Shown: in pieces, positions 1-64,000 of the stretch
Layout of the letters: the number at the start of each line of letters is the position of its first letter
Numbering within the stretch: the stretch's first letter is position 1
Source of the DNA: Minisyncoccota bacterium
GTDB taxonomy: Bacteria > Patescibacteriota > Minisyncoccia > Phycocordibacterales > VMEP01
Length of the DNA stretch: 64,000 bases
NCBI GenBank assembly: GCA_041661305.1
Contig: JBAZUR010000001.1
Coordinates: forward strand, 387,684-451,683
Direction: 5' to 3'
Notes under the pieces: generated by a model
Told to the model about the DNA's origin: nothing
The model's database searches: none
The model's input: the letters and a program-made list of their open reading frames with translations, nothing else
Program-made: the position numbers and the translations under genes

Positions 1-3000
1 TCCAACTTTTCCGTTTGATGTAACGACAAGCGCGTTTGAACCCACATTTAAGAGTGAGGAGAAAAGATTTGTTGATGATGCTGTTGTCGAAAAAAGATTT
101 GTTGTTGTTGCCGATGTCCCTGTTGCATTATTGAAAGTGAAATCCTGAAGTGTTGATGATCCCGTAACCCAAAGATTAGATAATGATGTAAGCCCGCCCA
201 AGAAAGAAACTGTGCCTGTTGCTGTGAGATTGCCTCCGATGTATGCATCACCTGCTACAGAGAGTTTGGCGAATGGTGAGGTGGTGCCGATACCGACGTT
301 GCCACCATTCAAATACGAATCTCCTGTTGTTCTTAATTGTATTGTTCTGGTCCCCGCAGCATTATATGCATAGAGTTGCGCATCAACAGCACTTGTGAAT
401 AATTCTGTTACACCACCAGCTGGAGAAAAAGCTAAACCAGAAGCACTACCGCTACCTAACCTTGTTCCAATAGAAAACCTATTAACACCTGATGTAAGAG
501 GGTCACCAATTACTAAACTTGGCGAGCTTAAAACAGGATTAGTAATATCAAGTCTTCCAAAAGGACTCGTTGTTCCAATTCCAACATTACCTGTTGAGCT
601 TTGTACTACAAATTGAGAACCACCAATTGTAAGTCCACCATTGAATGTTGAGGTACTTGTGTTTGTAACAGCGAGATTTGTAAGTGTTGTTGTGCCAAAC
701 GAAGCGGTACCTGTCGCGGTGATATTTGTCGCAGTAATATTTTGTGCAAAAAGATTTGTTGTCGTTGCATTTGTTGTCGTGCTATTTATCGCCGTGTACT
801 CAGTGATGGAAGCAAACGAGGAAGAAAGATTATCTATAACTCCTGATGTTGCGTGGAAAAGTGTGGTGAATAAATTGGTGGATGTTGCATTCGTCGTCGT
901 GCTGTTGAGGATAGAAAGATTTGAAATTGTAGAAGTTGAAGCGTTTGAGATAACTCCCCCAAAAAGATTTGTTAGACCTGATATATATGTATCACCTATA
1001 ACTTCAAGTTTTGCTGAAGTAGTAGTAGACACCGCGCCAATCAAAACTTGGTTGGTTGTTGTTGAAAGTCTTGTTCCAGAACCATTGAAATATGACCAAT
1101 CAATACTTCCAAGACCAGTACCCACAGCAACACCACCAAAGTACAAAACTCCAGCATTGTTGTAGAGACGATTATCAAAAACAGTCATTGGTGCGCCATT
1201 TTCTGAAAGATAGATAGGCCCTTCCACTGAAAAGACGTCTGTTGGGGAGCTTGTACCAATGCCGACATTACCATTTGAGCTAACAACCAAAGAATTGTTA
1301 CCGACATTCAAGAGTGAGGCGAAAAGATTTGTTGATGAAGCGGTAGCTGCGAAGAAGTTCGTTGTTGTTGCAGATGTCCCAGTTGCGTTGTTAAAAGTAA
1401 AATCCTGAAGTGTTGATGAACCTGTGACTAATAGATTTGTTGCCGATGTTGTCGCAAATGAAGACGAACCTGTGACAACTAAACTTGTTGCCGATGTTGT
1501 TGCGAACGAAGCAGTGCCAGTCGCAGTGATATTACCTGCGGTAATATTTTGTGCGAAAAGATTTGTTGATGTTGCGTTTGTTGTCGTGCCATTTACTGCC
1601 GTGTAATCAGTGAACGCAGCGACCGAAGAAGAAAATGTATCAATGACTCCTGTTGCAGCGTGAAGGATGGAGGCAAAGAAGTTCGTCGTTGTTGCAGATG
1701 TGCCTGTTGCGTTTGCAAATGTCACATCCTGAAATGATGAAAGGTTGGTAACGGTGAGGCTTGCGATAGTTGTTGTTGCAAGATTTGAAATTCCAGTAGC
1801 AGTCAAACTCTGTGTATTAAAACTATTTGCTGAAAGTGCCACGAATGAACCAGTGCCATTTACTGTAAGAGTCTCGAAAGTTCCAGTTGTTCCAGAGAAA
1901 GTTGAATTGGTTATGATTGCATTGTTGATTCGGACATTCGACAAATTGTCGATTCTTTGTGTAAGAGCAATGGCGGAGAAATTGTTGTTGTAATTTGTGG
2001 TGGCATTTGAAGACACTCGGTAGATCTCGCTCTTTAGTAGGTTGGCTAGTTCAGTGAGCCTCTTGTCCAAAGCTTCTTCTGTTGTTCCAAGGGTGATGTT
2101 GGTTGTTTGTGAGCCAGACGCCGATACTAATATTCCAGAAGAACTAATCTTCTTTATAACAGTGTCCGTGATTATGGCGGTGAGATCATCTGAAGATAAA
2201 CCGTTCAAATACTGCACACTCAAATTTGCCACTGTTGTAGAAGAAGTAACAACAAGTGGAGGAATACCTTGCTTTGCAAATGATTTTAATTGACCTTCAG
2301 TTTCAATAGAACCGAGAATCGAAATCTCACCATTATCATTAAGTAGAAGCAACTCGTTCGCATGTGTCCCCGGACGAAAACCGAGAACTGTTTGCGAATC
2401 TTTCATCCAATCTTTTACCGCATGCAAAGAAGTATCGAACATTCCAAAAACAACAGGGATAGGCAAGATGATAAATAGAACGAGCGCCGTTAGTGTGAGT
2501 GCTCCGAATTTTATTTTCGAAGCAGCTGTCATTGGTCGAGAAACAACAGATATTGGAGAAACTATCGAACCTTCAAGTTGTGAACTGATTTCTCTTTTAA
2601 CTGCAGCTGAAATATCAAATGGTTTTGGAGCTTCAGCAACTTTCTCTTTTATTTCCGGAACGATTGTAACCTTTGGTGCGAGTGGTGGAATTAGTGGTGC
2701 GCTTTTTTCAGTTGATTTTATTTTTTTATTATTCTCTTCAGCTATTTTCTCTTCTTGAGTTTTTTCAATTTTTGAATTTAGTGTACTAAGAGATTCTCCA
2801 ATCTTTTTAAACTCATTCATAAAGAAAGATTTCTCTTCTCCTCTCTCTACTATATGAACATTTTTTTCAGTCGATGTTTCTGGTTTTACAACTGATGCAA
2901 AATTAGGATGTGGAAATTCTGCAAAACTTGGACGCACCTTTTCCTTTACGAAAACTTCCTCTGCAAAAACAGGGCTTGAGATTTTTGGCGTAGCAACCGA

Positions 3001-3294
3001 AGCTGATGTGACCTCCGAAGCCCTTTCAAAAATTGGCTTAATCTTTCCGCTATCGAGTGAGCCATTTTGAATCTGGGCTCGAACCATCTGTCGGTGCATG
3101 TACTCGTCAACAATGGCTTTTGTCGTGTACCAGGTATTGTCGATCTTTTTAGCTGAAAGCTTCTTTTTGCGAGCAAGGAGACTTAGGTACTCCGAACTGT
3201 AGGGGGTCAACTTTGCCGCTAGGCTTAGAGGAATCCACTCATTGTTTGAGTGGTCATTTTTGAAAAAATTTTTGGCTCCTAAGTTAAAGTTCAT
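1..3294 (-). CDS. Giant surface protein, 5' portion (>=1098 aa in window; the 3' end runs past the window start). N-terminal HTH_17/excisionase-like segment, single TM helix (about aa 260-283), then Thr/Asn/Ser-rich extracellular repeats with tail-fibre-like 'GNVGIGTTSP..KLxV' motifs.
   Basis: Manual reverse-strand translation is open from ATG 3294 (MNFNLGAKNFFKNDHSNNEWIPLSLAAKLTPYSSEYLSLLARKKK...) through ...PMTAASKIKFGALTLTALVLFIILPIPVVFGMF... (TM) ...NGNVGIGTSSP..., GNVGIGTTSPFGRLDI..., NGGNVGIGTTSPFAKLSV... to position 1 with no stop. An in-frame TGA lies upstream of 3294. DNA-level repeats occur within the gene (61-160 vs 1321-1420; 760-830 vs 1561-1620). The ORF-track + strand ORFs at 395-2758 are antisense shadows. 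Confidence 0.75.
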   Translation of the reverse strand, partial: MNFNLGAKNFFKNDHSNNEWIPLSLAAKLTPYSSEYLSLLARKKKLSAKKIDNTWYTTKAIVDEYMHRQMVRAQIQNGSLDSGKIKPIFERASEVTSASVATPKISSPVFAEEVFVKEKVRPSFAEFPHPNFASVVKPETSTEKNVHIVERGEEKSFFMNEFKKIGESLSTLNSKIEKTQEEKIAEENNKKIKSTEKSAPLIPPLAPKVTIVPEIKEKVAEAPKPFDISAAVKREISSQLEGSIVSPISVVSRPMTAASKIKFGALTLTALVLFIILPIPVVFGMFDTSLHAVKDWMKDSQTVLGFRPGTHANELLLLNDNGEISILGSIETEGQLKSFAKQGIPPLVVTSSTTVANLSVQYLNGLSSDDLTAIITDTVIKKISSSGILVSASGSQTTNITLGTTEEALDKRLTELANLLKSEIYRVSSNATTNYNNNFSAIALTQRIDNLSNVRINNAIITNSTFSGTTGTFETLTVNGTGSFVALSANSFNTQSLTATGISNLATTTIASLTVTNLSSFQDVTFANATGTSATTTNFFASILHAATGVIDTFSSSVAAFTDYTAVNGTTTNATSTNLFAQNITAGNITATGTASFATTSATSLVVTGSSSFATTSATNLLVTGSSTLQDFTFNNATGTSATTTNFFAATASSTNLFASLLNVGNNSLVVSSNGNVGIGTSSPTDVFSVEGPIYLSENGAPMTVFDNRLYNNAGVLYFGGVAVGTGLGSIDWSYFNGSGTRLSTTTNQVLIGAVSTTTSAKLEVIGDTYISGLTNLFGGVISNASTSTISNLSILNSTTTNATSTNLFTTLFHATSGVIDNLSSSFASITEYTAINSTTTNATTTNLFAQNITATNITATGTASFGTTTLTNLAVTNTSTSTFNGGLTIGGSQFVVQSSTGNVGIGTTSPFGRLDITNPVLSSPSLVIGDPLTSGVNRFSIGTRLGSGSASGLAFSPAGGVTELFTSAVDAQLYAYNAAGTRTIQLRTTGDSYLNGGNVGIGTTSPFAKLSVAGDAYIGGNLTATGTVSFLGGLTSLSNLWVTGSSTLQDFTFNNATGTSATTTNLFSTTASSTNLFSSLLNVGSNALVVTSNGKVG

Positions 3295-3490
3295 GTGGTA
3301 TCCGATACGATGTATCGGCGCGTGATTTATAGTTATTTTAGCATCTAACCAAAATATACAAGAGAAAAATCTTGGGGATAAGTGACAAAATTTACAACAA
3401 AAATTAAAAAATATTTTCAAAAATATTTTTCTAAAGAAAAATCAAAAAATAACAAAAAGATGAAATAAACCATCAAAAGATGGCGACAAC

Positions 3491-3524
3491 AAAAAATCTC
3501 CAAACAAAATTTTTGGAGATTTTT
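3491..3524. terminator. Bidirectional intrinsic terminator: 9-bp stem atctccaaa/tttggagat flanked by A- and T-tracts, downstream of lepB.
   Basis: Sequence aaaaaatctccaaacaaaatttttggagatttt is read directly. Confidence 0.6.
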
Positions 3525-3634
3525 AAGGAAGACAAAATGAGTGCCAAATTCGAAAATTAAAAGGTTAAGTCTGATCGTTTTTTTGTTGAAGCGAGTATTT
3601 TAATAAACATTACTAAACCTTGATAGATATATTA

Positions 3635-4174
3635 TTAAAGATTGATATATTTAAAGGGTTTATAGGTAAACTTCGCAAATACCTTTCCTTTGATATCCCA
3701 GGCATCTGTAGCACCTAATCTTCTTGAATCTATGCTAACTGCCCTGTTATCTCCCAGAACAAAATATTCGTATGGATCAACCGTAAAGACTGTTGGATTA
3801 TTTTGCTCAGAATTTTGTTTCACGTAACCTTTTAAGTCACTAAAATCGAGCGACTCCACAATCTGCCCGACATCATTTCTATCTTTTTTAATAACGAGAG
3901 TTGTTCCAGATATCTCCAATCTATCTCCCGGAATACCGGCAATTCTTTTAATAATTTTCTTATAAGATCCGCGTGGTTGCGTGACTATAATATCCCCCTT
4001 TTTTGGTTGCCCAAAAAGGTATGCTAAGCGGTTAATAATTACGTATTCTCCATTATTTATAGTTGGAGCCATTGAGTCCCCACTCACAGAAAACGAATCA
4101 ACAAAGAAAACTCGTACTATTACCGCTATCATAAAAGCGCAGAACAAAATTTTAACTAATGGGTGCCATTTCAT
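3635..4174 (-). CDS. lepB: Signal peptidase I (S26 family)
   Basis: N-terminal TM segment, the SGDSMAPT (S-M-x-P-T catalytic Ser box) and GDNRAVSIDSR motifs, and a 179-aa length. Confidence 0.85.
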   Translation of the reverse strand: MKWHPLVKILFCAFMIAVIVRVFFVDSFSVSGDSMAPTINNGEYVIINRLAYLFGQPKKGDIIVTQPRGSYKKIIKRIAGIPGDRLEISGTTLVIKKDRNDVGQIVESLDFSDLKGYVKQNSEQNNPTVFTVDPYEYFVLGDNRAVSIDSRRLGATDAWDIKGKVFAKFTYKPFKYINL

Positions 4175-4221
4175 AACTTACTTGTTTTCGAATATACTAT
4201 GAAGTACATTATATCATTCCT

Positions 4222-4473
4222 ATGGAAAAACGATTCCTCACAATAAAAGAAGCTTCAAAGTACTTGGGCGTCACTCCCCTGACTCTTCGTAATTGGGACA
4301 ACAGCGGAAAGCTAAACGCTTCTCGTCACCCAATGAATAACTATCGTCTGTATAATCGCCATGAACTTGATGCTGTTATGAAAAAAATAGAAATGGGTGT
4401 AGAGAAAAAAACAACACGCAAAAAACTGAACACTCGCGTACACGTTCTAAAAGTAAAACATCTCAAAGACTAA
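4222..4473 (+). CDS. Small HTH_17 (excisionase/MerR-like) DNA-binding protein
   Basis: The motif LTIKEASKYLGVTPLTLRNWDNSGKL is the classic HTH_17 pattern. Length is 83 aa and it is divergent from lepB. Confidence 0.7.
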   Translation: MEKRFLTIKEASKYLGVTPLTLRNWDNSGKLNASRHPMNNYRLYNRHELDAVMKKIEMGVEKKTTRKKLNTRVHVLKVKHLKD

Positions 4474-4506
4474 TTTTTGATAATTTAACAAATTAATATC
4501 ATCAAT

Positions 4507-4541
4507 AAAAAACACCTCGATGTTTGTCGAGGTGTTTTTTT
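4507..4541. terminator. Bidirectional intrinsic terminator (acacctcga/tcgaggtgt stem, T6 tail) between the HTH gene and gatB
   Basis: Sequence aaaaacacctcgatgtttgtcgaggtgtttttt is read directly. Confidence 0.7.
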
Positions 4542-4556
4542 GTGGTCGCTAAAATT

Positions 4557-5969
4557 TTATGCGTTAATGATTCTAATTATAGTTTCTCGAAGAGATGCTG
4601 GGTCTGCGGAGCCACGAGTTTCTTTCATACATTGTCCAACCAAAAATTGTAGTGCTGCATCCTTCCCTGCTTTGTAGTCTGCAACCACTTTGTCGTTAGC
4701 ATCAATTATTTTCTTAACAACCAAATCCAAATCAGAACCACTCGCGGATACTGTGAGATTATTTTCTTTCATAAGTTGTGTAGGGTTCTTGTCGTCACGT
4801 ACCATGATAGCCAAAATATCTTTTGCTGTTCGTGTTGTTATTTCCTTCTTCCCCCACAAGGTCATTAGCTCATCAAAATTTTCTACACTCGGAACTTTGT
4901 TTGTCGAATCTTTTAATAAACCAGCAAGATCTGAAGTAATGAAATTAACATAGCCCGCGATAATTTCTGGAGAAAGATTCTCCTTTCCTAAAACAAGGCT
5001 ATTGAAAAATGAGGCAAAAGTATCACTTTGAACAAACATTTCCGCTTGTTCTGATTTCATACCAAACTTAGTAATGTATTTCTCGCGCTTTTGCCAAGGC
5101 AACTCTGGGAGTTCGCTTCGCAATTTCTCAAGATCAAATTCTGGGACTTCTCTTAATTTTAGCTTTGGAAGGTCTGGGTCTGGAAAATAGCGATAATCAT
5201 GAGAACTCTCTTTTTCTCGCTGAGAAAATGTTACTCCCTTATTTTCATCCCATCCACGTGTTTCCTGCTTAACCTCTCCACCTTCTTCAATAAGCTCGAT
5301 TTGTCGCTTTATTTCGTAATCTATCGCCTTCTCAACAGCCCTAAAGGAGTTTATGTTCTTAACTTCAACCTTGGTGCCAAATTTGTCTGTTTTAGAGACT
5401 GAAATGTTCGCCTCCACACGCATTTCACCTTTATCCATATTTGCCTCACCTGCACCTAAACAGCGTAGTAAAAGCTGAAGTTCACGAGCAAAAGCACCCG
5501 CTTCGGTGGCGTCCTTCACAACAGGCTCTGTAACAAGCTCCATAAGTGGTACTCCAGCACGATTAAAGTCGACTAGAGTATAGTCCCCTTTTTCATGGTT
5601 AGACTTTGCAGTATCTTCCTCTAGGTGCACTCTGGTAATTTGAATGCCATTTAGGCTTCCACCAGACACAATTGGGTACTGATACTGGCTCAACTGATAG
5701 CCCTTCGGAATGTCTGGGTAAAAATAGTTTTTGCGATCAAATTCCGTAAAATCAGCGATATTTCCACCCAAGGCTAATCCAACCTTAATAACGTGTTTAA
5801 CAGCCTCCTTGTTGATAACAGGCAGTGTTCCAGGGTGAGCCATGCAAACAGGACAAATATTAACATTAGGGCGTTTTTCGTCCGGATCATTCTTTGAGTT
5901 ACAGAACATTTTTGTCCTGGTCTTCAACTCTGCGTGTATTTCTAAGCCAATTGTCGCCTTATATTCCAT
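4557..5969 (-). CDS. gatB: Asp-tRNA(Asn)/Glu-tRNA(Gln) amidotransferase subunit B
   Basis: 470 aa. The N-terminal MEYKATIGLEIHAELKTRTKMFC...CPVCMAHPGTLPV matches the GatB cradle domain, and there is a C-terminal YqeY-like tail. Confidence 0.9.
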   Translation of the reverse strand: MEYKATIGLEIHAELKTRTKMFCNSKNDPDEKRPNVNICPVCMAHPGTLPVINKEAVKHVIKVGLALGGNIADFTEFDRKNYFYPDIPKGYQLSQYQYPIVSGGSLNGIQITRVHLEEDTAKSNHEKGDYTLVDFNRAGVPLMELVTEPVVKDATEAGAFARELQLLLRCLGAGEANMDKGEMRVEANISVSKTDKFGTKVEVKNINSFRAVEKAIDYEIKRQIELIEEGGEVKQETRGWDENKGVTFSQREKESSHDYRYFPDPDLPKLKLREVPEFDLEKLRSELPELPWQKREKYITKFGMKSEQAEMFVQSDTFASFFNSLVLGKENLSPEIIAGYVNFITSDLAGLLKDSTNKVPSVENFDELMTLWGKKEITTRTAKDILAIMVRDDKNPTQLMKENNLTVSASGSDLDLVVKKIIDANDKVVADYKAGKDAALQFLVGQCMKETRGSADPASLRETIIRIINA

Positions 5970-6029
5970 AAGAAAAAATTATAGCATATTCGCACTTCTA
6001 CAAGGTTCGACCTTATATTTTAATGCGAT

Positions 6030-7025
6030 TTAATCTTTTTTTGCTTTTTCCGCTGTTGCTTTGCGTAGAAGCTTCACGAGATTATCCTCTATTTCTTTAA
6101 TAGATTTGTCATCATAAAGAGACACTGCGTACACCTCTTTGTTTAGTTTCTTCACCGCTGTAATTATTTTTGATAGCTCTCCATCTGGTAGCACATCTGT
6201 CTTTGTTAAAATAACTACTTCTTTCTTTTTTGCCAAATCTGAATCAAAAGCTTCAAGTTCTGCTCGCACCGCTTGATATGCGTCCTTCAAATTTTTATTC
6301 TCAAGAGAAATGATGTGCGCGATTATGCTCGTTCGCTTTATGTGTCGCAAAAATTTATGCCCAAGCCCCTTTCCTTCTGAAGCCCCTTCGATAAGACCCG
6401 GGATATCAGCCACAATAAAACCGTGCATATCGCCAAGGTTTGGTTCAAGTGTCGTAAACGCGTAGTCGGCGACCTTGCCCTGTGAGCGAGTTAAAATATT
6501 TAAAAGACTAGTTTTACCAGCATTCGGCAACCCAGCCAAACCTAAATCCGCAAACAACTGAAGCTCGATTGCAAAATCGGCCTCTTCCCCTTCTTTGCCC
6601 AAGGTGAATTCTTTTGGACTTCTGTTGATTGAGCTCTTAAATCGCTCGTTACCCAAACCACCGCGACCACCCTTAAGCAACATTATCTTTTCGTCTTCTT
6701 TTGTTAAAGAAAATTTCTCGCCGGTAGCCTGGTTTATTATTATTGTCCCAATTGGAAACTCTAATATCAAATCGTCTCCACCCTTACCATGCAGGCTATT
6801 TTTGGCCCCATTATCCCCTTTTTCTGCCTCATATATTTTTTTATGAGCATATCTAGCAAGACCGTGCATCTGTCTTTTGGCGAGAGCAAAAACATCGCCA
6901 CCGTTACCACCATCCCCGCCAGCAGGGCCCATCAGTGGTTTACCTTTCTCGTGAAGCCAGCGAACAACACCGTCGCCCCCCTTGCCGGCTTTCAAATGAA
7001 GTTTTATTTCATCAACGAATGCCAT
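6030..7025 (-). CDS. obg: GTPase Obg (compact form lacking the long C-terminal extension)
   Basis: A Gly-rich Obg fold (GGDGGNGGDV, GGRGGLGN) and the G-domain motifs GLPNAGKTSLLN and DIPGLIEGA. Confidence 0.9.
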   Translation of the reverse strand: MAFVDEIKLHLKAGKGGDGVVRWLHEKGKPLMGPAGGDGGNGGDVFALAKRQMHGLARYAHKKIYEAEKGDNGAKNSLHGKGGDDLILEFPIGTIIINQATGEKFSLTKEDEKIMLLKGGRGGLGNERFKSSINRSPKEFTLGKEGEEADFAIELQLFADLGLAGLPNAGKTSLLNILTRSQGKVADYAFTTLEPNLGDMHGFIVADIPGLIEGASEGKGLGHKFLRHIKRTSIIAHIISLENKNLKDAYQAVRAELEAFDSDLAKKKEVVILTKTDVLPDGELSKIITAVKKLNKEVYAVSLYDDKSIKEIEDNLVKLLRKATAEKAKKD

Positions 7026-7027
7026 AA

Positions 7028-7375
7028 TTATTCATCATCGCGCAAAAATATTTTTTCGGCGATAAATGTTACTACTGATATAAACAAAGCTGCGAGAAAA
7101 GCCGACCAAAAGGAAGCAACTTCAAATCCTTTCACAAAAGTAGAAAGCATCCATAAAAGAGCGCCGTTTATGACTAGTGTGAAAAGTCCGAGAGTTATTA
7201 TGTTGATTGGTAGTGTGATTAATATCGCAAGCGGTTTTATCGTCACAGAAACGATACCGAGCAAAAGAGCTGTCACAAAAGCAACGTAAAAACCATCAAC
7301 AATGATTCCAGAAATAAAATACGGTGTTGCAAAAACAGCGAGAGCTACGATAATCCATTTTGCTATAAGTCTCAT
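7028..7375 (-). CDS. Phage_holin_4_2 (PF04020, YvlD-like) family 4-TM membrane protein
   Basis: 115 aa with four hydrophobic helices and a conserved layout typical of this family. It directly abuts the obg start. Confidence 0.6.
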   Translation of the reverse strand: MRLIAKWIIVALAVFATPYFISGIIVDGFYVAFVTALLLGIVSVTIKPLAILITLPINIITLGLFTLVINGALLWMLSTFVKGFEVASFWSAFLAALFISVVTFIAEKIFLRDDE

Positions 7376-7404
7376 GATATTTAATTTATTTTAATTTTAT
7401 ATAA

Positions 7405-7794
7405 TTATTTGTTTTCTATTGCTTCAATCAACTCTTCCATATCGTGTTCAATTTTTTTGATATCTCGCTTCACCTCGCTCAAGCTTACAGACTCCTCTTC
7501 GATTTCCACTTCCGTTTTTTCAACAACCTTTTTTTCTCGTTTTAAGCCCGTGATAATAATACTCTCTCCAATGAAGAACGAAACAAAAAGACCGGTTAGC
7601 AGAAGGAGTCCAACGCCAAGAACAAGCGAGAAGAAGCCGGAAACATTAAAACTATCGGCTATATGCCAAACTCCACGCCAAAAAAGAACTATGCCAACAC
7701 CACCAACAATTGCATAAATTATCGGGTAATGGCTCAAGCGTCCCCGAATTTTATCTTCCAATTTGTCGAAAAAATGAAGAAGTTTCTTTACCAT
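7405..7794 (-). CDS. Small 2-TM membrane protein with an acidic coiled-coil C-terminus (hypothetical)
   Basis: 129 aa with hydrophobic helices IIYAIVGGVGIVLFW and FFSLVLGVGLLLLTGLFVSFFIG, and a charged C-terminal tail. Confidence 0.5.
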   Translation of the reverse strand: MVKKLLHFFDKLEDKIRGRLSHYPIIYAIVGGVGIVLFWRGVWHIADSFNVSGFFSLVLGVGLLLLTGLFVSFFIGESIIITGLKREKKVVEKTEVEIEEESVSLSEVKRDIKKIEHDMEELIEAIENK

Positions 7795-7868
7795 ATACGG
7801 CTTATCATATACTGAAAATCGTAAATACGCACCTTTTTTAGTAAGGCGGATTATATAAAATGCAAAAA

Positions 7869-8333
7869 TTATAGTTCTCCAACTTCCAATAGCTCTTGCT
7901 CTAAAATAGAGTCACCTTCTCCAAAAAGAAACTTTCCTTTAAATTTCTTCCCTTCCAAAAGTAGCGGAATCCAATGAATATCATCAGGCCACATCTCCGT
8001 AAACGGAATTTCATCAACGTGGAACCATTGTGGTTTCATTTCTTCGCTTTCCGTCGGCTCACCTAAAAAATTGTCTGCTCTGAAAATATGAACTTGTAAT
8101 ATCTCGGGATTCCCCTGAAATTCAAATTCAATAATTCCAACTTTATTAATATCTGGAATCTCTATCCCCGCCTCTTCCATCATTTCTCTTTTTGTAGCAT
8201 CTTCTATTGTTTCTCCTTCTCCAACCTTGCCTCCAAAACCATTCCACCTGCCAGCACCAAATCCGCGTTTTTTCATTCCCAACAAAACATTAGGGTGCTG
8301 GTGAACAATACAGAGTGTGAGTAATTTTTTCAT
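7869..8333 (-). CDS. NUDIX hydrolase (MutT-like)
   Basis: The Nudix box [26 protein letters not shown] (GX5EX7REUXEEXGU). Confidence 0.85.
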
Positions 8334-8465
8334 GTTTCTATTTTACCACTACCTTATTTCGTTGCCCACAAAACAATAACCTGATATGGTTTTCGTGAGC
8401 CAGAGCGCTCCCGCCGGATTGATTTGGATTAGATACCCATCTCATGTAATTCCGGCGGTTTTTCT

Positions 8466-10946
8466 TTACTCACCGTGACACTTCTTGTATTTCTTGCCAG
8501 AACCACATGGGCAAGGGTCATTACGTCCCACCGGCGCTTTAACTTGCGTCTTAGTCGAATCGGCTTCTTTTGAAACACCACCAGCGCTCAAAACGCTCGG
8601 ATTTTCGTGCAATTCAACAGTTTCTATTTGTTCTTTATGCGCGAGACCACTATCTCCTTTAATAAACTTAATTGTTGACGAAAGATTCAACCTAAAAGAG
8701 ATTTCCATTTCCTTAAATAGCTTGAGTCCTTCTTTTTTGTATTCAACCAAGGGATCTCGCTGTCCATATCCCCTTAAACCAACAGAAGAGCGCAAATAGT
8801 CCATTATCTCCAAGTGTTCAAGCCAAAGCATATCGTTTGTATAGAGGGCGAGTTTTCGGAATTCTTCGTAAAACTTTTCATCACCCAACTCTTTTTGTTT
8901 TTCTTCAATTTCTTTTTTGGCCTCTTCACTCTCAAGTTTTATTTCCTCAACCAAAGCATTGATGTATTCACGCTCTCCAAAAAGCATTTTTTCGCGACGA
9001 GTATAAACCACGCCACGCTGGTGGTTCATAACGTTATCGTACTCAAGCAAATGTTTTCGTGAATCAAAATTAAAACCTTCAATTTTTTCCTGTGCTCCTT
9101 CAAGCGCACGACTAACCATTTTGTTTTCTATTGGCTGGTCCTCAGGAATTCCAAATCGCCCCATCATGTTTTTTATCATGTCAGAGGCAAAGACGCGCAT
9201 TAGCGAGTCTTCGAGCGAAACGTAAAACTGAGTTTCTCCTGGATCCCCCTGTCGCCCAGCGCGCCCACGAAGCTGATTATCAATTCGTCTCGCTTCGTGT
9301 CGTTCGGTACCAATAACCGCGAGTCCACCCAAATCCCGAACCGCTTCATACGTTTCTTTAGTGTGAGGATTTCCTCCAAGTTTAATATCAACACCGCGAC
9401 CAGCCATGTTTGTCGCAATAACAACATTCCCCTTCTTCCCAGCTTGCGCAATAATTTCTCCTTCGCGTTCGTGGTTTTTAGCGTTCAACACTTCATGCGG
9501 AATACCTTCACGTTTAAAATACTCGGAAAGAATTTCATTTCTATCAATTGAAGCTGTTCCAATAAGGACTGGCTGACCTCTTTGATTAAGTTCTTTAACG
9601 CGCGCAGTTAATGCTTTCCACTTTCCAGTCTCAGTTTGAAAAATCAAATCATTCCTATCAAGGCGTTTAATGTCACGGTGTGTTGGTATTGCGATAACTT
9701 CAAGACCATAAACTTTAAAAAATTCTTCTGTGCTCGTCATTGCCGTTCCGGTCATACCAGAAAGCTTCCCGTATAGTCTAAAATAATTCTGGAATGAAAC
9801 GGAGGCCAGAGTTCGTGACTCGCGCTCAATATGAACATTCTCTTTTGCTTCTATGGCCTGATGCAAACCCTCTGACCAGCGTCGGCCTGGCTGAAGACGC
9901 CCTGTAAATTCATCAACAATAACAATCGCATTATCTTTGACCACGTACTCTTTATCCTTCTCAAAAAGTGCCTTAGCACGCACGGCGGTTTCTAGGTGAT
10001 GAACATACTTAATACCCTTTTCAGTGTAAAGATTGTCTATTTTGAGGGCCTTTTCTGCCTTATTGATACCACTATCAGTCATAGCGATGGACTTACTCTT
10101 TTCATCAACGGTATAGTCTTCCTCTTTTTTCATCTGCGAAGCAATACGTGCAAAAGTACGGTACAAATCTTCAGATTCTGCTGCTTGCCCAGAAATAATA
10201 AGTGGTGTGCGCGCCTCATCAATCAAAATAGAGTCGATTTCATCAACGATTGCGTATGCGTGTCCACGCTGAACGAGTGTTTCTTTGTCATACGCCAAAT
10301 GGTCTCGCAAATAATCAAAACCAAATTCATTGTTTGTGCCGTAAGTTATGTCAGCATGATATGCCTCACGTCTACTACACGGTCTTAAAAATTCATGAAC
10401 AACATGGAATGACCCTGTTAAGTCGCGCTCTGCATCTTCTTCTTTGTGTTCAGGGTCATATATAAATGACGATTCGTGGTTGATAATACCAACAGAAAGA
10501 CCGAGCGCTGAATAAATTTGTCCCATCCAAACACCGTCACGACGCGCGAGGTAATCATTCACCGTAACAATATGAACTCCTTCTCCTGTTAACGCATTTA
10601 AATATGCAGGTAACGTCGCAACAAGAGTCTTACCTTCTCCCGTTCGCATCTCTGCAATGTTTCCTTTGTGCAAAACAATTCCCCCAATGACCTGAACGTC
10701 ATAATGGCGCTCACCTAGCGTACGCTTCGCAGCTTCTCGAACAAGCGCAAAAGCCTCCGGCATAATATCATCGAGTGTTTCACCTTTTGTAAGTCTATCT
10801 TTAAACTGAGCTGTCTTTTGACGCATCTCATCAAGAGACAAATTTGCAACATCTTTTTCGCATTCCGCAACCTTCAAGACGTCACGACTAAGGGCTTTTA
10901 CAGCCTTTTCACTAGTTGTTCCGAGTATTTTTTCCAAGAAAAGCAT
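8466..10946 (-). CDS. secA: Preprotein translocase ATPase SecA
   Basis: 826 aa with DEAD-motor motifs (MRTGEGKTLVATLPAYLNAL, TGTA...), and a C-terminal zinc finger CPCGSGKKYKKCHG. Confidence 0.95.
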   Translation of the reverse strand: MLFLEKILGTTSEKAVKALSRDVLKVAECEKDVANLSLDEMRQKTAQFKDRLTKGETLDDIMPEAFALVREAAKRTLGERHYDVQVIGGIVLHKGNIAEMRTGEGKTLVATLPAYLNALTGEGVHIVTVNDYLARRDGVWMGQIYSALGLSVGIINHESSFIYDPEHKEEDAERDLTGSFHVVHEFLRPCSRREAYHADITYGTNNEFGFDYLRDHLAYDKETLVQRGHAYAIVDEIDSILIDEARTPLIISGQAAESEDLYRTFARIASQMKKEEDYTVDEKSKSIAMTDSGINKAEKALKIDNLYTEKGIKYVHHLETAVRAKALFEKDKEYVVKDNAIVIVDEFTGRLQPGRRWSEGLHQAIEAKENVHIERESRTLASVSFQNYFRLYGKLSGMTGTAMTSTEEFFKVYGLEVIAIPTHRDIKRLDRNDLIFQTETGKWKALTARVKELNQRGQPVLIGTASIDRNEILSEYFKREGIPHEVLNAKNHEREGEIIAQAGKKGNVVIATNMAGRGVDIKLGGNPHTKETYEAVRDLGGLAVIGTERHEARRIDNQLRGRAGRQGDPGETQFYVSLEDSLMRVFASDMIKNMMGRFGIPEDQPIENKMVSRALEGAQEKIEGFNFDSRKHLLEYDNVMNHQRGVVYTRREKMLFGEREYINALVEEIKLESEEAKKEIEEKQKELGDEKFYEEFRKLALYTNDMLWLEHLEIMDYLRSSVGLRGYGQRDPLVEYKKEGLKLFKEMEISFRLNLSSTIKFIKGDSGLAHKEQIETVELHENPSVLSAGGVSKEADSTKTQVKAPVGRNDPCPCGSGKKYKKCHGE

Positions 10947-11071
10947 GGTGAGTATTCTAGCATTTAGGCTCTTTGTGGGCTAATTGACCATATAGCCACA
11001 ATTAGTTCTTAGGGATTTAGGACTTAAGCATCTGGATACAGAACGAGGCAAAAGCGAGGATTACGACGAGG

Positions 11072-11262
11072 TGTACTTTTGCGTACGTTGAGTAATATTT
11101 TATGCAGTGTGACAACGAAATGCGCCGTTTCTATCTTGTTACGCTTTTAAGGCTTACGGAAACGCGGGCAGTTCTAGGAACACAAATAAAATAGAGCGAG
11201 ACGTACTTCTACGTACGTTGAGTAATATTTTATGCGGTGTGACAACGAAATGCGCCGTTTCT
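11072..11262. repeat. Two direct copies of an approximately 61-bp element (11072-11132 and 11202-11262, 130-bp period, about 93% identical; core cgtacgttgagtaatattttatgc[a/g]gtgtgacaacgaaatgcgccgtttct) in the secA upstream region
   Basis: Read directly from the sequence. The 3' flanks of the two copies carry mutually complementary 9-mers (aaggcttac / gtaagcctt). Confidence 0.7.
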
Positions 11263-11280
11263 GTAAGCCTTTTACTAAAA

Positions 11281-11314
11281 AACAAAAACCTCTCATGTTG
11301 ATGAGAGGTTTTTG
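11281..11314. terminator. Bidirectional intrinsic terminator (cctctcat/atgagagg stem, gttg loop, A-tract and T-tract flanks)
   Basis: Sequence aaaaaacaaaaacctctcatgttgatgagaggttttt is read directly. Confidence 0.7.
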
Positions 11315-11328
11315 TACCGCAAGTGCAA

Positions 11329-11403
11329 TTATGAGCGCTTTGCTTTCTTTGCTTTCTTTGCTGGCTTTTTCTTTGCTGCTGCCTTCTTTTTTTTTGCTGC
11401 CAT
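11329..11403 (-). CDS. Candidate micro-ORF encoding a 24-aa Lys/Ala-rich peptide (MAAKKKKAAAKKKPAKKAKKAKRS), immediately followed by the bidirectional terminator
   Basis: ATG to TAA on the minus strand. It lies over a degenerate 9-mer tandem repeat (gctttcttt)n, so it may be a low-complexity artefact. Confidence 0.2.
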   Translation of the reverse strand: MAAKKKKAAAKKKPAKKAKKAKRS

Positions 11404-11605
11404 TTTATTAAGGTACGATTATTTTTTAAAGCTTGCAGAGTCATCGACCATTCCAAAAAATTTTTGAAACAAAACGACTACTGCAGTACTGCTATCATTA
11501 TCATATGCAAAGAACATGCATGCAATATTTTTTAATGAAAAAGTGTGGATAACTTTTTATTAAAAAATAATTTATTTTATAAACAAATTTTTGATAAATT
11601 GTTTT

Positions 11606-12643
11606 TTAAAAATTACCAACAAGACAAACCTCAAATTCAAGTTGCACACCAAAAACATCGAAAACTTTTTTCTGTATATCTTTAGCTAAAGAAAAAACTT
11701 CGCTCGATTTTCCTTCTCCATAATTAACAAGTACCAAAGCGTGTTTTTCATATATACCAACACCGCCATTTCGTAATCCTTTTTCGCAGCCAGCATTCTC
11801 AATAAGCCAACCAGCGGAAAGTTTTTTCAAGTCAGAATCGTTAGTCGAAAACACTGGTATCGTTTTATATTTTTCAACTAAGAAGTCTACTTGTTTTTTC
11901 TCAATCGTAGGATTTTTAAAAAATGAACCAGCGGTTCCAAATAGGGACAAATCTGGCAACTTACGCTTCCGAATAGCAAGAACCGCCTCTCGAATGTCTA
12001 GGGCTGTGGCTTTATCCTTCCCAACACCCCTCGTCAAAAGTTCGCTCAAAATTTCTGAATGTTCAATATTCTGCTTTGTGCTTCTTGAAACAGAAAATGC
12101 GACCTCTGTAATTATTAAATGTCTTCCAAGGTCTTTTTTAAAAATACTATCGCGATATCCAAAAGCACATTCTTCTTTTAGAAATTTTTTACTTTTTTTA
12201 GTCCGGACATCAAAAGTGTTTACCCACTCAATATGTGAAGAAACCTCACTCCCGTATGCTCCAATATTTTGAACAGGAGCCGCTCCAACTGTACCGGGAA
12301 TACCAGAAAGAAACTCAAAACCAGAAAAACCAATTTCAATTAAGTGTTGAACAAGGCTGTCCCACGACTCCCCTGCTCCGACAACAACAATTGTTTTTCC
12401 GTCATTTTCTTCAACCGAAATACCACGTAAACAAATCTTCATTACTAACCCAGAAAAACCGTTATCAGCAACTAGTAGATTTGATCCCCCTCCAAGAATA
12501 AAAATTGGTAAATTATTTTTCTCAACAAACAAAACCGCTTCATTAATATCTTCAACTGAATTTATTTCACAAAAATAGCGCGCCTTTCCTCCGGTATGAA
12601 ATGTTGTTAAGTCCTTAAGTAAAATATTTTCCCTTATCGTCAT
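11606..12643 (-). CDS. murB: UDP-N-acetylenolpyruvoylglucosamine reductase
   Basis: 345 aa. It has an FAD-binding N-terminus (TFHTGGKARYFCEI, ILGGGSNLLV) and a MurB C-terminal domain. Confidence 0.85.
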   Translation of the reverse strand: MTIRENILLKDLTTFHTGGKARYFCEINSVEDINEAVLFVEKNNLPIFILGGGSNLLVADNGFSGLVMKICLRGISVEENDGKTIVVVGAGESWDSLVQHLIEIGFSGFEFLSGIPGTVGAAPVQNIGAYGSEVSSHIEWVNTFDVRTKKSKKFLKEECAFGYRDSIFKKDLGRHLIITEVAFSVSRSTKQNIEHSEILSELLTRGVGKDKATALDIREAVLAIRKRKLPDLSLFGTAGSFFKNPTIEKKQVDFLVEKYKTIPVFSTNDSDLKKLSAGWLIENAGCEKGLRNGGVGIYEKHALVLVNYGEGKSSEVFSLAKDIQKKVFDVFGVQLEFEVCLVGNF

Positions 12644-13119
12644 GTATAAAATATTACCCGCAATCTTGGCTGGTAAGTGTTGGCTCCCAAAACAAATGTC
12701 TTATATGAGTGCGTTCACCAGCCAAGGCTACAGGCAACATAGAATAAGTATAATGGTATTTTTTATTTTTGTCTTGAAAATTTTTATTTTATTTGCTTTT
12801 AAAATGCACGTATAATTTTCTGCTGAAAATTTACTATACTCGCGCCAGTCGCGCTCCGTAATGCATTTTAAAAGCAAACGTTAGGGATTTCCTTAAGAAA
12901 ATACAAAGAAAAATGGCAACGCAAACTCACAAATCAGTCCGAATACGGACTGTTCGCGAGCCCACCTCGCCGCCCAACAAAGAAACGGCTAAGAGCCGCT
13001 TTGTTGGGGCCCGTCTCCGGTCGTTTTGCTCCCGTTTTGTTCACGTTACCACGTGATTACAAAACGCAGTCCTGTGCGTTTTTTGTTCTAAAACAACCAA
13101 TGCTTCGCATTGGTAAAAG

Positions 13120-13152
13120 AACAAAAAACGCAAAACCCCGCCGAGGCGGGGG
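13120..13152 (-). terminator. Intrinsic terminator for the 783-aa gene (ccccgcc-gag-gcggggg hairpin followed on the minus strand by ttttgcgtttttt)
   Basis: GC hairpin with a T-tract, read on the reverse strand about 85 nt after the stop at 13238. Confidence 0.7.
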
Positions 13153-13237
13153 CTTACGCAGACATTCGTGCTTTAAGAACAAACACAAAAGCACTCATAC
13201 ACACAATACTAGCAGAAACTAGAGAAAAGTCAAGTTT

Positions 13238-15589
13238 TTATGGGTTTCTCCCGGCTTCTATTTCCTGAATGTAATAATCCCCTTGTGCCTTAAATCCAGG
13301 ATTTATTTCTATAATCCTTTTTATTAACTCAACAGACCTCGCCCTGTCTCCAATCTGAAGATATGTTGCCGCAAGAGTTAAAAGTGTTTGAGGGTCATTT
13401 GGGTTATTTTTTAATTGAGTTTCCAAAACAGAACGTAGTTTTTGATAATTACCAGTTGAGGCATATGCGCTAATAAGTCTGGTATCCATGGCTGTGTATT
13501 CCCCCAAAAGGGCTTCTGCCTCATTTGCTTTACCTCCATAAATTAAAGATGCGGCATAAATAACTCGAGCGTCATCGTATGTTGGATCTCCTTCGTAAGC
13601 TTGTTTTAAGACGTCAATCGCCTTACCAAATTCCTTCATGTTTATATAAGTAGTACCAAGCTCAAATAATACTTGTTGCTTCTTTGGAGAAATAGTACGT
13701 GCTTTTTCAAGATAAGTAACAGCTTCTCCAAACTGAGAGTAGTTATTCATCAATCCTCCCAAAAATAATGGGTAGCGCACATCAAGCGGACTATCTTCAG
13801 ACTGTTTAATCATTTCGTTGCGAGCCAAATTAACAAACTTCTGCTTTGCTTCAATAGGGACATTCGCTTGATTTAGTCTAAGTGAGATTTGTATCAACTG
13901 TTCGCGCGCTTCCCCACTTCCAAAGGTATTGTAGGCAAAAGTTTTTTCGAAATACTCGAAATTTTTATTCAACCCACCATCCGTTTCTCCGTGTGGTGAT
14001 ATCGCCTGAATCAATGCTTTTGAAGCAAAAATTGGTTTTACGTTCACAAAATACATAACCAAAACAAATCCGATTAATACGACTGGAACAAAAACAGAAT
14101 TAAGGGAACCTTCTTCCTTTTTTGCTTCAATATTTGTCATTCCTTCCTTGAGTGCCATAACGCTAATGAACCCTAATGTTGAGAAAAACAATATATAACT
14201 CACAAGGTTATCGAAAACAAAAAGATTGTGGAAAAAATACGCCCCGAAAAGACCAGTCAAAATACTCTTCTCAGCAACCGTAAAGGTAGATGTAAATTTC
14301 CACAAAGAATAAAGTGCTACTGCAAACATTGAAAGGTACGAAAGAAGACCAAGAAAACCAGCAGCTATTAACCAATCAAAGAAAACATTATGAGAACGGT
14401 CAAACCACGGTTCCTGACTCCACATTTTTGGGTTGTAATGTTTTGCAAAAACAACAATAAAGTTATCTTGCCCCCAACCCAAAAGCGGATTCTCTTTAAC
14501 CCCCTGCCAACTCATATTCCAAATCATAAAACGTGATTTGGTTGTTTGCTCGTCAAAAGAGATTGTAGAAAATCTACTTAAAACTGGGCTGGTGCTGATT
14601 ATTGGATTATTTTTAAACGCAATAAAAAGCCCGACAAACAAAACAACGGCAGTCAGTGTTCCAATTGCTATGTTTTTAACAAAACGATTTTCTCGATTAA
14701 ACCAAGCAATTAAAACTGAAGACAAAGAAACGCCGGCAATAAGACCCAAAATCGCTCCACGAGTAGCGGTATAATAAAGTGCAATCAAAGCCAAAGCGGT
14801 GATAGCACCATAAAGAACACGGCGAATAGTAATATTTTCCCTCTTCGTAAAATAAAAATATGCGAGCACTGGTAATCCAACTAAAGAGATTCCAAAAAAT
14901 ATCTTTCCGTAAAAACCAAGAGCCAGTGTGCTACTTACCACTCGAGTCAAACCAAAAATTGAGAGCAAAACAAAACCAACAAACGCTGAGTAGTAAATAT
15001 CTATCGAACCCTTACATTTATTTCTGACAAACCAAAAGGCCAACAGGAAAATATTAATCAAAAGAAAAACCGCAAAGTAGGTTGCGTTACCTAAGGTTGC
15101 ATCAGCACGGGTGCTCCCCTGGTTTATTGTTAACTCTCCGTGAACCTGCATAAAAGAATACATCGTCAGAAAAAAATTCACTCCAAACAAAACGTGAAAA
15201 AATTTCTCCCACAATCTTTCTGTCGCCATAACCGTCGTCACAACAAAAAAATACGCTGCGATATGTAGCAGAGAAACAAGACCTTCCATTCGTTCATAGT
15301 TTGACCAAAAACTACGGTATGTGTTTACTCCAAAAATATCAGCGAGAGCGACAATGCCGACAAATATTGCGACGGCTATGGCAATCCAATTTTTCTTCGG
15401 ACGATACGATGCGTCATAATAAACAAGAAGCAACCAAGCAGCAAATATAATTTCAACAATAATGCGGAAAGTAAAATTTTTCCCAGTAATAAATGGAAAA
15501 AACATTGAGCTTGAGATTATAAGCGGAATAAAAGGAACGAGAAAAATACCGCTGATAATAAAGTTTCTTAAAAAATTTTGAGGTACCAT
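13238..15589 (-). CDS. Wzy_C (O-antigen ligase / PglL-like) polytopic membrane protein fused to C-terminal TPR repeats
   Basis: About 12 TM helices. The Wzy_C signatures YYTATRGAILGL (T/SRGA) and DRSHNVFFDWLIAAGFLGL (HN..l...G..G) are present. The last 230 aa or so are TPR-like (AYASTGNYQKLRSVLETQLKNNP...). Confidence 0.75.
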   Translation of the reverse strand: MVPQNFLRNFIISGIFLVPFIPLIISSSMFFPFITGKNFTFRIIVEIIFAAWLLLVYYDASYRPKKNWIAIAVAIFVGIVALADIFGVNTYRSFWSNYERMEGLVSLLHIAAYFFVVTTVMATERLWEKFFHVLFGVNFFLTMYSFMQVHGELTINQGSTRADATLGNATYFAVFLLINIFLLAFWFVRNKCKGSIDIYYSAFVGFVLLSIFGLTRVVSSTLALGFYGKIFFGISLVGLPVLAYFYFTKRENITIRRVLYGAITALALIALYYTATRGAILGLIAGVSLSSVLIAWFNRENRFVKNIAIGTLTAVVLFVGLFIAFKNNPIISTSPVLSRFSTISFDEQTTKSRFMIWNMSWQGVKENPLLGWGQDNFIVVFAKHYNPKMWSQEPWFDRSHNVFFDWLIAAGFLGLLSYLSMFAVALYSLWKFTSTFTVAEKSILTGLFGAYFFHNLFVFDNLVSYILFFSTLGFISVMALKEGMTNIEAKKEEGSLNSVFVPVVLIGFVLVMYFVNVKPIFASKALIQAISPHGETDGGLNKNFEYFEKTFAYNTFGSGEAREQLIQISLRLNQANVPIEAKQKFVNLARNEMIKQSEDSPLDVRYPLFLGGLMNNYSQFGEAVTYLEKARTISPKKQQVLFELGTTYINMKEFGKAIDVLKQAYEGDPTYDDARVIYAASLIYGGKANEAEALLGEYTAMDTRLISAYASTGNYQKLRSVLETQLKNNPNDPQTLLTLAATYLQIGDRARSVELIKRIIEINPGFKAQGDYYIQEIEAGRNP

Positions 15590-15617
15590 GAATTGTTTTT
15601 AATTGTTAATTTAACAA

Positions 15618-15646
15618 CCAAAATCAAGGGGTCCCCTTGATTTTGG
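15618..15646 (-). terminator. Perfect 13-bp stem hairpin (ccaaaatcaaggg/cccttgattttgg) 77 nt downstream of the 1121-aa gene; terminator-like
   Basis: Read directly. The flanking T-tract on the minus strand is modest (ttgtt). Confidence 0.5.
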
Positions 15647-15722
15647 TGACGCACATTTATCGTAAGATTTTACCACAGCTTCGAACTTTACACACAAGGA
15701 GCGCAAAACCATCCCCCAAGAA

Positions 15723-18700
15723 CTAAAACTCAAAGAAATTAACCCTACAATCCGCTCTACATGTAGATGGATTCTCACCCTTGGAAGCCTGGCATCTATC
15801 GTCGCCACACGATGTACCCAATTGACGACAGACACCATCTGAATCGCACACTGTACCCACAGAGCTACACGAAGCGCTTGCGCCACTATACTCACCAGCG
15901 CAAGTCCATGTCCAAGATAACGCTGGGTCACTTTCTGGTAAGATATTAATATCTTCAGGTAAAACAACTGGTCCTGGTAATCCTACTGTGTTACAAAGAC
16001 CAGAAGTTGGTTTCTTTTGAGTTGGAGCACCATTAGCCGAACCACAGACTCCTGGTATTGGGTCTGGTGTAGTAACAACCAGTTGACGACCCTGACAAAA
16101 AGATGGCCATGTACTGGACCACGCCCCAGAATCATCTTGGGCCCTGAAAAAAATCCAATATGTTCCGGGAACAAACGAACGAGCAAAGCTTGTTAGGGAG
16201 CTAATGAGCGTGCCTGAGGTGCAGTTACCGAGTCTCCATTCATAAGCTACTATAGAGCCGTCAATGTCGGCATCTGTTGCTGCCCCAGAAAATTGCTGTG
16301 ACTGAGAACTGTTTATTGTAATGTTCGTAGCGGGACTAATCATTGTTGCTGTTGGTGTTTTGTTTTTATACGCACGACATGTCGGATTTGCTCCATTTAT
16401 TCCACGACAATCCCACTGATAGCGATCAGTAAAATTCCAAACAAAACCAGGAGTACCAGTATTACAAAGACCAGATGTTGGAGCGGTTGTTAATCTTGTA
16501 GTCCCATCAGCTGGACCACATGAACCATTAACTATGGTGGTCACGATACTTACAGTCTTAAAGACGTTTGCAGACTGATTATTATTAGAATCTTGTGTTC
16601 TTACATAAAAAACTTTAGTTCCAGTTGTATTCCATGTACGACTAATTGTCTGCGGGGTTCCAGATGGAACATATCCGATAGCAGGAGCCCATTCATCAAT
16701 TACCGTGTCGAAGTTCCAATCAAATCCATACCTAACATTATCACCATCAATATCTGTTGCAGTAGCTGTAAAACTAACAGGGGTATTCACAAGACTAGGG
16801 TCCTGATAAACAAGAGTTGGTGTGCTTGGCAAATTGCTTGGAGGAGCAGCGGTAAACGAGTAAGAGAGACTCATAGCTGGAACGCTATAACTAAGACCGC
16901 CCGAACGACCATACTGCCCTGTCTGTCTACCATCATAACTAATAAATTGCCCTGCCCTAAGAGAACCGTTCGTAGCCGGATATGCAATATTCATGCTTAT
17001 TGATTGCCCAGAAGAAGCTGTAACTATGCAATCAGAATAAAAAGGGCTGTAACTCACAACAGTGGCACACCACATGGGATCACCAGGATACTGCGAGCAG
17101 AAAAAACTATTATATGGACCACTTGTTCTCACCCCACCCAAAGTAGCTCCACAACTAAGACCACTTCCAGAAACAGAAAACGATGGTGGTATGGTGGCCA
17201 TATCTCCTTGGTAAATGATGTAATACCAACCACCAGAAACATAATTAATGTTAGTGCACTCGTTATATGTTGTACAAGATTTAGCAGAAGTATCCCACCG
17301 TCCATAAGGAGAGTCATATTCACCGCCCGTACCAACCCAAGAGCTAGCGCCACTACTTGGGTTCCAGGTTACACGAACAGTAGCACCGGTTGGAATTGAA
17401 GAACCATCGAGCACCTCTGACCCAAAAAGAGTTACTGTGGCGTTGTATAAAACTGTCGCTGTTATTCCCGCGACCCCATAACCAGTCGGATTGGCAGACC
17501 CTTCGCTAAAACCGAGTATTGGTAACCCAAATGACGTCCCAACACTCTTCGCCTCTACTGTTGTAGGAGCTATGAAAGAAGAGCCGAGAAAAATTAGAAT
17601 TAGTGTGAGAGAAATCGGTAATTTTTTTCTACCTTTTAAAACTGCCCACAAAACATAAATAATGGATAAAATAATTAAACCACCTAAAATAATAGCGCCT
17701 GTATTTGTTTTTTTAGGACAGATGTCAGGATTGATATCGCGACAATCATAGACCTCTTTCACCTCCTCGACTACCTCTCCTTTGTGTTTAAGCGTGGCAG
17801 TCAGAGAAAACGTTGTGTAATTTTTCTTCGGCGTAAACAAATCTTTTACACCCATCATTGCGCTCGTGATATTACCTGCATACTCATAGGAGTGAATCAA
17901 TCTACCTTTTTCATCATTTAGCGTTAAGGTAAGAGTATTATCTTTGACCACACCGTCGCTAACTGCGTGAACACAAGAGAAAAGCGTATTTTCTTTATTC
18001 TTTTCGAGTGGATAGCTCATGATGCTTGGAAAATTTATTCTTGTTTCCTCAATGCCATCACGAACAAAACGAATATTAAGAATTGATTTACTTGGACCAT
18101 CGTTTGTTTCTACTACAAGATAAGAAACAATCGCCCCTGTTGGTAATGCGGAATATGAAATTTCTTTAACTTCTTCGGGTTTAAGTTTAATAGACTCTGT
18201 TTTTGTGTCCTTAAGATTTTCTTCACGAAGACCATCCCAATTATAAAGTTTCCAAACGACAGGTACTGTCACTGATTCGTTCTTAGGATTTACAAGCTTA
18301 ACAACAACGCTCACTGGCTCATCTTTTGAAAAATGAAGTGGAAAAGCAGCAAAACGGTGTGGTTGTTTGTTTAGGGTAACAGTACTCTTGTCGAAAGTGA
18401 CAACGCTAATCTTTCGGTCGCTAACAACAGAAAAATAAACCTGATTCCCGACTACGTCGTCAGTAAAAGAAAGTCCTAAAAGATTGTAGCGCTTAGCAGT
18501 TTGAAAAAAGAAAGATGCAATATAATCTCCAGCTGGGGTGTTGTCTGGAACTTTCCATAAAAATGACGTCTTCTTGCTTCCGTTTGCTGGAATATTGAAA
18601 GTTTCATCAAGTGAAAACTGGTCAACCAAATCAAAACCATTCTCTTGGTCAAAATTTTCTCCCGCTTGCTGTCTAAATATTTTTACATAAACCTGGCCAT

Positions 18701-19088
18701 TAACTATCGGGTATGGATTGGCGTTTTTTATTTCACCAGGAAACCCGATTGTCGCGCCGGGAACAGTCTGGGTAAGTGTAGTCGGAAGATCAACCTGAAC
18801 AGACCCAAAATGGTAATAATCAAAACAATCAACTGCCCCCTCGGGGGAAGTCCCAGAGGTATCAATACCAGAAGGATTACTCAAAAGAATAAAAGAGGTC
18901 ATCTTTTCTTTTTCTTCATTTGTCCAAGTCTTTTGGTCTTTCTTTAAAATAGCCTGTATCTCAGCTGGAGCGTCCTCTATATTAACTGTCGGTGTGCTAG
19001 GTGACGAAGGAGTTGTCACTTGAGCTTGCGACAATAGTGCTGATGTAAAAAGTAACAAAAATAAAACAAAACCGAAAAGTTTTTTCAT
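15723..19088 (-). CDS. Large secreted/surface protein (1121 aa): signal peptide, approximately 450-aa beta-rich domain, hydrophobic hairpin (two adjacent TM segments), then a Cys/Gly/Ser/Trp-rich region with PKD/Ig-like repeats
   Basis: N-terminal MKKLFGFVLFLLLFTSALLSQAQ. The hydrophobic hairpin is TGAIILGGLIILSIIYVLWAVLKGRKKLPISLTLILIFLGSSFIAPTTVEA. Repeated DIDGDNVRYGFDWNFD and DADIDGSIVAYEWRLGNC are PKD-like, and there are more than 40 Cys in the C-terminal half. Confidence 0.7.
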   Translation of the reverse strand: MKKLFGFVLFLLLFTSALLSQAQVTTPSSPSTPTVNIEDAPAEIQAILKKDQKTWTNEEKEKMTSFILLSNPSGIDTSGTSPEGAVDCFDYYHFGSVQVDLPTTLTQTVPGATIGFPGEIKNANPYPIVNGQVYVKIFRQQAGENFDQENGFDLVDQFSLDETFNIPANGSKKTSFLWKVPDNTPAGDYIASFFFQTAKRYNLLGLSFTDDVVGNQVYFSVVSDRKISVVTFDKSTVTLNKQPHRFAAFPLHFSKDEPVSVVVKLVNPKNESVTVPVVWKLYNWDGLREENLKDTKTESIKLKPEEVKEISYSALPTGAIVSYLVVETNDGPSKSILNIRFVRDGIEETRINFPSIMSYPLEKNKENTLFSCVHAVSDGVVKDNTLTLTLNDEKGRLIHSYEYAGNITSAMMGVKDLFTPKKNYTTFSLTATLKHKGEVVEEVKEVYDCRDINPDICPKKTNTGAIILGGLIILSIIYVLWAVLKGRKKLPISLTLILIFLGSSFIAPTTVEAKSVGTSFGLPILGFSEGSANPTGYGVAGITATVLYNATVTLFGSEVLDGSSIPTGATVRVTWNPSSGASSWVGTGGEYDSPYGRWDTSAKSCTTYNECTNINYVSGGWYYIIYQGDMATIPPSFSVSGSGLSCGATLGGVRTSGPYNSFFCSQYPGDPMWCATVVSYSPFYSDCIVTASSGQSISMNIAYPATNGSLRAGQFISYDGRQTGQYGRSGGLSYSVPAMSLSYSFTAAPPSNLPSTPTLVYQDPSLVNTPVSFTATATDIDGDNVRYGFDWNFDTVIDEWAPAIGYVPSGTPQTISRTWNTTGTKVFYVRTQDSNNNQSANVFKTVSIVTTIVNGSCGPADGTTRLTTAPTSGLCNTGTPGFVWNFTDRYQWDCRGINGANPTCRAYKNKTPTATMISPATNITINSSQSQQFSGAATDADIDGSIVAYEWRLGNCTSGTLISSLTSFARSFVPGTYWIFFRAQDDSGAWSSTWPSFCQGRQLVVTTPDPIPGVCGSANGAPTQKKPTSGLCNTVGLPGPVVLPEDINILPESDPALSWTWTCAGEYSGASASCSSVGTVCDSDGVCRQLGTSCGDDRCQASKGENPSTCRADCRVNFFEF

Positions 19089-19160
19089 GTTAACTAAAGT
19101 ATAACATCCGTTTTCATTTTTAAAGACGAATTATACACAGGTTCAACTTTCCTTCAGGCG

Positions 19161-22100
19161 CTATGGTTCAACACCATATACCCAATTGAGAACGCCGTAT
19201 CTTTGATGTGGTGGGGTTGTTGTGACTGTTCCAGTAAAAAAGTTATTAAAAGATATTCTCTCTGCGCTGTTAACCAACCCTCCAGATCTAAGCGGACTTT
19301 CGTAAATAACAGCAAAATAATTTGCGCCCGAAACAAAATTACTTGGATTTATATTAAACAACTGTCCATATTCCGCACTCGTCCCCATATCTAATCCGTA
19401 GATACTAGTTGAACTACCGACTACCCCCTTATACAAACCAGCTACTTTCTGTCCAGTCAAAGAATCCGTCAAAAAACGACAATTATAATAAGACGAGCCC
19501 GAACGGGTCGGAACGTAATACCCTCCCTCCATAAAACTTGCTGTTTGTGGATCACAATAGAAACCAACTTTCCCCATACTGATACTGTTTCGTGTCTTTG
19601 GGGTTCCATTAATAATATTTCCGTCTTTGTCATGTCCCGCCAAATAAGAACCGTCGTTGGTCCCCCAATTATTTTTATCACTTCCAATCGTATCGACATG
19701 TTTTCTTTCCATTGTTTTGTAGTCCGGAGAACCACTACCACCGCACCAACCACTACAATCCGCCAAAACCGGAGTCTGGTCGATAGTTGTAGTTGAAGCA
19801 CCTCCGCCAAAATTTAAACTCAAAACTTCCCCGTCATTTGCAAGTCCAGACCCTCCACCAGTTCCACTGAATGGAACAGGCAAATCAATCGAAACGTCAG
19901 AAAAAATATCCCCTGCTTCACCGCGCCCTATCAAAAAATATCCGTACGCTGGTATGGTTCCTGAAAGCGAGATGTGTGGAGTGCCGTCTTCGGCGGATAT
20001 ACTAAAACCAGATAGGTTAAGTGGTAAATTGGTTCTATTTTTTAACTCAATCCATTCGTCGTATGACGACGCATCAGTTCCCGCCCAAGCAACTTCATTA
20101 ATTACAATTGGCATATAGCTTGCGGTGAAATATGCAGTATTGCCAACAGTGGACAAATCGCGGTTTCCAAAAATACTCACCGCCACAACTTTTATATCGT
20201 ACGGCCCTGCTGTTGTGGGGATAACAACAGAAGTATCGCTTGTCGTGGTAATAGTTGAAAATCCAGTCAAACTTGTGCCTTTGATTATTTCAAAATAACT
20301 ATAGTTAGGCGTACTTGCCGACCAAGAAATAGTAGCTTGTCCTTCCGGAAGAAAGCACGACTGCGGTGGTGCCTGTAAAGAGTTGGCACATTCTAGAACG
20401 CTCACGTTTGTTGCTCTTGGTTGTATTGTGTAAACATTAAAAATAGCGTCTCGTGAAACAGAGGTGTTGCCATCTTGATCGACAGCAAAAAACTTTATCG
20501 TTGTTGTTCCCTCCGGCAAATCAGAAAATGAAAGCGACCATGTGCTAGTAGAAGAAGCGACTACTGTCGCGTTGTTAAAATCATTTCCTATTGTAAATCC
20601 AGGCGTTGAAGTTCCAGAAAAAGTAACGGAATTTGTGCGTAGTTGTAATGGAAAATTATGTGAGGTAATTGATGGCGGAGAGATATTTGGGACATCAACC
20701 GATAAGGTAATTTCTTGTTGAGCGATGTTTTCATTATCAGGAATTGTTGCAAGAAATCGTATTGTGCTTATGCCATTTGGAAAATCAGAAATGGTAATAG
20801 ACCAGTCCCCTGTTTCTAATGAAGTTGTGGTGGATTGCGAATATGAATTTGAAATTGTTGCACCAGGAGTGGATGTGCCTGAAAATATTATAGTTGTCTC
20901 AGTAAACGCGTTAGAAAAATCGCTTGGTGATATAACGGAAATAAAAACCGAACTAGCTTGCGAAACTTCTGTTATCGATGTTTCTTCCTCCGTCGCCTGT
21001 TCTGTAGCCGGCGTTGTAATTACTGGGGCTGACACTGGCGCTCCACCGCCAAAACCAGGAGAAAAACCACTTCCAAAATTTATTTTTGGCATAGGAATAT
21101 TATCTGTGACTGGTGTTGGGGGTGTTTCTGTTGAAGTTGTTTGTTTTTGCACTTGAGGTTCTGTCTCTGTCTCGCTTGGTTGAGCAATAATCTGCTCAGC
21201 ATCTTGAGTGACTGGTGTGTTATTTTCTGAAGCTAAAACCGAAGTGGTGTCTGATTTTTGTTCCTCCGTTGGTATTTGTTGAACTTGCGCATCATTTGCT
21301 GTGGCGAGAACAACGGCCGCACCAGAATTTGAATCGCCAAAGGCTAGGTCTGTGGCGGCGCGTATTCCAGAACCAATCGTTGACGCAATATTTTTAATAG
21401 CACCCACCGTAGCGACACCGGCAGAGTAAACACCTCCCGCCGTTTCAACTACAACAGTTTTTGTTGTGTCCGCGACAGGATCAATAACAGCCAGCACTGC
21501 TCCTTGTACCTTGTGTGTGGTTGTAAGTTTAGGAGAAGCAATGCATGGCAAATTCTCGTTTTGATTTTTATTTGTCTTTAAATTATCGAGTGAGGATTTA
21601 ATATCAGACACAATTTGGGCGCTACGATACTTCATATAAACATCTGAAAAACTATGTCCGAGCTTATCATCACCATCTTTCAAAATGATTTTGGTATTCG
21701 CCGACATAATTTTCTTAAGCGGAACACTTCCAACAAAATCAGAAATAACTTTATCTGTACTTGAAGTAAGCCATTTTCCACCACCGGCAACACGACTAGC
21801 TGGAGTGGCAACAGAATAAACAGCAATAGAGCCTGCGGAAGCATTCCCGGGTTGTCCAAAAACTTTGTCATGGAAACTGTTGGCATAAAAATTGCCCTGT
21901 GAATGGGCAACGAGAAGCACTTTTTTGGTTTTAACTTTTTCACTCGCAGACTTCAACATCTCAACAAGATCATAATCTTGCACTGTTTCATCTTCAAAAA
22001 TCTTTTGGTATGTGGCGACAAAGGCGTCACCTAAACCACCAACATGAGATGGGTTGAGAAGATATTCATACTTAATTTTTTGGTTATTCCAAACAAAACC

Positions 22101-22274
22101 AACTTTTTTCATGAGTGCCTCCATATTCGCCACGGCGCCACTTTCGTCAGTAAAAACACCGTTTATAGTAGCCACCGTATAACCATCTGGGGAACAGTTT
22201 TTTACGCTAGAAGTAGCGAAAGAGACTGGTGGAAAAAACAAGCCAATGATTAAAAAATTAAATAAAAATTTCAT
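19161..22274 (-). CDS. Large secreted protein (1037 aa): N-terminal alpha/beta-hydrolase (lipase/esterase-like, GxSxG = AHSQG), Ser/Thr-rich linker, Ig-like repeats, lamin-tail domain (LTD), C-terminal domain
   Basis: Signal peptide MKFLFNFLIIGLFFPPVSFA. Lipase elbow KKVLLVAHSQGNFYAN. LTD signature IVINEVAWAGT....DEWIELKN. Duplicated FSGTSTPG...TISN segments. Confidence 0.7.
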   Translation of the reverse strand: MKFLFNFLIIGLFFPPVSFATSSVKNCSPDGYTVATINGVFTDESGAVANMEALMKKVGFVWNNQKIKYEYLLNPSHVGGLGDAFVATYQKIFEDETVQDYDLVEMLKSASEKVKTKKVLLVAHSQGNFYANSFHDKVFGQPGNASAGSIAVYSVATPASRVAGGGKWLTSSTDKVISDFVGSVPLKKIMSANTKIILKDGDDKLGHSFSDVYMKYRSAQIVSDIKSSLDNLKTNKNQNENLPCIASPKLTTTHKVQGAVLAVIDPVADTTKTVVVETAGGVYSAGVATVGAIKNIASTIGSGIRAATDLAFGDSNSGAAVVLATANDAQVQQIPTEEQKSDTTSVLASENNTPVTQDAEQIIAQPSETETEPQVQKQTTSTETPPTPVTDNIPMPKINFGSGFSPGFGGGAPVSAPVITTPATEQATEEETSITEVSQASSVFISVISPSDFSNAFTETTIIFSGTSTPGATISNSYSQSTTTSLETGDWSITISDFPNGISTIRFLATIPDNENIAQQEITLSVDVPNISPPSITSHNFPLQLRTNSVTFSGTSTPGFTIGNDFNNATVVASSTSTWSLSFSDLPEGTTTIKFFAVDQDGNTSVSRDAIFNVYTIQPRATNVSVLECANSLQAPPQSCFLPEGQATISWSASTPNYSYFEIIKGTSLTGFSTITTTSDTSVVIPTTAGPYDIKVVAVSIFGNRDLSTVGNTAYFTASYMPIVINEVAWAGTDASSYDEWIELKNRTNLPLNLSGFSISAEDGTPHISLSGTIPAYGYFLIGRGEAGDIFSDVSIDLPVPFSGTGGGSGLANDGEVLSLNFGGGASTTTIDQTPVLADCSGWCGGSGSPDYKTMERKHVDTIGSDKNNWGTNDGSYLAGHDKDGNIINGTPKTRNSISMGKVGFYCDPQTASFMEGGYYVPTRSGSSYYNCRFLTDSLTGQKVAGLYKGVVGSSTSIYGLDMGTSAEYGQLFNINPSNFVSGANYFAVIYESPLRSGGLVNSAERISFNNFFTGTVTTTPPHQRYGVLNWVYGVEP

Positions 22275-22276
22275 GT

Positions 22277-22903
22277 TTAGCTAACCAACACAGAAACATC
22301 TAAATCACACTCATCTTCAGACACAGAGTAGCTCCCAACGTATTCGTAAAAATTTTTTATATATTTTTTTCTCTCTTCTGTATTTACCTGGCGTTGTTTA
22401 ACAAAATTCTCGTTTTTTTCAGTTTCTGCGGTAAATTTATCCATATCCTCACGTGAACTAATACTCCAAATACATTTAAGTGCCTTACTTTGATTATCCT
22501 CCACGACCGCTGTAGCGGTTTCTCTGTTTAAAACAGGTAAGGTCATCTCAAGTTGTAGTGCGAGTGCGTACTGAAGCAACACCGCTCTAGTTTTCGCCGA
22601 GTTTGGATATTCTTTAAAAATAGCTAGTTCAACGTCATCACGAATTCCGTTTTGGTTGGCGTCAATTCCTGCGACAGTCTTATCTGCCTCAGTCCCCGGG
22701 TCTGGTGGCAAGTTCTTGCCCATTACATCATCCAACGTGAGCTTCGTCGCATGGATTTTTTCAACCTGCACGTTAGTTTTATCTACAGTCCAAAAATAAT
22801 AAGCGCGAACAATTACCAGCGCGACATAAATAATAAAAATAACAACGAGAATTCGTACTAAAATTTTTCTCCACCCCAAATTTAAAATGGACATATTCCC
22901 CAA
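22277..22903 (-). CDS. N-terminally membrane-anchored hypothetical protein (208 aa); stop/start abuts the 1037-aa gene
   Basis: TM helix ILVRILVVIFIIYVALVIV followed by a soluble domain. There is a 2-nt gap to the downstream gene. Confidence 0.5.
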   Translation of the reverse strand: MGNMSILNLGWRKILVRILVVIFIIYVALVIVRAYYFWTVDKTNVQVEKIHATKLTLDDVMGKNLPPDPGTEADKTVAGIDANQNGIRDDVELAIFKEYPNSAKTRAVLLQYALALQLEMTLPVLNRETATAVVEDNQSKALKCIWSISSREDMDKFTAETEKNENFVKQRQVNTEERKKYIKNFYEYVGSYSVSEDECDLDVSVLVS

Positions 22904-22977
22904 ATCTTAACAAACAACGCACCTCATTTCCCTCGCCTTCAACCAAACATGTGGATAACTCAAAAACACATACCCCT

Positions 22978-23027
22978 ATATCCCACTACTATTATTCTGC
23001 TATAGCAGAATAATAGTAGTGGGATAT
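22978..23027. promoter_or_regulatory. Perfect 50-bp palindrome (23-bp arms around a TATA centre), copy 1; candidate operator/bidirectional terminator between the PaaX-like gene and the surface-protein operon
   Basis: Sequence atatcccactactattattctgc-tata-gcagaataatagtagtgggatat is read directly. It shares a 38-bp core with copy 2. Confidence 0.7.
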
Positions 23028-23063
23028 TTGAATAATCAAAAAAACACCCGTTAAGTCACGATA

Positions 23064-23636
23064 TTAATCGGAGATAATAAATTTTCTTTTAAGAGCTTGG
23101 TCGTTCTCTATTTTGTCGGCAATTATATAAAGAACGTCCTTCCCTATTTTAAAATCCGCTTTCATTAAAGTAATCAGGTCTTCGCAGTCATATGGATACA
23201 CCCAAACACTGTCCTGAAGTTTCAAAAAACCGAAACTTTCTAAGGTTCTCCTTAATTTTTCCCTAAGTAATTTTCTCTCTTCTTTAAGGTCGTAAATAAC
23301 AATTCTCCATTTTCCGTCCCATTTTTTTGGTTTAGGTAATTCACCTTCGTCGTACATATAATACAAATGTCTTTCTCCTTCAGGGGTAAGCCTGGCAAAA
23401 GTTCCATTTTGTGTTTTCTCAAATCTAACTAGACCTCTTTCAACAAGACGCGTAACTGAACGTTTCACCCAATAACCATCTTTCCTCAAAATACCCAGCT
23501 TACCAAAAGCTCCGATTACGCTCGGCGCTATCAATGCAACGCTCAATAATCCAGCACCCTTAACAACAGACAAAACGACTTTTTGCACATTTTCTTTTTG
23601 TGTCCGCTTTTTTGATTCTTTTTCGAGAGCTCCCAT
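23064..23636 (-). CDS. PaaX-family-like transcriptional regulator (N-terminal winged helix + C-terminal Cas2-fold PaaX_C-like domain)
   Basis: A wHTH-like segment VTRLVERGLVRFEKTQNGTFARLTPEGERHLYY. The C-terminal WRIVIYDLKEERKLLREKLRRTLESFGFLKLQDSVWVYP has a Cas2/PaaX_C-like beta-alpha-beta pattern. Confidence 0.55.
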   Translation of the reverse strand: MGALEKESKKRTQKENVQKVVLSVVKGAGLLSVALIAPSVIGAFGKLGILRKDGYWVKRSVTRLVERGLVRFEKTQNGTFARLTPEGERHLYYMYDEGELPKPKKWDGKWRIVIYDLKEERKLLREKLRRTLESFGFLKLQDSVWVYPYDCEDLITLMKADFKIGKDVLYIIADKIENDQALKRKFIISD

Positions 23637-23661
23637 TTTTTTCTTTTTCTTTCTTTTCCCT

Positions 23662-23719
23662 ATCTTACACTCACTACTATTATTCTGCTATAGCAGAATA
23701 ATAGTAGTGAGTGTAAGAT
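23662..23719. promoter_or_regulatory. Perfect 58-bp palindrome (27-bp arms around a TATA centre), copy 2; sits in the promoter region of the PaaX-like gene
   Basis: Sequence atcttacactcactactattattctgc-tata-gcagaataatagtagtgagtgtaagat is read directly. Confidence 0.7.
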
Positions 23720-23725
23720 GATCTT

Positions 23726-24604
23726 CTATACATTTTTCTGCCAAGAAAAATCTCCGCGTGCAGTTTTTTTGCCGTCTTTTTTTAAGTAGTCTTCCAAAAG
23801 CTCCGAACTTGAACGAACCTTTCCACTTTTACCAATATTGAAAACCATTTCCACTCCCAAATCTTTACAAATTTTCGCTTCTGGTATCGCATCTTCATCT
23901 TTCCTGTCGCCACCGTTAGCAAAAATTTGCGGTCGTATTTTTTCAATTGCCTCCCCCACGTCATCACGATCAGTTTCTAAGATAAAAACATCATCAACAT
24001 GCTTAATCCCTTTTATTAGGGCGGCGCGATCATTTTGGTTCATGAAATACTTTCCTTTTTTACGAATCAACCATGCATCACAATTAATAACAACTATAAG
24101 TTTGTCTCCTAAAGCCTTAGCTTCCTCAAACATCTCTAAGTGTCCTACGTGTATCGGATCAAAACCACCACTAACAACAACTATTTTTTCTTTTTTATCC
24201 ATCTGCAAAACATCTCCGCCCGTCCTGCCGTAATCATCTTCGTATCGAACGATGTCTCCTTCATCAGCAGAGCTACCGTGCACAAGCTCAAAATAAACAC
24301 CGCGAAGCAATCTGTGTTTCTCTTTAGGCTTCACTCTGTAAAAACCAACGTGCCATTCATGGTGTTTATCATCTTCTTCTGTTCCTTGAATCCCTTTACC
24401 GCGAACTATTCTAAAATATATCCCAGGAAGCACGTAGTGTTTGTTTTTAGGTGTAACTTTATACACCCCAAGTTGCCACTCAGTGCGATTATTATGACTC
24501 TGAAGACTTGTCTGCCCACCAACCACAATAAACTTAACCCAGAAATTTTTATGGTGAACAAGCTTCCACATTCTCCCCCATGGTCGTTTTGTATAAAAAG
24601 TCAT
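23726..24604 (-). CDS. Fusion protein: N-terminal tandem cupin modules (mannose-6-phosphate-isomerase type II-like 'RPWG' motif) + C-terminal HxGH nucleotidyltransferase (RfaE/HldE domain-II-like heptose-1-phosphate adenylyl/cytidylyltransferase)
   Basis: KRPWGRMWKL...VKFIVVGGQTSLQSHNNRTEW. There is an internal repeat GVYKVTPKNKHYVLPGIYFRIVRG / GFYRVKPKEKHRLLRGVYFELVHG. The motif VVVSGGFDPIHVGHLEMFEEAKALGDKLIVVIN is the nucleotidyltransferase signature. Confidence 0.55.
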   Translation of the reverse strand: MTFYTKRPWGRMWKLVHHKNFWVKFIVVGGQTSLQSHNNRTEWQLGVYKVTPKNKHYVLPGIYFRIVRGKGIQGTEEDDKHHEWHVGFYRVKPKEKHRLLRGVYFELVHGSSADEGDIVRYEDDYGRTGGDVLQMDKKEKIVVVSGGFDPIHVGHLEMFEEAKALGDKLIVVINCDAWLIRKKGKYFMNQNDRAALIKGIKHVDDVFILETDRDDVGEAIEKIRPQIFANGGDRKDEDAIPEAKICKDLGVEMVFNIGKSGKVRSSSELLEDYLKKDGKKTARGDFSWQKNV

Positions 24605-24705
24605 TTTATTTTTTTACAGTATAAACTAAATTATTATAAGGTCTAACCTTATAAAATATGTAACATTTTGGTTCTAAATATTGTTATATAGTAGAGTAAC
24701 AAAAA

Positions 24706-24731
24706 TGACACTTTTTGACACTTATTGACAC
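24706..24731 (+). promoter_or_regulatory. Three direct TGACAC(TT) boxes at exact 10-bp spacing (24706, 24716, 24726), 30 bp upstream of the HTH_17-gmd operon start; promoter -35 region / regulator binding array
   Basis: Sequence atgacactttttgacacttattgacacc followed by ...tttttactaatact... and ATG at 24763. Confidence 0.5.
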
Positions 24732-24762
24732 CTTCCCTATTTTTACTAATACTTAACAAATC

Positions 24763-25011
24763 ATGACAGAAGAGATACACCCAAATGCTGTTTATACAAC
24801 AGCAGAAACACAAACTATTCTTAAAATAAGTGATAGTACGGTAAAACGTATGCTAAAAAACGGTCTTATTCGTGCTAATAAAGTCGGCGGACAATACAGA
24901 ATTATGGGAAAAGAACTACTTCGTATCCTCTCCCCCGATCTAGAAAAAGAAACAACGCAATCTTATTTAAAAATAAAAAAGAAGGTAGTCGCCAAAATCA
25001 ACAGATGGTAA
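24763..25011 (+). CDS. Small HTH_17 (excisionase-family) DNA-binding protein, translationally coupled to gmd
   Basis: Motif [30 protein letters not shown] (HTH_17 pattern). The stop overlaps the gmd start. Confidence 0.65.
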
Positions 25012-26129
25012 GAATAATAAAAAATAAAAAGCTAATAATAAAAATGAAAAAAACAACAAATAAAAAAAATATCGGTAAAGTATCAACTAAAAATAAAGTA
25101 GCTTTTGTTACTGGAATCACAGGACAAGATGGCTCCTATTTAGCTGAGTTGCTTTTAGAAAAAGGTTATGAAGTACACGGACTCATCCGCCGTGCTAGCA
25201 ATTTCAACACACAAAGAATAGATCATCTCTACAGCGACCCACATAAACACAATGGTAAATTTTTTCTACATTTCGGAGACCTTTCGGATTCGAGCAACCT
25301 AAATCGTATCTTAAGCGAGGTGAAGCCAGACGAAATCTACCATCTTGGAGCACAAAGCCATGTGCGTGTTAGTTTTGATATTCCAGAATATACAGGAGAC
25401 GTCACCGGACTTGGAACAATTCGTCTTCTTGATGCCATGCGTGAAGTTGGTTTAAATAAAACAAAATTTTATCAAGCATCGTCAAGCGAGATGTTTGGTA
25501 AAGCTATCGAAATACCACTCAAAGAAACAACACCTTTTCACCCACGCTCACCATATGGTGTTGCAAAAGTTTACGCATATTGGATAACAAAAAATTATCG
25601 TGAAAGCTATGGAATGTTCGCGTCAAATGGAATATTGTTTAATCACGAAAGCGAAAGACGTGGCGAAACATTCGTCACAAGAAAAATTACACAGGGTCTT
25701 TCTCGTATAAAACTCGGCAAGGAACAAAAACTGTATCTTGGTAATCTTGATGCAATGCGCGATTGGGGTCACGCAAAAGATTATGTTTATGGAATGTGGC
25801 TTATGTTGCAACACAAAGAACCAGATGATTTCATTTTAGCGACCAACGAATCACACAGTGTACGTGAATTTGTAGAAGAAGCCGGAAGGGTTCTTGGGAT
25901 GAATATTGTATGGAGCGGTAAAGGTTTAAAAGAAAAAGGAATTGATAAAAATACAGGTAAGACAATAATTGAGATAGATCCAAGATATTTCCGCCCGGCA
26001 GAAGTAGATGTCTTAAGGGGAGATTATTCAAAAGCAAAAAATAAACTAGGTTGGAAACCAGAAATAAAGTTCAAAGAACTTGTGAGGTTAATGACAGAAT
26101 CGGATTATGAATTAGTTAAAAGTTCATAA
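25005..26129 (+). CDS. gmd: GDP-mannose 4,6-dehydratase (true start may be the internal Met at about 25044)
   Basis: [32 protein letters not shown] is near-canonical Gmd, and the rest is conserved along the length. Confidence 0.9.
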
Positions 26130-26145
26130 AATTTGTAAAATAGAA

Positions 26146-27108
26146 ATGGTTATGAAAAAGACTTCTAAAATTTATGTGGCTGGACACAATGGACTTGTCG
26201 GTTCGGCAATTGTAAGGCTCCTAAATAAAAAAGGTTATAAAAACATTGTTCTTAGGACCAGAGCAGAACTTGATTTAACTAATCAGAAAAAAGTCGCTGA
26301 TTTTTTCAAAAAAGAAAAACCAGAATATGTATTCTTGGCTGCGGCAAAAGTCGGTGGAATTGTGGCGAACCAAAATATGCCAGCATCCTTCATCCATGAA
26401 AATTTATCTGTACAAAATAATATTATTGATAGCGCTTATCGTGCCAATGTAAAAAAACTTCTTTTTCTTGGAAGTTCTTGCATATACCCAAAACTCGCCC
26501 CACAACCAATTAAAGAGGCTTATCTAATGACAGGACCACTTGAGCCAACAAATTGTAATTACGCCGTTGCTAAAATTGCAGGAATTTTTATGTGCCAAGC
26601 ATACAATAAGCAATACGGCACAAACTTTATTTCGGTCATGCCAACAAATCTCTATGGGCCAAACGATAATTTTGATCCAGTAAATTCACATGTTCTCCCT
26701 GCGCTTATAAAAAGATTTCATGAAGCAAAGGAATCAAAAGCTAAAGAAATAACCATGTGGGGAACAGGATCCCCAAAAAGAGAGTTCTTGCATGTTGATG
26801 ATTTAGCTGATGCTTGTTTATTCCTTATGCAAAATTACAACGAATCAGAGATAGTAAATATAGGCACAGGTGTCGATCTTTCAATAAAATCTTTAACAGA
26901 GAAAGCAAAAAAAATAATAGGTTTTAGTGGAAAAATAATTTGGGACAAAACAAAACCAGATGGTACCCCAAGAAAACTTCTTAATGTTTCCAAGCTACAT
27001 AAACTCGGATGGAAACACAAAATAGATTTAGACACAGGAATCAAAAAAACGTATGAATGGTATAGGGATAACGAGAAAGTTAAAGACAGAAAATTAACAA
27101 GAGAATAA
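26146..27108 (+). CDS. fcl: GDP-L-fucose synthase (GDP-4-keto-6-deoxymannose 3,5-epimerase/4-reductase)
   Basis: [19 protein letters not shown], and 320 aa length. Confidence 0.85.
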
Positions 27109-27111
27109 AAA

Positions 27112-27933
27112 ATGACAAAGGTAACAATTATTAAACCAAAAAAAGTTCTCAGCCTGAGAGATTTTAAAGAACTTTGGGATTACAAAGAGCTCTTGTATTT
27201 TTTTGTATGGCGTGATTTCAAGGTACGCTATAAACAAACCATTATTGGGGTTGGTTGGGCAATATTCCAACCATTTATGACAATGGTCGTTTTCAGTATT
27301 TTTTTTGGAACTCTCTTAAAAATACCTTCTGATAACGTGCCGTATCCAATCTTTGTTTATACAGGACTTCTTTTTTGGCAATTTTTCTCTAGCGCTCTTT
27401 CAGAAACAAGTAGTGTGTTAATTAGTAATCAGGCAATTATAACTAAAGTGTATTTTCCACGACTAATTCTCCCATTATCATCTGTTGCGACAAAACTTGT
27501 TGATTTCGCAATAGCTTCGGTAATTCTTGCAGGAATGATGGTTTATTATGGATATGCCCCACATCTTACGGGATTATTTATCCTCCCCCTCTTACTTGCA
27601 ATCACCTTTATGGCATCTGTTGGTGGTGGATTATTTTTAGCAGCAATAAATGTTAAATATCGCGATGTTCGATATATTCTCCCATTCTTTATTCAGATAT
27701 TAATGTTCCTTACTCCGGTAATTTACCCAGCGAGTATAGCAGGAAAATATTCTTGGATTCTAGCCCTTAACCCAATGATGGGTGTGATTCAATCAGCCCG
27801 AGCAAGTCTCTTGGGAACTGCTCCAATCAACTGGACACTTATTGCGATATCTTTTACCGCCTGCGCAGTACTACTCGCAATTGGTACTATTTATTTCAAA
27901 AAAGTAGAGCGCTATTTTGCAGACATAGCATAA
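27112..27933 (+). CDS. wzm: ABC-2 type polysaccharide export permease (Wzm/TagG-like)
   Basis: Six TM segments, the ABC-2 family pattern (FKVRYKQTIIGVGWAIFQP), and a position directly upstream of the ATPase. Confidence 0.8.
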   Translation: MTKVTIIKPKKVLSLRDFKELWDYKELLYFFVWRDFKVRYKQTIIGVGWAIFQPFMTMVVFSIFFGTLLKIPSDNVPYPIFVYTGLLFWQFFSSALSETSSVLISNQAIITKVYFPRLILPLSSVATKLVDFAIASVILAGMMVYYGYAPHLTGLFILPLLLAITFMASVGGGLFLAAINVKYRDVRYILPFFIQILMFLTPVIYPASIAGKYSWILALNPMMGVIQSARASLLGTAPINWTLIAISFTACAVLLAIGTIYFKKVERYFADIA

Positions 27934-27937
27934 AAAT

Positions 27938-29200
27938 ATGAACAACATTATAGAAGTAAAAAATTTAGGAAAAAAATACACGATTAACCATCACCGTGGA
28001 AGTTATGTAGCACTCCGAGATATCCTCACTGCTATTATGAAGAGTCCATTTAAGTTCCTAAAAAAGAAAGCAAAGGAAATAGCTGGTATCGACACAAAAG
28101 AAGATTTTTGGGCACTTAAAGACGTCAGCTTTAATATTGAGCCAGGAGAAGTGGTTGGGGTAATTGGAAGAAATGGCGCCGGCAAATCGACCCTCCTGAA
28201 AATACTTACAGGAATAACACCACCAACAACTGGTGAAATCAGAATGAAAGGGAAAGTTGCTTCCCTGCTTGAGGTTGGAACCGGTTTCCACCCAGAGCTT
28301 ACGGGTAGAGAAAATATTTTTCTAAACGGCGCCATCCTAGGAATGACAAAAAAAGAAATCGTTGAAAAATTTGACGAAATTGTCGCCTTTGCAGGTATTG
28401 ATAAATTCCTCGATACGCCCGTTAAGTACTATTCTAGTGGAATGTACGTACGTCTCGCATTTTCTGTTGCAGCACACATGGAACCAGACATACTTTTAGT
28501 TGACGAGGTACTTGCTGTTGGTGACGCAGAATTCCAAAAAAAATGTCTTGGTAAGATGGAAGAGGTTACAAAAAAATCCGGAAGAACGATTCTCTTTGTG
28601 AGTCATAACATGGCTGCAATCCAGAGTTTATGCAAAAAATGTATTCTCCTTGAAAAAGGAACAGTAAAAATGGTTGGGGAAACAAAAGAGGTTGTGACAC
28701 ACTATCTTAATGATAAAAGTGGAAACACAACATCGATAAGTCTTACGGACAAAAACATAGGTAATGACATTGCAAAACTTCTTGGGGCAAGAATGGTGTA
28801 CAAAACGGGAGAGGAGGCCACATTTGTTTTTTCCGACAAAGAGGTTGGTGTAGAAATGGATTTTGAAGTATTACAAAGCAATCAAAACTTAGTTCCTAAC
28901 ATACATATCTTCACGAGAGCTGGTGAGTATGCTTTTATTAGCCATTCTGACTTAGATGTAAAATTAAACAACACTGGGAAACATCGTGCTACTGCTTGGA
29001 TACCTGCAAACTTACTAAACGAAGGAACATACATAGTCGGAATCGCTCTCTCAACAATGATTCCTCTTAAGGTGCATTTTTATGCTCAAGAAGCTTTAGT
29101 TTTCCAGGTTATGACAAATCTTGACACCGCAAAAAAGAATGATTTTAACCAACGTATACCTGGAGTAGTACGCCCTAAATTAAACTGGAATATTAAATAA
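27938..29200 (+). CDS. wzt: ABC transporter ATP-binding protein Wzt/TagH-like with C-terminal carbohydrate-binding domain
   Basis: Walker A GRNGAGKST, signature YSSGM, Walker B LLVDEVLAVGD, and an extra C-terminal domain of about 170 aa. Confidence 0.85.
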   Translation: MNNIIEVKNLGKKYTINHHRGSYVALRDILTAIMKSPFKFLKKKAKEIAGIDTKEDFWALKDVSFNIEPGEVVGVIGRNGAGKSTLLKILTGITPPTTGEIRMKGKVASLLEVGTGFHPELTGRENIFLNGAILGMTKKEIVEKFDEIVAFAGIDKFLDTPVKYYSSGMYVRLAFSVAAHMEPDILLVDEVLAVGDAEFQKKCLGKMEEVTKKSGRTILFVSHNMAAIQSLCKKCILLEKGTVKMVGETKEVVTHYLNDKSGNTTSISLTDKNIGNDIAKLLGARMVYKTGEEATFVFSDKEVGVEMDFEVLQSNQNLVPNIHIFTRAGEYAFISHSDLDVKLNNTGKHRATAWIPANLLNEGTYIVGIALSTMIPLKVHFYAQEALVFQVMTNLDTAKKNDFNQRIPGVVRPKLNWNIK

Positions 29201-29204
29201 TAAT

Positions 29205-29867
29205 ATGAAGATAATAAAAAATTATTATTATTTAATCAGAAATAAAATCCTAAAACATTTTATAGGAGCATATAACATTTGGGATATATATGGTGGGCAT
29301 TTTAAGGTAACTTATCGAGGCATACCGACACTTAAATGTCCCTTTGATTATGTAATGTACCAAATGATAATATCTGAACTTAAGCCAGACCTTGTTATTG
29401 AAATTGGAACCAATTTTGGTGGAACATCTCTATATATTGCCGATTTAATGGAGGCAATAGGGCATGGTGAAGTCCACACAATAGACATAGAAGATCGTAC
29501 AGAAAAAACATTAAAACAACATCCACGCATAAAACTATTTACAAATGGCTGGAAAAATTACGATCTGGAAAATACCAGTAAATTCTTAAAAATAATAGTT
29601 ATCGACGATGCTTCACATATATACGAAGACACACTAGAGACAATAAAAACTTTCTCTAAAATAATACCAGTGGGATCATACTTAATAATTGAGGATGGAA
29701 TTGTAACTAGACTCAAAAGAGCTAAGTTGCTTAATGGCGGACCACTACGAGCAATTGAAGATTTTATGAAAACAAATGACTGTTTCGTAGTTGATAATAA
29801 ATATTGCAATATGTTTGGAGAAGATACAACTTTTAATACCAAGGGGTATCTTAAAAGAATAAAATAA
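29205..29867 (+). CDS. CmcI/cephalosporin-hydroxylase-family SAM-dependent O-methyltransferase (rhamnosyl O-methyltransferase-like)
   Basis: WDIYGG...KPDLVIEIGTNFGGTSLYIADL...IVIDDASH is typical of PF04989. Confidence 0.7.
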   Translation: MKIIKNYYYLIRNKILKHFIGAYNIWDIYGGHFKVTYRGIPTLKCPFDYVMYQMIISELKPDLVIEIGTNFGGTSLYIADLMEAIGHGEVHTIDIEDRTEKTLKQHPRIKLFTNGWKNYDLENTSKFLKIIVIDDASHIYEDTLETIKTFSKIIPVGSYLIIEDGIVTRLKRAKLLNGGPLRAIEDFMKTNDCFVVDNKYCNMFGEDTTFNTKGYLKRIK

Positions 29868-30776
29868 ATGACTAAAGTATTTATAGGAATGCCTGTATAC
29901 AACGGGGAACGCTTTCTAAAAGAAGCACTGGATTCTTTACGTGAGCAAACATTCACTGATTGGGAAATTTTTATTTCTGATGATGCTTCAAAAGACAACA
30001 CTGCAACAATATGTAATGATTTTGCAAAAAAAGATTCCCGGATTTCATACTTTAAGCAAAAAGAAAATATTGGGATGTTTGCAAACTACAAATTTGTCAT
30101 GGATAAAGCAAATGCGGAATACTTTATGTGGGCGGCGCAAGACGATTTGTGGGAAAAGGAATATCTGGAAACATGCATAGAACATTTTAACAAGAACAAA
30201 AACCTTGGACTTGTTACAACCTGTACGATAGCAATCGACTCCTTTGGTCGTACATTAATGAAGGCTCACTGGATGAAAAACCTCTCTGGTAATCCAGGGC
30301 ATTTACAGGTCTCTAAATATGTTTTTCAACCAGAAATACTTGGTAAGTGTAATTTAATGTACTCACTCTTTAAAACAGAAGCTGTAAAAAGTACCTGGAA
30401 TGCATACCCACAAAGAAATGTTTGGGGGCAAGACTACATGTTTAGCTTAGCTGCGATTAGCAGGTTTGGTGTTATTGTTGATGAAAAAACGTTATTTAAA
30501 AAAAGGCTTGGTGGAGCATCTAGTCCACAGTTATCTATAAAAAAAAGCGATGAAGTAGTAACCGCAATGAACTTTAAGAACCCTAAAAATCACATGTTCC
30601 CTTTTGGTCGATTTCAATCATATCTTAACGGGCACATAGAGGCCGTAGATAAAACCACGTACAAACTATTAGTTGCCACCATTCTTTTTATCCGCCTACC
30701 ACGAGCACTTATCATTCATATTAAAGAAAGGAGTATCAAAAACTATATTCAGAGATTAATAAAAAAATTATTATGA
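29868..30776 (+). CDS. Glycosyltransferase family 2
   Basis: GMPVYNGERFLKEALDSLREQTFTDWEIFISDDASKDNT (GT2 DXD region). Confidence 0.8.
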   Translation: MTKVFIGMPVYNGERFLKEALDSLREQTFTDWEIFISDDASKDNTATICNDFAKKDSRISYFKQKENIGMFANYKFVMDKANAEYFMWAAQDDLWEKEYLETCIEHFNKNKNLGLVTTCTIAIDSFGRTLMKAHWMKNLSGNPGHLQVSKYVFQPEILGKCNLMYSLFKTEAVKSTWNAYPQRNVWGQDYMFSLAAISRFGVIVDEKTLFKKRLGGASSPQLSIKKSDEVVTAMNFKNPKNHMFPFGRFQSYLNGHIEAVDKTTYKLLVATILFIRLPRALIIHIKERSIKNYIQRLIKKLL

Positions 30777-31663
30777 AAAAAATAGTAGTAAAACTTAATG
30801 GTGGTCTATGCAACCAAATATTTCAATATGCTTTTGCGCGCGCATTATCGGACAGAAAAAAAGTTGGGTTTTCTTTAGACATAACACCTTTCTCTACTTA
30901 TTACACAGCTGATCCATATGGATTATCAAAGTTTAATATTAAAGAAAATATTGCAAAAAATTCAGGTCTGTTTGGTTTTATTTGGCTAAGAAAACATAAT
31001 TCATTTTTCAATTTTATATACCACCGTCTAAGACTAAAAAATATAATAAAGTTTTGGTATTACCAAGAAAAATCTTTCAGATACGACCCTGAAACATTCA
31101 CGTCTAAAGCTTCTTATTATGAAGGTTTTTGGCAAACAGAAAAATATTTTAAAAATATTGAAGGCGACATAAGGAAAGAGATAACATTAAGGGCGCCACT
31201 TTCGCCACACAGTAAAGATATATTAAAAAAGATTGAAGAAACTACCGCTATATCAATTCATGTTCGTAGATATGCGTCAGAACACATTACACCTTGGCAT
31301 GGTTTCTGCTCAGAAGAATATTATCTGAGTGCTATCAAAAAAATACTAACATCTTCACACAATCCACATTTTTTTATTTTCTCTGACAATTATAACTGGG
31401 TCTTGGAAAACTTTGTACCAAAACTAAAATCATTAAACATTCAATTCACCTTAGTAAACAACGATAACGATAAAAACGCCGAGGATTTAATACTAATGTC
31501 AAAATGCAAACATCATATTATCGCTAACAGTAGCTTTAGTTGGTGGGGTGCATGGCTTAACCCAAATAAAGAAAAAATTGTTATTGCCCCAAAAAAATGG
31601 TTCGCCCATGCCCCAAAAAACGATACGAGCGACCTAATCCCCGAAGAGTGGATAAGGATGTAA
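30773..31663 (+). CDS. Alpha-1,2-fucosyltransferase (GT11)
   Basis: N-terminal LNGGLCNQIFQYAFARAL (GT11 motif I), and ISIHVRRY..., in a GDP-fucose context. Confidence 0.8.
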   Translation: MKKIVVKLNGGLCNQIFQYAFARALSDRKKVGFSLDITPFSTYYTADPYGLSKFNIKENIAKNSGLFGFIWLRKHNSFFNFIYHRLRLKNIIKFWYYQEKSFRYDPETFTSKASYYEGFWQTEKYFKNIEGDIRKEITLRAPLSPHSKDILKKIEETTAISIHVRRYASEHITPWHGFCSEEYYLSAIKKILTSSHNPHFFIFSDNYNWVLENFVPKLKSLNIQFTLVNNDNDKNAEDLILMSKCKHHIIANSSFSWWGAWLNPNKEKIVIAPKKWFAHAPKNDTSDLIPEEWIRM

Positions 31664-31667
31664 TTCC

Positions 31668-32678
31668 CTATCCTAAAATATATTTGTCTTTATGTTTTTT
31701 ATAATACTCAAACATTTTGGTTAGTCCATCCTCAAGGCTTGTTTTGGGCTTCCATCCGGTATCTTTGTAAAATTTAGACATATCATTTTCAAAGTTACCT
31801 GTTTCTTCATTTTTATAGTTTTCTGGCCAAGAAACATGTTCTATATTCCCAGATCCCACAATTCGCACAATAAGCTCAACCATTTCTTTAAGCTCAACCG
31901 ATTTCCCAACTCCACAGTTATACAACTCACCATTGGTGGTTTGGTTTATGCCAGCCTGAAGTAGCGCCTCCACCAAATCACTTATGTGTATGTAGTCGCG
32001 TTTTTGGGTACCATCACCAAAAATATTTATAGTCTTCCCCTCCATTGCAAGTCGCATGAACCACCCCGGTACAGAATATTTACTATGTTTTATTTGTTGA
32101 CGTTCACCATATGGATTAGTTATACGAAGAACAACTGTATTTAATCCATAGTTTTTATTATACAGAAAAGAATATTTTTCATTTGTAAGTTTATGTGCAC
32201 CATATAGGTTGAGAGGATTTGCTGGATGATTTTCCGTTACGGGATTTTCTGTAATTTTTCCTAACGCCAAACGAGAACTTGGAAATACTATCTTTGCTTC
32301 TTTGTTTAATTTTCGACACGACTCTAATATGGTCAAGTAACCTTTGCAATTTATCTCAAGATCATCAAAAGGGATATTTCCGCTATCAATAGGACTTACT
32401 TGGGCGGCTAAATTAAAAATAAAATCTTTACCAAGAACGAGTTTCTCTATTAGTTCTTGATCTCTAATATCCCCCATTACCAACAACACTTTATCTTCGA
32501 TTCCATTTATATTAAAAATATTTCCACCGTAAAGAGGTGCCAAATTATCTAATATCGTAACTTTTGCTCCAAGGAAAACAAGCTGATGTGCCAAGTTGCT
32601 CCCAATAAACCCTAAACCACCAGTTATTAAGACCTCCTTCCCTTTATATTTTTTTGTGATATTTTCTTCATCGTTCAT
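31668..32678 (-). CDS. NAD-dependent epimerase/dehydratase (extended SDR)
   Basis: VLITGGLGFIGSNLAHQL, and the YxxxK region. Confidence 0.75.
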   Translation of the reverse strand: MNDEENITKKYKGKEVLITGGLGFIGSNLAHQLVFLGAKVTILDNLAPLYGGNIFNINGIEDKVLLVMGDIRDQELIEKLVLGKDFIFNLAAQVSPIDSGNIPFDDLEINCKGYLTILESCRKLNKEAKIVFPSSRLALGKITENPVTENHPANPLNLYGAHKLTNEKYSFLYNKNYGLNTVVLRITNPYGERQQIKHSKYSVPGWFMRLAMEGKTINIFGDGTQKRDYIHISDLVEALLQAGINQTTNGELYNCGVGKSVELKEMVELIVRIVGSGNIEHVSWPENYKNEETGNFENDMSKFYKDTGWKPKTSLEDGLTKMFEYYKKHKDKYILG

Positions 32679-33199
32679 AATAATTTATATTGCTCATCTC
32701 TCTCAGAAACAATTGGATTTGAAATTGGCCATGCTATATCTACTTTTGGATCATTCCATAATATTCCTCTTTCGTGCTCAGAAGAATATTCAGAAGTACA
32801 TTTATAAATAACTTCGGCACTATCACCCAAGACGACAAACCCATGAGCAAAACCTTCTGGTATATAAAGTTCGTGATGATTTTCTTCAGACAAAATAGCA
32901 CCCACCCAAGAGTACTTTGTTTTAGAGCCATCTCTTATGTCAACAGCAACATCAAATATTTCTCCTTTAACACAACGTACTAATTTACCCTGTGCCATTG
33001 GGCTTTCTTGGTAATGTAGCCCCCTAAGAATACCTTTTGTTGAAAAAGACTGATTTTCTTGTACAAAAGATGGAATACCGTTTTCTTTAAAAATACTTTC
33101 TTTGTGTGTTTCCATAAAAAAACCCCTGTCGTCTTTTAAAACCACTGGTTCTATTAATATAACCTCAGGAATCTCTAGTTTTTTAAACACAAAAGGCAT
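32675..33199 (-). CDS. dTDP-4-dehydrorhamnose 3,5-epimerase-like cupin (RmlC family)
   Basis: PEVILIEPVVLKDDRGFFMETH...RGLHYQ are conserved RmlC motifs. Confidence 0.75.
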   Translation of the reverse strand: MPFVFKKLEIPEVILIEPVVLKDDRGFFMETHKESIFKENGIPSFVQENQSFSTKGILRGLHYQESPMAQGKLVRCVKGEIFDVAVDIRDGSKTKYSWVGAILSEENHHELYIPEGFAHGFVVLGDSAEVIYKCTSEYSSEHERGILWNDPKVDIAWPISNPIVSERDEQYKLL

Positions 33200-33386
33200 A
33201 ATGAAACCATATATTATAATAAAATACGAAGAAATGGAATCTATAACAAACCAGATAACAGCAGGGTTCCCAAGTATGACTTTTCAATGTATCGTAAGTA
33301 AACGTAGACAGGGTTAAACACCAAAAACAAAAAAATAAGAATGTAAGAATAGTTATTACCATTTTAATTTATTATCTTAAAAAACC

Positions 33387-35159
33387 ATGTGCGGAATAAT
33401 AACTATTGTCGAAAATAGCAAAAACAACACAAAAAGCGCAAATATAGGCGAAATGCTTTTTTCTCTTTCAAAAAGGGGGCCAGACGAAAAAGGTTCTATA
33501 AATATAGAGAACACTACACTAGGACAAACACGCCTTTCTGTGGTGGATATCAATGGCGGGCATCAACCGATGCGTGACAACTCAAAACAACTCACAATCG
33601 TTTTTAATGGAGAAATTTATGATTACAAAGAGCTCACAAAAACCCTTAAAGAAAAAGGTCACATTTTTTCCACAAACTCTGACACTGAAGTGATTCTCAA
33701 GGCGTACATAGAATATGGGATTGATTGTCCAAAATATCTAGACGGAATGTTTGCCTTTGCAATCTGGGATGATGAAAAAAAAGAACTTTTTATTGCACGA
33801 GATAGATTTGGCAAAAAACCATTTTACTATACATGGATTAACGACATGTTCTTGGGCTCTTCAGAAATTAAGGCGCTTTTCGCTAGCGGGTTGGTTAAGG
33901 GAAAAGTTGACCCTATAGCAATTGATAACTACCTCCAACTTTCATACATACCACCATGGAAAACAGTGTACTCAAACATTCACACACTCCAACCAGCGCA
34001 TGCGTGTATTGTAAAAAATGGGAAGATTAAAAACTGGCAATACTGGCAACTAAAAAATAATCCTAGTGAAATATCGTATGAAGAAGCAAAAAAAATAATA
34101 AAGGATCTACTTAATAATGCTGTAAAAAAACGCACAGTAGCTGATGTTGAGATAGGTAGCTTACTTTCTGGTGGTGTTGACTCAACCATCATAACTGCAT
34201 ATACGCAGAAATATACCAAACAACAAGTAAAAACATTCTCTGTTGGGTATGAAGGGTATATCAATGAACTTCCGTTCGCAAAGCAAGCATCAGAAAAAAT
34301 AGGAACAGAGCACTACACACTACAAACAAAGAGTGAGTTAATTAATGAATTAGAGAAAGTTGTGGATTATTTAGATGAACCACATGCTGATTCTTCAAAT
34401 CTTTCTCAGTATTTGATATCGGGCCTTGCGTCATCGAAAGTTAAGGTAGTGATGTCCGGTGATGGGGCCGATGAATTGTTTATGGGATACGGTTGGTACT
34501 GGAAATACTGGAATACTAATAAACTTATTCGTCTAAAGAATTTCTTTTTCTCAAATCAATTCAAGGAATACTTAAAACACACTGCTATTTTTTCTAAAAA
34601 AGACCGCCTAAATTTATTGATAGATAAATCACTACTAAGTGATGATATTGAAAAAAAATGTACTAATAAAAACACGTGGCTCAATAGGACAAAACAAATA
34701 AATATATTCGATTTGACTACTTATCTACCAGGGCAACTTCTTGTGAAAATAGATCGGATGAGCATGGTGCACGGACTTGAAGTCCGCTCCCCTTTTTTAG
34801 ATTACAAGTTGGCGGAATTTGTCTACAATTTACCGACTGAATTCAAGATGAATAAAAATGGTGGCAAAATAATTTTAAAAGATATTCTTTTAGAAATTAT
34901 GCCAAAAGAATTTGTATACAGGAGAAAACAAGGTTTCGGTGCGCCGGTTAAAGAGTGGCTTCAAACAGAAAGTGTTAAAAGTTTTATCAAAAAAACACTA
35001 AGTGAAGATACTCAGTTGTATAAATTTTTAAAAAAAGAAGAAGTATTAAATATATTTGACACTTCTTACAAAAAAAATGATGATAAAGCTCAATATAAAC
35101 TTTGGTCAATATTTTGCTTAGCACTATGGTTTAAACATCACCAAAAATATCATGAGTAA
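33387..35159 (+). CDS. Asparagine synthase (glutamine-hydrolysing) family amidotransferase (AsnB/WbpS-like)
   Basis: N-terminal MCGI (Cys2 nucleophile), and the SGGVDS PP-loop. Confidence 0.85.
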   Translation: MCGIITIVENSKNNTKSANIGEMLFSLSKRGPDEKGSINIENTTLGQTRLSVVDINGGHQPMRDNSKQLTIVFNGEIYDYKELTKTLKEKGHIFSTNSDTEVILKAYIEYGIDCPKYLDGMFAFAIWDDEKKELFIARDRFGKKPFYYTWINDMFLGSSEIKALFASGLVKGKVDPIAIDNYLQLSYIPPWKTVYSNIHTLQPAHACIVKNGKIKNWQYWQLKNNPSEISYEEAKKIIKDLLNNAVKKRTVADVEIGSLLSGGVDSTIITAYTQKYTKQQVKTFSVGYEGYINELPFAKQASEKIGTEHYTLQTKSELINELEKVVDYLDEPHADSSNLSQYLISGLASSKVKVVMSGDGADELFMGYGWYWKYWNTNKLIRLKNFFFSNQFKEYLKHTAIFSKKDRLNLLIDKSLLSDDIEKKCTNKNTWLNRTKQINIFDLTTYLPGQLLVKIDRMSMVHGLEVRSPFLDYKLAEFVYNLPTEFKMNKNGGKIILKDILLEIMPKEFVYRRKQGFGAPVKEWLQTESVKSFIKKTLSEDTQLYKFLKKEEVLNIFDTSYKKNDDKAQYKLWSIFCLALWFKHHQKYHE

Positions 35160-36303
35160 GGTAAAAGCCATTTACTGGGCGTACAGAAATAAAATAACAA
35201 ATAAATTTTTAGGAGTTGTTCATATGCCAGCTTTGGGAAAAAAGAAGGGAGATGTATTAATCTCGTACATTACCGAGCCATTCACCAACGCGCCTTGGGA
35301 ACCTCTTTCGAACTACCACACGATGTACTGGGAGTGTTATGAACTAGCAAGAATTTTAAGCGAAAAAGGATATTCTTCTGACATAATAGATTCAAAGAAC
35401 ACCGAATTCACTCCCCGAAAACCGTATAAGATCTGTATAGATTCTGAAAAAAACCTGGAGAGATTTCTTCCCTATCTCCCAAAAGACTGTAAAAAAGTTT
35501 TTTTTGAATTCATGTCTGATTGGAAAGCTTACAATGAAGCTGAGGAATCAAGACTTTTGGCGCTAGAAAAAAGGCGTGGAGTTAGAATGATTCCAAGAAG
35601 AAAGTTGGATCCATCAAAAAATGGAGAACTTGCAGACTACATAATAGGGTTTGGAAATAAGACAATATTCAAAACATTTGAAAAGTATAATAAACCTGTA
35701 ATACATATCCCGATATCTTCAGTAAAAGAATTTGATTATCCTGAAAATAAAGATTTTAGTGAATCAATGAAAAATTTTGTATGGATGGGTGGTGGCGGAG
35801 CGGTCCTAAAGGGGCTTGATATAACACTTGAGGCGTTCAGTAAAATGCCTGAATTTAACCTTCACGTACTTGGGCCAGCTTCCGCTGAAAAAGATTTTAC
35901 AGAAGAGTACAAAAAAGAACTTTATGAAACTCCTAATATTAATTATTACGGGAGAGTTGATGTTACTGGAGAAAAATTCAAGGGTATCATTGATAAATGC
36001 TCGGCAGTCGTATATCCGTCAGGAGCGGAAGGAACATCTGGAACAATAGTCCTTGCGATGCATGCGGGATTAATTCCTATAATTTCCCCCGAAACTGGGG
36101 TTGATGAAGCTTCTGGATATATTCCACTAGAAAACCCAACACCAGAATCAATAATTGAAACAATAACTAAATTTTCAAAAATAACAGAAGTTGAAGCTAA
36201 AAAGATTTCAAAAAAAACCTGGGAATATACTAGAAATCATTACACAAGAAAAGCTCATACTGATGCATGTAAAAAATTCATAGAAAAAGAATTAAAAATA
36301 TGA
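35152..36303 (+). CDS. Putative glycosyltransferase (GT4-like C-terminal half)
   Basis: VYPSGAEGTSGTIVLAMHAGLIPIISPETG resembles the GT-B EX7E region. The N-terminal half is divergent. Confidence 0.45.
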   Translation: MSKVKAIYWAYRNKITNKFLGVVHMPALGKKKGDVLISYITEPFTNAPWEPLSNYHTMYWECYELARILSEKGYSSDIIDSKNTEFTPRKPYKICIDSEKNLERFLPYLPKDCKKVFFEFMSDWKAYNEAEESRLLALEKRRGVRMIPRRKLDPSKNGELADYIIGFGNKTIFKTFEKYNKPVIHIPISSVKEFDYPENKDFSESMKNFVWMGGGGAVLKGLDITLEAFSKMPEFNLHVLGPASAEKDFTEEYKKELYETPNINYYGRVDVTGEKFKGIIDKCSAVVYPSGAEGTSGTIVLAMHAGLIPIISPETGVDEASGYIPLENPTPESIIETITKFSKITEVEAKKISKKTWEYTRNHYTRKAHTDACKKFIEKELKI

Positions 36304-37145
36304 ATAATCCACTAATCAGTGTAATAATCCCAGTTTACAATTGTGAAAAAACAATTTCTATCGCTCTTGAGTCTATAATTAATCAAACTTATAAAAACTT
36401 AGAAATAATCGTAGTTAATGACGCAAGTACCGATAATACAAAAAAAATAGTTGAAGAAATATCCAAAAAGGATACTAGAATAAAAGTTGTAGATAGTGAA
36501 AGTGATCCAAATCGCTTTGATAAAAAACTAAATCGTAACGTAAATGCGGGATATTCAGCAAGAAATACTGGCTTTAAATACGCAAAGGGAGCGTTAATAA
36601 CATTTCAAGATGCAGACGATGCATCGTTTTTAAACAGAATTGAAATTCAATTTAATTTATTAGAGAAATATAATTCTACCCACCTTACGCTTGATTGGAT
36701 TAATTTTGATGAAAAGTATTTAAACAAAAAATTATTATCAGAAAAATTTCTAAATAATTTAAAAATTCTATCCCCTAATGATCTTTACCTCATGTCCCAA
36801 AGATCAAAAGGATTTGTGGCAAGAATTTCTACATCGTTAAATAAAATTACCCCATTCCACCTAAAAAGACTCCGAATAATACACAGATTATTTTTTGGGT
36901 CATACGAAAACTATCCTGGAGCTGGGAACTCCCCTCTTTTTAAGCGAGAAGTTACTGAAAAAGTAAAATTTAGAAACTTAAAAGAGCGGACTTGGCCGTC
37001 CTTTATGGGCCGTGGTGCTGATAAAGATTTTAATTTCCAAGTCGCTGAAACATTTAAAAATAGTCATGTCTGTTTTATTCCCCTTTATATGTGGAGGGTG
37101 GAGAAAAAAACTGAAAACTATGAGGGGGAGATATTTACAGAATAA
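36300..37145 (+). CDS. Glycosyltransferase family 2
   Basis: ISVIIPVYNCEKTISIALESIINQTYKNLEIIVVNDASTDNT. Confidence 0.8.
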   Translation: MNNPLISVIIPVYNCEKTISIALESIINQTYKNLEIIVVNDASTDNTKKIVEEISKKDTRIKVVDSESDPNRFDKKLNRNVNAGYSARNTGFKYAKGALITFQDADDASFLNRIEIQFNLLEKYNSTHLTLDWINFDEKYLNKKLLSEKFLNNLKILSPNDLYLMSQRSKGFVARISTSLNKITPFHLKRLRIIHRLFFGSYENYPGAGNSPLFKREVTEKVKFRNLKERTWPSFMGRGADKDFNFQVAETFKNSHVCFIPLYMWRVEKKTENYEGEIFTE

Positions 37146-37151
37146 AAACTT

Positions 37152-37724
37152 TTACTCACCAAAAAGATTTTGCTCAACCCCCTCACAAATAGAGTGCCCC
37201 AACAACATGTGACATTCTTGTATACGAGGAGTGTCGCTTGAAGGAATTTTTATTATGTAATCACATAATAAATCCATTTTTGAAGGCTTCTCCCCCGTAA
37301 AACCGACTGTTATCATCCCGATATTTTTGGCCTCCTCTAGTGCTAAAATTACATTTTTTGAACCACCAGAAGTTGAGAGTCCAACTAAAACATCCCCTTT
37401 TTTGCCAAGGGCTTTTATTAACCTTGAATAGACAACATCGTAGGAATAGTCGTTAGCAACAGCGGTAAGATAAGAAGTATTAACATGAAGTGCCTCAGAA
37501 GAGAGTGGTTCTCTGTCAAAATAATACCGTCCGGAAAGTTCTGCGGCTAGGTGCTGAGCATCAGCAGCACTTCCTCCGTTACCACACCATAAGGTTTTAT
37601 TACCAGCTTTATAGCTTTCTGTTATAGTTTTGGTTATATCTTCCGCAATACTAATAATCCTAGCATCATCTAATAGTCTCTTCTTTGTATCAATAGATGT
37701 TTGAATTCTGTCTTTGATAAACAT
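37152..37724 (-). CDS. gmhA: D-sedoheptulose-7-phosphate isomerase (SIS domain)
   Basis: TLWCGNGGSAADAQHLAAEL...GLSTSGGSKN. Confidence 0.8.
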   Translation of the reverse strand: MFIKDRIQTSIDTKKRLLDDARIISIAEDITKTITESYKAGNKTLWCGNGGSAADAQHLAAELSGRYYFDREPLSSEALHVNTSYLTAVANDYSYDVVYSRLIKALGKKGDVLVGLSTSGGSKNVILALEEAKNIGMITVGFTGEKPSKMDLLCDYIIKIPSSDTPRIQECHMLLGHSICEGVEQNLFGE

Positions 37725-37826
37725 GTACTTACTATCTCATAAATAACCTATATTTGTAAATTTTAAAACATTTTGATTTCTTGACTAAAAAGTAGCCAGA
37801 CTTTATCATGACCAAGAATAAAATCT

Positions 37827-38699
37827 ATGGAAAAAAATATAAATCTATCCTATCTTGTAGTAACCAGAAATAAGCTTCCATACCTAAAGGTTACTTTAGA
37901 AAAATTAATTTCTCAAAAAAAAGAAGATGAGGACATTTTAGTAGCAGATGGGCAAAGTTCTGATGGTACAAAAGAATATCTTGCTGAACTAAAAAGTCTC
38001 GGGCGTATTGATTTTTATTTATCAGAACCAGACGTAAGTGTCGCTCACGCCATAAACAAGTTAATCCTAATATCAAAGGGTAGTCTTCTTCGGTTCATGG
38101 CAGATGATGATGCGTCACATTATCAATCAATAAACGCCTGTAAAGAGTTTATGATGAAACACCCTGAAATAGATCTAGTAAATACCGAGGGTGGAGTTCT
38201 TGGTTCCAATGGGAAACTTAAAGCTCTTACCTATGTAAATACTTTTAAAGAATACAAAAAAAATCACATACCATTTTCATTCTGTGAACTCGGCATGATC
38301 TTACGTCGCACCTCTATTCCACTAATAGGTCTACGAGACCCCGTATTCAAACGAGCAGATATGGAAATGTCTTTACGGATTACGTCCGGAATGGCAAAAA
38401 TTGCTTGGTATACTGGGTACTCTTACGTAAACATAGTAACCCCACAAAGTGCAAGCAAAACCCTAGCAAAAGAGATGGCGTCTGAAACCGACAGATTAAA
38501 CAAGTTCTATTTGGGAAAAAACCCAGACAATTTCTTTGTAAATAAAATTAAAATCATAAAAAATAAAGTAGGGATGATTTTATTTAAAAAAAATAATAGA
38601 ATGGTAGAGCTTGGTTCAGACTGGTTTTCGTTTCTATCTTCGTCTGAAGAGTGGCTGGAGATAAAGAATAAAGAAATAACACCTGAATTTATTTATTAA
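37827..38699 (+). CDS. Glycosyltransferase family 2-like
   Basis: LSYLVVTRNKLPYL...ILVADGQSSDGTKEYL (GT2 N-terminal pattern). Confidence 0.55.
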   Translation: MEKNINLSYLVVTRNKLPYLKVTLEKLISQKKEDEDILVADGQSSDGTKEYLAELKSLGRIDFYLSEPDVSVAHAINKLILISKGSLLRFMADDDASHYQSINACKEFMMKHPEIDLVNTEGGVLGSNGKLKALTYVNTFKEYKKNHIPFSFCELGMILRRTSIPLIGLRDPVFKRADMEMSLRITSGMAKIAWYTGYSYVNIVTPQSASKTLAKEMASETDRLNKFYLGKNPDNFFVNKIKIIKNKVGMILFKKNNRMVELGSDWFSFLSSSEEWLEIKNKEITPEFIY

Positions 38700-38716
38700 A
38701 ATTAGAAACACTGATT

Positions 38717-39475
38717 ATGTTATACAAAATTATTACACTGGCTAGACACAACACTCTGATCAATAGAGCCTTAAGAAAGCTAAAAAAAATAACTGGAATA
38801 AAACAAACTACTAATGCCGACTTGGTTAGGAAATATGTTAAAGGAAAATCTTTTGCTGACGTTGGCGCACTATGGGGTGTAAATGGATTAAATTCATTCA
38901 TTGCAGAAGAAAGTGGGGCAGGAAAAGTAACGGCCGTTGATATATATCCCGAGAGTCCGAAATTTATAGAAGAGAAAAATAAAAGAAATTCCAACATTGG
39001 ATTCGTTCAAGGAGATATCCATCAGTCTTCAACAACCGATGCAATTGGAGTATGTGATGTTGTGCTATGTTCTGGAGTTCTATATCACACACCAGACCCT
39101 ATTCACCTCCTCACGAGACTTCGTGCTATTTGCGGAGAAACTCTCATCTTAAATACTGCGTCAATTCCAGAAGTTCCGGGAATGAAGAACGTAGCAGTAC
39201 TATATCCATTTTTAGATGAAAACCAGAGAAAAATCTGGAACAGAAAAATGACCAGCCAAATTGGGATAACAACTCCATATGAACCAGAAGAGGGTTATGC
39301 AAACTGGTTCTGGGGAATGACCCCTAGTTCAATAGAATCAATGCTCAAATGTGCTGGATTTGAGGTGATTAAAAAATTTATATCACCCTTCGATTCAATT
39401 TTTGTTTGTAAAACTGCTCCAGTAAAATTATCTGCTTCGTCTGGGGAATGGACTCTTCCAAAATCAAGAGCATAA
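38717..39475 (+). CDS. Class I SAM-dependent methyltransferase
   Basis: FADVGALWGVNG... Rossmann motif I, and the acidic motif-II residue VDIYPE. Confidence 0.65.
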   Translation: MLYKIITLARHNTLINRALRKLKKITGIKQTTNADLVRKYVKGKSFADVGALWGVNGLNSFIAEESGAGKVTAVDIYPESPKFIEEKNKRNSNIGFVQGDIHQSSTTDAIGVCDVVLCSGVLYHTPDPIHLLTRLRAICGETLILNTASIPEVPGMKNVAVLYPFLDENQRKIWNRKMTSQIGITTPYEPEEGYANWFWGMTPSSIESMLKCAGFEVIKKFISPFDSIFVCKTAPVKLSASSGEWTLPKSRA

Positions 39476-39527
39476 CCTGTTTCAATAGAAGGTTTATATT
39501 CTAAAAAACTTGATTTTTCTATGTCTA

Positions 39528-40064
39528 TTACTTCTCGTTATAATAATCCCCGTATTCCACCAAGATAGTACTTTTACCGTCCTCTCTTTCTAGGGCCTTT
39601 TTGTACGCAGGAAAAATATCTTCTGGTTCTTCAAGACGAATTATCTCAACATTTGGACACATCAGACGAAACGCTTCGGTATAATCACCTATGTGCTGAA
39701 ACTGTGGGTGCATAGGGCGGACAGAACCAATGCCGGTACGTATAATAACTTTTGGCTGATAGCCTCCGTTTGACATAATAGACAATTTGTCTAAATGATT
39801 AACCAGCTGGTTTGTTCCTACAAGCAAAAAATTCCACCTTGGGAAAATACTTACTGGGACGTGCCCAGCTAACGCAAGCCCGATAGACATTCCCATCTGC
39901 ATTTCCTCAGCAACTGGAAGTTCTAAAAGTTTTTCTTTTGGAACATTTTTAAGTGTTGTGGTCATTGCAGTTCCTGGACACGCCACTGCCTGCCCAATAA
40001 AAAAAGACCTTTCATCTTGTGCAATCATTTCCATCGCGCGACTAAGTTCTTCAAAATATTTCAT
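39528..40064 (-). CDS. TPP-dependent enzyme beta-like subunit (transketolase pyrimidine-binding domain only; lacks the C-terminal domain)
   Basis: 178 aa. SFFIGQAVACPGT...EEMQMGMSIGLALAG is the Transket_pyr pattern. Confidence 0.6.
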   Translation of the reverse strand: MKYFEELSRAMEMIAQDERSFFIGQAVACPGTAMTTTLKNVPKEKLLELPVAEEMQMGMSIGLALAGHVPVSIFPRWNFLLVGTNQLVNHLDKLSIMSNGGYQPKVIIRTGIGSVRPMHPQFQHIGDYTEAFRLMCPNVEIIRLEEPEDIFPAYKKALEREDGKSTILVEYGDYYNEK

Positions 40065-40067
40065 AAG

Positions 40068-40706
40068 TTAAAATTGAACACGCTCCCCTGCCCCAGCGTG
40101 AGGATATTTAGTTTGGTATTTATAATAAACCACATTAGGATTTTTAGAATCTTCGTATGTAAGTTTATCTTGCTTCCATGTGCTAAGTGTCTCTGTACAC
40201 ACAGATTTTCCATTGTCTTCAATAATAAAACGTATTGGCAAATCATGGTTTGTCGCGTATTTAATGCACTCATGTGCTATGCCTGTCTCTGATGTCATGT
40301 CTCCCATAAAACAATGAACTTTATTTTTTCCTCCACTTCTTTTAATCCCCATTGCAACCCCAACTGCAATAGGAAGAATCCCACCAACGATTGCAGAAGA
40401 AACTATTCTCTGTTCTGGGAAACATAGTGATATTGATCTATTTGCGAGAATTTCTTCGCGAAGCCTATCTTCCGGCACCCCCTTTAAAAGACACTGATAA
40501 TGACTTCGCCAAGAACACATCACCCAATCTTCCTCTTTAACATCACGGAATACTTCTATTATTTCCTTTTCATTTCCATAATAAAGATGTACAGGGGAAG
40601 GAATTTTTGCAGAATTAAATAAATCCGCAATTTCTGTTTCAAAATTAATTAAATCTTCTGGGGTTAATTCTTTCCCTTTCTGAAAAGGTGTCTGGTTTGT
40701 ATCCAT
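40068..40706 (-). CDS. TPP-dependent enzyme alpha-like subunit (E1 alpha / transketolase N-terminal TPP-binding section)
   Basis: HCFMGDMTSETGIAHECIKYATNHDLPIRFIIEDN (GDG-x-N TPP motif). Confidence 0.6.
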   Translation of the reverse strand: MDTNQTPFQKGKELTPEDLINFETEIADLFNSAKIPSPVHLYYGNEKEIIEVFRDVKEEDWVMCSWRSHYQCLLKGVPEDRLREEILANRSISLCFPEQRIVSSAIVGGILPIAVGVAMGIKRSGGKNKVHCFMGDMTSETGIAHECIKYATNHDLPIRFIIEDNGKSVCTETLSTWKQDKLTYEDSKNPNVVYYKYQTKYPHAGAGERVQF

Positions 40707-40770
40707 AATTTACGATTATATCATAACGTATATATTTAAAAACAAATGTTCTTTCTTTGGTATTTAAGCA

Positions 40771-40812
40771 ATAAAAAAAACCGCACATGACGAGATGCAA
40801 CATGTGCGGCTT
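40771..40812 (-). terminator. Strong intrinsic terminator for the radical-SAM gene (ccgcacatg/catgtgcgg stem followed by T8 on the minus strand)
   Basis: Sequence aaaaaaaaccgcacatgacgagatgcaacatgtgcgg is read directly. Confidence 0.75.
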
Positions 40813-40828
40813 AAGTTCCTTCTGAAAA

Positions 40829-42370
40829 CTACCCCCCTGGAGTGAGGTCCCCAAGAATCTTACGCTTCAAGTGAAAACCAAGTAGTCCTTCGATGGTTTT
40901 GCGCTGTTCCAAACCAAACCTTTTTTCCACCAAAGAGAGGAAAGCAGGGTTGGAATGATAGATGTCCCATGCTTCATCGCGGAACCTTAAAACTTCCGCG
41001 GATGTGCAATGTTTTGTGGGCATCGGTTGGCAATGATAAGAAAGGAATCCAAAGCCGGCATAAGAATCCGGCAAAACAATCCCCTTCTTCTTTGCCTCGA
41101 CATAGAGAGAACTCCCCGGCAATGCCATGCACGGATACATATTCGCTTCTTCCGTGTTAAGCTCCATCGCAAGCTCGAGTGTCTCCTGCATCGTTCCGAC
41201 TGAATCTTCCGGCAGGCCAAAGATATAGTTCGCGATAACGTTAATATCATGATCGCGGACCGTCTTCACAACTTCACGGATATTCACATCCTTGAAAGTC
41301 CCTTTCGAAACTTCCTTGCGGACATTTTGGTTCCCCGACTCAACCCCGAGAGCAAGCCAATCAATGCCTGCCCTTTTGAAAAGGTCGAGATACCGCGACT
41401 GGACGCTGTCGACGCGAGCATATGCCCACATGCGAAGTCCCAGCTCTCTTTCAACAACAAAGTTGAGAAGCGGTTCGAAATATTTCCTTTGCAGGAAAAA
41501 CATCTCATCGGAAATCCTAACCGTCCTGACGCCCATCTTGGAAAGCTTTTCGAGCTCGCCTGCGATGAAACCCGGCGACCAAAAACGCATCCCGGGTGAA
41601 TCCGCCGCGGAAATATCGTCGCCGTTATTGTTACGGTTTACGATGTTGATCATGCAGAAATTACAGCGAAACTGACAGCCCAGTGAGGTATAGATAGCGG
41701 CGAACGGACTCCGGTTGTTTTGATTGAAGCCAGCGTGCCAAATGTGCGCACGATACATATCCAACGGCTTTTCACGATAAGGCAGAAGATCCCACGCGTA
41801 GCCTGGCAAGTCTTCGTCCATTCTTTCTTGCGGAACGACCTGTTCGGGTGGATTCAGGATGGAGGCTCCTCCTGTCTTGAATCCAATTCCCCTCACAGTA
41901 AAAAACGATGATTTTTCCAGGTCGGTCCGAAGAAGATTGTGAAGTGCGTAAACGCCTTCGTTCAAGAGAACGATGTCGACACAATCAAGTGCGAGAACTT
42001 CGCGTGGCAAAGCACTGACATGAGACCCAACAAAGCATGTTGGGTATTCCGGGAACTCGTGTTTCAAGGCTTCGCCCAAAAGCTCCGCTCCAGCCATACT
42101 GGCTGTACCAGAGTTGGGATTCTGCCCGTACATCACGAAACAAACCAGACGTGGTTTCATGTCGTCAATGCGTTTAACCGCTTCATCGACAGAGAGGTGC
42201 TCGGCGCCACAATCAAGAATCGCGACACCAAAACCTTTCGCCCGACAACTTTGGGCCAACAAAAGCGCCCAGGTTGGCGGTTCAATTGCTGTGTATTTTT
42301 CACTCAACCCCTGATAAGCCTGAAAGGACGAATCGGGATTAACAAACAAAACGTCTAATTTTTTATCCAC
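40829..42370 (-). CDS. B12-binding (class B) radical SAM enzyme
   Basis: N-terminal B12-binding domain (VLFVNPD..., GFGVAILD). The radical SAM motif is YTSLGCQFRCNFC (CxxxCxxC). Length is 513 aa. Local GC is about 50% versus about 35% in flanking DNA. Confidence 0.8.
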   Translation of the reverse strand: MDKKLDVLFVNPDSSFQAYQGLSEKYTAIEPPTWALLLAQSCRAKGFGVAILDCGAEHLSVDEAVKRIDDMKPRLVCFVMYGQNPNSGTASMAGAELLGEALKHEFPEYPTCFVGSHVSALPREVLALDCVDIVLLNEGVYALHNLLRTDLEKSSFFTVRGIGFKTGGASILNPPEQVVPQERMDEDLPGYAWDLLPYREKPLDMYRAHIWHAGFNQNNRSPFAAIYTSLGCQFRCNFCMINIVNRNNNGDDISAADSPGMRFWSPGFIAGELEKLSKMGVRTVRISDEMFFLQRKYFEPLLNFVVERELGLRMWAYARVDSVQSRYLDLFKRAGIDWLALGVESGNQNVRKEVSKGTFKDVNIREVVKTVRDHDINVIANYIFGLPEDSVGTMQETLELAMELNTEEANMYPCMALPGSSLYVEAKKKGIVLPDSYAGFGFLSYHCQPMPTKHCTSAEVLRFRDEAWDIYHSNPAFLSLVEKRFGLEQRKTIEGLLGFHLKRKILGDLTPGG

Positions 42371-42456
42371 GATACACCTCTCTATAAGTGATTGATTTGA
42401 GTTGGGACTGTCCCATATTTAAGGAACTTTCTCTTTTAATTTTATATCACAAATTA

Positions 42457-42487
42457 CAAAAAAAAGCAATACCTGATTGCTTTTTTA
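42457..42487. terminator. Bidirectional intrinsic terminator (aagcaat/attgctt stem, acctg loop, A8 and T6 flanks) between the radical-SAM gene and the SDR gene
   Basis: Sequence aaaaaaaagcaatacctgattgctttttt is read directly. Confidence 0.7.
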
Positions 42488-42503
42488 TACACGTAAACAA
42501 TAA

Positions 42504-43532
42504 TTATTTAGTGGCGGTTATTTCTTTTGCAACCTCTTTACGCCAATGATTGATGAGGTGTTCCATGCTTTCTTTAAAGGTGTAGTTTGGCTCCCATCCT
42601 GTCACTTCACAAAATTTACTAGTATCAGGTATTTGAAGTGTTACATCTGATGGACGAAGTAGTGCTGGGTCTACCCTAGTTGGAATTGGTTTTTTTGCAA
42701 GAGATATTAGTGTATCTAAAAAATCACGTACGGACATTGTTGTGGTGCCTCCAATGTTGTAAGCCTCCCCTGGTTCACAGTACATAAGCGCGTCCCAATA
42801 TGCCCTCATGGCATCTCTTACGTCAATAATCGTTCTTATTGAATCAAGATTTCCGTGTACCAACTCCTTCTGTAAGCCCATTTCTATTCTAACTACTTGT
42901 CTCGCAAAAGAAGTTGCAAAAAGATCAGTTCTACGAGGGTTCAAATAAGTAAACATCCTCGTCCTTATTATCGGCATTTTATATGACTTAAAATAGCTAT
43001 AACCAAGCATATCTTGTGCCACCTTTGAAACAGCATAAGGGCTCGTTGGGCACATTGGGGTATTTTCGTTTATTGGAACATATTTTGGATCTACAACGCC
43101 ATAAACCTCCGAACTACTACAAAGTTGGATAAGCGGGTTAATTTTTGCCGCGCGAATAGCCTCAAACAGGTTTGCTGTACCCATAATATTATTATTCAAA
43201 ACAGAGAGTGGTGTTTGAAAAGACGCACGCACATTAGCATGGGCTGCCAAATGAAAAATTGCATCTGGTTTGCTTTTTTCTAGTGCCGATAAAACAGAAC
43301 TAAAATCCATAAGATCACATTCATGTAAGGTAACCTTATCTCTAATCTCGTGAAGATTGTCTGTAACCGTAGTGCTGTGCCAGCGACCCATCCCATGAAC
43401 TTCAATTTTAGGATGATTTTTAACTATATATTCGGCCAAATAACTACCCCCTGACCCCGAAATACCCGTAATCAAAACTCTTTTAATTTTTTTTAATCTT
43501 GCCTCAGATTTTTTATTTTTTTGTTGTTTCAT
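42504..43532 (-). CDS. NAD-dependent sugar nucleotide epimerase/dehydratase (extended SDR; Gmd/Rmd-like)
   Basis: VLITGISGSGGSYLAEYI, and 342 aa length. Confidence 0.7.
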   Translation of the reverse strand: MKQQKNKKSEARLKKIKRVLITGISGSGGSYLAEYIVKNHPKIEVHGMGRWHSTTVTDNLHEIRDKVTLHECDLMDFSSVLSALEKSKPDAIFHLAAHANVRASFQTPLSVLNNNIMGTANLFEAIRAAKINPLIQLCSSSEVYGVVDPKYVPINENTPMCPTSPYAVSKVAQDMLGYSYFKSYKMPIIRTRMFTYLNPRRTDLFATSFARQVVRIEMGLQKELVHGNLDSIRTIIDVRDAMRAYWDALMYCEPGEAYNIGGTTTMSVRDFLDTLISLAKKPIPTRVDPALLRPSDVTLQIPDTSKFCEVTGWEPNYTFKESMEHLINHWRKEVAKEITATK

Positions 43533-43725
43533 AATTTTTAATTATTTAATCAAGAGAATAAAATATCATGTAATGTTATGTAAAAAAAATACCTCTGTCA
43601 ATTTTACCGTCAAAAACCTTAAAGTCTTAAATTAAGTTCACGAAAATACTCGCCTTCTCATTAAGTGCCTAATTATGATATTCTATGGAATCTAACACTA
43701 AATAAGTATAAACTACGAAAATAAA

Positions 43726-44913
43726 ATGAAAAAACAGGCAAAAACTAGTAACTGGCCACTAATGTATAACAACATTTCAAAAGACGACGTTAATAAGGTT
43801 ATTTCGTTTCTATCACAAAAAAATATCCCCATCCTAACGCAATCAAAAAAAGTCAGGGAATTTGAAGAAAGTTGGTCAAAATGGCTTGGAGTTAAATATA
43901 GCGTTTTTGTAAACTCTGGAAGTTCAGCTAACCAAATTACAATGCTTGTCTTAAAAGAGCTATACGGAACAGGAGAGATAATTGTACCGCCACTAACGTG
44001 GGTATCTGACATTGCGTCAGTTCTACAAAATGGTTTTACTCCTGTGTTTTGTGATATCAACCTAACGACACTAGCGATAGATATTGAGGAAATAAAGAAA
44101 AAAATAACCCCAAAAACTCGCGCCATCTTTTTAACTCATATTCTTGGGTATAATGGACTTACCCAAGAACTATTAGATTTATGCAAAAAAAAGAAAATAA
44201 TACTAATTGAAGACACCTGTGAATCACACGGGGCAACCTTTAAAAATAAAAAGTGTGGATCCTTTGGTTTAGTATCTAATTTTTCTTTTTACTACGCACA
44301 TCACCTATCTTCAGTTGAAGGTGGTATGGTTTGCACAAATGACGAAAAAATATATCAATACGCAAGGATGTTTAGGTCACATGGAATGGTTCGTGAAAGC
44401 ACAAATGAAAAAATAAAAAAAGATTACGCAAAAAAATACAAAGATTTAAATACAGATTTTATATTCTCATCTCCTGCCTACAATATGAGAAATGGCGAAA
44501 TTAACGCCGTTATGGCGTTAAACCAATTGAAAAGATTGGACAAAAACAACAAAACAAGAAAAGACAACTTAAAAATTTTCCTAAAAAACCTCGACTCCAA
44601 AAAATACTTCACAAACTTTAACCAAACCGGTAATTCTAATTACGCCTTTACCCTACTTTTAAATAATCCTGACTTTAAAAAGAGAGATCTAATAGAAAAA
44701 ACATTAAAAGAAAACGGTGTAGAATTTAGAAGAGGAATGTCTGGCGGTGGAAACCAGCTAATGCAACCTTACTTAAGAAAATTGTTTGGTAATGAATATT
44801 TAAATTACCCAAACACAAACCACGTTCACCATTTTGGGTGGTATATTGGAAACTACCCAGACCTAAATAAAGATCTAATTCCTAAGCTGTGTAAAATGTT
44901 AAACTCTATATGA
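43726..44913 (+). CDS. DegT/DnrJ/EryC1/StrS-family PLP-dependent sugar aminotransferase/3-dehydratase (RfbH/DdhC-like)
   Basis: ...FEESWSKWLGVKYSVFVNSGSSANQITML... is the family pattern, and a PLP Lys region is present. Confidence 0.65.
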   Translation: MKKQAKTSNWPLMYNNISKDDVNKVISFLSQKNIPILTQSKKVREFEESWSKWLGVKYSVFVNSGSSANQITMLVLKELYGTGEIIVPPLTWVSDIASVLQNGFTPVFCDINLTTLAIDIEEIKKKITPKTRAIFLTHILGYNGLTQELLDLCKKKKIILIEDTCESHGATFKNKKCGSFGLVSNFSFYYAHHLSSVEGGMVCTNDEKIYQYARMFRSHGMVRESTNEKIKKDYAKKYKDLNTDFIFSSPAYNMRNGEINAVMALNQLKRLDKNNKTRKDNLKIFLKNLDSKKYFTNFNQTGNSNYAFTLLLNNPDFKKRDLIEKTLKENGVEFRRGMSGGGNQLMQPYLRKLFGNEYLNYPNTNHVHHFGWYIGNYPDLNKDLIPKLCKMLNSI

Positions 44914-45866
44914 TAATAGTAAAATCACCGCTTAGAATATCTTTTTTTGGTGGATCTACAGATTATGAATCTTTTTACAAAGAACATGGTTCTTTTATTA
45001 TCGGCACCACGATTGATAAATATATATGGCTCTCCGCCAGATATAGACCTAAAATTCTACCAAAAGAACACTCGATAGCTTACTCTAAACTTGAGGTGGT
45101 TTCGTCTTTTGAAGAGGTGCAAAATCCCCTTATTAGAGAAGTTCTAAAATACCACGATATACGCAATCATATTGATTTCACCTCCTCGGCAGACGTTCCC
45201 TCTAGGACGGGACTAGGTGGTTCATCCTCTTTTTGTGCTGGGATGATACACCTTATGAAAAATCTAAAGGGGGAGTTTTCAGAAAAAAAAGATATCGCAA
45301 AAACAGCTATTCATATCGAGAGAAACATCTTAAAAGAAAGTGGTGGTATTCAAGATCAAATATGGGCAGCATATGGAGGATTTAACACCATAAAAATAGA
45401 TAGGAACGGGGACTTTGAAGTTACTCCTATTCCTGTTTCAGATAAATTTAAACGAGAACTTGAGGAGTCTATTGTCCTAATTTACACAAACGACCAAAGA
45501 AACCAAAACGAAATAGCTCAGTCTCATGAAAATAAAGACAAAAAAAAGATACTGGACTTATCTCTAAAAGCTTATGATTATTTTATAAAAGAAGACATAA
45601 GGGGTATTGGGGAATTGTTACTAGAGTCGTGGAATGAAAAACGTAAAATATCATCACTTATCTCTACTGAAAAAATAGATAAAATGGCGGAAAAAGTTAT
45701 GAGTATGGGCGCCTACGGAATAAAGCTTCTCGGTAGTGGTGGCTGTGGTTTCCTGATGGTGATATGCAATAGTGATGTTAAAAAGAAAATAGTAGAAGAA
45801 TTTAAAGAAAATATCCTCGAATTTAAATTTGAAGACAAGGGTACTTCGATTGTGTATCCAAACTAA
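44910..45866 (+). CDS. GHMP-family sugar kinase (D-glycero-D-manno-heptose 7-phosphate kinase HddA-like)
   Basis: SPLRISFFGGSTDY...GTGLGGSSSFCAGMI (GHMP motif). Confidence 0.65.
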   Translation: MIIVKSPLRISFFGGSTDYESFYKEHGSFIIGTTIDKYIWLSARYRPKILPKEHSIAYSKLEVVSSFEEVQNPLIREVLKYHDIRNHIDFTSSADVPSRTGLGGSSSFCAGMIHLMKNLKGEFSEKKDIAKTAIHIERNILKESGGIQDQIWAAYGGFNTIKIDRNGDFEVTPIPVSDKFKRELEESIVLIYTNDQRNQNEIAQSHENKDKKKILDLSLKAYDYFIKEDIRGIGELLLESWNEKRKISSLISTEKIDKMAEKVMSMGAYGIKLLGSGGCGFLMVICNSDVKKKIVEEFKENILEFKFEDKGTSIVYPN

Positions 45867-45908
45867 TTTAATTGAAAGGTTTTTGTTTTGAATATATAAT
45901 AAAAAAAT

Positions 45909-46847
45909 ATGAAAAAAATACTTGTAACTGGTGGGGCGGGATATATAGGAGCAGTTTTAGTTCCAGATTTACTTAAGGCTGGACACGAGGTCACCGTAAT
46001 CGATAATTTTCTTTTTAAACAGTCGCCACTTCTTGATGTCTGTAATTACAAAACCTTAAAAATTATCCGAGGAGACGCAAGAAACGAGTCATTGATTAAG
46101 GAGCATATTGCCGACAAGGATTATATAATACCGCTCGCCTGTTTAGTTGGTGCCCCCCTATGCGACCAGGACCCACTAAGCGCTACAAGTATAAACCGCG
46201 ACGCAATTCTAATGCTCCTTAAACTTCGCACCCCAGAACAAAAAATAATTTTCCCGAACACAAATAGTGGTTATGGGCGAATGGAGGAAGGGGTTGCGTA
46301 CTGCGACGAAAACAGTCCACTTGAACCAGTCTCACTTTACGGAAGATTAAAAGTTGAAACAGAAAAGGCCCTTCTTGAAGCGGGCAATGCTATTACATTT
46401 AGACTTGCAACAGTTTGTGGGGTTAGTCCAAGAATGCGCATGGACTTACTTGTAAATGATTTCGTATATCGAGCCATAACAGACCGCGCTGTTGTTTTGT
46501 TTGAGCCACACTTTAAAAGAAACTACATACACGTAAGAGATGTCTCACGTGCCTTCCTCCACGCAATTGAGAACTTTGAGAGCATGAAGAATCAAACATA
46601 TAATGTTGGTCTATCAGATGCGAACCTAAGCAAATCTGAATTGTGTGAAAAAATCAAAGAACAATTACCTAAATTTGTATTTATTGAGTCCCCTATTGGT
46701 GAAGATCCAGACAAAAGAAATTACGTAATTAGTAATGAAAAAATAGAAAAGACTGGATTCATGCCACAAGTATCGATAGAAAATGCTATAACTGAACTAA
46801 TAAAAGGTTACCAAGTGGTTAGAAAAAACCAGTTTTCTAACGTTTAA
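45909..46847 (+). CDS. NAD-dependent epimerase/dehydratase (SDR)
   Basis: ILVTGGAGYIGAVLVPDLL. Confidence 0.75.
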   Translation: MKKILVTGGAGYIGAVLVPDLLKAGHEVTVIDNFLFKQSPLLDVCNYKTLKIIRGDARNESLIKEHIADKDYIIPLACLVGAPLCDQDPLSATSINRDAILMLLKLRTPEQKIIFPNTNSGYGRMEEGVAYCDENSPLEPVSLYGRLKVETEKALLEAGNAITFRLATVCGVSPRMRMDLLVNDFVYRAITDRAVVLFEPHFKRNYIHVRDVSRAFLHAIENFESMKNQTYNVGLSDANLSKSELCEKIKEQLPKFVFIESPIGEDPDKRNYVISNEKIEKTGFMPQVSIENAITELIKGYQVVRKNQFSNV

Positions 46848-46857
46848 AACAATAAAC

Positions 46858-47286
46858 ATGATAATAGGAATAGTATCTGGCTATTTTAACCCATTACACT
46901 ATGGGCATGTTGAATATATAAACGGAGCAAAAAAACACTCAGATAAACTTATTTGTATAATAAACAGCGACAAACAAGTAGCGCTAAAAGGTTCTTTTCC
47001 ATTCATGGACGAAGATCATCGAGCTAAAATAATCAGCAACTTAAAATCTGTTGATGAAATATTCATATCAATAGATAAAGACAAAACACAATGTGAATCA
47101 CTAAAATACCTTAGAAATAAGTATCCAAAAGAAAATTTAATATTTTTCAATAGTGGTGACAGAAAAGAAGGCAACTTAGAAACTAGCGAGGCCACAGTTT
47201 GTAAAAACTTAAATATCAAATTTCAGATTTTAGATTTACCAAAAATATATTCTTCGAGTGATCTTTTAAAAAAAAGTGGCATCTAA
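46858..47286 (+). CDS. HxGH nucleotidyltransferase (cytidylyl/adenylyltransferase, RfaE domain-II-like)
   Basis: GIVSGYFNPLHYGHVEYINGAKK...LICIINSD. Confidence 0.7.
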   Translation: MIIGIVSGYFNPLHYGHVEYINGAKKHSDKLICIINSDKQVALKGSFPFMDEDHRAKIISNLKSVDEIFISIDKDKTQCESLKYLRNKYPKENLIFFNSGDRKEGNLETSEATVCKNLNIKFQILDLPKIYSSSDLLKKSGI

Positions 47287-47312
47287 CCTGGATGCAAAAG
47301 TAGTATTAAAAA

Positions 47313-48077
47313 ATGAAATCACTCTTAAAAAAAATCCCGCTATTAAAATACGCTGTAATTTTTATTCGTATTTTTTCCGTAAAGCCGAATTTTTTTGAAC
47401 GCCTCCGCGCATTTATCCATTTTTTACTTGACTATCATCTATTTAAAAAAAGTGGGAAAAACAAGAACTACAAATTAAGCACTGAGGACTTATTTCCTAG
47501 AATTTACGACAAAACCACGTTAACCAATATTGACCCAATATATTTTCTGCAAAATACTTGGTGTGCAAAAAAAATTTTTGAAAATAAACCAACAAGACAC
47601 TATGACGTTGGGTCTCAGGCACTTATGGTTGGGATAATATCTCAATTTGTCCCAACAACGATGATAGACATTAGACCTCTCTCCATTTCACTTCAGGATT
47701 TATTTTTTATCAAAGGAAGTATTACGGAATTGCCTTTCAGGGATAATGAGATTACGTCTCTTAGCTCAATTTGTGTCCTCGAACACATTGGGCTTGGGCG
47801 CTATGGTGACCCTATAGACCAGTTTGGTTCAGAAAAATCAGCAAAAGAATTAATTCGCGTTCTTGCAGATAATGGCAATCTTTATATTTCTGTCCCAGTT
47901 GACACTGAAAATAAGATTTACTTTAACGCTCATCGCGCCTTTACCCGTGACTATGTTTTAGAATTATTTAAGCCATTAAAACTAGTTGAAGAAAAATATA
48001 TTTACGGAAATGACTTAATTAACGACTATTCCCCTACTAGAGGATTTGGAACTGGTCTATACCACCTTAAAAAGTAA
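47313..48077 (+). CDS. DUF268-like putative SAM-dependent methyltransferase
   Basis: HYDVGSQ...SICVLEHIGLGRYGDPID...ADNGNLYISVP is the DUF268 pattern. Confidence 0.45.
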   Translation: MKSLLKKIPLLKYAVIFIRIFSVKPNFFERLRAFIHFLLDYHLFKKSGKNKNYKLSTEDLFPRIYDKTTLTNIDPIYFLQNTWCAKKIFENKPTRHYDVGSQALMVGIISQFVPTTMIDIRPLSISLQDLFFIKGSITELPFRDNEITSLSSICVLEHIGLGRYGDPIDQFGSEKSAKELIRVLADNGNLYISVPVDTENKIYFNAHRAFTRDYVLELFKPLKLVEEKYIYGNDLINDYSPTRGFGTGLYHLKK

Positions 48078-48081
48078 TAAA

Positions 48082-48705
48082 ATGGAAAAGTCCGAAAACA
48101 CAAATATCTATCTCAAAAAAGAGTATAACCATAAGCCGAGGTGGTATAGCTATTATCATCAATATCAAAATATTTTTAATCAAAATCCCGAAAGTGTCCT
48201 AGAAATTGGAACCGGCAGTGGTATTACAGCCAAAATACTAAGGGAAAATAATATAAAGGTTGTAGCTATTGATAACGACCCAAAAACTAATCCGGATATT
48301 ATTGGTGATGTCCTTAAACTGCCCTTCGAGGATAATTCTTTCGACATGGCGGTAGCGTTCGAAATTCTGGAACATTTGCCTTTTTCATCCTTCTCTGTAG
48401 CTCTAAAAGAAATGAGCCGAGTTGCAAAAAAGAATGTTATCATTTCCATACCAGATCACGGAAAATCATTATTACGATTAACGTTCAAACTACCGTTCAT
48501 TAAAGAGAAAAACATGCAAATAAGAATTCCAGCTATTAATAACAAGAAATACTGGGCTCCGTGTGGACACCATTGGGAGATGGGAAATATTGACTATCCA
48601 TACAACCGGGTGGCTAAAGAAATAGAAAAAAGTGGTCTCAAAATAAAAGAAAGTTATATACCAAATGAGAGCGCCTGGACTAGATATTTTATTTTAAAAA
48701 AATAA
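48082..48705 (+). CDS. Class I SAM-dependent methyltransferase (the ORF-track start 48046 overlaps the upstream gene; Met at 48082 directly after the upstream stop is more likely)
   Basis: VLEIGTGSGITAKIL...LPFEDNSFDMAVAFEILEHL. Confidence 0.7.
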   Translation: MEKSENTNIYLKKEYNHKPRWYSYYHQYQNIFNQNPESVLEIGTGSGITAKILRENNIKVVAIDNDPKTNPDIIGDVLKLPFEDNSFDMAVAFEILEHLPFSSFSVALKEMSRVAKKNVIISIPDHGKSLLRLTFKLPFIKEKNMQIRIPAINNKKYWAPCGHHWEMGNIDYPYNRVAKEIEKSGLKIKESYIPNESAWTRYFILKK

Positions 48706-48706
48706 C

Positions 48707-49534
48707 ATGAAAAACTTTATAAAAAATATAACCCCACCACTCTTCTACGCACTTCTAAAAAAGCATTTAGTAAAACAGAGGGTATTTTCTCCTGAATGGG
48801 TTACTCTCACCTATAAGCCACTCAATGGCATAAAAATATTTTTTGATCCTAGCGGACCTTGGCAAAAAACGATCATCAACAACACGTACGACACATTTCT
48901 TTTTGACAGACTAACCTCGGAAGACTTGCGGGGGAAAGTAATTTTTGATATCGGTGCTCATATAGGATTCCACTCCCTATACTTCGCAAGACTTGTAGGA
49001 AGTACGGGCAAGGTATATTCTTTTGAGCCTAATCCAAAAAATGTAGAGAGGTTTGAAATTATATGTGCTAAAAATGATGACATAAAAAACATAATCAATA
49101 TATTAGGCGTTGCTGTTTCTAATGTTTTAGGGACAGAAGAATTCAGTATGAGTGACGACATTGAAAGCGGAAGGAGTTCTGGAGGATTTATTGATACAGC
49201 TGACACTATCTGGGAAAGGGGTGCGTTTAAACAAAGAGGATTTAAAGAAATAAAAGTAAGAACAGTTCCTATTGACCTTTTCAAGGGAGAGCTGGGGATA
49301 CAAGAAGCCCCTGATGTAATGAAAATAGATGTTGAGGGGGCTGAATCTCTTGTCTTAGCTGGCGCAAAAAACACCATTTTGTCTAAAAAACCACTAATTC
49401 TTATGGAAATTCACTCAATGCTCAATATGTTTAATGTGGTATCTTTTCTCACCTCTATTTCCTATGAGCTAAAAATTATAAAAGAAGAAACGGACGGACG
49501 ATGTTTTATAGAAGCTCGCTATAAAAACAAATGA
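48707..49534 (+). CDS. FkbM-family methyltransferase
   Basis: VIFDIGAHIGFHSLYFARLVGSTGKVYSFEPNPKN. Confidence 0.7.
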   Translation: MKNFIKNITPPLFYALLKKHLVKQRVFSPEWVTLTYKPLNGIKIFFDPSGPWQKTIINNTYDTFLFDRLTSEDLRGKVIFDIGAHIGFHSLYFARLVGSTGKVYSFEPNPKNVERFEIICAKNDDIKNIINILGVAVSNVLGTEEFSMSDDIESGRSSGGFIDTADTIWERGAFKQRGFKEIKVRTVPIDLFKGELGIQEAPDVMKIDVEGAESLVLAGAKNTILSKKPLILMEIHSMLNMFNVVSFLTSISYELKIIKEETDGRCFIEARYKNK

Positions 49535-51225
49535 AAACATTAAAAAATATTCTCTTAGGCGGGTTCTTTGTTTTTATTGTTTTTGTTTTTTTATACCCAA
49601 ACCCATTTGGTAACAACCCTGACATAATTGCCGACGAAAGCTATTTCCTTACAAGCTCCCTTTCTGCAATTGAAAAAATAACTCTTCCTGGATGGGAGTT
49701 CTCGCAATCTGGTAATTACTATGGCGGAGTACAAACGTATATAGATTATTTTGTTTTAATACCAGTGCTCGGGGTCATCATGGCCTCTCATGATTTCTCT
49801 GTTATCTCAACCAAGCTTTGGGTTGCGTTGAACACTGGGGAACTCCTGCACATTCTTCGAATTGTAAATGGGTTACTTATGGTAGGTGCAATCATAGGAT
49901 GTTATTTTTATTTTTCAAAGAGAAACATCCCAAAAAAATTATCTCTTACTCTAATTCTTTTTCTATTTTTATTACTAAGCAATGTCCTCATCATACAATT
50001 TTTTCATACAGCAAAAATATGGGGTGTTTATATAATCATAACCTCAATAATAAGCGCCTTGTTCATTGCAAATGAATATTATTTAACAAACTTCAAAGAA
50101 CCATTTATTAAAAAAGAGAAATGGATACTACTTTTGGTTTGGAGTAGTGTGTTTCTTTTCTTCCAGAATTATGTAGGAGCAATATCAATTTTTTTGATAA
50201 CAATATACGCGCTCCTGTTAGAGCACTTAAAAATATCGGATTTACTTAATTATTTAAAAAAATACTGGTACCTAATAATTCTGTTTGCATTAACACAAAT
50301 ATCATTCATACATAGAGCAATCTTTTTGAATTGGCTAACTGGGTCATTTGCCCAAATAATAGTCACTAACCAAGATGGTCAAACTGACTGGTTTTTGCGT
50401 TTATACAATCCGCTACTTTTTACAATAAAAAGTCACCCGCTTGTGGTGTTACTCTTTGTAGTGAGTGCCATTTGTTTATTTTTTTCTATATCAAAAAATA
50501 AACAAATTCTGCTAGATAAAAGAAAAGTGGTTTATTTATCCATGGCGTTAGCGCATCCATTTTTAGTCTATTTAATTTTCCATGTCGCAATAGGATTCAG
50601 TTTTACTATGAGGTATGCCATATTTTTGACGCTTGCATTAGCTTTTTCTTCAACAATTTTGTTAAGTGAAGCCAGGCTAATTTTAGTAAAAATATCACTG
50701 GGTTTAAGTGCGCTTTTGTTTTTCATAATAGGTATACACTCCATCCCTCTTTATTGGCATGAATCTTCGGAGATGACATTATTAAAAACAATAGAGAAAA
50801 AATATAATTCCCCAACAAATGTTTTTATTGAAAAACCAGACGCCCTACACCTCACCCTTCCAATAAACGCTGACTCTCTTTCTTTGTTGAACAAAAAAAG
50901 ACAGAGTATGGGTCGTTTTCAATTCTTGTCACAAAACCAAGATTTACTACGAGATAACGTTTCTTTCAAACCCTTAACGCTTATTACATATAGCGAAGAA
51001 GAGCTAAGCGACTCATTAGCACATTTCCAAAAAAAAGATGTCTCTGTTTGGACCATAACAACAAATTGCAATAATTTATGCACATACCAAGAGTTAACGA
51101 TGCAAACTTGTTTTGAGGTTCGTACAAACGCCTGTGGTACTGCCCCACAAGAAATAAATCTTTTAGCACAGTTTCTTTCATCAAAACAACTTGGACATTC
51201 TTATGTTGTCCGCAAAATACAATAA
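49531..51225 (+). CDS. Large polytopic membrane protein (564 aa, at least 10 TM); candidate glycan polymerase / membrane glycosyltransferase
   Basis: Hydropathy only; no motif was recognised. Confidence 0.4.
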   Translation: MKTLKNILLGGFFVFIVFVFLYPNPFGNNPDIIADESYFLTSSLSAIEKITLPGWEFSQSGNYYGGVQTYIDYFVLIPVLGVIMASHDFSVISTKLWVALNTGELLHILRIVNGLLMVGAIIGCYFYFSKRNIPKKLSLTLILFLFLLLSNVLIIQFFHTAKIWGVYIIITSIISALFIANEYYLTNFKEPFIKKEKWILLLVWSSVFLFFQNYVGAISIFLITIYALLLEHLKISDLLNYLKKYWYLIILFALTQISFIHRAIFLNWLTGSFAQIIVTNQDGQTDWFLRLYNPLLFTIKSHPLVVLLFVVSAICLFFSISKNKQILLDKRKVVYLSMALAHPFLVYLIFHVAIGFSFTMRYAIFLTLALAFSSTILLSEARLILVKISLGLSALLFFIIGIHSIPLYWHESSEMTLLKTIEKKYNSPTNVFIEKPDALHLTLPINADSLSLLNKKRQSMGRFQFLSQNQDLLRDNVSFKPLTLITYSEEELSDSLAHFQKKDVSVWTITTNCNNLCTYQELTMQTCFEVRTNACGTAPQEINLLAQFLSSKQLGHSYVVRKIQ

Positions 51226-51235
51226 ACCCGACACC

Positions 51236-52306
51236 TTAAACTTTAGCGATTCTAAATATAAACTTTTTGTTAACAAAAAAAGTAATTACTGCAAGACCCA
51301 ATGAAATTATTATTTGAGATGTGGCATACCAAATATGCAGGTAGTCTACAAAAACATATAACAATAAAGTATTTAAAAATAAATTAATTAATATCTGGAG
51401 AGCCAAAAAAGATGGAGCTTCCATGTATATACGACCTTTTTTTGTGCCAAACGTCCAAAATTTCTGAAAAGTGAAGTTCACAACAACCGCAATAAAAAAA
51501 GCACAAATAGATGAAGCCAGGTAATAAACACCTAAAATACTTGTAAAAAAATATAGAAAAAAAACATTAACAACTAAGGCCACCCCACCAACAATACTGA
51601 ACTTAAAAAACTGCCAATACTTCCCTGACCTAACTTCTATCATTGCCAACAAAGCCTTAAGTCCGTGCCGCCAATTAACCTTTTTCCCTTCCTCGCGACT
51701 TCTTGGAAAATAGTTTATTGGGACCTCAACAACATTACCAAACTTAAATAATTCATAAGTTAAATAAACAGCATCAAAAACAAACCCATCTTCTTTCCAC
51801 TGCAACAATCGACTAATAGCCTGTCGAGGAAACAACTTGTAACAAGTTGTTATATCCGTAAACTTACTACCAAAAAATAGATTGAAAACGTTGGTTAAAA
51901 ACTTACTACCGTAAAAATACACAAAACTATAACGCTCATTTTTTTGACGCAATCGCGAACCAAAAACAATCTGATGCTTTTCATCTAGGGCTCCGACCAT
52001 TCTTTGATAGTCACTGGGGTCATACTCAAGATCGGCATCTTGAATTAAAACAAAGTCCCCTGTTGCTCTTTCTAGTCCACTTTTTAAAGCCGCACCCTTG
52101 CCTCCGTTTTTTGTCCTTAATACTATGGTGTGTATTTGAGAATATTTGTTTATCTTATCCTTTGTTTCGTCGCTTGAAAAATCATCCACAATGATTATTT
52201 CCCTCTGCCAATTTGATGGTAAATAGGCCGCCTCAACGCGTTCTATAATTTGATCTATTGTCTTTTCCTCGTTGAAGCAAGGGATAATAATGGAAAGCTT
52301 AGACAT
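51236..52306 (-). CDS. GT2 glycosyltransferase (polyprenyl-phosphate sugar synthase-like) fused to a C-terminal GtrA-like 4-TM domain
   Basis: LSIIIPCFNEEKTI...IIVDDFSSDETKD, and C-terminal TM helices (the GtrA pattern). Confidence 0.75.
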   Translation of the reverse strand: MSKLSIIIPCFNEEKTIDQIIERVEAAYLPSNWQREIIIVDDFSSDETKDKINKYSQIHTIVLRTKNGGKGAALKSGLERATGDFVLIQDADLEYDPSDYQRMVGALDEKHQIVFGSRLRQKNERYSFVYFYGSKFLTNVFNLFFGSKFTDITTCYKLFPRQAISRLLQWKEDGFVFDAVYLTYELFKFGNVVEVPINYFPRSREEGKKVNWRHGLKALLAMIEVRSGKYWQFFKFSIVGGVALVVNVFFLYFFTSILGVYYLASSICAFFIAVVVNFTFQKFWTFGTKKGRIYMEAPSFLALQILINLFLNTLLLYVFVDYLHIWYATSQIIISLGLAVITFFVNKKFIFRIAKV

Positions 52307-52311
52307 AACTT

Positions 52312-53286
52312 TTGCAGTATATCATCACTTTTAGACATGGTATATTTAACAGAATGAAAAAAATTATAATACTCAGAACCACAGGGAATGAGCTATCTAA
52401 CCAACTTTGGAACTACGTAAGTGTCTACGCTTATTCTCTTGAGAAAAATCTAAAACTAAAAAATTATTCCTTTTTCGAATACGGAAAATATTTCACCACA
52501 CCAACACCAAATTTATTTTTTAAGTTATTTTTCTTCCTTCCATTCACTAACTACACAAAACGAAAATCATCCTTAAAAAGAAGGCTCTGGCGCAAGGTAT
52601 ACGAATACTATGCAAGAATAATCATTTTAATACACGAAAAATCAATTATTGTTTCTGATAACAACGAAAACAAACCATTTTATCTTCCACCAACAACCGA
52701 GAACGAAAAGCTATCCATTCTTGAGAAATCAAACAACACAATTTACTTTGATGGGTGGCTTTTCCGTAATCCTGCCGGTATTCAAAAATATTACGAGAAA
52801 ATACTAGAATATTTTAAACCACGGAAAGACATTGAAGATAATGTAAAAACACGAATAAAAAATATACGAAATAGTTTCAAGAACGTCATAGGGATTCATA
52901 TTCGCCAAGGTGATTACAAAACATGGCGTGGTGGGGCTTATTTTATTCCACAAACAAGAGTCCGCGAAATTATTGATGAGTATTTAAAAGTCTCCGAGAA
53001 TAATGCCTCCGAAACATATTTTATTATCACCTCTGATGAACCAGTTGATATTCCCCTATTTAGCGGTTTAAACGCCTCCATCAGCAAAGAAAATGCTGCA
53101 CACGACCTTTTCTTGCTTTCTTCAACTGACGTTGTAATTGGCTCAAATAGTACTTTTGGAGCTTTCGCCTCTTACTACGGAAACATTCCCTTTATTGTTA
53201 TGCAAAAAGAACAAATTGACTGGAGTTATTACCAAGACAAAAAGTCTTATTTCGAAAATAAATACTGCACGATGGTGCACTATTAA
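52312..53286 (+). CDS. GT11-like (alpha-1,2-fucosyltransferase family) glycosyltransferase; the start is more likely Met at 52354
   Basis: ILRTTGNELSNQLWNYVSVYAY (GT11 motif I-like), and IGIHIRQGDY (the GT11 HxRRGDY motif). Confidence 0.55.
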   Translation: MQYIITFRHGIFNRMKKIIILRTTGNELSNQLWNYVSVYAYSLEKNLKLKNYSFFEYGKYFTTPTPNLFFKLFFFLPFTNYTKRKSSLKRRLWRKVYEYYARIIILIHEKSIIVSDNNENKPFYLPPTTENEKLSILEKSNNTIYFDGWLFRNPAGIQKYYEKILEYFKPRKDIEDNVKTRIKNIRNSFKNVIGIHIRQGDYKTWRGGAYFIPQTRVREIIDEYLKVSENNASETYFIITSDEPVDIPLFSGLNASISKENAAHDLFLLSSTDVVIGSNSTFGAFASYYGNIPFIVMQKEQIDWSYYQDKKSYFENKYCTMVHY

Positions 53287-53287
53287 T

Positions 53288-54433
53288 TTACTCCTTAGCT
53301 CGAATGAAATTTATTATTCTTTCCGCTCTCTTGTCCCAAGTGTGAAGTAAAACGTCATCGTAAGCCCTATCCGTTATATCCATAACTAAATTTTCTCCAT
53401 CAAGCGCCTTTTTTATTCCAATAGCCAATGCTTCAGAATTATCTGGCAAAACAATAATTGCATTCTCGTTATTTACGATTTCTCGTATTGAAGGGATATC
53501 TGTTGCAACTATTGGTCTCCTGCTTGCCATATACTCAAAAAGTTTCATTGGGGAAGTATAGTATTTTGAGATGTCTTCTTTTGCGGTGTTTGGTAGAACC
53601 AAAACATCAGCAGATTTTTGCCACAAAGGAATCTCTGAGTGATCTTTGTGTCCAACAATTAATATATTTTTATTGTTTCCGTATTTTCCTTTAAACATAC
53701 TAACGTCCTCATCTGTTCCCCCGATAAAAATTATCAGGCAGTCTTTTGGAAGAATTTTCCCTGCTTCTGCTAAGGTATCCACTCCTTTCCACAAATACAG
53801 GTGTCCTGTGTATGCAATAATTTTTTTATCTTTTGGTAAGCCTAATTTTTCTCGCGCCTCTTCTTTGCTTACCGAGATGTCAAAATCACCAACCTCGACA
53901 GCGTTACGCTCGCATATTATTTTTGCCCTATCTATGCCAAATAATCGCACCACTTCCTCTGCTTTCCATTTGTTTGTTACAAGGAGATACTTAGCTCGGC
54001 AAAACAACGCCCTGTAAAAAAAACTTTTTCCTTCTGGGAAATCATGTAATTCATATAATGTGTTCGGGAAATAAAAAGTTGAAAAAATAACTGGCAAAGA
54101 TTCATTTGAATATATTAGATCTTTTCTACCTGCCTTAAACAAAAGATAAATGAAGCTAATAAATGAGAAAACGATAAAACTTATTTTAAAAATTAAATTC
54201 TTGAAGAAAGGAACCCCAAAAAAATCAATTGTTGGTAAATAAACTACATTAAAATTTTCACTTAAATCATAGTAAGAAAAAGGGTTGGACTTACTCCTCC
54301 CCAAACGTCTTGGAACAAGCAAGGTCACCGAAAAACCACTTTTTCCAAAAGCTTCACATTCCTTTGCAGCGAAAAGAGAAGCCGCTTTTTCGCTAGGAAA
54401 ACGACCGTGGAAGATTAAAAATAGCCTTTTCAT
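53288..54433 (-). CDS. Glycosyltransferase family 4
   Basis: GT-B C-terminal domain with the E...E motif (FEYMASRRPIVATDIPSIREIV). Confidence 0.75.
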   Translation of the reverse strand: MKRLFLIFHGRFPSEKAASLFAAKECEAFGKSGFSVTLLVPRRLGRSKSNPFSYYDLSENFNVVYLPTIDFFGVPFFKNLIFKISFIVFSFISFIYLLFKAGRKDLIYSNESLPVIFSTFYFPNTLYELHDFPEGKSFFYRALFCRAKYLLVTNKWKAEEVVRLFGIDRAKIICERNAVEVGDFDISVSKEEAREKLGLPKDKKIIAYTGHLYLWKGVDTLAEAGKILPKDCLIIFIGGTDEDVSMFKGKYGNNKNILIVGHKDHSEIPLWQKSADVLVLPNTAKEDISKYYTSPMKLFEYMASRRPIVATDIPSIREIVNNENAIIVLPDNSEALAIGIKKALDGENLVMDITDRAYDDVLLHTWDKRAERIINFIRAKE

Positions 54434-54613
54434 CCCATTAGAAACAGAAGGCGTCCTTAAGCAACGCTTCCACGGTTATTCTAATAAAAGTAATATTTGT
54501 CATTGAATCTTTATAAAAAATATACCCATACACGGCAAAACTGTTCATGTTTCTAACGGGACAAGTGCGAGTCTGATTGTATCAAATTAGATGATATACT
54601 TGAAGCCAAAATA

Positions 54614-55663
54614 ATGAAATTTCTATACGTAAACACTGGTAATAAATACGCCCCCGACAAACACCTTCTAGACGGCCTTAGGGAAAATGGGCACGAAATT
54701 TTTGAATTAATTGTGAATGAAACAGGGTTAAGTAAATATATAAATTTTGTGCGCCGTTTCCGGAAAGAAAAACGCACATTGGATGCGGTTGTTATTGGAT
54801 ATGGTTTGCCGTTTTTAATACCATTCGCTCGAATAATGACTAGAAAAGATGTAATCTTTAATGCTGTTTCTTCGCAGTACGAAGCAAACGTAATATCAAG
54901 AAATGTAAACACCCCTATATCGTTCGGGGCACTAAAATGGTGGTTAATCGACTTTATTTCGTTTCATCTTTCGTCTAAGGTACTTCTTGAGAGTAGTGCT
55001 CAAATTAATTTTATTCACAAATTTTTTCTTATATCAGAAAAAAAACTTATACTTTCACGAATGGGGGTTGATGAGGAAATCTTCTTCAAAGATAATTCTA
55101 TTCAAAAAAATAAAAAATTTACTGTATTGTTTAGAGGGAGATTTCTTCCGGAATCTGGAATACTCACTGTCATTGAAACAGCAAAGAAACTGGAAAACCA
55201 AAATGTAGAGTTTCTTATTGTTGGACATGGATTCATGTATAGAGAAGTTAATGCGCTAATGGAAAAGCTTAAGCCAAAAAATATCGAGATGGTACACGAA
55301 AGATTGGGTGATGACGAGCTAAGAAATCAAATGCTTTCTTGTCACATAAGCCTTGGGCAACTTGCGGACCACCCACGCCTCCTTCGTACCCTTCCTGCAA
55401 AATTATACGAGAGTTTAGCATTAGGTCTCCCTTATCTCACAGGCAGAAACGCTGGTGTATTTGAGATATTAAAAGAAGACGAAACCTGTATTGCCGTTGA
55501 ACCAAACAACCCAGATGATTTAACGAAAAAAATACTGTATCTAAAAGAAAAACCTGAAATACTTAGCCAAATATCAGAAAACGGGTATAAACTTTACAAA
55601 GAAAAACTTACGTCAAAAAAACTAGCACAAGACTTTATTTCTAATTACCTAAAAAACAAATGA
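54614..55663 (+). CDS. Glycosyltransferase family 4-like
   Basis: C-terminal KLYESLALGLPYLTGRNAGVFEIL. Confidence 0.6.
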   Translation: MKFLYVNTGNKYAPDKHLLDGLRENGHEIFELIVNETGLSKYINFVRRFRKEKRTLDAVVIGYGLPFLIPFARIMTRKDVIFNAVSSQYEANVISRNVNTPISFGALKWWLIDFISFHLSSKVLLESSAQINFIHKFFLISEKKLILSRMGVDEEIFFKDNSIQKNKKFTVLFRGRFLPESGILTVIETAKKLENQNVEFLIVGHGFMYREVNALMEKLKPKNIEMVHERLGDDELRNQMLSCHISLGQLADHPRLLRTLPAKLYESLALGLPYLTGRNAGVFEILKEDETCIAVEPNNPDDLTKKILYLKEKPEILSQISENGYKLYKEKLTSKKLAQDFISNYLKNK

Positions 55664-56811
55664 AAATTTTTGTCATTGGAACAATAGACAACAAAGGTGG
55701 AGCAGCTAATATATCCTGGGAGCTTCGAAAGAGACTAAAAGTTGACGGCCACTCTGTTCCAACATTTGTACGCTATAAATATTCAAGCGAGCCAGATGTT
55801 TTTGTTATACCAAGAAAACGTTATCAAGACTGGCTCGTTAAACTTTTTGCAAACGATCTTACTTTTGCCAAAACAGACTATCTTTTAGAAACAAAAGAAT
55901 TCAAGGAGGCGGATATTGTTCATTGCCATAACCTACATAGTAATTTTTTTAACCTTTCTACTCTACAAAAAATGTCGCTCCAAAAACCAGTTGTATGGAC
56001 AATGCATGATATGTGGGCATTTACTGGCTTCTCGAGTAATAGTGCCACTCTCAAAAATCCAAATAAGAAAAAATTTTTACTTTATCTTTGGGATAATACT
56101 TCTCGTCTTTTGGATACAAAAAAGAAGATATACGAGAAATCAAAAATTAATGTAGTCGCTGTGTCTGATTGGATTAAAAAAGAAATGGAAAAAAGCATCC
56201 TCCGCAATCAAACAATTATTCGTATTTATAATGGTATAGACACGGAAATATTCAAACCCCACGAAAAAAGCTCAACAAGGAAAGAACTTGGCCTTCCTAT
56301 TGATAAAAAAATTATTGCTTTCGGCATAAAAGGCTGGGGGGACTCAAATAAAATCGTAGATGACTATACTAATGACGAAAGCGTCTTTTTTATAGCTATC
56401 GGCCACTCAAACATAAAAACTGATAATAAAAATTATAAGTCGCTCCCCAAAACACAAGACAGAGAATTATTTGCGAAATATCTTTCCTGCACAGACGTTT
56501 TTCTACACCCCACACCAGAAGACTCTTTTGGTCTTATAAGTGCTGAGGCTATGTCATGCGGGGTCCCTGTGGTTACTTATGACATAGACGCTCTCCCTGA
56601 AATAGTGACTCACAAGGAAACAGGTTATGTTGCAGAATATAAAAATATAGATGATTTAAAAATGGGAATTAATCACATTTTAAATCTTTCAAAAGAAGAC
56701 TACTCCGCGATGAGCACAAAGGCGAGAGAAAGAATAATTAATAATTTCTCTCTAGAAAAAATGTATAAGGAATATCTTTCTTTGTATAAAAATCTACTGA
56801 ACAAAAATTAA
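55660..56811 (+). CDS. Glycosyltransferase family 4
   Basis: EDSFGLISAEAMSCGVPVVTYDIDALPEIV. Confidence 0.8.
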   Translation: MKIFVIGTIDNKGGAANISWELRKRLKVDGHSVPTFVRYKYSSEPDVFVIPRKRYQDWLVKLFANDLTFAKTDYLLETKEFKEADIVHCHNLHSNFFNLSTLQKMSLQKPVVWTMHDMWAFTGFSSNSATLKNPNKKKFLLYLWDNTSRLLDTKKKIYEKSKINVVAVSDWIKKEMEKSILRNQTIIRIYNGIDTEIFKPHEKSSTRKELGLPIDKKIIAFGIKGWGDSNKIVDDYTNDESVFFIAIGHSNIKTDNKNYKSLPKTQDRELFAKYLSCTDVFLHPTPEDSFGLISAEAMSCGVPVVTYDIDALPEIVTHKETGYVAEYKNIDDLKMGINHILNLSKEDYSAMSTKARERIINNFSLEKMYKEYLSLYKNLLNKN

Positions 56812-57428
56812 TCCTTCTTCGCAACAACAAAATATCCTAAGGGTATTCTTTTGCTTACATTTCTATACCTTTTAGACATCTTAAAAAATAACAAATCTAC
56901 AAAAACTGCGATATTTTTGAAAAAACTCTTAAGAAAACTTGGCAACATTCCAGAGACAGACTGATAAATCATAGAAAATAACCCCAGTCCGATTTCTTCT
57001 ATTTCCACATTCTCAAATCCGTTTTCTTTAAGCATTTCTTCTATTGCAGAACGAGTATATCTAAAATAATCATCGGGGCTACCGTGGATATGGTGCATAA
57101 ACGGAACTGCGAAAATAAATATTCCGCCATTCTTAAGAACACGGAAAGTTTCTGATACTACATTATTAAATTTATAAACATGCTCCAAAACGTTCATGCA
57201 CAAAACCGCATCAAATTTATCATCTTCAATTGGAAAAATTTTTTGTATATCAAAAACCATATCACACCCATATTCCGCACTAATATTAACCGAGGTAAAA
57301 GAATGTTTGCCTCTTATAAGGTCGTGATACTCGGAGTTAAAATTACCACCTAAATCAAGAATGATGCCGTCAACTGAAATGGACTTCAATTTTTTATACT
57401 CCCCATCTCTAATTATTGAATAAGTCAT
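56808..57428 (-). CDS. Class I SAM-dependent methyltransferase
   Basis: ILDLGGNFNS...DAVLCMNVLEHV...LKNGGIFIF. Confidence 0.7.
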   Translation of the reverse strand: MTYSIIRDGEYKKLKSISVDGIILDLGGNFNSEYHDLIRGKHSFTSVNISAEYGCDMVFDIQKIFPIEDDKFDAVLCMNVLEHVYKFNNVVSETFRVLKNGGIFIFAVPFMHHIHGSPDDYFRYTRSAIEEMLKENGFENVEIEEIGLGLFSMIYQSVSGMLPSFLKSFFKNIAVFVDLLFFKMSKRYRNVSKRIPLGYFVVAKKD

Positions 57429-57439
57429 TTAGTGTACGA

Positions 57440-58081
57440 TTATTTCTTCTCTAATTTAACAACAAAAGAAAGCGCAAAAAGTGATGGCCAAATCTTGGTC
57501 ATAAATCTTAATATTACTCCAACCAAAAAATAATCCTGCCAAAATGTATTCATTCGTATCTCAACTAAACTAAGTCCACTCTCTTTTGTCATCTTTCTTA
57601 AACCGCTGTAATTAAACCAGTATATATGCCCTTTGTTCGGCTTATTATTTTCTGGAATCGCGCCAAATAGCGTTTGAATACGAGCAGGCAACGAACTAAA
57701 ATTTGGAACACTTACTACAACGTATTTTTTTGATACACGGGTAGCCTCTCTTAAAAGAATTTCTGGGGTGTAAAGATGCTCCAGAAGATCGAGTATAGAA
57801 ACCGTATCAAATGTATTATCTGGAAATGGAATTTTGTTATTAAAATCAAAAACAGTAGCCTCAATACCCCTGTCTCGCGTCTTACTTATTCCCTCTTCTG
57901 AAATATCAAGGCCATTACCTTTTATCCCCTTTTCTTTCAAAAGAGACAAGAACAACCCGTCCCCAGAACCAAGATCAAGAACTATCCCGCTATCAATCAT
58001 CGAAAGAGCTGCTTTGTGACGAAAGCAAACAACCTGCACATCTTTAGACCATCTATTGTTTTCAAATTGTTTTACACTCAT
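57440..58081 (-). CDS. Class I SAM-dependent methyltransferase
   Basis: VLDLGSGDGLFLSLLKEKG...FDTVSILDLLEHL. Confidence 0.75.
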   Translation of the reverse strand: MSVKQFENNRWSKDVQVVCFRHKAALSMIDSGIVLDLGSGDGLFLSLLKEKGIKGNGLDISEEGISKTRDRGIEATVFDFNNKIPFPDNTFDTVSILDLLEHLYTPEILLREATRVSKKYVVVSVPNFSSLPARIQTLFGAIPENNKPNKGHIYWFNYSGLRKMTKESGLSLVEIRMNTFWQDYFLVGVILRFMTKIWPSLFALSFVVKLEKK

Positions 58082-59193
58082 GATGTTATCAATTTAGTAA
58101 ATTTTTCTGCCACAACCAAAACATCGTAATTAATCGCGTGAATAGCTAATTTTTCTGCCATTAAATCACCATCTGTCTTGCTTTGGTTAAGTAGTAAGTC
58201 AATCTTTTCAACAAAACCTTCTGTGTCACCAACAGTAACCATATTACCGTGAACCACTTGAGGAATGATATCACGTACTGCCCCAACGTCGCTTGCAACA
58301 AATGGTATGCCGAGTGCCATCGCCTCAAGAATCACGCGAGGAAAACCCTCCTCTTCTGAGGGCATAAAAAATATGTCTGAGGCAACAAAATATTCCGGCA
58401 ATTCTCGGTTTGCCACCGCGCCAACCAGCCGAACATTTTTTTCAAGCCCTTTATTTTTTATTTCCCTTCGCAAAAAATTTTCATCTGGACCAGAACCAGC
58501 AACAATAAAAATAGTATTTTGGCGCGCTCGAATAATCTCTAAGGCCACAGGTAAAATCATTCGTGACCCCTTGCGTGGAGAAAGGCGGTGGGCAAACAAA
58601 ATAACTTTTCCATCCTGTGGAATATCTAATTTCTTGCGAGCTTCTTCTTTGGAAAGAATACTTTTAAAACGTCTAAGGTCTATCCAATTTGGCATAACCA
58701 AAACTGATTCTCTTTTTATTCCATAGTGTTCCGCATATTTATCCGCAAGAGAAGGTGCGCCCGTTACCAAGTGTGTTACCATCTTGTAAACTGATCTCTC
58801 AAAAAATTCTCTCAAAAAATTGCGTTTATATTTCCATGGCTCTCCACAATTCCAATAAAAAACTCGTCCGCCGAAAATTTTTATAGTGATGGCTGCAAAA
58901 AATGCCGAGAGAAATGAATAATGAACATAGAAATCTCTGTACCCAGAAAAACATGCCAGCAAAAGAATAACTTTGGTTTCAATTATCCTGAACATAATAA
59001 ACCTAGACTTTAAAACATATGATTTTTTATAACCCAAAGACACGGGTGGTTTTGACCCTTTTTCGATCACTAGATATATATCGAAAATACCCCCTATTTC
59101 CTTCAAAAAGTCATGTATATGCGAAAAATGAGACGCATCAGCAGTCTCGTAGCGCGGAAGAATATAACATAGTTTTGGCTTCATATAAGGCAT
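58078..59193 (-). CDS. Glycosyltransferase family 4
   Basis: EEGFPRVILEAMALGIPFVASDVGAVRDII. Confidence 0.8.
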   Translation of the reverse strand: MPYMKPKLCYILPRYETADASHFSHIHDFLKEIGGIFDIYLVIEKGSKPPVSLGYKKSYVLKSRFIMFRIIETKVILLLACFSGYRDFYVHYSFLSAFFAAITIKIFGGRVFYWNCGEPWKYKRNFLREFFERSVYKMVTHLVTGAPSLADKYAEHYGIKRESVLVMPNWIDLRRFKSILSKEEARKKLDIPQDGKVILFAHRLSPRKGSRMILPVALEIIRARQNTIFIVAGSGPDENFLRREIKNKGLEKNVRLVGAVANRELPEYFVASDIFFMPSEEEGFPRVILEAMALGIPFVASDVGAVRDIIPQVVHGNMVTVGDTEGFVEKIDLLLNQSKTDGDLMAEKLAIHAINYDVLVVAEKFTKLITS

Positions 59194-59234
59194 TATGGGG
59201 CGAAAAGGTGCTGTGTCAAAGCTCTATATCTGGA

Positions 59235-60398
59235 TTACCTAAAACAGCTCGCCCACGATTCCTGCATCTTTTTTAGATACTCTTCTTTTTCCAAACGAAG
59301 AACTTGTATTGCCTCTTGGGCGCTCGTGGCACATTCTTTTCTCGCTTGTGGATCATTTATAAAATGCTCCATATTATTAACAAAACAATCAACATCTCCA
59401 CTATCACAAACCAAAATATCTTTATCCTTCTGCAAAATATCTCCAACGATTCCCACGTCACTAGAAATAATCGGGCAAAGAGACGCAGCCGCTTCAACAA
59501 GCGTCATTCCAAATCCTTCATAGTTTGAAGGGAGAATAAAAGTGTCTGCTGTTTTGTAATACGAAATCATTTCGTTTTGCCAAGACTCAAGGACGACGTT
59601 TCCGCCCAATTTGTAATTTTTAATTTTAAATTTTAAGTTACTCTCTTCGGGCCCTGAGCCAACAACGACAAGCCCGACGTTGGGATATTTTTTTACTAAA
59701 CTACTCATCGCCTCCAAAACCACGCCGATATTCTTTTCACGAGTTAATCTTGAGGCAACGAGAAAAATAAAATCAAACTGAGGATATCTTTTATGTAAAT
59801 CAATAACTGGATTTACTTTACGAATGCTTTCTACATCAACAAAAATTGGAAGAATGGTTGGGGTATTTGTTAGACGATAGTTATTAGTCTTTAGGGAAGA
59901 AGAAATGCGCCTGGAAACAACACGGATACCGTCTGAGCGCGGAAGCAGAAATCTTGAAATCATAACGCGAAATTTATTCAAAAAAGATTCACTTCGAAAA
60001 TATGGACTTAAAAAATCAGTATGAATTTGAAGCTGTAGCTTTGATTTTGTTTTTTTAGATATACCCCAAGCGACAAAACCATTTTCAAAAGGGTCCTGCG
60101 CAGTAATCAGATAACCGTCGCCACCTAAACCAAAGTCCTTGGTGAGATACACACCTAAACGGTACGCCTTAAATAACGAGAGTATTTTAAAACGAGAAGT
60201 TACGGAATAAACAAAAACATTTTCGCTAATTCTTAATCTTTGTTTTTTATCGATATTTTTTTCTCCTGACTTTCCCACTACCAATACGTAGAGCTTGTCG
60301 CAAATAGTTCCGTAAGAAACCATGCGCGCTCGAACGGCGCTTCCCCCCTCGAGAATATTCTTGTCAGTAGAAATCATTATCACTTTCATCCCGTACAA
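59235..60398 (-). CDS. Glycosyltransferase family 4
   Basis: YEGFGMTLVEAAASLCPIISSDVGIVGDIL. Confidence 0.8.
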   Translation of the reverse strand: MYGMKVIMISTDKNILEGGSAVRARMVSYGTICDKLYVLVVGKSGEKNIDKKQRLRISENVFVYSVTSRFKILSLFKAYRLGVYLTKDFGLGGDGYLITAQDPFENGFVAWGISKKTKSKLQLQIHTDFLSPYFRSESFLNKFRVMISRFLLPRSDGIRVVSRRISSSLKTNNYRLTNTPTILPIFVDVESIRKVNPVIDLHKRYPQFDFIFLVASRLTREKNIGVVLEAMSSLVKKYPNVGLVVVGSGPEESNLKFKIKNYKLGGNVVLESWQNEMISYYKTADTFILPSNYEGFGMTLVEAAASLCPIISSDVGIVGDILQKDKDILVCDSGDVDCFVNNMEHFINDPQARKECATSAQEAIQVLRLEKEEYLKKMQESWASCFR

Positions 60399-60646
60399 AA
60401 TAGGAAACGCTTTAAACGCGACTTTATAAAACGTTTACCTCTTCCAGCTTTTAAACATAACTCTCTCGACCTTGCATCTTCTTCGTCAAGACACGCTTCG
60501 TAATAAATCAACTCGTAAGGGCCACGTCCTTTCGTATATGTAGATTTACTATCGTTGTGCTCCTTAAAGCGTTTCCGTAAATTACTCGTATATCCCGTAT
60601 ACAACTTACCATCTTTTTTGCTTTTTAATACATAGGTGTAAAACAT
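60386..60646 (-). CDS. Stand-alone GIY-YIG nuclease-domain protein (UPF0213/YhbQ-like, 86 aa)
   Basis: MFYTYVLKSKKDGKLYTGYTSNLRKRFKEHN is the canonical GIY-YIG pattern. It overlaps the downstream GT4 gene start by 13 nt. Confidence 0.75.
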   Translation of the reverse strand: MFYTYVLKSKKDGKLYTGYTSNLRKRFKEHNDSKSTYTKGRGPYELIYYEACLDEEDARSRELCLKAGRGKRFIKSRLKRFLFCTG

Positions 60647-60675
60647 AACAATGTTATTTTGTACGGGACAGGTTC

Positions 60676-61779
60676 CTAAAAAGATAGGGCCTTAATCGTC
60701 TCTTTTAACATACGTTCGCGATTAAATAAAACCACAGTACTCTTAGCGTTCCCCACCAATTCATCAGAAAAGGCCTCATTAAGCAGAATTTTCTCAACCG
60801 AGCGTACAATTGCATCTCTGTCGTCTAGCTCCACCAAAATGCCATTTTTCCCGTTTTCTATCACCTCCGGATTCCCACCAATATTAGTCGTCACGATTGG
60901 TGTCCCAAGCGCCATAACCTCAAGCAATTGGTGCGAAAAGCCCTCGTAGGCGGTGTTTAAAACAAATACCGAGGCACTCTTTATATATTTAAAAAGCTTC
61001 TCCTGAGAAAGAGCTCCTGCCAAAAAAACAGAAGATTCCAAACCAAGCTCTTTAATTGCCCCCTCAAGTTTTCTCCTCTCTTTCCCTTCTCCTGCAATAA
61101 TCAATTTAATATCTGGAAAATGTTTAATGAGCCTTGGCATAAGCGCCACAAGCGTCAAAAAACCTTTCCACGGGACAAGTCTCCCGGCTGACAATATAAT
61201 TCTCTCTCGCTTAGTTTCATCTATGTCTGTTTTAATCTCTCCGTCAAAAGAGTTATAAACAACCGTTATTTTATTTTTATCAATTCCCCAATTAGAAACT
61301 ATCTGTTTTAAATATTTACTCGGTACAATAATTTTATCCGCTCTTTCTGCAACTTTAGTTTCAATATATTTTAAAATAAAAACAAACAAACCATACCCGC
61401 CTCTCTTTTTTGAAAATTCATCAAGCAAGTCTTTTACTTGAAACCTTGAAACTCCTTGCTCCCAGGCGTAATCACCAACAATTTTCAAAACAAATTTCTT
61501 CCGTAAAAATTTTGACGCAATCATCGCAGGAAAACCAACCGATACTGGATCTTGAGCATAAATCACATCGCATCCGCGCGCCCGTAAAATTGTTTTAACA
61601 AAATAAACAAAATGTCGAATAAGTTTTGGTAGATAACGTACCTCACCAAAACTCAAAACATCAACATCAATCCCCTTCTTTGGTAACTCTTCAAAAAGCG
61701 CCAAGCTATACGAAGCTGGTCCACCAATATCTGGCGGATAAATTCCTGTGGCGATAAGTATTTTTTTGTTAGTAGTCAT
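60676..61779 (-). CDS. Glycosyltransferase family 4
   Basis: YEGFSHQLLEVMALGTPIVTTNIGGNPEVI. Confidence 0.8.
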   Translation of the reverse strand: MTTNKKILIATGIYPPDIGGPASYSLALFEELPKKGIDVDVLSFGEVRYLPKLIRHFVYFVKTILRARGCDVIYAQDPVSVGFPAMIASKFLRKKFVLKIVGDYAWEQGVSRFQVKDLLDEFSKKRGGYGLFVFILKYIETKVAERADKIIVPSKYLKQIVSNWGIDKNKITVVYNSFDGEIKTDIDETKRERIILSAGRLVPWKGFLTLVALMPRLIKHFPDIKLIIAGEGKERRKLEGAIKELGLESSVFLAGALSQEKLFKYIKSASVFVLNTAYEGFSHQLLEVMALGTPIVTTNIGGNPEVIENGKNGILVELDDRDAIVRSVEKILLNEAFSDELVGNAKSTVVLFNRERMLKETIKALSF

Positions 61780-62997
61780 CTATTTTTTACTTTCAAAAAG
61801 TTTATCGAAAACGTTTTCTTTCATATCCTTCGAAATAGTATCCCAATCATATTTTTCCTGCACTAACCTTAACCCATTTACAACCAACTTCTCCTTAATC
61901 TCTTTGTTGTTTACAAGGCTTTCTGCTTGTTTAGCAATCCCCTTTGGGTCGCGAACCTTTACAGCAAGGCCAGTTGGTTCTTTATCTTTATTAATTTCTG
62001 GGTCAAAGAGAAAATCTGAAATTCCACCTTCTTGTGTGGCAATTACAGGTAATCCCGCTGCCATCGCTTCAATAAAAGAAATGCCAAAACCCTCTGAAAG
62101 AGACGGCCTAATAAAAATATCAGATATTTTTAAATATTTTAGTATCTCTTTATTATCTATTTCACCTAAAAAAATAACCCTTGAGGATACTCCAAGATTT
62201 TGAGCAAGCATCCTCAACTCGTCCTCATCTGGACCAATTCCAATTACAAGGAATTTATATCTTTCTGGTAAATCAACAAGGGATTTAATAACATCGTCTA
62301 CCGCATTTTTCTTCACCAACCTAGAGGTTGTAACCATATAAACGTCATTCTCTTTTTTACCTAGTTTATTTTTTAACTCAGTAAGTTCTGTATCTCCAAC
62401 TATTTGTGAAAAATGTTTTACGTTTACGGCATTCGGAATCACAACACCAAAACCCTTAAACCCCATATCTCTTCCCCATCCCATAAGGAAAGTGGAAATT
62501 GTTTGCAAAACAGTAGCCCGCCTAAATCCCGCCACAAAAAGCGGATAAATTGGCAACATTTTTCGTTTTATATATTTAATTGGATCTCCCTCCTGAAGAG
62601 TCAGGACGTACGGCACTTCTCTGTGCATCATGTTAAAAATCGCAGCAGGAACAGCACAGGAATGAGCCATCATTGCCCATACTCCATCGTAACTATTCTT
62701 TCTATGAAGCTCAGCTGCCTTAAAAGCCGAGCTAAACTGAAATAAAAATTTATTTAAATGAAGAGGAAACTTTCCTAAATCAGATATCTTTGGATTGTTT
62801 GTTGTAAAACCAATACGATAGACTGTCACATTTCCTATCCTTTCAATCTCAGGTAGTTTTTTGTCGTAACGAAGCGTCACCATGTCAAAAGAAATATCTT
62901 CTGGTTTAAATCTGTCGGTAATTTCCTTTATAGCCACCTCCGCTCCTCCGATAAATCTTGGGTAATATGAGAGTGAAAAAATTAATATTTTTTTCAT
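61780..62997 (-). CDS. Glycosyltransferase family 4
   Basis: SEGFGISFIEAMAAGLPVIATQEGGISDFL. Confidence 0.8.
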   Translation of the reverse strand: MKKILIFSLSYYPRFIGGAEVAIKEITDRFKPEDISFDMVTLRYDKKLPEIERIGNVTVYRIGFTTNNPKISDLGKFPLHLNKFLFQFSSAFKAAELHRKNSYDGVWAMMAHSCAVPAAIFNMMHREVPYVLTLQEGDPIKYIKRKMLPIYPLFVAGFRRATVLQTISTFLMGWGRDMGFKGFGVVIPNAVNVKHFSQIVGDTELTELKNKLGKKENDVYMVTTSRLVKKNAVDDVIKSLVDLPERYKFLVIGIGPDEDELRMLAQNLGVSSRVIFLGEIDNKEILKYLKISDIFIRPSLSEGFGISFIEAMAAGLPVIATQEGGISDFLFDPEINKDKEPTGLAVKVRDPKGIAKQAESLVNNKEIKEKLVVNGLRLVQEKYDWDTISKDMKENVFDKLFESKK

Positions 62998-62999
62998 TT

Positions 63000-63872
63000 T
63001 TACGCCTTATTATTTTTGATTGACTGAATATATTCCTTTATATCCTCTTCTGTCTTCCATCCTAACAGCTTTGACTTTGAAATATTTAAGGCTGCACCCA
63101 TTCTATTCCCTTTTCTTTCTGGAAGCATTTTTATTTCAGAGCCAAACATTTGAGCTATCTCTAAGATACTGTACGAACGCTCATCACCTAACCCATACTC
63201 ATCCCCCTCTCCTTTTTCTCCAACCAAAACAAGACCACGTACAATATCTTTTACGTGAGTAAAATTACGAACCTGTGTTCCAGGGAGAACCACCGATAGC
63301 GGTTCTCCATTTTTAAACTTTTCAGAAAAAATACCGATAACGGTGGCATATGAACCAGTTGAGATCTCTCGTGGTCCATAAACATTGTAAAAATAAGTAA
63401 TCGCATACGGAACGTTAAACCAATCTCCATAATTAACCACAAGATCTGTGTTCGACGCCTTGGTCCAAGCATATGGACTTTGATATCTACCTAAGCCGTT
63501 ATCACCAAACTTTGTACTTGAACCTGCGTAAATAATTTTTGAATTATGCTTCCTGGCGAACTCAAGCACTGCAAAAGTACCAACAATATTAAAATCCCAA
63601 ACCGTTGGGACATCATTAAAACTTTGTTCCACCCTAGAATATTCTCCTAAGTGGTAGATGATATCTGGTTTTTCTGAGACGTGTTTATCTATGTCTTTTG
63701 TATGTCCCTCCCTGTAATCAACACCTTCTATATGATTCTCTTTTTTCCCGGTAAAATAATTGTCTAAAGAAATTATTTTGTGCCCACTTTTAACAAGCTC
63801 TTCGCATAAGTAAGAACCAATAAAACCGGCTCCGCCGGTTACAAGAATTATTTTTTTATTTTCGCTACTCAT
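63000..63872 (-). CDS. NAD-dependent epimerase/dehydratase (extended SDR)
   Basis: ILVTGGAGFIGSYLCEELVKSGHKIISLDN. Confidence 0.75.
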   Translation of the reverse strand: MSSENKKIILVTGGAGFIGSYLCEELVKSGHKIISLDNYFTGKKENHIEGVDYREGHTKDIDKHVSEKPDIIYHLGEYSRVEQSFNDVPTVWDFNIVGTFAVLEFARKHNSKIIYAGSSTKFGDNGLGRYQSPYAWTKASNTDLVVNYGDWFNVPYAITYFYNVYGPREISTGSYATVIGIFSEKFKNGEPLSVVLPGTQVRNFTHVKDIVRGLVLVGEKGEGDEYGLGDERSYSILEIAQMFGSEIKMLPERKGNRMGAALNISKSKLLGWKTEEDIKEYIQSIKNNKA

Positions 63873-63914
63873 AAGTTCTGCAAACTATATAACTAATACA
63901 AGAAAAGGCAACGC

Positions 63915-64000
63915 TAGCTCACATCCTCTTCAATATCAAAATCATCGGCGGAAAGTTCGTCTGGTTTTTTACCAGAAGACGCGCCACTAAACATAATACC
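63915..64000 (-). CDS. 3' end of a minus-strand gene that continues beyond the window end (C-terminus ...SGKKPDELSADDFDIEEDVS*)
   Basis: The reverse-strand reading frame is open to the window edge and ends at TAG 63915-63917. Function is unknown. Confidence 0.4.

Follow-up and report, generated by a model that had tools for sequence, protein, structure and literature searches.

Genes and RNA elements of the region

We analyzed a 64-kb stretch of DNA (hereafter the window) from a Paceibacterota (CPR) MAG and compared it with a set of 80 species-level Paceibacteria loci. Five genes on the minus strand, for a PaaX-like protein, a TM protein, two giant proteins and a Wzy_C-TPR enzyme, lie between a glycan biosynthesis locus and murB-secA (Table 1). 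A first-pass annotation had placed all five open reading frames exactly as we found them. Its description of genes that run without meaningful gaps did not hold, as the successive gaps measure 160 nt (PaaX-like to TM-protein gene), 2, 72, 133 and 594 nt. None of the five proteins matched a specific NCBIfam family.

Table 1. Features of the window, ordered by position.
Feature	Position	Strand	Description
SecA	8466-10946	minus	conserved downstream neighbour of ligase gene
MurB	11606-12643	minus	conserved downstream neighbour of ligase gene
RNA B	12651-12775	minus	promoter AAGACA-N17-TATACT (12775-12747)
Small RNA A	13122-13233	minus	own promoter TTGACT-N17-TAGTAT (13233-13206)
Wzy_C-TPR gene	13238-15589	minus	783 aa, WaaL-fold ligase / O-oligosaccharyltransferase candidate
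Hairpin between 1121-aa and Wzy_C-TPR genes	15615-15650	minus	terminator-like, weak U tract
PKD-like/Cys-rich giant	15723-19088	minus	1121 aa, membrane protein
LTD giant	19161-22274	minus	1037 aa, secreted
TM-protein gene	22277-22903	minus	208 aa, TTG start; N-terminally anchored
PaaX-like gene	23064-23636	minus	190 aa; PaaX_M/Cas2-like wHTH protein
Nucleotidyltransferase (CTP_transf_like, RfaE domain II-like)	23726-24604	minus	glycan-locus border
Glycan biosynthesis and export locus	25005-63872 (at least; to window end)	–	Pfam scans
Wzm	27112-27933		in glycan locus; Pfam
Wzt with Wzt_C	27938-29200		in glycan locus; Pfam

The assignment of the 190-aa protein as PaaX-like proved sound (PaaX_M, E 2.5e-20). 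Its gene is a separately bracketed unit: a perfect 42-bp palindrome is present in two copies, one (22982-23023) within the 160-nt gap to the TM-protein gene and the other (23670-23711) upstream of the PaaX-like gene. The PaaX homologue of a relative (locus L003) is likewise bracketed by palindromes, of different sequence, and a search of the other loci for the palindrome core yielded no match.

The 208-aa protein, with a TM segment at residues 9-40, and the 1037-aa LTD protein constitute a portable two-gene surface-enzyme cassette. Genes for proteins of ~200 aa stand directly before LTD giants in L003, L007, L089, L090 and L091, and in other loci the pair adjoins rplJ/rplL. The 1037-aa protein begins with a signal peptide, a cutinase/lipase-like Ser-hydrolase head and an S/T/P/E-rich linker, and continues with Ig-like repeats, the LTD and a conserved Cys-containing C-terminal domain. 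Both the LTD (Pfam, E 2.1e-8) and the Ser/Thr-rich linker of the first-pass annotation were recovered, the latter at residues about 325-480 with up to 45% S+T per 40-aa window. The label 'hydrolase' fared less clearly: no hydrolase family of Pfam or NCBIfam matched the protein, and a profile of the head retrieved a single non-significant lipase from the PDB (E 0.36), but an AHSQG nucleophile elbow (S125), D174 and H207 are invariant in 13 homologues, and an AlphaFold model of moderate quality (pLDDT 66) weakly matched cutinases and small lipases (Foldseek E about 1e-3). Judged from sequence and model, a hydrolase activity of the head is plausible.

The 1121-aa protein represents a different envelope-protein family from that of the LTD giant. 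It comprises a signal peptide, an N-ectodomain, a TM hairpin (segments 461-487 and 489-512, of which the latter is signal-peptide-like) and a Cys-rich, PKD-like C-ectodomain. It had been described as PKD/Cys-rich; its 26 Cys bear out the second term, whereas the PKD match is weak (0.0034) and below the Pfam cutoff. The internal signal-peptide-like segment raised the idea of two fused genes, which we rejected because a 65%-identical orthologue has the same continuous architecture. Elsewhere, members of this family are located after ftsA-ftsZ. Folding confirmed the hairpin reported in the gap before the Wzy_C-TPR gene (-21.4 kcal/mol, z -4.3).

The terminator that had been assigned to the Wzy_C-TPR gene itself turned out to be part of a separately promoted, conserved small RNA unit. 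In 5' to 3' order, RNA A contains AUGAGUGC, a variable hairpin, ACGAAUGUCU and an intrinsic terminator (core 13151-13136). RNA B is an 88-nt hairpin that ends 7 nt before the murB ATG and has an apical loop complementary to RNA A. The predicted base-pairing of RNA A with this murB-leader hairpin is supported by covariation and was seen in about half of the Paceibacteria loci. Rfam gave no match in the window at gathering thresholds, with chance-level matches only in the region upstream of murB. The possibility that RNA B is a divergent SRP RNA was not adopted, as it is devoid of a GNRA loop, SRP motifs and an Rfam match. A small RNA that pairs with a murB leader would be a rare conserved riboregulator in CPR bacteria and may be of interest independently.

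The annotated 40-kb glycan locus is real, spans ~39 kb, is rich in methyltransferases and encodes Wzm/Wzt export. It further contains Gmd, epimerases, a rhamnosyl O-methyltransferase-like gene, GT2/GT4/GT11 glycosyltransferases, an AsnB-like gene, heptose-pathway-like genes, DegT, a B12-radical SAM gene and a GtrA-fused GT2. The nucleotidyltransferase at its border is kept at the same place in L003. Neither a WbaP- or WecA-type initiating transferase nor lpx or kdt genes were seen within the 64-kb window.

The Wzy_C-TPR enzyme and its chromosomal position

We are confident in placing the 783-aa protein in the WaaL/PglL superfamily; its set of catalytic residues is complete, and its TPR domain is predicted to face outward. 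Pfam Wzy_C (PF04932) matched residues 263-419 (E 3.9e-21, 75.9 bits against a cutoff of 31.7) and TPRs follow at the C-terminus, so that the Wzy_C and TPR calls of the first-pass annotation both stand. The suggested kinship to PglL found no such echo in Pfam, as PglL_A (PF15864) and Wzy_C_2 did not match the membrane domain even at E<=10. No PDB sequence was retrieved with phmmer when the membrane domain served as query, a profile search was swamped by TPR matches, and tblastn against plasmids returned two weak cyanobacterial O-antigen-ligase matches and nothing else.

The AlphaFold (AF2) model (pLDDT 90.5, pTM 0.88) shows 15 TM helices, the multi-helix membrane fold of WaaL and a large loop on the extracytoplasmic side, and the proposed structural comparison returned WaaL itself as the best match. 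The catalytic loop comprises residues 325-401 (R277, R353, H400) and the TPR domain, predicted extracytoplasmic, residues 539-778; top structural matches of the latter are the TPRs of OGT. Loops predicted inside contain 28% K+R compared with 5-8% in those outside, a bias that places both loop 325-401 and the TPR domain outside. R277, R353 and H400 are unchanged in all 68 homologues and pair residue for residue with R215, R288 and H338 of E. coli WaaL in an hhalign alignment of weak score (E 0.13). The sequence H400-N-x9-G411-x2-G414 agrees with the WaaL motif H[NSQ]x9Gxx[GTY]. The three WaaL residues are reported to be essential and common to PglL (R224, R298, H349) (PMC3643930). The homologues also share an invariant C-terminal EIxAGRNP.

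The ligase is tied evolutionarily to glycan-synthesis and export loci upstream and to murB and secA downstream. Upstream sequence of 5 kb or more was available for 63 species-level loci, and 48 of these carry Wzx, Wzm/Wzt or Gmd upstream of the ligase (Wzx 20, Wzm/Wzt 19, Gmd 27). Wzx and ABC (Wzm/Wzt) export were never found together at one of these loci, which indicates that one enzyme works with either export route, the behaviour expected of a ligase. Downstream, SecA is present in 42/46 loci and MurB in 30/46. The enzyme is 40-50% identical across the class while the glycan loci differ completely. A giant gene, by comparison, lies directly upstream of the ligase in only 5/67 species-level loci, and the 1121-aa gene is absent from this position in L003, whose ligase is 79% identical. 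The pair of TM~200 gene and LTD giant does occur directly upstream of the ligase in three locus groups, namely this genus (L003/L009, L010), L015 and Lloydbacteria (L007, L075), so some functional coupling of this pair with the ligase may exist. No pilin family was found among the ligase neighbours in the window or in loci L003-L008.

Possible roles of the ligase

CPR bacteria are uncultivated episymbionts whose surface mediates host attachment. To our knowledge, almost nothing is known about how their envelope is built. On balance we favour the view that the region juxtaposes independently conserved units, that is the class-wide ligase, the TM+LTD cassette, the 1121-aa family and the PaaX unit. 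The probable function of the Wzy_C-TPR enzyme is to link exported glycans to an acceptor at the cell surface, and a general O-glycosyltransferase is the most likely role for this class-wide ligase. From its constant place at the border of a hypervariable glycan island and upstream of murB-secA, it would take as donor an undecaprenyl-diphosphate-linked glycan made by the adjacent locus, in this window presumably a methylated polymer exported by Wzm/Wzt. Transfer of the glycan would occur en bloc at the outer membrane face, and the extracytoplasmic TPR domain would present the acceptor or lie close to it. Since the cells have no LPS and relatives possess separate LCP enzymes for peptidoglycan-linked polymers, the acceptor would most likely be protein Ser/Thr/Tyr and the enzyme a general O-oligosaccharyltransferase comparable to WsfB/WsaB, which act in S-layer glycosylation. 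The LCP genes in question lie on contigs L093 and L094, from other Paceibacteria; none was seen in the window. The giants may have come to lie beside the ligase through local rearrangement; they would not be obligate partners and may be among many substrates. The CPR-type envelope assumed by the first-pass annotation fits the organism, as CPR cells have S-layers and no outer membrane (bioRxiv 10.1101/2020.05.14.094862).

More tentatively, a single class-wide Paceibacteria protein O-oligosaccharyltransferase might place the glycan of the adjacent island on S-layer, pilus and large surface enzymes, both giants included. If this were true, no protein glycosylation system would have been defined in CPR bacteria before it, and its swappable 'glycan coat' cassette would bear on how episymbionts attach to hosts and evade phages.

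We consider it rather doubtful that the enzyme is a WaaL-like ligase with a non-protein acceptor, be it a membrane glycolipid anchor (lipoglycan), a peptidoglycan precursor or peptidoglycan, and that its TPR domain binds polysaccharide or a partner in cell-wall synthesis. WaaL as best structural match and the tight murB synteny speak for this, and the strong class-wide conservation including the invariant EIxAGRNP would be compatible with one conserved acceptor that is not a protein. TPR domains scaffold polysaccharide export in other systems (reference 99 as cited within PMC2943079). Those that do so outside the cytoplasm include PgaA and BcsC, so the TPR domain is no proof of a protein acceptor. 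CPR bacteria, however, have no lipid A-core, separate LCP ligases for peptidoglycan attachment exist in Paceibacteria, and the link to murB, shared equally by secA, may simply reflect an ancestral order of genes. We also know of no Wzy_C enzyme shown to ligate to peptidoglycan. The idea that the ligase replaces LCP as peptidoglycan ligase was down-weighted, given that LCP genes exist in related genomes.

Unlikely, in our estimate, is the reading put forward by the first-pass annotation, in which regulator, TM protein, two giants and ligase form a dedicated machinery and the glycan of the locus coats these giants as an S-layer-like coat. The five genes are indeed adjacent and co-oriented, the 1037-aa protein has its S/T-rich linker, the TM~200 + LTD pair recurs beside the ligase in three locus groups, and the S-layer gene of G. 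stearothermophilus lies close to its slg cluster (PMC2943079). Yet giants rarely adjoin the ligase, the 1121-aa gene is missing in L003, and both giant families are conserved at other places (near rplJ/rplL; after ftsA-ftsZ). Between the ligase gene and the giants lie a hairpin and 133 nt, between the regulator and the TM gene a palindrome and 160 nt, and neither the enzyme head of one giant nor the TM hairpin of the other looks like a feature of a lattice-forming S-layer protein. Because the giants are not tied to the ligase, only part of that reading survives, namely a WaaL/PglL-type enzyme linked to glycan loci; adjacency of giant genes is poor ground for calling a functional system in annotation. 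Finally, a role as Wzy-type polymerase, with elongation of Und-PP-linked repeat units in place of ligation to an acceptor, is very improbable: Pfam Wzy_C includes some polymerases and a Wzx flippase adjoins the ligase gene in 20/63 loci, but the same enzyme accompanies Wzm/Wzt in 19/63 and in this window, where the polymer is completed in the cytoplasm and no Wzy is needed, its catalytic residues match the ligase/O-OTase set, and, while polymerases normally vary as much as their repeat unit, this enzyme is neither confined to Wzx-dependent loci nor co-varies with the glycan.

A conserved ligase at a hypervariable glycan island offers a marker for surface-glycan loci in thousands of MAGs, a concrete handle on the CPR envelope and a gene for heterologous expression. 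The name 'O-antigen ligase family protein' cannot mean LPS ligation in these genomes.

Comparison with known systems

The eukaryotic TMTC1-4 and OGT likewise fuse a sugar transferase (lipid-linked or nucleotide donor) to a substrate-selecting TPR array; their catalytic domains are unrelated and their cellular compartment differs, making this an analogy only. WaaL (Cupriavidus metallidurans PDB 7TPJ; E. coli K-12) shares only 15% sequence identity with the ligase, has no TPR domain, and uses lipid A-core as acceptor, a molecule not to be expected in CPR cells because they have no outer membrane.

PglL/PilO (TfpO) has the same Wzy_C core and essential Arg/Arg/His, and relaxed donor use is implied for the ligase by its variable neighbouring loci. 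As a lead from published positions, P-x-x-G-x-G of the ligase (P368, G371, G373) is spaced as P313/G316/G318 of PglL, which are listed as PglL-specific (PMC3643930). Unlike PglL/PilO, the ligase does not match PglL_A, the profile separating PglL from WaaL, and it exceeds them by three TM helices and a far larger TPR domain at the C-terminus. No pilin gene adjoins it in the loci inspected, whereas a PglL/PilO gene adjoins a pilin or other target gene in 21/31 cases (PMC3643930).

The closest described systems appear to be the S-layer glycosylation clusters of Geobacillus and Paenibacillus. WsfB of Paenibacillus alvei is a Wzy_C protein with C-terminal TPR, whereas in Geobacillus stearothermophilus NRS 2004/3a the Wzy_C protein WsaB and the TPR protein WsaA are separate; in both cases the system includes Wzm/Wzt and 2-O-methyl capping, and the cluster encodes an AsnB homologue (PMC2943079). 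By published description, the ligase thus resembles WsfB in its order of Wzy_C and TPR and its slg-type cluster, and the slg clusters share with our locus a monoderm envelope, Wzm/Wzt export with a Wzt C-terminal domain, a methyl-capped glycan, an AsnB homologue and an enzyme at the cluster edge. They differ in that no WbaP-/WecA-type initiating transferase was seen in our window and no S-layer gene was identified here, and in that the CPR enzyme is class-wide at a fixed chromosomal position, next to an island that switches between Wzx and ABC routes.

Five minus-strand genes beside a glycan locus

An ORF check placed all five minus-strand genes exactly where the first-pass annotation had them. 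They had been described as running without meaningful gaps, but their spacing is uneven (160, 2, 72, 133 and 594 nt). Within the 160-nt gap after the PaaX-like gene is a perfect 42-bp palindrome (hairpin -38.5 kcal/mol); an identical copy just upstream completes the bracket around this gene. At L003, a locus of a related Paceibacteria genome, the PaaX orthologue is also flanked by palindromes (5316-5361 and 5989-6030), whose sequence is unlike that in the window; the downstream copy has a GCTATAGC centre in common with the window palindrome. The palindromes may act as operators or insulating terminators, or may mark the ends of a small cassette. A 'Candidatus Paceibacterota' MAG encodes a protein (NCBI WC724_02120) identical to the 1037-aa one, and close homologues all come from Patescibacteria/Parcubacteria MAGs.

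Pfam scans bore out the adjacent glycan locus. Three of its entries are unusual, and one of them, a 564-aa ORF, had no match in Pfam or NCBIfam. Together, the three suggest unusual sugars that are branched or C-methylated.

Features of the window, with coordinates, strand and assignment
Feature	Coordinates	Strand	Assignment
Palindrome, upstream copy	23670-23711		
190-aa protein	23064-23636	-	Pfam PaaX_M/Cas2-like
Palindrome, downstream copy	22982-23023		
208-aa TM protein (TM~200)	22277-22903	-	
1037-aa protein	19161-22274	-	Pfam LTD
1121-aa protein, Cys-rich	15723-19088	-	Pfam PKD, sub-threshold match
783-aa protein (ligase)	13238-15589	-	Pfam Wzy_C (3.9e-21) and C-terminal TPR array
RNA A	promoter 13233-13206; RNA ~13199-13122	-	~78-nt sRNA with terminator
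RNA B	promoter 12775-12747; RNA 12738-12651	-	88-nt hairpin abutting murB start
Glycan locus, sugar genes	25005 to window end		Gmd, several epimerases, AsnB-like, heptose-pathway-like, DegT
Glycan locus, export	25005 to window end		Wzm, Wzt with Wzt_C domain
Glycan locus, transferases	25005 to window end		GT2, GT4, GT11
Glycan locus, modification	25005 to window end		Rhamnosyl-O-methyltransferase-like, B12-radical-SAM, at least 7 methyltransferases
Glycan locus, unusual genes	49531-51225; 39528-40706; 40829-42370	+; -; -	564-aa ORF, split TPP-dependent (transketolase/E1-like) enzyme pair, B12-binding radical SAM enzyme

Giant proteins and their cassettes

Regulator, TM protein, two giants and ligase had been read as one dedicated surface-glycoprotein system. 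The comparison across genomes does not support this. In only 5 of 67 loci is the gene immediately upstream of the ligase a same-strand ORF of 900 aa or more. The 1121-aa gene is missing from L003, where the ligase has 79% identity and the PaaX gene, TM~200 and the LTD giant are all retained. The giants are also housed elsewhere. The pair of TM~200 and LTD giant sits beside rplJ/rplL, with no ligase adjacent, at three loci (L089, L090 and L091). The 1121-aa family is widespread, and in the genomes represented by L093 (8001-11258) and L094 (8001-11156) it directly follows ftsA-ftsZ and precedes nrdR-comEC, a neighbourhood that hints at a role in division or the envelope. In Lloydbacteria-like genomes (L007, L015 and L075) the TM~200/LTD pair is again found upstream of the ligase; some functional coupling may therefore exist, but this arrangement is the exception among the loci.

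Members of the large family that includes the 1037-aa protein share an LTD and a C-terminal module of ~300 aa (up to 65% identity), while the N-terminal heads are swapped, being cutinase-like in the window and beta-helix or NosD-like elsewhere. In the homologues inspected, a ~200-aa TM protein always precedes the LTD giant. The TM protein and a giant of ~1000-1400 aa form a portable cassette (window 19161-22903, L089, L090, L091, L007, L015 and L075), and a further giant together with a TPR protein of ~280 aa is often encoded upstream of it. The Ser/Thr-rich linker ascribed to the 1037-aa protein is present (residues ~325-480, up to 45% S+T per 40-aa window). Its hydrolase label found no support in Pfam or NCBIfam but is reasonable from conserved residues and weak structural matches: the homologues all keep an AHSQG nucleophile elbow (S125), D174 and H207, and a moderate AlphaFold model (pLDDT 66) weakly matches cutinases and small lipases. 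A lipase-like enzyme at the surface stands out in organisms that reportedly cannot synthesize fatty acids.

The 1121-aa protein begins with a signal peptide, and a TM hairpin separates its two ectodomains, the second of which is Cys-rich. The hairpin is kept in a 65%-identical orthologue, and its second helix resembles a cleavable signal peptide (cleavage between TVEA and KS).

A pair of small RNAs between the ligase gene and murB

In relatives with only 77-79% identity in the ligase protein, the 594-nt spacer between ligase and murB is 95-100% identical. It holds two minus-strand units, RNA A and RNA B (window 12651-13233). RNA A consists of a 5' (A/G)UGAGUGC, a variable hairpin, ACGAAUGUCU and an intrinsic terminator; the terminator formerly assigned to the ligase gene itself is that of RNA A. 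Its promoter and terminator stem are conserved in 17 distant loci, and the stem covaries. The RNA B hairpin has 91% of cells paired, compared with ~41% in slid controls, and 25 of its 28 pairs show compensatory changes. Covariance models matched RNA B in 41 loci and RNA A in 39 (E<=0.01; 90 sources searched), always near the 3' end of the ligase gene, and neither RNA matched an Rfam family. The pair is also seen at L003, L005, L007, L015, L016, L023, L036, L062 and ~30 further loci. As the two lie on opposite strands in some loci, they represent separate transcripts. In 21 of 41 loci RNA B ends at most 40 nt from the start of a 310-361-aa ORF, which tblastn labelled MurB in most such loci.

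Two motifs in RNA A can base-pair with the RNA B apical loop, and both covary, with six variant RNA A/RNA B pairs for motif 2 and three for motif 1. Cognate duplexes averaged -9.3 kcal/mol, compared with -5.0 kcal/mol for non-cognate ones, and 0 of 5000 permutations reached the observed mean. The order of the motifs is that of a bimolecular H-type pseudoknot. The RNA pair would likely act in riboregulation of murB.

The Wzy_C-TPR enzyme and its proposed acceptor

We compared 80 species-level ligase loci with 10-kb flanks (L009-L088) and scored what lies beside the ligase in tblastn and phmmer searches that used two Wzx sequences and the window's proteins as queries. Among the 46 loci with at least 5 kb downstream, SecA follows the ligase in 42 and MurB in 30, in 24 of which it is the very next gene. 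Of the 63 loci with at least 5 kb upstream, 48 (76%) carry one or more of Wzx (20 loci, in 13 of them right next to the ligase), Wzm/Wzt (19) and Gmd (27). None of the 63 upstream regions had both Wzx and the ABC route; the island is of the Wzx type in 20 loci and of the Wzm/Wzt type in 19. These counts indicate that the ligase holds a constant place at the edge of a glycan island that varies freely in content and in export route; with this one fixed gene as its anchor, the island resembles a hypervariable surface-glycan locus. ABC-type loci do without a polymerase, and the enzyme's presence beside them makes it far more likely to be a ligase or oligosaccharyltransferase than a Wzy polymerase.

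Thousands of full-length homologues (40-50% identity) are spread over Paceibacteria, with at least 543 matches among species-representative genomes, under the existing database label 'O-antigen ligase family protein'. The window's protein gave no match to the proteobacterial PglL_A profile. R277, R339, R353, D397, R398, H400 and D405 are invariant in a 68-sequence alignment, and a C-terminal EIxAGRNP (window 13238-13261) is nearly so. When the family profile was aligned with WaaL of E. coli K-12 (L092), R277, R353 and H400 coincided exactly with R215, R288 and H338, three residues reported to be essential in WaaL and conserved in PglL (PMC3643930). Loop charges obey the positive-inside rule (K+R 28% vs 5-8%); if the catalytic loop lies outside, as in WaaL, the TPR domain would lie outside too. 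Some lineages, the window's included, carry a ~65-aa insertion (residues 193-255) of two extra TM helices.

We propose that the locus enzymes would assemble a glycan on undecaprenyl phosphate, that methylation would cap it and Wzm/Wzt export it, and that the Wzy_C-TPR enzyme would move it en bloc onto an extracytoplasmic acceptor. The main rival to a protein acceptor is a lipid or cell-wall acceptor. CPR cells have S-layers and no outer membrane (bioRxiv 10.1101/2020.05.14.094862). Lacking that membrane, they would not offer lipid A-core as an acceptor. Ligation to peptidoglycan is usually the task of LCP enzymes. These are encoded separately in related Paceibacteria genomes, as LytR_cpsA_psr proteins of ~540 aa (L093 1-927, L094 1-842), and a peptidoglycan-directed glycopolymer ligase thus coexists with the Wzy_C-TPR enzyme.

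The missing lipid A-core and the separate LCP, along with an architecture like that of the S-layer O-oligosaccharyltransferase WsfB and a locus like the S-layer glycan (slg) clusters, favour a general protein O-oligosaccharyltransferase, with about an even chance that protein is the acceptor class. The neighbouring giants may be among its substrates, with nothing singling them out. The first-pass observation was largely right and its enzymology lead sound, and this lead corresponds to a known kind of system. Paenibacillus alvei WsfB has the same architecture of Wzy_C and C-terminal TPR, and the slg clusters of Geobacillus and Paenibacillus combine Wzm/Wzt, a methyl cap and an AsnB homologue, all paralleled by the window locus (PMC2943079).

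Follow-up and report, generated by a model that had tools for sequence, protein, structure and literature searches.

Repressors that act through two cooperating operators and DNA looping include lambda cI (OL/OR), GalR (OE/OI) and LacI (O1/O2), and in lambdoid immunity regions the specificities of operator and repressor are private and apparently co-evolving. PaaX recognizes the long-span operator TGATTC-N27-GAATCA and represses its own promoter by hindering RNA polymerase (PMC9493321). The locus described here resembles both kinds of system. Within the 64-kb window (the whole stretch of DNA analyzed, 64,000 nt, from a Paceibacterota (CPR) genome), the gene for a 190-aa PaaX-like protein lies between two perfect palindromes with an identical core, which we consider, with a probability of about 0.68, to be its cognate operators. 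The features are, in window coordinates:

22277-22903, minus strand: 208-aa gene, the first of the downstream 208-, 1037- and 1121-aa genes (no Pfam match; context only)
22978-23027, no strand: copy 1, a 50-bp perfect zero-loop palindrome and putative downstream operator (inverted-repeat search, folding, family comparison)
22984-23021, no strand: 38-bp core of copy 1, identical to 23672-23709
22985-22992, no strand: outer box of copy 1 (±11-18; family symmetry profile), mirrored at 23013-23020
22999-23006, no strand: centre box of copy 1, GCTATAGC (motif comparison)
23010-23039, minus strand: sigma-70-like candidate promoter TTGATT-N18-TATTAT toward the 208-aa gene, its -10 inside the upstream arm of copy 1 (consensus match only)
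23013-23020, no strand: outer box of copy 1, mirror of 22985-22992 (family symmetry profile)
23064-23636, minus strand: 190-aa winged-helix (wHTH) plus PaaX_M/Cas2-like protein without PaaX_C (NCBI MFA6077798.1, named 'Cas2'; Pfam, profile and structure-model searches)
23637-23661, minus strand: purine-rich stretch from copy 2 to the ATG, mostly A with G and without an SD-like motif; predicted transcription start near 23655 (by sequence)
23662-23667, minus strand: predicted -10 hexamer TAAGAT, +24 to +29 from the centre of copy 2, in its outermost arm (by eye)
23662-23719, no strand: copy 2, a 58-bp perfect zero-loop palindrome and putative upstream operator over the predicted promoter (inverted-repeat search, folding, class-B geometry)
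23672-23709, no strand: 38-bp core of copy 2, identical to 22984-23021
23673-23680, no strand: outer box of copy 2 (±11-18 from the centre), lineage-private part (family symmetry profile), mirrored at 23701-23708
23687-23694, no strand: centre box of copy 2, GCTATAGC, conserved family-wide (motif comparison)
23701-23708, no strand: outer box of copy 2, mirror of 23673-23680 (family symmetry profile)
23726-24604, minus strand: 292-aa cytidylyltransferase-like gene, its stop 6 nt before copy 2 (Pfam/profile searches; context only)

The first-pass annotation had described two flawless palindromes with an identical 38-bp core bracketing a PaaX-like gene, and an inverted-repeat search recovered exactly these. 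Copy 1 has 25-nt arms (22978-23002/23003-23027) and copy 2 has 29-nt arms (23662-23690/23691-23719), both with 0 nt between the arms and 100% complementarity; the 23- and 27-nt arms around a TATA centre reported earlier describe the same palindromes. With up to 3 mismatches allowed, the shared core, CACTACTATTATTCTGCTATAGCAGAATAATAGTAGTG, had only its 2 matches in 64 kb vs 0 in 100 dinucleotide shuffles, in agreement with the earlier statement that the pair is beyond chance. No further palindromes of this class were found in the 64-kb window. The stems are AT-rich, with AGGGG.../AGGGAAAA... flanks, and single-strand folding gave -23.3 and -27.8 kcal/mol for copies 1 and 2 (z = -11.8 and -13.1). 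In the direction of transcription, 6 nt separate the stop of the 292-aa gene from copy 2, and a further 25 nt lie between copy 2 and the ATG of the PaaX-like gene; copy 1 follows 36 nt past the stop of that gene, with 75 nt left to the 208-aa ORF.

The 190-aa protein matched Pfam PaaX_M (PF20803) over residues 104-178 with 72.8 bits (cut-off 24, E = 2.5e-20), and CRISPR_Cas2 (PF09827, 5e-5) exactly at threshold (23.8 vs 23.8). It passed the Cas2 model TIGR01573 (28.1 vs a cut-off of 24.5) and stayed below the threshold of the PaaX equivalog TIGR02277 (46.5 bits vs 264.55). PaaX_C, the helical effector-binding (phenylacetyl-CoA) domain, gave no Pfam match, and the chain stops about 12 residues past PaaX_M. 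In the AF2 model (pLDDT 73.6, with low confidence at residues 8-57), a helix (54-66), a β-hairpin wing (70-83) and another helix (85-97) are followed by a βαββαβ domain. The family profile aligned residues 58-151 with residues 56-146 of E. coli PaaX (8a39), a span that runs from the recognition helix to the start of the Cas2-like domain, and Foldseek ranked PaaX 8a39 first (1.8e-5), then Rv0674 (3kfw, 5.8e-4) and then Cas2 structures. Pfam, profile alignment and Foldseek thus all bear out the PaaX/Cas2 similarity proposed by the first-pass annotation. From its description as a wHTH coupled to a Cas2/PaaX_C-like fold, the wHTH and the Cas2-like fold stand; the domain is, however, PaaX_M, the central dimerization domain, and PaaX_C is absent. 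The protein is most likely a minimal PaaX-like repressor, made of a winged helix and a Cas2-like dimerization domain without an effector domain, and NCBI probably over-annotates it as “CRISPR-associated endonuclease Cas2”. Strand β1 (residues 110-115) leads into D116, the Cas2-type Asp, which aligns with the YDV motif of Cas2 3exc and is accompanied by a conserved YPYDCED motif. As D116 is invariant in the 31-sequence family alignment and absent from E. coli PaaX, the domain may do more than dimerize. The 64-kb window contains no CRISPR-like repeat array, Cas1 did not appear in the clusters of neighbouring genes from 80 homologues, and the palindromes are not CRISPR-linked.

The arrangement was compared across the 80 metagenome loci of these homologues (47-80% identity). 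Clustered at 50% identity, the family counts 537 clusters with a threshold of E≤1e-30 and about 2,900 with E≤1e-10; it is limited, as far as seen, to Patescibacteria/CPR, and has palindrome-bearing members spread over its entire tree. The density of long zero-loop palindromes in the 80 loci was 0.96/kb up to 150 nt from the gene ends vs 0.012/kb elsewhere. The exact motif GCTATAGC was found 90 times in 23 kb near the gene ends vs 9 times in 472 kb, a roughly 200-fold enrichment; it was present upstream in 42 of 76 loci, downstream in 46 of 77 and on both sides in 40 of 73. Scored by their best symmetric site, 62 of the 76 upstream and 60 of the 77 downstream flanks reached 14/22 or more, vs 12.6% of 691 control gene flanks. 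In about 80% of the homologous loci, matched symmetric sites lie both just upstream of the start and 10–100 nt past the stop. The same site-gene-site order was seen at a homologue with only 31% identity in a Parcubacteria MAG (L006). It also holds for a 66% paralogue encoded 18 genes away (MFA6077780.1), which has a private site sequence of its own (GTACACTATAATCTTGCTA/TAGCAAGATTATAGTGTAC); the paralogue's loci lie outside the 64-kb window. In the literature on PaaX, Cas2 and Patescibacteria and on PaaX operators, we found no description of such a module.

The sites are bipartite, consisting of a centre box at ±1-6 and outer boxes at ±11-18. Among family sites, the frequency of arm mismatches was 0.03–0.23 at ±1-6 and 0.05–0.18 at ±11-18, compared with 0.37–0.56 at ±7-10 and about 0.5–0.6 beyond ±19, with much the same profile in upstream and downstream sites. 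The centre variants (CCGGTCGG, ACGATCGT, GCGATAGC, GCGGCCGC-like, GCACGTGC and CCTATAGG) largely track the protein clades, with a few of them occurring in more than one clade; this tracking could partly reflect shared ancestry instead of recognition. The outer boxes are lineage-private and common to the upstream and downstream sites of one locus. With sites in the flanks of most of the 80 homologues, centres that follow the clades and a PaaX-like geometry, the earlier proposal that the palindromes are operator sites of the intervening wHTH regulator is strongly supported.

Upstream sites in the family overlap the -10/-35 region at fixed distances, which agrees with the earlier placement of copy 2 in the promoter region of the PaaX-like gene. 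The distance from site centre to ATG is quantized (17 nt in 15 loci, 35–38 nt in 15 loci), and in loci with these distances a TAnnnT hexamer precedes the ATG by 6-7 nt. Of 263 non-family genes, 48 likewise have a strong -10 at exactly 6-7 nt from the ATG, pointing to leaderless promoters as a general trait of the relatives. In class-B relatives, TATAAT or TAAAAT lies at about +22 to +30 from the centre, and exactly at +24 to +29 where counted (L027, L013, L014); L013 and L014, the closest relatives of the window locus, have TAAAAT at the position of the TAAGAT of copy 2. The PaaX-like gene of the window is not leaderless, and its predicted -10 is without a good -35 (TAGCAG). By eye, there was no consistent -35 in the family loci; TTGTCA occurs in about 4 class-A loci at a spacing unfit for the -10. 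None of the 52 genes in the window has an SD-like motif, and their leaders are A-rich.

These observations are best accommodated by autorepression at copy 2 combined with a second, module-intrinsic operator at copy 1. A dimer of the 190-aa protein on copy 2 would cover both the predicted -35 position, at the palindrome centre, and the -10, in the outermost arm; in this way it would keep RNA polymerase off the promoter, resulting in negative autoregulation. Copy 1 would be the second operator, just past the stop codon and intrinsic to the conserved site-gene-site module. Its role would most likely be that of an auxiliary operator looping with copy 2, of a protein roadblock insulating the module against transcription from its neighbours, or both, and it could incidentally gate read-through into the 208-, 1037- and 1121-aa genes. 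It is odd, and counts against the operator model, that the detectable targets of the regulator lie almost only at either end of its own gene.

A different role for copy 1, as the specific operator or promoter of the 208/1037/1121-aa surface-protein genes and hence the regulator's main job, would be compatible with autoregulation and is possible, though doubtful. The sigma-70-like match with its -10 in copy 1 does face the 208-aa gene, the arrangement is kept in the close relatives L013 and L014, and the next gene is co-directional for 27 of 46 downstream sites. However, the downstream site tracks the regulator's stop (10–100 nt) and not the next start (9–428 nt), whatever the next gene is, and in 19 of the 46 cases that gene is convergent. 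The neighbours of the 80 homologues are diverse and mostly housekeeping genes (M16 peptidase, ThrRS, PheT, RF, RmuC, NUDIX, HtpX); genes for phenylacetate catabolism (paa) were found neither among them nor beside the window gene. Among loci of the M16-peptidase group, a separate -10/ATG for the next gene lies 47–104 nt beyond the site centre, and promoter matches in the scanned region fell below the shuffle expectation (5 vs a mean of 8). The earlier claim that copy 1 controls the surface-protein operon is therefore not borne out as a specific role. That the palindromes act at the RNA level instead, as hairpins for termination, for RNase III cutting or for stabilizing the PaaX-like mRNA at its 5′ and 3′ ends, is improbable. 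Both copies are predicted to form very stable hairpins, copy 1 sits at a 3′ UTR position and copy 2 directly past the stop of the upstream gene, and family sites have a modest sense-strand excess of G·U-compatible mismatches (73:44, p=0.009; 62:40, p=0.04). Yet mismatches are mainly of the transversion type (230 and 182), and in most members symmetry is confined to ±1-6 and ±11-18, interrupted by 4 asymmetric nt. Class-A loci have the ATG in the outer arm and the -10 in the arm, which would leave a transcript that begins at the ATG without the left arm. A scan of 22200-24900 for intrinsic terminators (G+C-rich stem-loop plus T-run) found none at either palindrome, both being without an adjacent T-run, whereas a canonical GC-rich hairpin terminator stands right beside the site at the genome's paralogue locus and ordinary terminators are numerous in the relatives. 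The suggestion of bidirectional terminators is not borne out: neither copy fits the canonical definition, and the GC-rich hairpin terminators of this genome are of another type. Rfam searches in evalue mode (22500-24200) returned only sub-threshold miRNA-precursor and generic hairpin noise.

Alternatively, the site-gene-site unit could be a cassette of a selfish or mobile kind, or a module for DNA processing, in which the wHTH brings a Cas2-like nuclease domain to the palindromes for nicking, excision, recombination or the making of perfect palindromes; this we regard as very unlikely. The repeats bracketing the gene are both direct and inverted, site specificity is private to each paralogue, perfect palindromes are in excess, solo sites occur in other CPR genomes, and the Asp that E. 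coli PaaX is missing is kept as the invariant D116 together with YPYDCED. Against this, synteny is kept at 80% protein identity (window vs L013), the linkage is stable across lineages (e.g., ThrRS/NUDIX - gene - M16 peptidase), no transposase or integrase is among the nearest annotated neighbours, and a non-exhaustive look found no empty-site polymorphism. No relatives of the protein were found on viral contigs, which speaks against a setting in phages or mobile elements, and we found no evidence for a prophage context of the palindrome locus. By their asymmetric parts, the flanking sites are direct in 24, inverted in 9 and ambiguous in 18 cases; with no consistent inverted orientation and with conserved synteny, terminal inverted repeats of a transposon or IS element were rejected. 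tRNAs lie near a few sites (L009, L076) and none in the window, so a general tRNA association was discarded as well. For a self-contained module whose catalytically competent Cas2-like domain would nick or resolve extruded cruciforms at its private palindromes, there is only a slim chance on the sequence evidence; its proposed outcomes would be gene conversion, palindrome “perfecting”, excision or self/non-self marking. Finally, generic REP/BIME-like palindromes, or sites of an unrelated global factor, standing beside the gene by chance are barely credible. Sites with the same centre and no family member within 4 kb do exist in other CPR genomes (L001, L003, L007, L009). But there are just 2 copies in 64 kb, GCTATAGC is at background in 472 kb of the relatives' flanks except for 3 extra sites at most 3 kb from the gene, and the centre motif and outer boxes vary with the clade of the adjacent protein; a widely scattered REP-like element, the finding that could have undone the first-pass annotation, is thus not what we see. 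In a genome collection that excludes the source genome, the 20-nt centre had 9 matches, of which the 5 in CPR are genuine site relatives and the 4 outside CPR, with 10–13-nt arms, were set aside as chance.

Even with the palindromes taken as operators, a symmetry of 50–58 bp is not needed for binding, because most sites of the family keep their symmetry at ±1-6 and ±11-18 alone; the perfection therefore calls for a separate explanation. The distribution of symmetry scores is bimodal; 18 sites are perfect vs 0.9–2.2 expected, arms reach 19–28 nt, and about 15% of the family sites, both window copies among them, are perfect long palindromes. Template switching between imperfect inverted-repeat arms is known to homogenize and extend them (PMC8794818, PMC7202029, PMC13100816). 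From the sequence pattern, the perfect palindromes probably arose by such quasi-palindrome template switching, and a one-step conversion of this kind would have homogenized and extended the arms of copies 1 and 2. This type of mutagenesis would account for one-step arm homogenization and extension, for apparent compensatory changes and for the bimodal scores; as a mutational mechanism, it is silent on function.

To our knowledge, gene regulation in Patescibacteria/CPR is almost uncharted, and very few transcription factors are present. Here, an odd pair of palindromes leads to a family-level rule, a gene between two copies of a private bipartite putative operator in most of 80 loci, and provides cognate protein-site pairs ready for the study of wHTH specificity. 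It also offers a handle on CPR promoters, which are leaderless in the relatives and have SD-less, A-rich leaders in the source genome, and a natural example of palindromes “perfected”, apparently by template switching. For a two-domain PaaX-like family routinely named “Cas2”, it points to a probable systematic annotation error. Should the Cas2-like domain be catalytically active on the sites, the interest would be considerably greater, as this would be a sequence-specific Cas2-fold enzyme outside CRISPR in CPR bacteria.

Among known systems, PaaX of E. coli and Pseudomonas (PDB 8a39) has the same order of an N-terminal wHTH and a Cas2-like dimerization domain, and its long-span inverted-repeat operator, with half-sites about 14–19 bp from the dyad, comes near the ±11-18 boxes described here; in both cases an operator, here a putative one, lies over the regulator's own promoter. 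Unlike PaaX (about 316 aa), the protein here has 190 aa and is missing the PaaX_C effector domain, has no paa genes nearby, keeps the Cas2-type Asp, and goes along with an extra, strongly conserved centre box and a second putative operator immediately beyond the stop codon. The M. tuberculosis protein Rv0674 (PDB 3kfw), PaaX-like and uncharacterized, is the second-best structural and a weak sequence match, but it is longer (234–247 aa) with additional C-terminal structure, and we know of no comparable flanking operators there. Cas2/VapD proteins share the ferredoxin-like Cas2 fold of the C-terminal half and the aligned, conserved β1 Asp, whereas the protein here is fused to a wHTH, without a CRISPR array in the window or Cas1 beside the 80 homologues. 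Compared with lambda cI, GalR and LacI, the spacing of about 600–740 bp across a single small gene is different and looping is here only proposed; what the locus has in common with them is a probable repressor gene with two spaced copies of its own putative operator, and private specificities that appear to co-evolve.

Reading positions 22700-24000 and a repeat search confirmed two perfect palindromes with a common 38-bp core on either side of the 190-aa PaaX-like gene. Both are flawless and without spacer, and every local gene lies on the minus strand:

292-aa cytidylyltransferase-like gene, minus strand, stop codon 6 nt before copy 2
23662-23719, palindrome copy 2, 29-nt arms (core at 23672-23709)
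25 nt, purine-rich stretch between copy 2 and the 190-aa gene
23636-23064, minus strand, 190-aa PaaX-like gene
36 nt, spacer between the 190-aa gene and copy 1
22978-23027, palindrome copy 1, 25-nt arms (core at 22984-23021)
75 nt, spacer between copy 1 and the 208-aa gene
beyond copy 1, minus strand, 208-aa, 1037-aa (LTD domain) and 1121-aa (weak PKD) genes

The core is identical in both copies and the outer arms are unlike (ATATCC vs ATCTTACACT). Neither the core nor its inner 26-mer or 16-nt half-site had a third match in the 64-kb window at up to 3 mismatches, shuffled sequence yielded zero matches to any of them, and no further palindromes of this class were found in the window. The 1037-aa LTD and 1121-aa weak-PKD proteins are encoded together with one 783-aa Wzy_C (O-antigen ligase-like) + TPR protein at 13238-22274 (minus strand), and GDP-mannose 4,6-dehydratase and other sugar-nucleotide genes lie upstream, which places the module within a cell-surface/glycan gene neighbourhood. 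Elsewhere, two overlapping TTGACA -35-like boxes (ttgacacttattgacacc) with -10-like hexamers downstream (24715-24753, plus strand) directly precede an 82-aa HTH_17 gene (24763-25011), and degenerate direct repeats of 30 nt and 48 nt at 59-1503 (GAGAAAAGATTTGTTGATGATGCTGTTGTC and similar) are probably coding repeats within the gene for a large repetitive protein at the left edge of the window.

A scan of one genome per species located the 20-nt centre TATTCTGCTATAGCAGAATA at nine loci. All five in CPR genomes were perfect zero-loop palindromes with arms of 18-23 nt and differing outer arms, whereas the symmetric arms of the four non-CPR matches reached merely 10-13 nt, consistent with chance. 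In one Parcubacteria locus (L006), the gene of a 31%-identical PaaX_M protein has a perfect palindrome with CTGCTATAGCAG at its centre on each side. Solo sites in other CPR genomes (loci L001, L003, L007 and L009) might suggest a REP-like element or the site of an unrelated global factor, but this is effectively excluded, as the sites of family loci are localised to the gene's own flanks and track the protein clade. Two of these solo sites, L003 (1482-1517) and L009 (6054-6095), come from a single MAG (JBDRST01) and are perfect palindromes that hardly differ from each other and have the 20-nt centre of the window copies. They are set in the mreB/gatC gap and in the gap separating tRNA-Pro from a HigA-like gene; no family member was found within 4 kb, and they may be trans targets or relics.

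We surveyed the sites flanking homologues of 47-80% identity in 80 metagenome loci. Long zero-loop palindromes occurred at 0.96 per kb within 150 nt of the gene ends vs 0.012 per kb in 426 kb of other flanking DNA, and 24 palindromes of this kind were centred on GCTATAGC (21) or ACGATCGT (3). Loci seemingly without a palindrome carried a short version (for example TACGCTATAGCGTA, TATGCTATAGCATA or TTAGCTATAGCTAA), usually on both sides. Exact GCTATAGC matched 90 times in 23.3 kb near gene ends vs 9 times in 471.6 kb elsewhere, and was present upstream in 42 of 76 loci, downstream in 46 of 77 and on both sides in 40 of 73. Five of the nine distant matches lie inside coding sequence and have no extended symmetry, consistent with chance; the remaining four (L013, L062 and the near-identical L076/L078) represent three distinct extra sites with locus-specific outer boxes, less than 3 kb from the gene. 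By a motif-free criterion (best symmetric site at least 14/22), symmetric sites were detected in 62 of 76 upstream and 60 of 77 downstream flanks vs 12.6% of 691 control gene flanks. Palindrome-bearing members are dispersed throughout the family tree, and clustering at 50% identity divides the family into 537 (E≤1e-30) or 2,859 (E≤1e-10) clusters. A 66%-identical paralogue (P0005), 18 genes away on the same contig, has a near-perfect upstream site with its own sequence and a perfect 52-bp downstream palindrome (GTACACTATAATCTTGCTA|TAGCAAGATTATAGTGTAC), immediately upstream of which lies a canonical GC-rich hairpin terminator.

Mismatches between the arms were rare at ±1-6 from the dyad (0.03-0.23) and at ±11-18 (0.05-0.18), reached 0.37-0.56 at ±7-10 and about 0.5-0.6 beyond ±19, and the profiles of upstream and downstream sites were closely alike. 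Thus, the constrained site consists of a centre box and two outer boxes. The centre motif largely varies with the protein clade, being CCGGTCGG in two clades and ACGATCGT, GCGATAGC, GCGGCCGC-like, GCACGTGC or CCTATAGG in others; the outer boxes are lineage-private and common to the upstream and downstream sites of one locus. The main evidence for recognition by the encoded protein is that the centre motifs track clades and that the sites are nearly exclusive to the gene's own flanks. This comparative evidence supports the proposal of the first-pass annotation that the palindromes are operators of the intervening regulator, with predicted autoregulation. The literature searched contained no description of a site-gene-site module with a private bipartite operator, and the family-wide arrangement appears to be undescribed.

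The distance from the centre of the upstream site to the ATG is quantised, at 17 nt in 15 loci (class A) and 35-38 nt in another 15 (class B). Nearly all class-A loci have a TAnnnT hexamer (TATAAT, TATACT, TATGAT, TAGAAT and similar) at +6..+11 with the ATG 6 nt later, and class-B loci have TATAAT at about +22..+30 (+24..+29 exactly where counted), 6-7 nt before the ATG. A hexamer at this position is a leaderless-mRNA signature general among the relatives: 48 of 263 non-family genes have a strong -10 (TAnnnT) exactly 6-7 nt before the ATG vs a background of about 3 per position. The genome of the window is different: none of the 52 called genes in the window has an SD-like motif (GGAG/GAGG/AGGA, -18..-4), and the leaders are A-rich. 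Nevertheless, in copy 2, TAAGAT at +24..+29 forms the outermost arm (23667-23662), so protein bound there would cover both the predicted -35 position and the -10; the closest relatives, L013 and L014, have TAAAAT instead. The whole class-A promoter geometry, with an ATG at +18, is duplicated at the L032 downstream site, in L062 near 3399 and in L033 (640-677), where it could drive short unannotated leaderless ORFs.

Downstream sites are found 10-100 nt after the stop codon (median about 30), and the next gene either overlaps the site with its start or begins up to about 430 nt past its centre. In 27 loci this gene has the same direction and in 19 it is convergent; the neighbours have varied housekeeping functions (M16 peptidase, ThrRS, PheT, release factor, RmuC, NUDIX, HtpX). 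In the class-B loci inspected, the downstream copy comprises the operator alone (about ±20) and lacks the -10/ATG; the asymmetric part has direct orientation relative to the upstream site in 24 cases, inverted in 9 and ambiguous in 18. The short distance from the stop, the varied neighbours and the operator-only duplication point to a predicted second operator that is intrinsic to the site-gene-site module, and not to a promoter serving any one adjacent gene. The initial assignment of copy 1 to control of the surface-protein operon is corrected accordingly, as a downstream site belongs to the module whatever its neighbour. Incidental control of the genes beyond copy 1 is possible, since a weak sigma-70-like match places a -10 within it, facing the 208-aa gene. 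For the second copy, a loop to the upstream operator and a roadblock/insulator function would both be plausible. In L013, a syntenic relative, both positions carry palindromes, and a third (2065-2108) lies in the divergent spacer between its HTH_17 and cytidylyltransferase genes, where the equivalent window spacer (24605-24762) has none. All three have a different core (…TTACGCTATAGCGTAA…), and sites within one locus therefore evolve in concert. The 208-aa protein (22277-22903, minus strand) and its L013 homologue (4128-4751) have a conserved MGNMSILN start, read from TTG. In L014, a 364-aa gene (992-2086) with the same N-terminus precedes the 206-aa homologue (2190-2810), whose start differs, which suggests insertion or rearrangement directly after the downstream palindrome.

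A role as RNA hairpins in termination, processing or stability seems improbable. The predicted hairpins are stable (-23.3 kcal/mol for copy 1 and -27.8 kcal/mol for copy 2 in single-strand folding; z about -12 and -13) and G·U-compatible mismatches are modestly in excess on the sense strand (73:44 and 62:40), but transversion-type mismatches are in the majority, the symmetry is bipartite with an asymmetric gap between, and class-A geometry puts the -10 and ATG within an arm. The terminator function considered initially finds neither a T-run nor a terminator call at either palindrome, and the same genomes carry ordinary terminators of another type. Still harder to credit is a mobile or selfish cassette, or a Cas2-like nuclease acting on the sites: the conserved Cas2-type Asp, the private specificity and the excess of perfect palindromes would fit, yet synteny is conserved, inheritance looks vertical, TIR orientation is inconsistent and no relatives of the 190-aa protein were found on viral contigs.

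Among the predicted operators, most are imperfect, and match counts within ±18 are bimodal, with 18 perfect sites observed vs 0.9-2.2 expected from per-position rates and a dip at 16/18 matches (5 observed vs 23 expected). In perfect sites, symmetry continues to 19-28 nt, past the constrained region, and in L034, L076 and L084, where the two palindromes of the locus differ, each change in one arm is matched by its mirror image in the other. The window copies (25 and 29 nt) fall in the perfected class, and the left outer arm of copy 2 mirrors the -10 hexamer. A single template switch between the arms of an imperfect inverted repeat is documented to homogenise and lengthen them (PMC8794818, PMC7202029, PMC13100816). 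We infer that this is the most economical explanation for the perfect arms.

In Pfam, the 190-aa protein matched PaaX_M (2.5e-20), which is the Cas2-like domain in the centre of PaaX, and its score for CRISPR_Cas2 equalled the threshold. It fell far short of the NCBIfam PaaX cut-off (46.5 vs 264.55 bits) and slightly exceeded that of cas2 (TIGR01573; 28.1 vs 24.5 bits), which accounts for the title "CRISPR-associated endonuclease Cas2" of its NCBI record MFA6077798.1 (Candidatus Paceibacterota MAG). The record of the paralogue (MFA6077780.1) is titled likewise, and both names probably reflect systematic over-annotation caused by the TIGR01573 score. The window contains no CRISPR array, and Cas1 is absent among the neighbours of the 80 homologues. 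In the AF2 model (pLDDT 73.6; poor at residues 8-57), a helix/β-hairpin wing precedes a βαββαβ domain. Foldseek ranked PaaX 8a39 and Rv0674 3kfw at the top and many Cas2 structures after them. The alignment of the family profile with E. coli PaaX (8a39) begins at the recognition helix, spans the wing and extends into the Cas2-like domain; against Cas2 SSO8090, the Asp ending β1, invariant in the 31-sequence family alignment and missing from E. coli PaaX, falls on the YDV motif. Pfam, profile, AF2 and Foldseek therefore agree with the wHTH and Cas2-like fold of the first-pass annotation, but PaaX_C, which it also named, is absent, the domain being PaaX_M.

The protein is thus neither PaaX proper, as it lacks PaaX_C and paa context and scores below the equivalog cut-off, nor a functional Cas2, given the lack of CRISPR or cas1 context. 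The reported E. coli PaaX site, TGATTC-N27-GAATCA, has half-sites about 14-19 bp from the dyad, and E. coli PaaX reportedly obstructs RNA polymerase at its own promoter and so represses it (PMC9493321). This geometry agrees with the outer boxes of the family sites, and in a PaaX-like manner the predicted wHTH dimer on its long-span inverted repeat would occlude its own promoter.

Follow-up and report, generated by a model that had tools for sequence, protein, structure and literature searches.

Between positions 23726 and 63872 of the 64-kb window (the whole 64,000-nucleotide stretch of DNA analysed), 40 of 40 open reading frames are glycan genes, based on Pfam and NCBIfam domain and family calls (Table 1). 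The genes are real: in independent assemblies their proteins recur with full or 90% identity, and the loci there are colinear. The gene coordinates of an earlier sequence-only reading of this DNA were borne out, and its gene calls are supported by Pfam and NCBIfam. The host is a Paceibacterota/Minisyncoccota bacterium (Patescibacteria, candidate phyla radiation, CPR; kingdom Bacillati) with a tiny genome, and its relatives are CPR MAGs; L numbers below denote the loci used for comparison. The right edge of this ~40 kb island is correctly placed at 63872, because LTD/PKD and TraG-like genes follow; in L082, SDR4 is followed by LTD/PKD and TrwB-like genes. On the left side, the genes for an HTH_17 regulator and a Wzy_C+TPR protein are functionally part of the system too.

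Table 1. Genes of the island and of its left flank (positions in the window).
Feature	Position	Strand	Evidence
Wzy_C (O-antigen-ligase family) membrane protein, C-terminal TPR	13238-15589	-	Wzy_C 75.9 bits (cut-off 31.7); TPR matches
Two secreted Ser/Thr-rich proteins, 1121 and 1037 aa	15723-22274	-	Weak PKD and LTD matches
PMI-type cupin (N-terminal) + CTP_transf_like nucleotidyltransferase fusion	23726-24604	-	CTP_transf_like 55.7 bits; HVGH
HTH_17 regulator, 82 aa	24763-25011	+	Pfam HTH_17 43 bits; gene called in L001
GDP-mannose 4,6-dehydratase (Gmd)	25005-26129	+	TIGR01472 579 bits (cut-off 415); GDP_Man_Dehyd 513.7 bits
GDP-L-fucose synthase (Fcl)	26146-27108	+	NF047922 499.9 bits (cut-off 500)
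Wzm, ABC-2 permease	27112-27933	+	ABC2_membrane 62.5 bits
Wzt, ATPase with C-terminal carbohydrate-binding domain	27938-29200	+	ABC_tran 84 bits; Wzt_C (PF14524) 38.1 bits
CmcI/RMNT (rhamnosyl-O-methyltransferase-family) methyltransferase, candidate terminal capping enzyme	29205-29867	+	RMNT_CmcI 112 bits
GT2, conserved core	29868-30776	+	Pfam 98.2 bits
GT11 fucosyltransferase-like, conserved core	30773-31663	+	Pfam 87.8 bits
SDR1	31668-32678	-	Paired with RmlC
RmlC 3,5-epimerase	32675-33199	-	TIGR01221 243 bits (cut-off 156)
AsnB-type glutamine amidotransferase, conserved core	33387-35159	+	TIGR01536 489.6 bits (cut-off 267)
GT4, conserved core	35152-36303	+	Pfam
GT2, conserved core	36300-37145	+	Pfam
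GmhA-like sedoheptulose-7-P isomerase	37152-37724	-	TIGR00441 189.7 bits (E 3e-56), just under 209 cut-off
GT2	37827-38699	+	Pfam
Class I SAM methyltransferase	38717-39475	+	Pfam
Mini-E1β, 178 aa	39528-40064	-	PVAEE; pair: Transket_pyr 44 bits, E1_dh 51 bits
Mini-E1α, 212 aa	40068-40706	-	GD..29..DN ThDP motif
B12-binding radical-SAM enzyme	40829-42370	-	Pfam B12-binding and Radical_SAM; CxxxCxxC from aa 232
SDR2, NDP-heptose 4,6-dehydratase-like	42504-43532	-	Best PDB 7us5, 206.5 bits
ColD-type PMP-dependent sugar 3-dehydratase	43726-44913	+	Best PDB ColD 2gms, 187 bits
HddA-like GHMP kinase (heptose-7-P 1-kinase)	44910-45866	+	Best NCBIfam HddA 133.6 bits (cut-off 600)
SDR3, close 6vo6 homolog	45909-46847	+	PDB 6vo6, 371 bits, E 4e-110, full length
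CTP_transf_like nucleotidyltransferase, HldC-like, 142 aa	46858-47286	+	Pfam 49.3 bits; HYGH
DUF268-type methyltransferase	47313-48077	+	Pfam
Class I methyltransferase	48046-48705	+	Pfam
FkbM methyltransferase	48707-49534	+	TIGR01444 102.8 bits (cut-off 37.7)
GT-C-fold glycosyltransferase, 564 aa	49531-51225	+	GT-C fold
GT2 polyprenyl-phosphate glycosyltransferase + GtrA-like 4-TM fusion	51236-52306	-	Glycos_transf_2 113 bits; GtrA_DPMS_TM 63 bits
Weak GT11-like transferase	52312-53286	+	Pfam 25.0 bits (cut-off 23.9)
GT4	53288-54433	-	Glycos_transf_1
GT4	54614-55663	+	Glycos_transf_1
GT4	55660-56811	+	Glycos_transf_1
Class I methyltransferase	56808-57428	-	Pfam
Class I methyltransferase	57440-58081	-	Pfam
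GT4	58078-59193	-	Glycos_transf_1
GT4	59235-60398	-	Glycos_transf_1
GT4	60676-61779	-	Glycos_transf_1
GT4	61780-62997	-	Glycos_transf_1
SDR4, extended SDR epimerase/dehydratase, last island gene	63000-63872	-	Epimerase 145 bits

The island is a hypervariable, mosaic surface-glycan locus beside the Wzy_C+TPR ligase-candidate gene at a conserved chromosomal site (SecA-MurB-Wzy_C/TPR), where L173 has a compact version. The conserved core reads [Wzy_C-TPR] HTH gmd fcl wzm wzt CmcI GT2 GT11 AsnB GT4 GT2. Within it, the regulator is kept upstream of gmd/wzm in relatives (66-73% identity, eight loci), the first GT2 and GT11 genes are both kept in L004, L006, L010 and L171, asnB is conserved in these four plus L017 and L173, and orthologs of the core GT4 and second GT2 are 50-69% identical. 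The third GT2 and the adjoining methyltransferase are colinear in L094 and L171, and the DUF268-class I-FkbM methyltransferase trio is entirely colinear in L171, which also has the gmhA-like gene. The weak GT11-like transferase has a 48%-identical ortholog in L004. The SDR1-RmlC pair is an insertion, missing from the closest relative, L171. No orthologs of the genes at 53288-62997 were found near wzt in 80 relatives, and these genes are therefore considered the variable part of the island. They encode seven GT4 enzymes (67-141 bits) and two methyltransferases (Methyltransf_11, MetW).

The island carries genes to build, methylate and export a complex surface glycan, with export following the established ABC-transporter pathway. 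The previously proposed complement of about 14 GT2/GT4/GT11 transferases (four GT2, eight GT4 and two GT11, one of them marginal) and seven SAM methyltransferases (CmcI, DUF268, FkbM and four class I) agrees with the Pfam results. The fourteen glycosyltransferases are mostly single-domain, and the locus may make either the one long polymer proposed earlier or several glycan products. An initiating polyprenyl-phosphate transferase of the WecA/WbaP type was not found within the 64-kb window, which counts against the mechanism proposed below.

Genes for GDP-fucose formation (gmd and fcl) were correctly recognized earlier, with Fcl scoring at the margin of its cut-off; the true start of Gmd is probably 25044. 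ManB/ManC were not found within the 64-kb window. RmlC is closer to RmlC structures in the PDB (197 bits) than to heptose epimerases (68 bits). Six extended SDRs are encoded in the island, Gmd and Fcl included.

The exporter comprises a Wzm that is 71-83% identical to those of CPR relatives and a Wzt with a C-terminal β-sandwich domain (pLDDT 80-94 in an AF2 model). The Wzt_C match (aa 274-394) lies above the gathering score of 30.4. The best Foldseek matches of the model are to full-length Aquifex aeolicus Wzt (8dne/7k2t/8dku, E ~1e-36), in line with the glycan-binding domain and ABC route proposed from the sequence. Binding of 3-O-methyl-Man/Rha caps is a feature of the A. aeolicus carbohydrate-binding domain (PMC9445017).

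The CmcI-type gene begins 4 bp past the wzt stop, directly after it as noted before, and orthologs (56-66% identity) occupy the same place in L002, L004, L005 and L171. Across CPR loci the Wzt nucleotide-binding domain is 75-85% identical, whereas the C-domain is hypervariable. A CmcI ortholog adjoins wzt in all three loci with C-domain identity >50%, and one lies within 3.5 kb downstream of wzt in 0 of 21 CPR-labelled loci lacking detectable C-domain similarity, an association confounded by common ancestry of whole loci. One relative, L006, keeps CmcI (58% identity) with a C-domain that is only 33% identical. The enzyme is a plausible cap-forming methyltransferase, and in relatives it accompanies those Wzt C-domains that are closest in sequence. 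The parallel to E. coli O8/O9a WbdD/Wzt, drawn earlier, is partly supported. A methyl cap is plausible and the Wzt binding domain is present. Unlike WbdD, which has a kinase and a coiled-coil ruler, the island CmcI is a single domain of 220 aa without either, and thus could cap the chain but not measure its length.

Activated heptose synthesis, also proposed previously, is strengthened by GmhA, the HddA-like kinase, SDR2 and SDR3, with most heptose-pathway matches falling under curated NCBIfam cut-offs. The best PDB matches of the kinase are 4n3o, 3k85 and 4usk (82-101 bits, vs 39 bits for galactokinase). The best match of SDR2 is C. jejuni GDP-D-glycero-D-manno-heptose 4,6-dehydratase; Gmd structures score <=141 bits. 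The structure matched by SDR3, 6vo6, is the C. jejuni GDP-heptose C4-dehydrogenase Cj1427. Two HxGH nucleotidyltransferases are indeed present. The 142-aa protein (rfaE_dom_II 55.7 bits, below cut-off) has 72%-identical orthologs in L089/L095, and the fusion protein resembles HldC/RfaE domain II (best NCBIfam rfaE_dom_II 79.9 bits, below cut-off). The "tandem cupins" of the latter reduce to a single weak PF01050 match (E 0.009) with an internal repeat; the N-terminus begins RPWG. C. jejuni offers precedents for such a heptose route (PMC10440746, PMC10680097). GmhB was not found within the 64-kb window. The combination of an HddA-like (α-anomer) kinase with an HldC-like (β-anomer) transferase counts against the route.

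The DegT-family enzyme has a His-type (dehydratase) active site. Its YAHH motif aligns to YSHH of ColD, so that a His (H188 in ColD) stands in place of the catalytic Lys of aminotransferases, and this rules out an aminotransferase. The same His-His occurs in 58 of 58 motif matches found in loci with the cassette described below. As the sole DegT enzyme is a 3-dehydratase, nothing in the locus supports the amino sugars that had been deduced from it.

The 3-dehydratase, mini-E1α/β, B12 radical-SAM enzyme and 6vo6-like SDR make up a previously uncharacterised cassette, predicted to serve a rare sugar derived from heptose, and ~39 unrelated metagenome loci have it too. At E<=1e-30 the mini-E1 family numbers 113 clusters, almost all of proteins ~200 aa long, and the α and β genes occur as a pair in 38 of 39 loci. 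The pair is a candidate ThDP-dependent C-C bond-forming enzyme acting on a 4-keto sugar. The B12 radical-SAM protein (best NCBIfam HpnJ, 104 bits, far under cut-off) is possibly a C-methylase or cyclase. In L085, its ortholog is 67.5% identical and that of SDR3 58% identical. The GC content of the B12 radical-SAM gene is atypical (0.494, vs 0.358 for the locus).

The 564-aa protein has a GT-C fold. It had no match in Pfam or NCBIfam, and is predicted to represent a new family of membrane glycosyltransferase. Every organism-naming source is a CPR taxon or an unclassified "bacterium". Its pairing with the GT2-GtrA fusion (best NCBIfam matches AglJ, PgfS and ArnC) is kept in L172 and L173, and three-component extracytoplasmic glycosylation provides a precedent for the arrangement (PMC11127046). 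The mini-E1 pair, B12 radical-SAM enzyme, GT-C/GT2-GtrA pair and Wzy_C+TPR protein were all absent from the sequence-only reading.

The Wzy_C+TPR protein, encoded outside 23726-63872, has ~15 predicted transmembrane segments, and in 10 relatives as well as in L173 its orthologs are immediate neighbors of the wzm/wzt module. It is the best candidate for a ligase or oligosaccharyltransferase. Possible acceptors are the neighboring Ser/Thr-rich proteins, which both have signal peptides (S+T 20-22%; LTD 35.0 bits vs cut-off 34.3; PKD under its cut-off). Electron microscopy of the Paceibacterota group indicated that an outer membrane is lacking (PMC7137472). Thus, an LPS O-antigen is ruled out as the product, and its earlier designation as O-polysaccharide was wrong; the acceptor would not be lipid A-core.

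We consider the chance slightly better than even that the island and the Wzy_C+TPR gene constitute a CPR surface-glycan system combining ABC export, a methyl cap, an unusual heptose, extracytoplasmic decoration and ligation. In the cytoplasm, as many as 13 GT2/GT4/GT11 enzymes would assemble the glycan on polyprenyl phosphate. They would draw on GDP-fucose supplied by Gmd/Fcl, on an unusual heptose derivative and, probably, on a 6-deoxyhexose of the rhamnose type from RmlC/SDR1. The heptose derivative may be formed by GmhA, the HddA-like kinase and the HldC-like nucleotidyltransferase, followed by C4 oxidation or 4,6-dehydration (SDR3/SDR2), removal of the 3-OH by the ColD-type enzyme, and further modification by the mini-E1 pair and B12 radical-SAM enzyme. 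Up to seven methyltransferases would O-methylate the chain, with the CmcI-type enzyme methylating the non-reducing terminal sugar. Recognition of this cap by the Wzt C-domain would license export through Wzm/Wzt. The GT2-GtrA fusion may make a polyprenyl-P-sugar and flip it across the membrane, where the GT-C enzyme would use it to add side residues. Wzy_C+TPR would then transfer the glycan to its acceptor, most likely either secreted surface proteins rich in Ser/Thr or a membrane anchor.

Of this picture, the analysis shows the encoded activities, the Wzm/Wzt exporter with its C-terminal β-sandwich domain, the GT-C fold of the 564-aa protein, the His-type active site of the DegT-family enzyme and the mosaic pattern in which the island is conserved; the mechanism is inferred.

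The glycan island comprises 40 ORFs in an unbroken block, with many switches of coding strand, and a glycan-related assignment or context was found for each (positions are listed in the table). Using Pfam and NCBIfam profiles, we identified Gmd (579 bits; cut-off 415) and Fcl (499.9 bits; cut-off 500), along with two GT11 transferases, one at 87.8 bits and the other marginal (25.0 bits; cut-off 23.9). These genes encode a GDP-L-fucose pathway with fucosyltransferases and, as judged from the profile matches, the GDP-fucose pathway is secure. Four GT2 and eight GT4 transferases and seven SAM methyltransferases were also identified, and the gene counts of the earlier, sequence-only reading of this DNA are correct. 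Other genes encode a true RmlC (243 bits; cut-off 156), an AsnB-type amidotransferase, GmhA-like and HddA-like proteins and two HxGH nucleotidyltransferases. The tandem cupins formerly described on one of the latter reduce to a single weak PMI-type cupin match with an internal repeat.

Positions within the window of the features discussed in the text
Feature	Positions	Strand	Description
Repetitive ORF	1-3294	-	continues past the left end; 1097 aa or more
TRF array	62-118		within the repetitive ORF
TRF array	1418-1511		within the repetitive ORF
Phage_holin_4_2 gene	7028-7375	-	115 aa
Wzy_C+TPR gene	13238-15589		ligase-type protein
PaaX-like gene	23064-23636	-	190 aa
Glycan island	23726-63872		40 ORFs
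CmcI gene	29205-29867		methyltransferase after wzt
SDR1	31668-32678		extended SDR
Cassette	39528-47286		mini-E1/ColD/radical-SAM sub-cluster
Radical-SAM gene	40829-42370		B12-binding enzyme
SDR2	42504-43532		extended SDR
DegT gene	43726-44913		ColD-type 3-dehydratase
SDR3	45909-46847		extended SDR
GT-C gene	49531-51225		564-aa GT-C-fold transferase
GT2-GtrA gene	51236-52306		fusion protein
SDR4	63000-63872		extended SDR

The right boundary proposed for the island is real, and surface-protein and TraG-like genes come next. In a database locus that extends beyond it (L082, positions 1088-4418), a gene for an LTD/PKD surface protein (480 aa) and one for a TrwB/TraG-like coupling protein (632 aa) come immediately after it. 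On the other side, the island is separated from the Wzy_C+TPR gene by genes for two secreted, Ser/Thr-rich proteins that have weak PKD and LTD matches, thus surface-protein genes flank the island on both sides. The left end of the window seemed ORF-free because one long minus-strand ORF leaves the window there. Its product (27% Ser plus Thr, no Cys, with repeated segments) is probably another repetitive surface protein. Just outside the island is a gene for a protein with a PaaX central Cas2-like domain (72.8 bits) and a marginal CRISPR_Cas2 match; no CRISPR array was seen in the window. A gene with a full-length Phage_holin_4_2 match (97.8 bits) sits between obg and a gene for a small membrane protein, amid housekeeping genes. 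No Rfam family or tRNA was detected in the window.

We identified an ABC exporter of the Wzm/Wzt type. Wzm (PF01061, 62.5 bits) and the NBD of Wzt (PF00005, 84.3 bits) are encoded by adjacent genes separated by 4 bp, and the best PDB sequence matches of Wzt are to A. aeolicus Wzt (246 bits). The C-terminus of Wzt (aa 274-394) matches Wzt_C (PF14524) at 38.1 bits, above the gathering score of 30.4; the C-domain alone has no PDB sequence match. In an AF2 model of Wzt (pLDDT 76 overall) the C-domain is a β-sandwich (pLDDT 80-94), and a Foldseek search with this model returned the full-length, CBD-containing A. aeolicus Wzt at the top (421-424 columns, E about 1e-36). The homology to glycan-binding modules on which the sequence-only reading depended is therefore present. 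The CBD of A. aeolicus Wzt binds 3-O-methyl-mannose or 3-O-methyl-rhamnose caps (PMC9445017). Here, a gene for an enzyme of the CmcI/rhamnosyl-O-methyltransferase family (112 bits) begins 4 bp past the wzt stop.

Among CPR Wzt loci the NBD is 75-85% identical, whereas identity of the C-domain falls from 57% to undetectable; a hypervariable C-domain on a conserved NBD is the pattern known between serotypes. A CmcI ortholog (56-66% identity) lies next door in all three loci with more than 50% C-domain identity, and none was found within 3.5 kb downstream of wzt in the 21 CPR-labelled loci without detectable C-domain similarity. One locus (L006) is a partial exception, with CmcI kept but a Wzt C-domain of just 33% identity. 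Elsewhere among the relatives, wzt is followed by a gene for a different methyltransferase or a GT11. This pattern fits a predicted cap/CBD specificity pair, and is confounded by co-inheritance.

The locus is like A. aeolicus WzmWzt and E. coli O8/O9a WbdD-Wzt in having Wzm, Wzt with a β-sandwich CBD and an adjoining methyltransferase, and to this extent the arrangement proposed earlier is borne out. The WbdD-type chain-length control that was proposed with it is not. The methyltransferase (220 aa) matches PF04989 and PF13578 only, CmcI is its sole PDB relative, and its length leaves no room for the kinase or coiled-coil ruler of WbdD, both of which it lacks. Thus, it can be a candidate cap-adding enzyme, but not a molecular ruler.

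Taken further, the sequence-only reading points to an LPS-type O-polysaccharide, made on undecaprenyl phosphate and ligated to lipid A-core, whose chain length would be set by a terminator resembling WbdD/Wzt of E. coli O8/O9a. The exporter with its CBD and neighboring methyltransferase would suit such a product, as would the nearby Wzy_C gene (O-antigen ligase family) and the JGI label of Wzt homologs, "lipopolysaccharide transport system ATP-binding protein". We nevertheless consider this reading improbable. CmcI belongs to a different family from WbdD, genes for lipid A, core or Lpt functions (lpx, waa, lpt) were not identified in the window, and methyl-capped Wzm/Wzt systems also serve S-layer glycoprotein glycans of monoderm bacteria. 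Furthermore, members of the Patescibacteria, the group of the host, are described as lacking an outer membrane (PMC7137472), and it is therefore very unlikely that the product is an LPS O-antigen. Other differences from the A. aeolicus and E. coli systems, beyond a host group without outer membrane or LPS, are the lack of WecA in the window and the TPR domain of the candidate ligase. No initiating transferase (WecA/MraY-like PF00953 or WbaP PF02397) was matched among the non-overlapping window ORFs of at least 100 aa; it may be encoded elsewhere in the genome.

The Wzy_C+TPR protein is the only ligase-type protein encoded nearby, and its gene is in conserved synteny. In PDB and NCBIfam searches only its TPR region found matches. 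By analogy with monoderm S-layer glycan systems, we prefer a reading in which the glycan would be attached to protein by O-glycosylation. The slg cluster of Geobacillus stearothermophilus encodes Wzm/Wzt, a route to a 2-O-methyl-rhamnose cap and the O-oligosaccharyltransferase WsaB. Shared with it are the ABC route, a methylated terminal 6-deoxyhexose as a likely cap, a Wzy_C-family transferase as a likely ligase to protein and a single-membrane host. In contrast to slg, the gene content here is far larger (the heptose cassette and GT-C system are extra), no WsaP-type initiating enzyme was found in the window, and the acceptor proteins are a guess.

We identified candidate genes for most steps of a pathway to an activated heptose. 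The GmhA-like protein matches TIGR00441 at 189.7 bits (E 3e-56; curated cut-off 209.45). The best family for the GHMP kinase is HddA (133.6 bits; cut-off 600), and its four best PDB matches are heptose kinases (82-101 bits). The two CTP_transf_like nucleotidyltransferases best match rfaE_dom_II (79.9 and 55.7 bits; cut-off 181.5). SDR2 is closest to the C. jejuni GDP-heptose 4,6-dehydratase (PDB 7us5, 206 bits, compared with at most 141 bits for Gmd), and SDR3 matches PDB 6vo6 over its full length at 371 bits. From the depositor's molecule name, we take 6vo6 to be Cj1427, the GDP-heptose C4-dehydrogenase. These matches strengthen the earlier suggestion of an activated heptose. No GmhB or other HAD phosphatase was identified among the scanned ORFs of the window. 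This does not refute the pathway, since gmhB of C. jejuni lies outside the CPS cluster (PMC10680097).

Alternative assignments for several of these enzymes were rejected. RmlC is not a heptose epimerase (197 bits to RmlC versus 68). For the nucleotidyltransferases, roles in CDP-type 3,6-dideoxyhexose (E1/E3) or CDP-glycerol (TagD) formation were set aside as heptose models score higher, and neither E3 nor TagF was identified. In a relative that encodes the same GT-C family (L172, positions 1-2618), there is a classical split HldE set (PfkB kinase, SIS/GmhA, CTP_transf_like protein and SDR). It thus seems that CPR glycan islands of this kind commonly use heptose, although with different types of kinase.

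The nucleotidyltransferases also bear on whether the island makes a secondary cell-wall polymer or one akin to wall teichoic acid. A TagGH-like transporter would export this polymer, it would be attached to peptidoglycan, and the CTP_transf_like enzymes would be of the TagD type. Both proteins match TagD (55.8 and 35.8 bits), TagH/TarH models and structures give good scores for the Wzt NBD, and MurB is encoded nearby. However, the RfaE-domain-II (heptose) model outscores TagD for both proteins, cap-binding Wzt_C domains typically go with capped glycans and not with TagH, and a tool-kit for fucose and, as predicted, for heptose is present. No TagF/Glyphos_transf polymerase, LCP ligase or TagO was found in the window. 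We regard this as the least probable of the explanations considered.

The DegT protein was earlier taken as a sign of amino sugars. Its best PDB match is ColD (2gms, 187 bits), and a His aligns with H188 of ColD, a position marked by the mutant entries 3b8x and 2r0t. Replacement of the PLP-binding Lys by His is diagnostic of ColD/E1-type sugar 3-dehydratases, and an aminotransferase of the perosamine or PseC type is ruled out by this residue together with the ColD match. There is no other aminotransferase or N-acetyltransferase in the island, thus amino sugars are unsupported. At four related loci (L004, L006, L010 and L015), an additional DegT gene, absent from this island, occurs between fcl and wzm. 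Its product is 31-33% identical to the DegT protein here, shows no ColD-type His-His match, and may be a true aminotransferase (e.g., perosamine synthase).

In C. jejuni, a 4,6-dehydratase and a PLP-dependent C3-dehydratase lead to 3,6-dideoxyheptoses (PMC10440746), and Cj1427 with a C3-dehydratase forms GDP-3-deoxy-4-keto-heptose in vitro (PMC10680097). The island encodes homologs for each step of the C. jejuni capsular heptose pathways (GmhA, HddA, Cj1427, DdahA and the HS:5 C3-dehydratase). Unlike C. jejuni, the nucleotidyltransferase is CTP_transf_like (HldC type) rather than HddC, the RmlC is genuine and not a heptose epimerase, and a ThDP pair and a B12 radical-SAM enzyme without C. jejuni counterpart are added.

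The genes for these additional proteins, mini-E1α (212 aa), mini-E1β (178 aa) and a B12-binding radical-SAM enzyme, lie between the GmhA and methyltransferase genes. The mini-E1 proteins match PF00676 (51 bits) and PF02779 (44 bits), and ThDP motifs are present. Such a ThDP α subunit and pyrimidine-binding β subunit beside 4-keto-sugar genes is the arrangement of E1α/β-type branching enzymes. The E1α/β homologs AviB1/B2 and Plm8/9, as well as YerE/ErwE, attach carbon branches to 4-keto deoxysugars (PMC4802897, PMC4425429, PMC9306805). The pair here is likewise of the E1α/β type of AviB1/B2 (PMC4425429, PMC4802897), and lies beside genes predicted to make an NDP-3-deoxy-4-keto sugar, the acceptor type of YerE (PMC9306805). 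It does not consist of full-length E1 subunits: compared with Pau11 and Pau12 (325 and 345 aa; PMC4425429), the α subunit is without its C-terminal half and the β subunit without its Transketolase_C domain. In contrast to AviB1/B2 and Plm8/9, its genomic setting is cell-surface glycan loci and not antibiotic clusters.

Homologs of mini-E1α that are 70-91% identical are consistently about 200 aa long (195-255 across the family), and 113 clusters were found at E<=1e-30. One 90%-identity cluster of mini-E1α proteins (196 aa) also lists 419-aa members named "CDP-6-deoxy-D-xylo-4-hexulose-3-dehydrase" (database proteins P0508, P0510 and P0511), which are either fusions of the ThDP subunit and 3-dehydratase or a clustering artefact. 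We surveyed 39 cassette loci of at least 9 kb, and in these the ThDP pair is accompanied by a ColD-type enzyme (36 loci), a GHMP kinase (34) and a radical-SAM enzyme (25). A 6vo6-like SDR and a nucleotidyltransferase also travel with it, and the pair adjoins C4-dehydrogenase-like and 3-dehydratase genes in at least 32 loci. The active-site motif is His-His in 58 of 58 matches. GmhA co-occurs with the cassette in only one of the 39 loci, at first sight a point against heptose. This would be accounted for if gmhA of the carriers lies at another site, like gmhB of C. jejuni, and the match of SDR3 to 6vo6 is strong. The conserved parts of the cassette are the HddA-like kinase, nucleotidyltransferase, Cj1427-like C4-dehydrogenase, ColD-type C3-dehydratase, mini-E1α/β and B12 radical-SAM enzyme.

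Carrier loci range in GC content from 35% to 64%. The radical-SAM gene has a GC fraction of 0.494 compared with 0.358 for the island and 0.40 for its flanks, and its orthologs (67.5% identity) occur in loci of 55-64% GC, which suggests acquisition from a high-GC donor. Together, the range of carriers and the composition of this gene point to horizontal spread of the cassette. We infer that the ThDP pair would branch 3-deoxy-4-keto-heptose at C4, and that the radical-SAM enzyme would methylate or cyclise the product. One possible outcome resembles caryose, a 4,8-cyclo-3,9-dideoxy-nonose (structure in PMC9671505). In this putative route, oxidation at C4 would be followed by deoxygenation at C3, the ThDP enzyme would ligate a pyruvate-derived acetyl group to C4 (providing carbons 8 and 9), and radical chemistry would close a ring between C7 and C8 or add a C-methyl group. 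Such a route fits every predicted enzyme conserved in the cassette. That this sub-cluster is a horizontally mobile cassette turning NDP-heptose into a new higher sugar, either C-branched or carbocyclic, is a speculative proposal that we ourselves find rather doubtful. If true, the mini-E1 pair would join YerE and AviB1/B2 as a third type of ThDP enzyme that branches sugars.

The 564-aa protein has no Pfam or NCBIfam match, about 12 TM segments and an invariant Asp-Glu after TM1. There are 97 homologs, two of which are fused to GT4, and every source that names an organism is a CPR taxon or an unclassified "bacterium". Its gene is convergent with that of the GT2-GtrA fusion (best NCBIfam models AglJ, PgfS and ArnC), and the pairing recurs in two other loci (L172 and L173). 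The two neighboring genes would supply a polyprenyl-P-sugar synthase of the GT2 type, a flippase domain of the GtrA type and a GT-C protein, the predicted anatomy of three-component extracytoplasmic glycosylation (PMC11127046). The acceptor of the GT-C enzyme could be the exported glycan or a protein. The same three parts, paired in relatives as they are here, make up the GtrA/GtrB/Gtr*, ArnC/ArnT and GT136 systems (PMC11127046); unlike in those, synthase and GtrA are fused and the GT-C protein falls outside every Pfam and NCBIfam family. A GT-C glycosyltransferase family that lacks an existing profile is of value beyond this genome.

The host belongs to the Paceibacterota/Minisyncoccota. Proteins identical to Wzt, the ThDP enzyme and the 564-aa protein are deposited from a 476,097-bp contig under the name "Candidatus Paceibacterota bacterium", which NCBI places in Minisyncoccota, kingdom Bacillati. 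The island DNA is also present in independent assemblies, and the nearest Wzt loci are in Parcubacteria and Paceibacterota MAGs. We compared all window proteins with 80 Wzt loci of GTDB genomes by tblastn. The conserved Paceibacterota core consists of a divergent Wzy_C+TPR gene followed by HTH_17, gmd, fcl, wzm, wzt, CmcI, GT2, GT11, AsnB, GT4 and GT2. In L173, a compact 12-kb version is found at the same SecA-MurB-Wzy_C/TPR site. Colinearity with the closest relative, L171, extends from wzt to FkbM; SDR1 and RmlC are missing there, and different genes stand where the 564-aa GT-C gene is here. For the right-hand block (GT4b-h, methyltransferases and SDR4), no orthologs were found near wzt among the 80 loci. 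With a conserved core and variable modules, the locus is a hypervariable mosaic that stays at one site. It behaves like an O-antigen locus, in which modules vary between close relatives and the chromosomal site does not.

These comparisons raise the possibility that the island serves several independent glycoconjugate pathways rather than one long polymer, for example a core fucose-containing glycan exported by Wzm/Wzt, PMT-like protein glycosylation (GT2-GtrA plus GT-C), and a GT4-rich glycolipid or oligosaccharide module. Conservation with wzt in relatives is limited to the core genes (gmd to GT2b), modules come and go between close relatives, PgfS (among the best models of GT2-GtrA) belongs to a protein-glycosylation system, and there are many strand switches. 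On the other hand, the window encodes a single polymer exporter and a single lipid-sugar flippase domain (GtrA); Wzx, a Wzy polymerase with Wzz, or a synthase were not identified in it; and the 40 kb hold nothing but glycan genes, without interruption. Separate pathways are a possibility to be taken seriously, if on balance an unlikely one.

Overall, the observation of a large glycan locus is confirmed and its earlier interpretation is partly supported. The system would work like cap-dependent, ABC-transporter glycan assembly, but in a host without LPS and with added modules. Wzt systems in Patescibacteria and the cassette both went undescribed in the papers covered by our (incomplete) literature search. 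The newest elements are the mini-E1/ColD/radical-SAM heptose cassette and the GT-C family. The former, a widespread, heptose-modifying combination of a minimal ThDP enzyme and a B12 radical-SAM enzyme, could explain rare branched or carbocyclic sugars. For this group, whose genomes are tiny, a scarcity of genes for nucleotide sugars and polysaccharides has been described (PMC7137472), yet here 40 kb (8.4% of the 476-kb contig) are given over to a surface glycan. Genes predicted to make exopolysaccharide in a cultivated Saccharibacterium are essential or confer fitness (PMC10633639). Therefore, surface glycans may matter in these epibionts and, if so, may have a role in host attachment, phage evasion or immune evasion.
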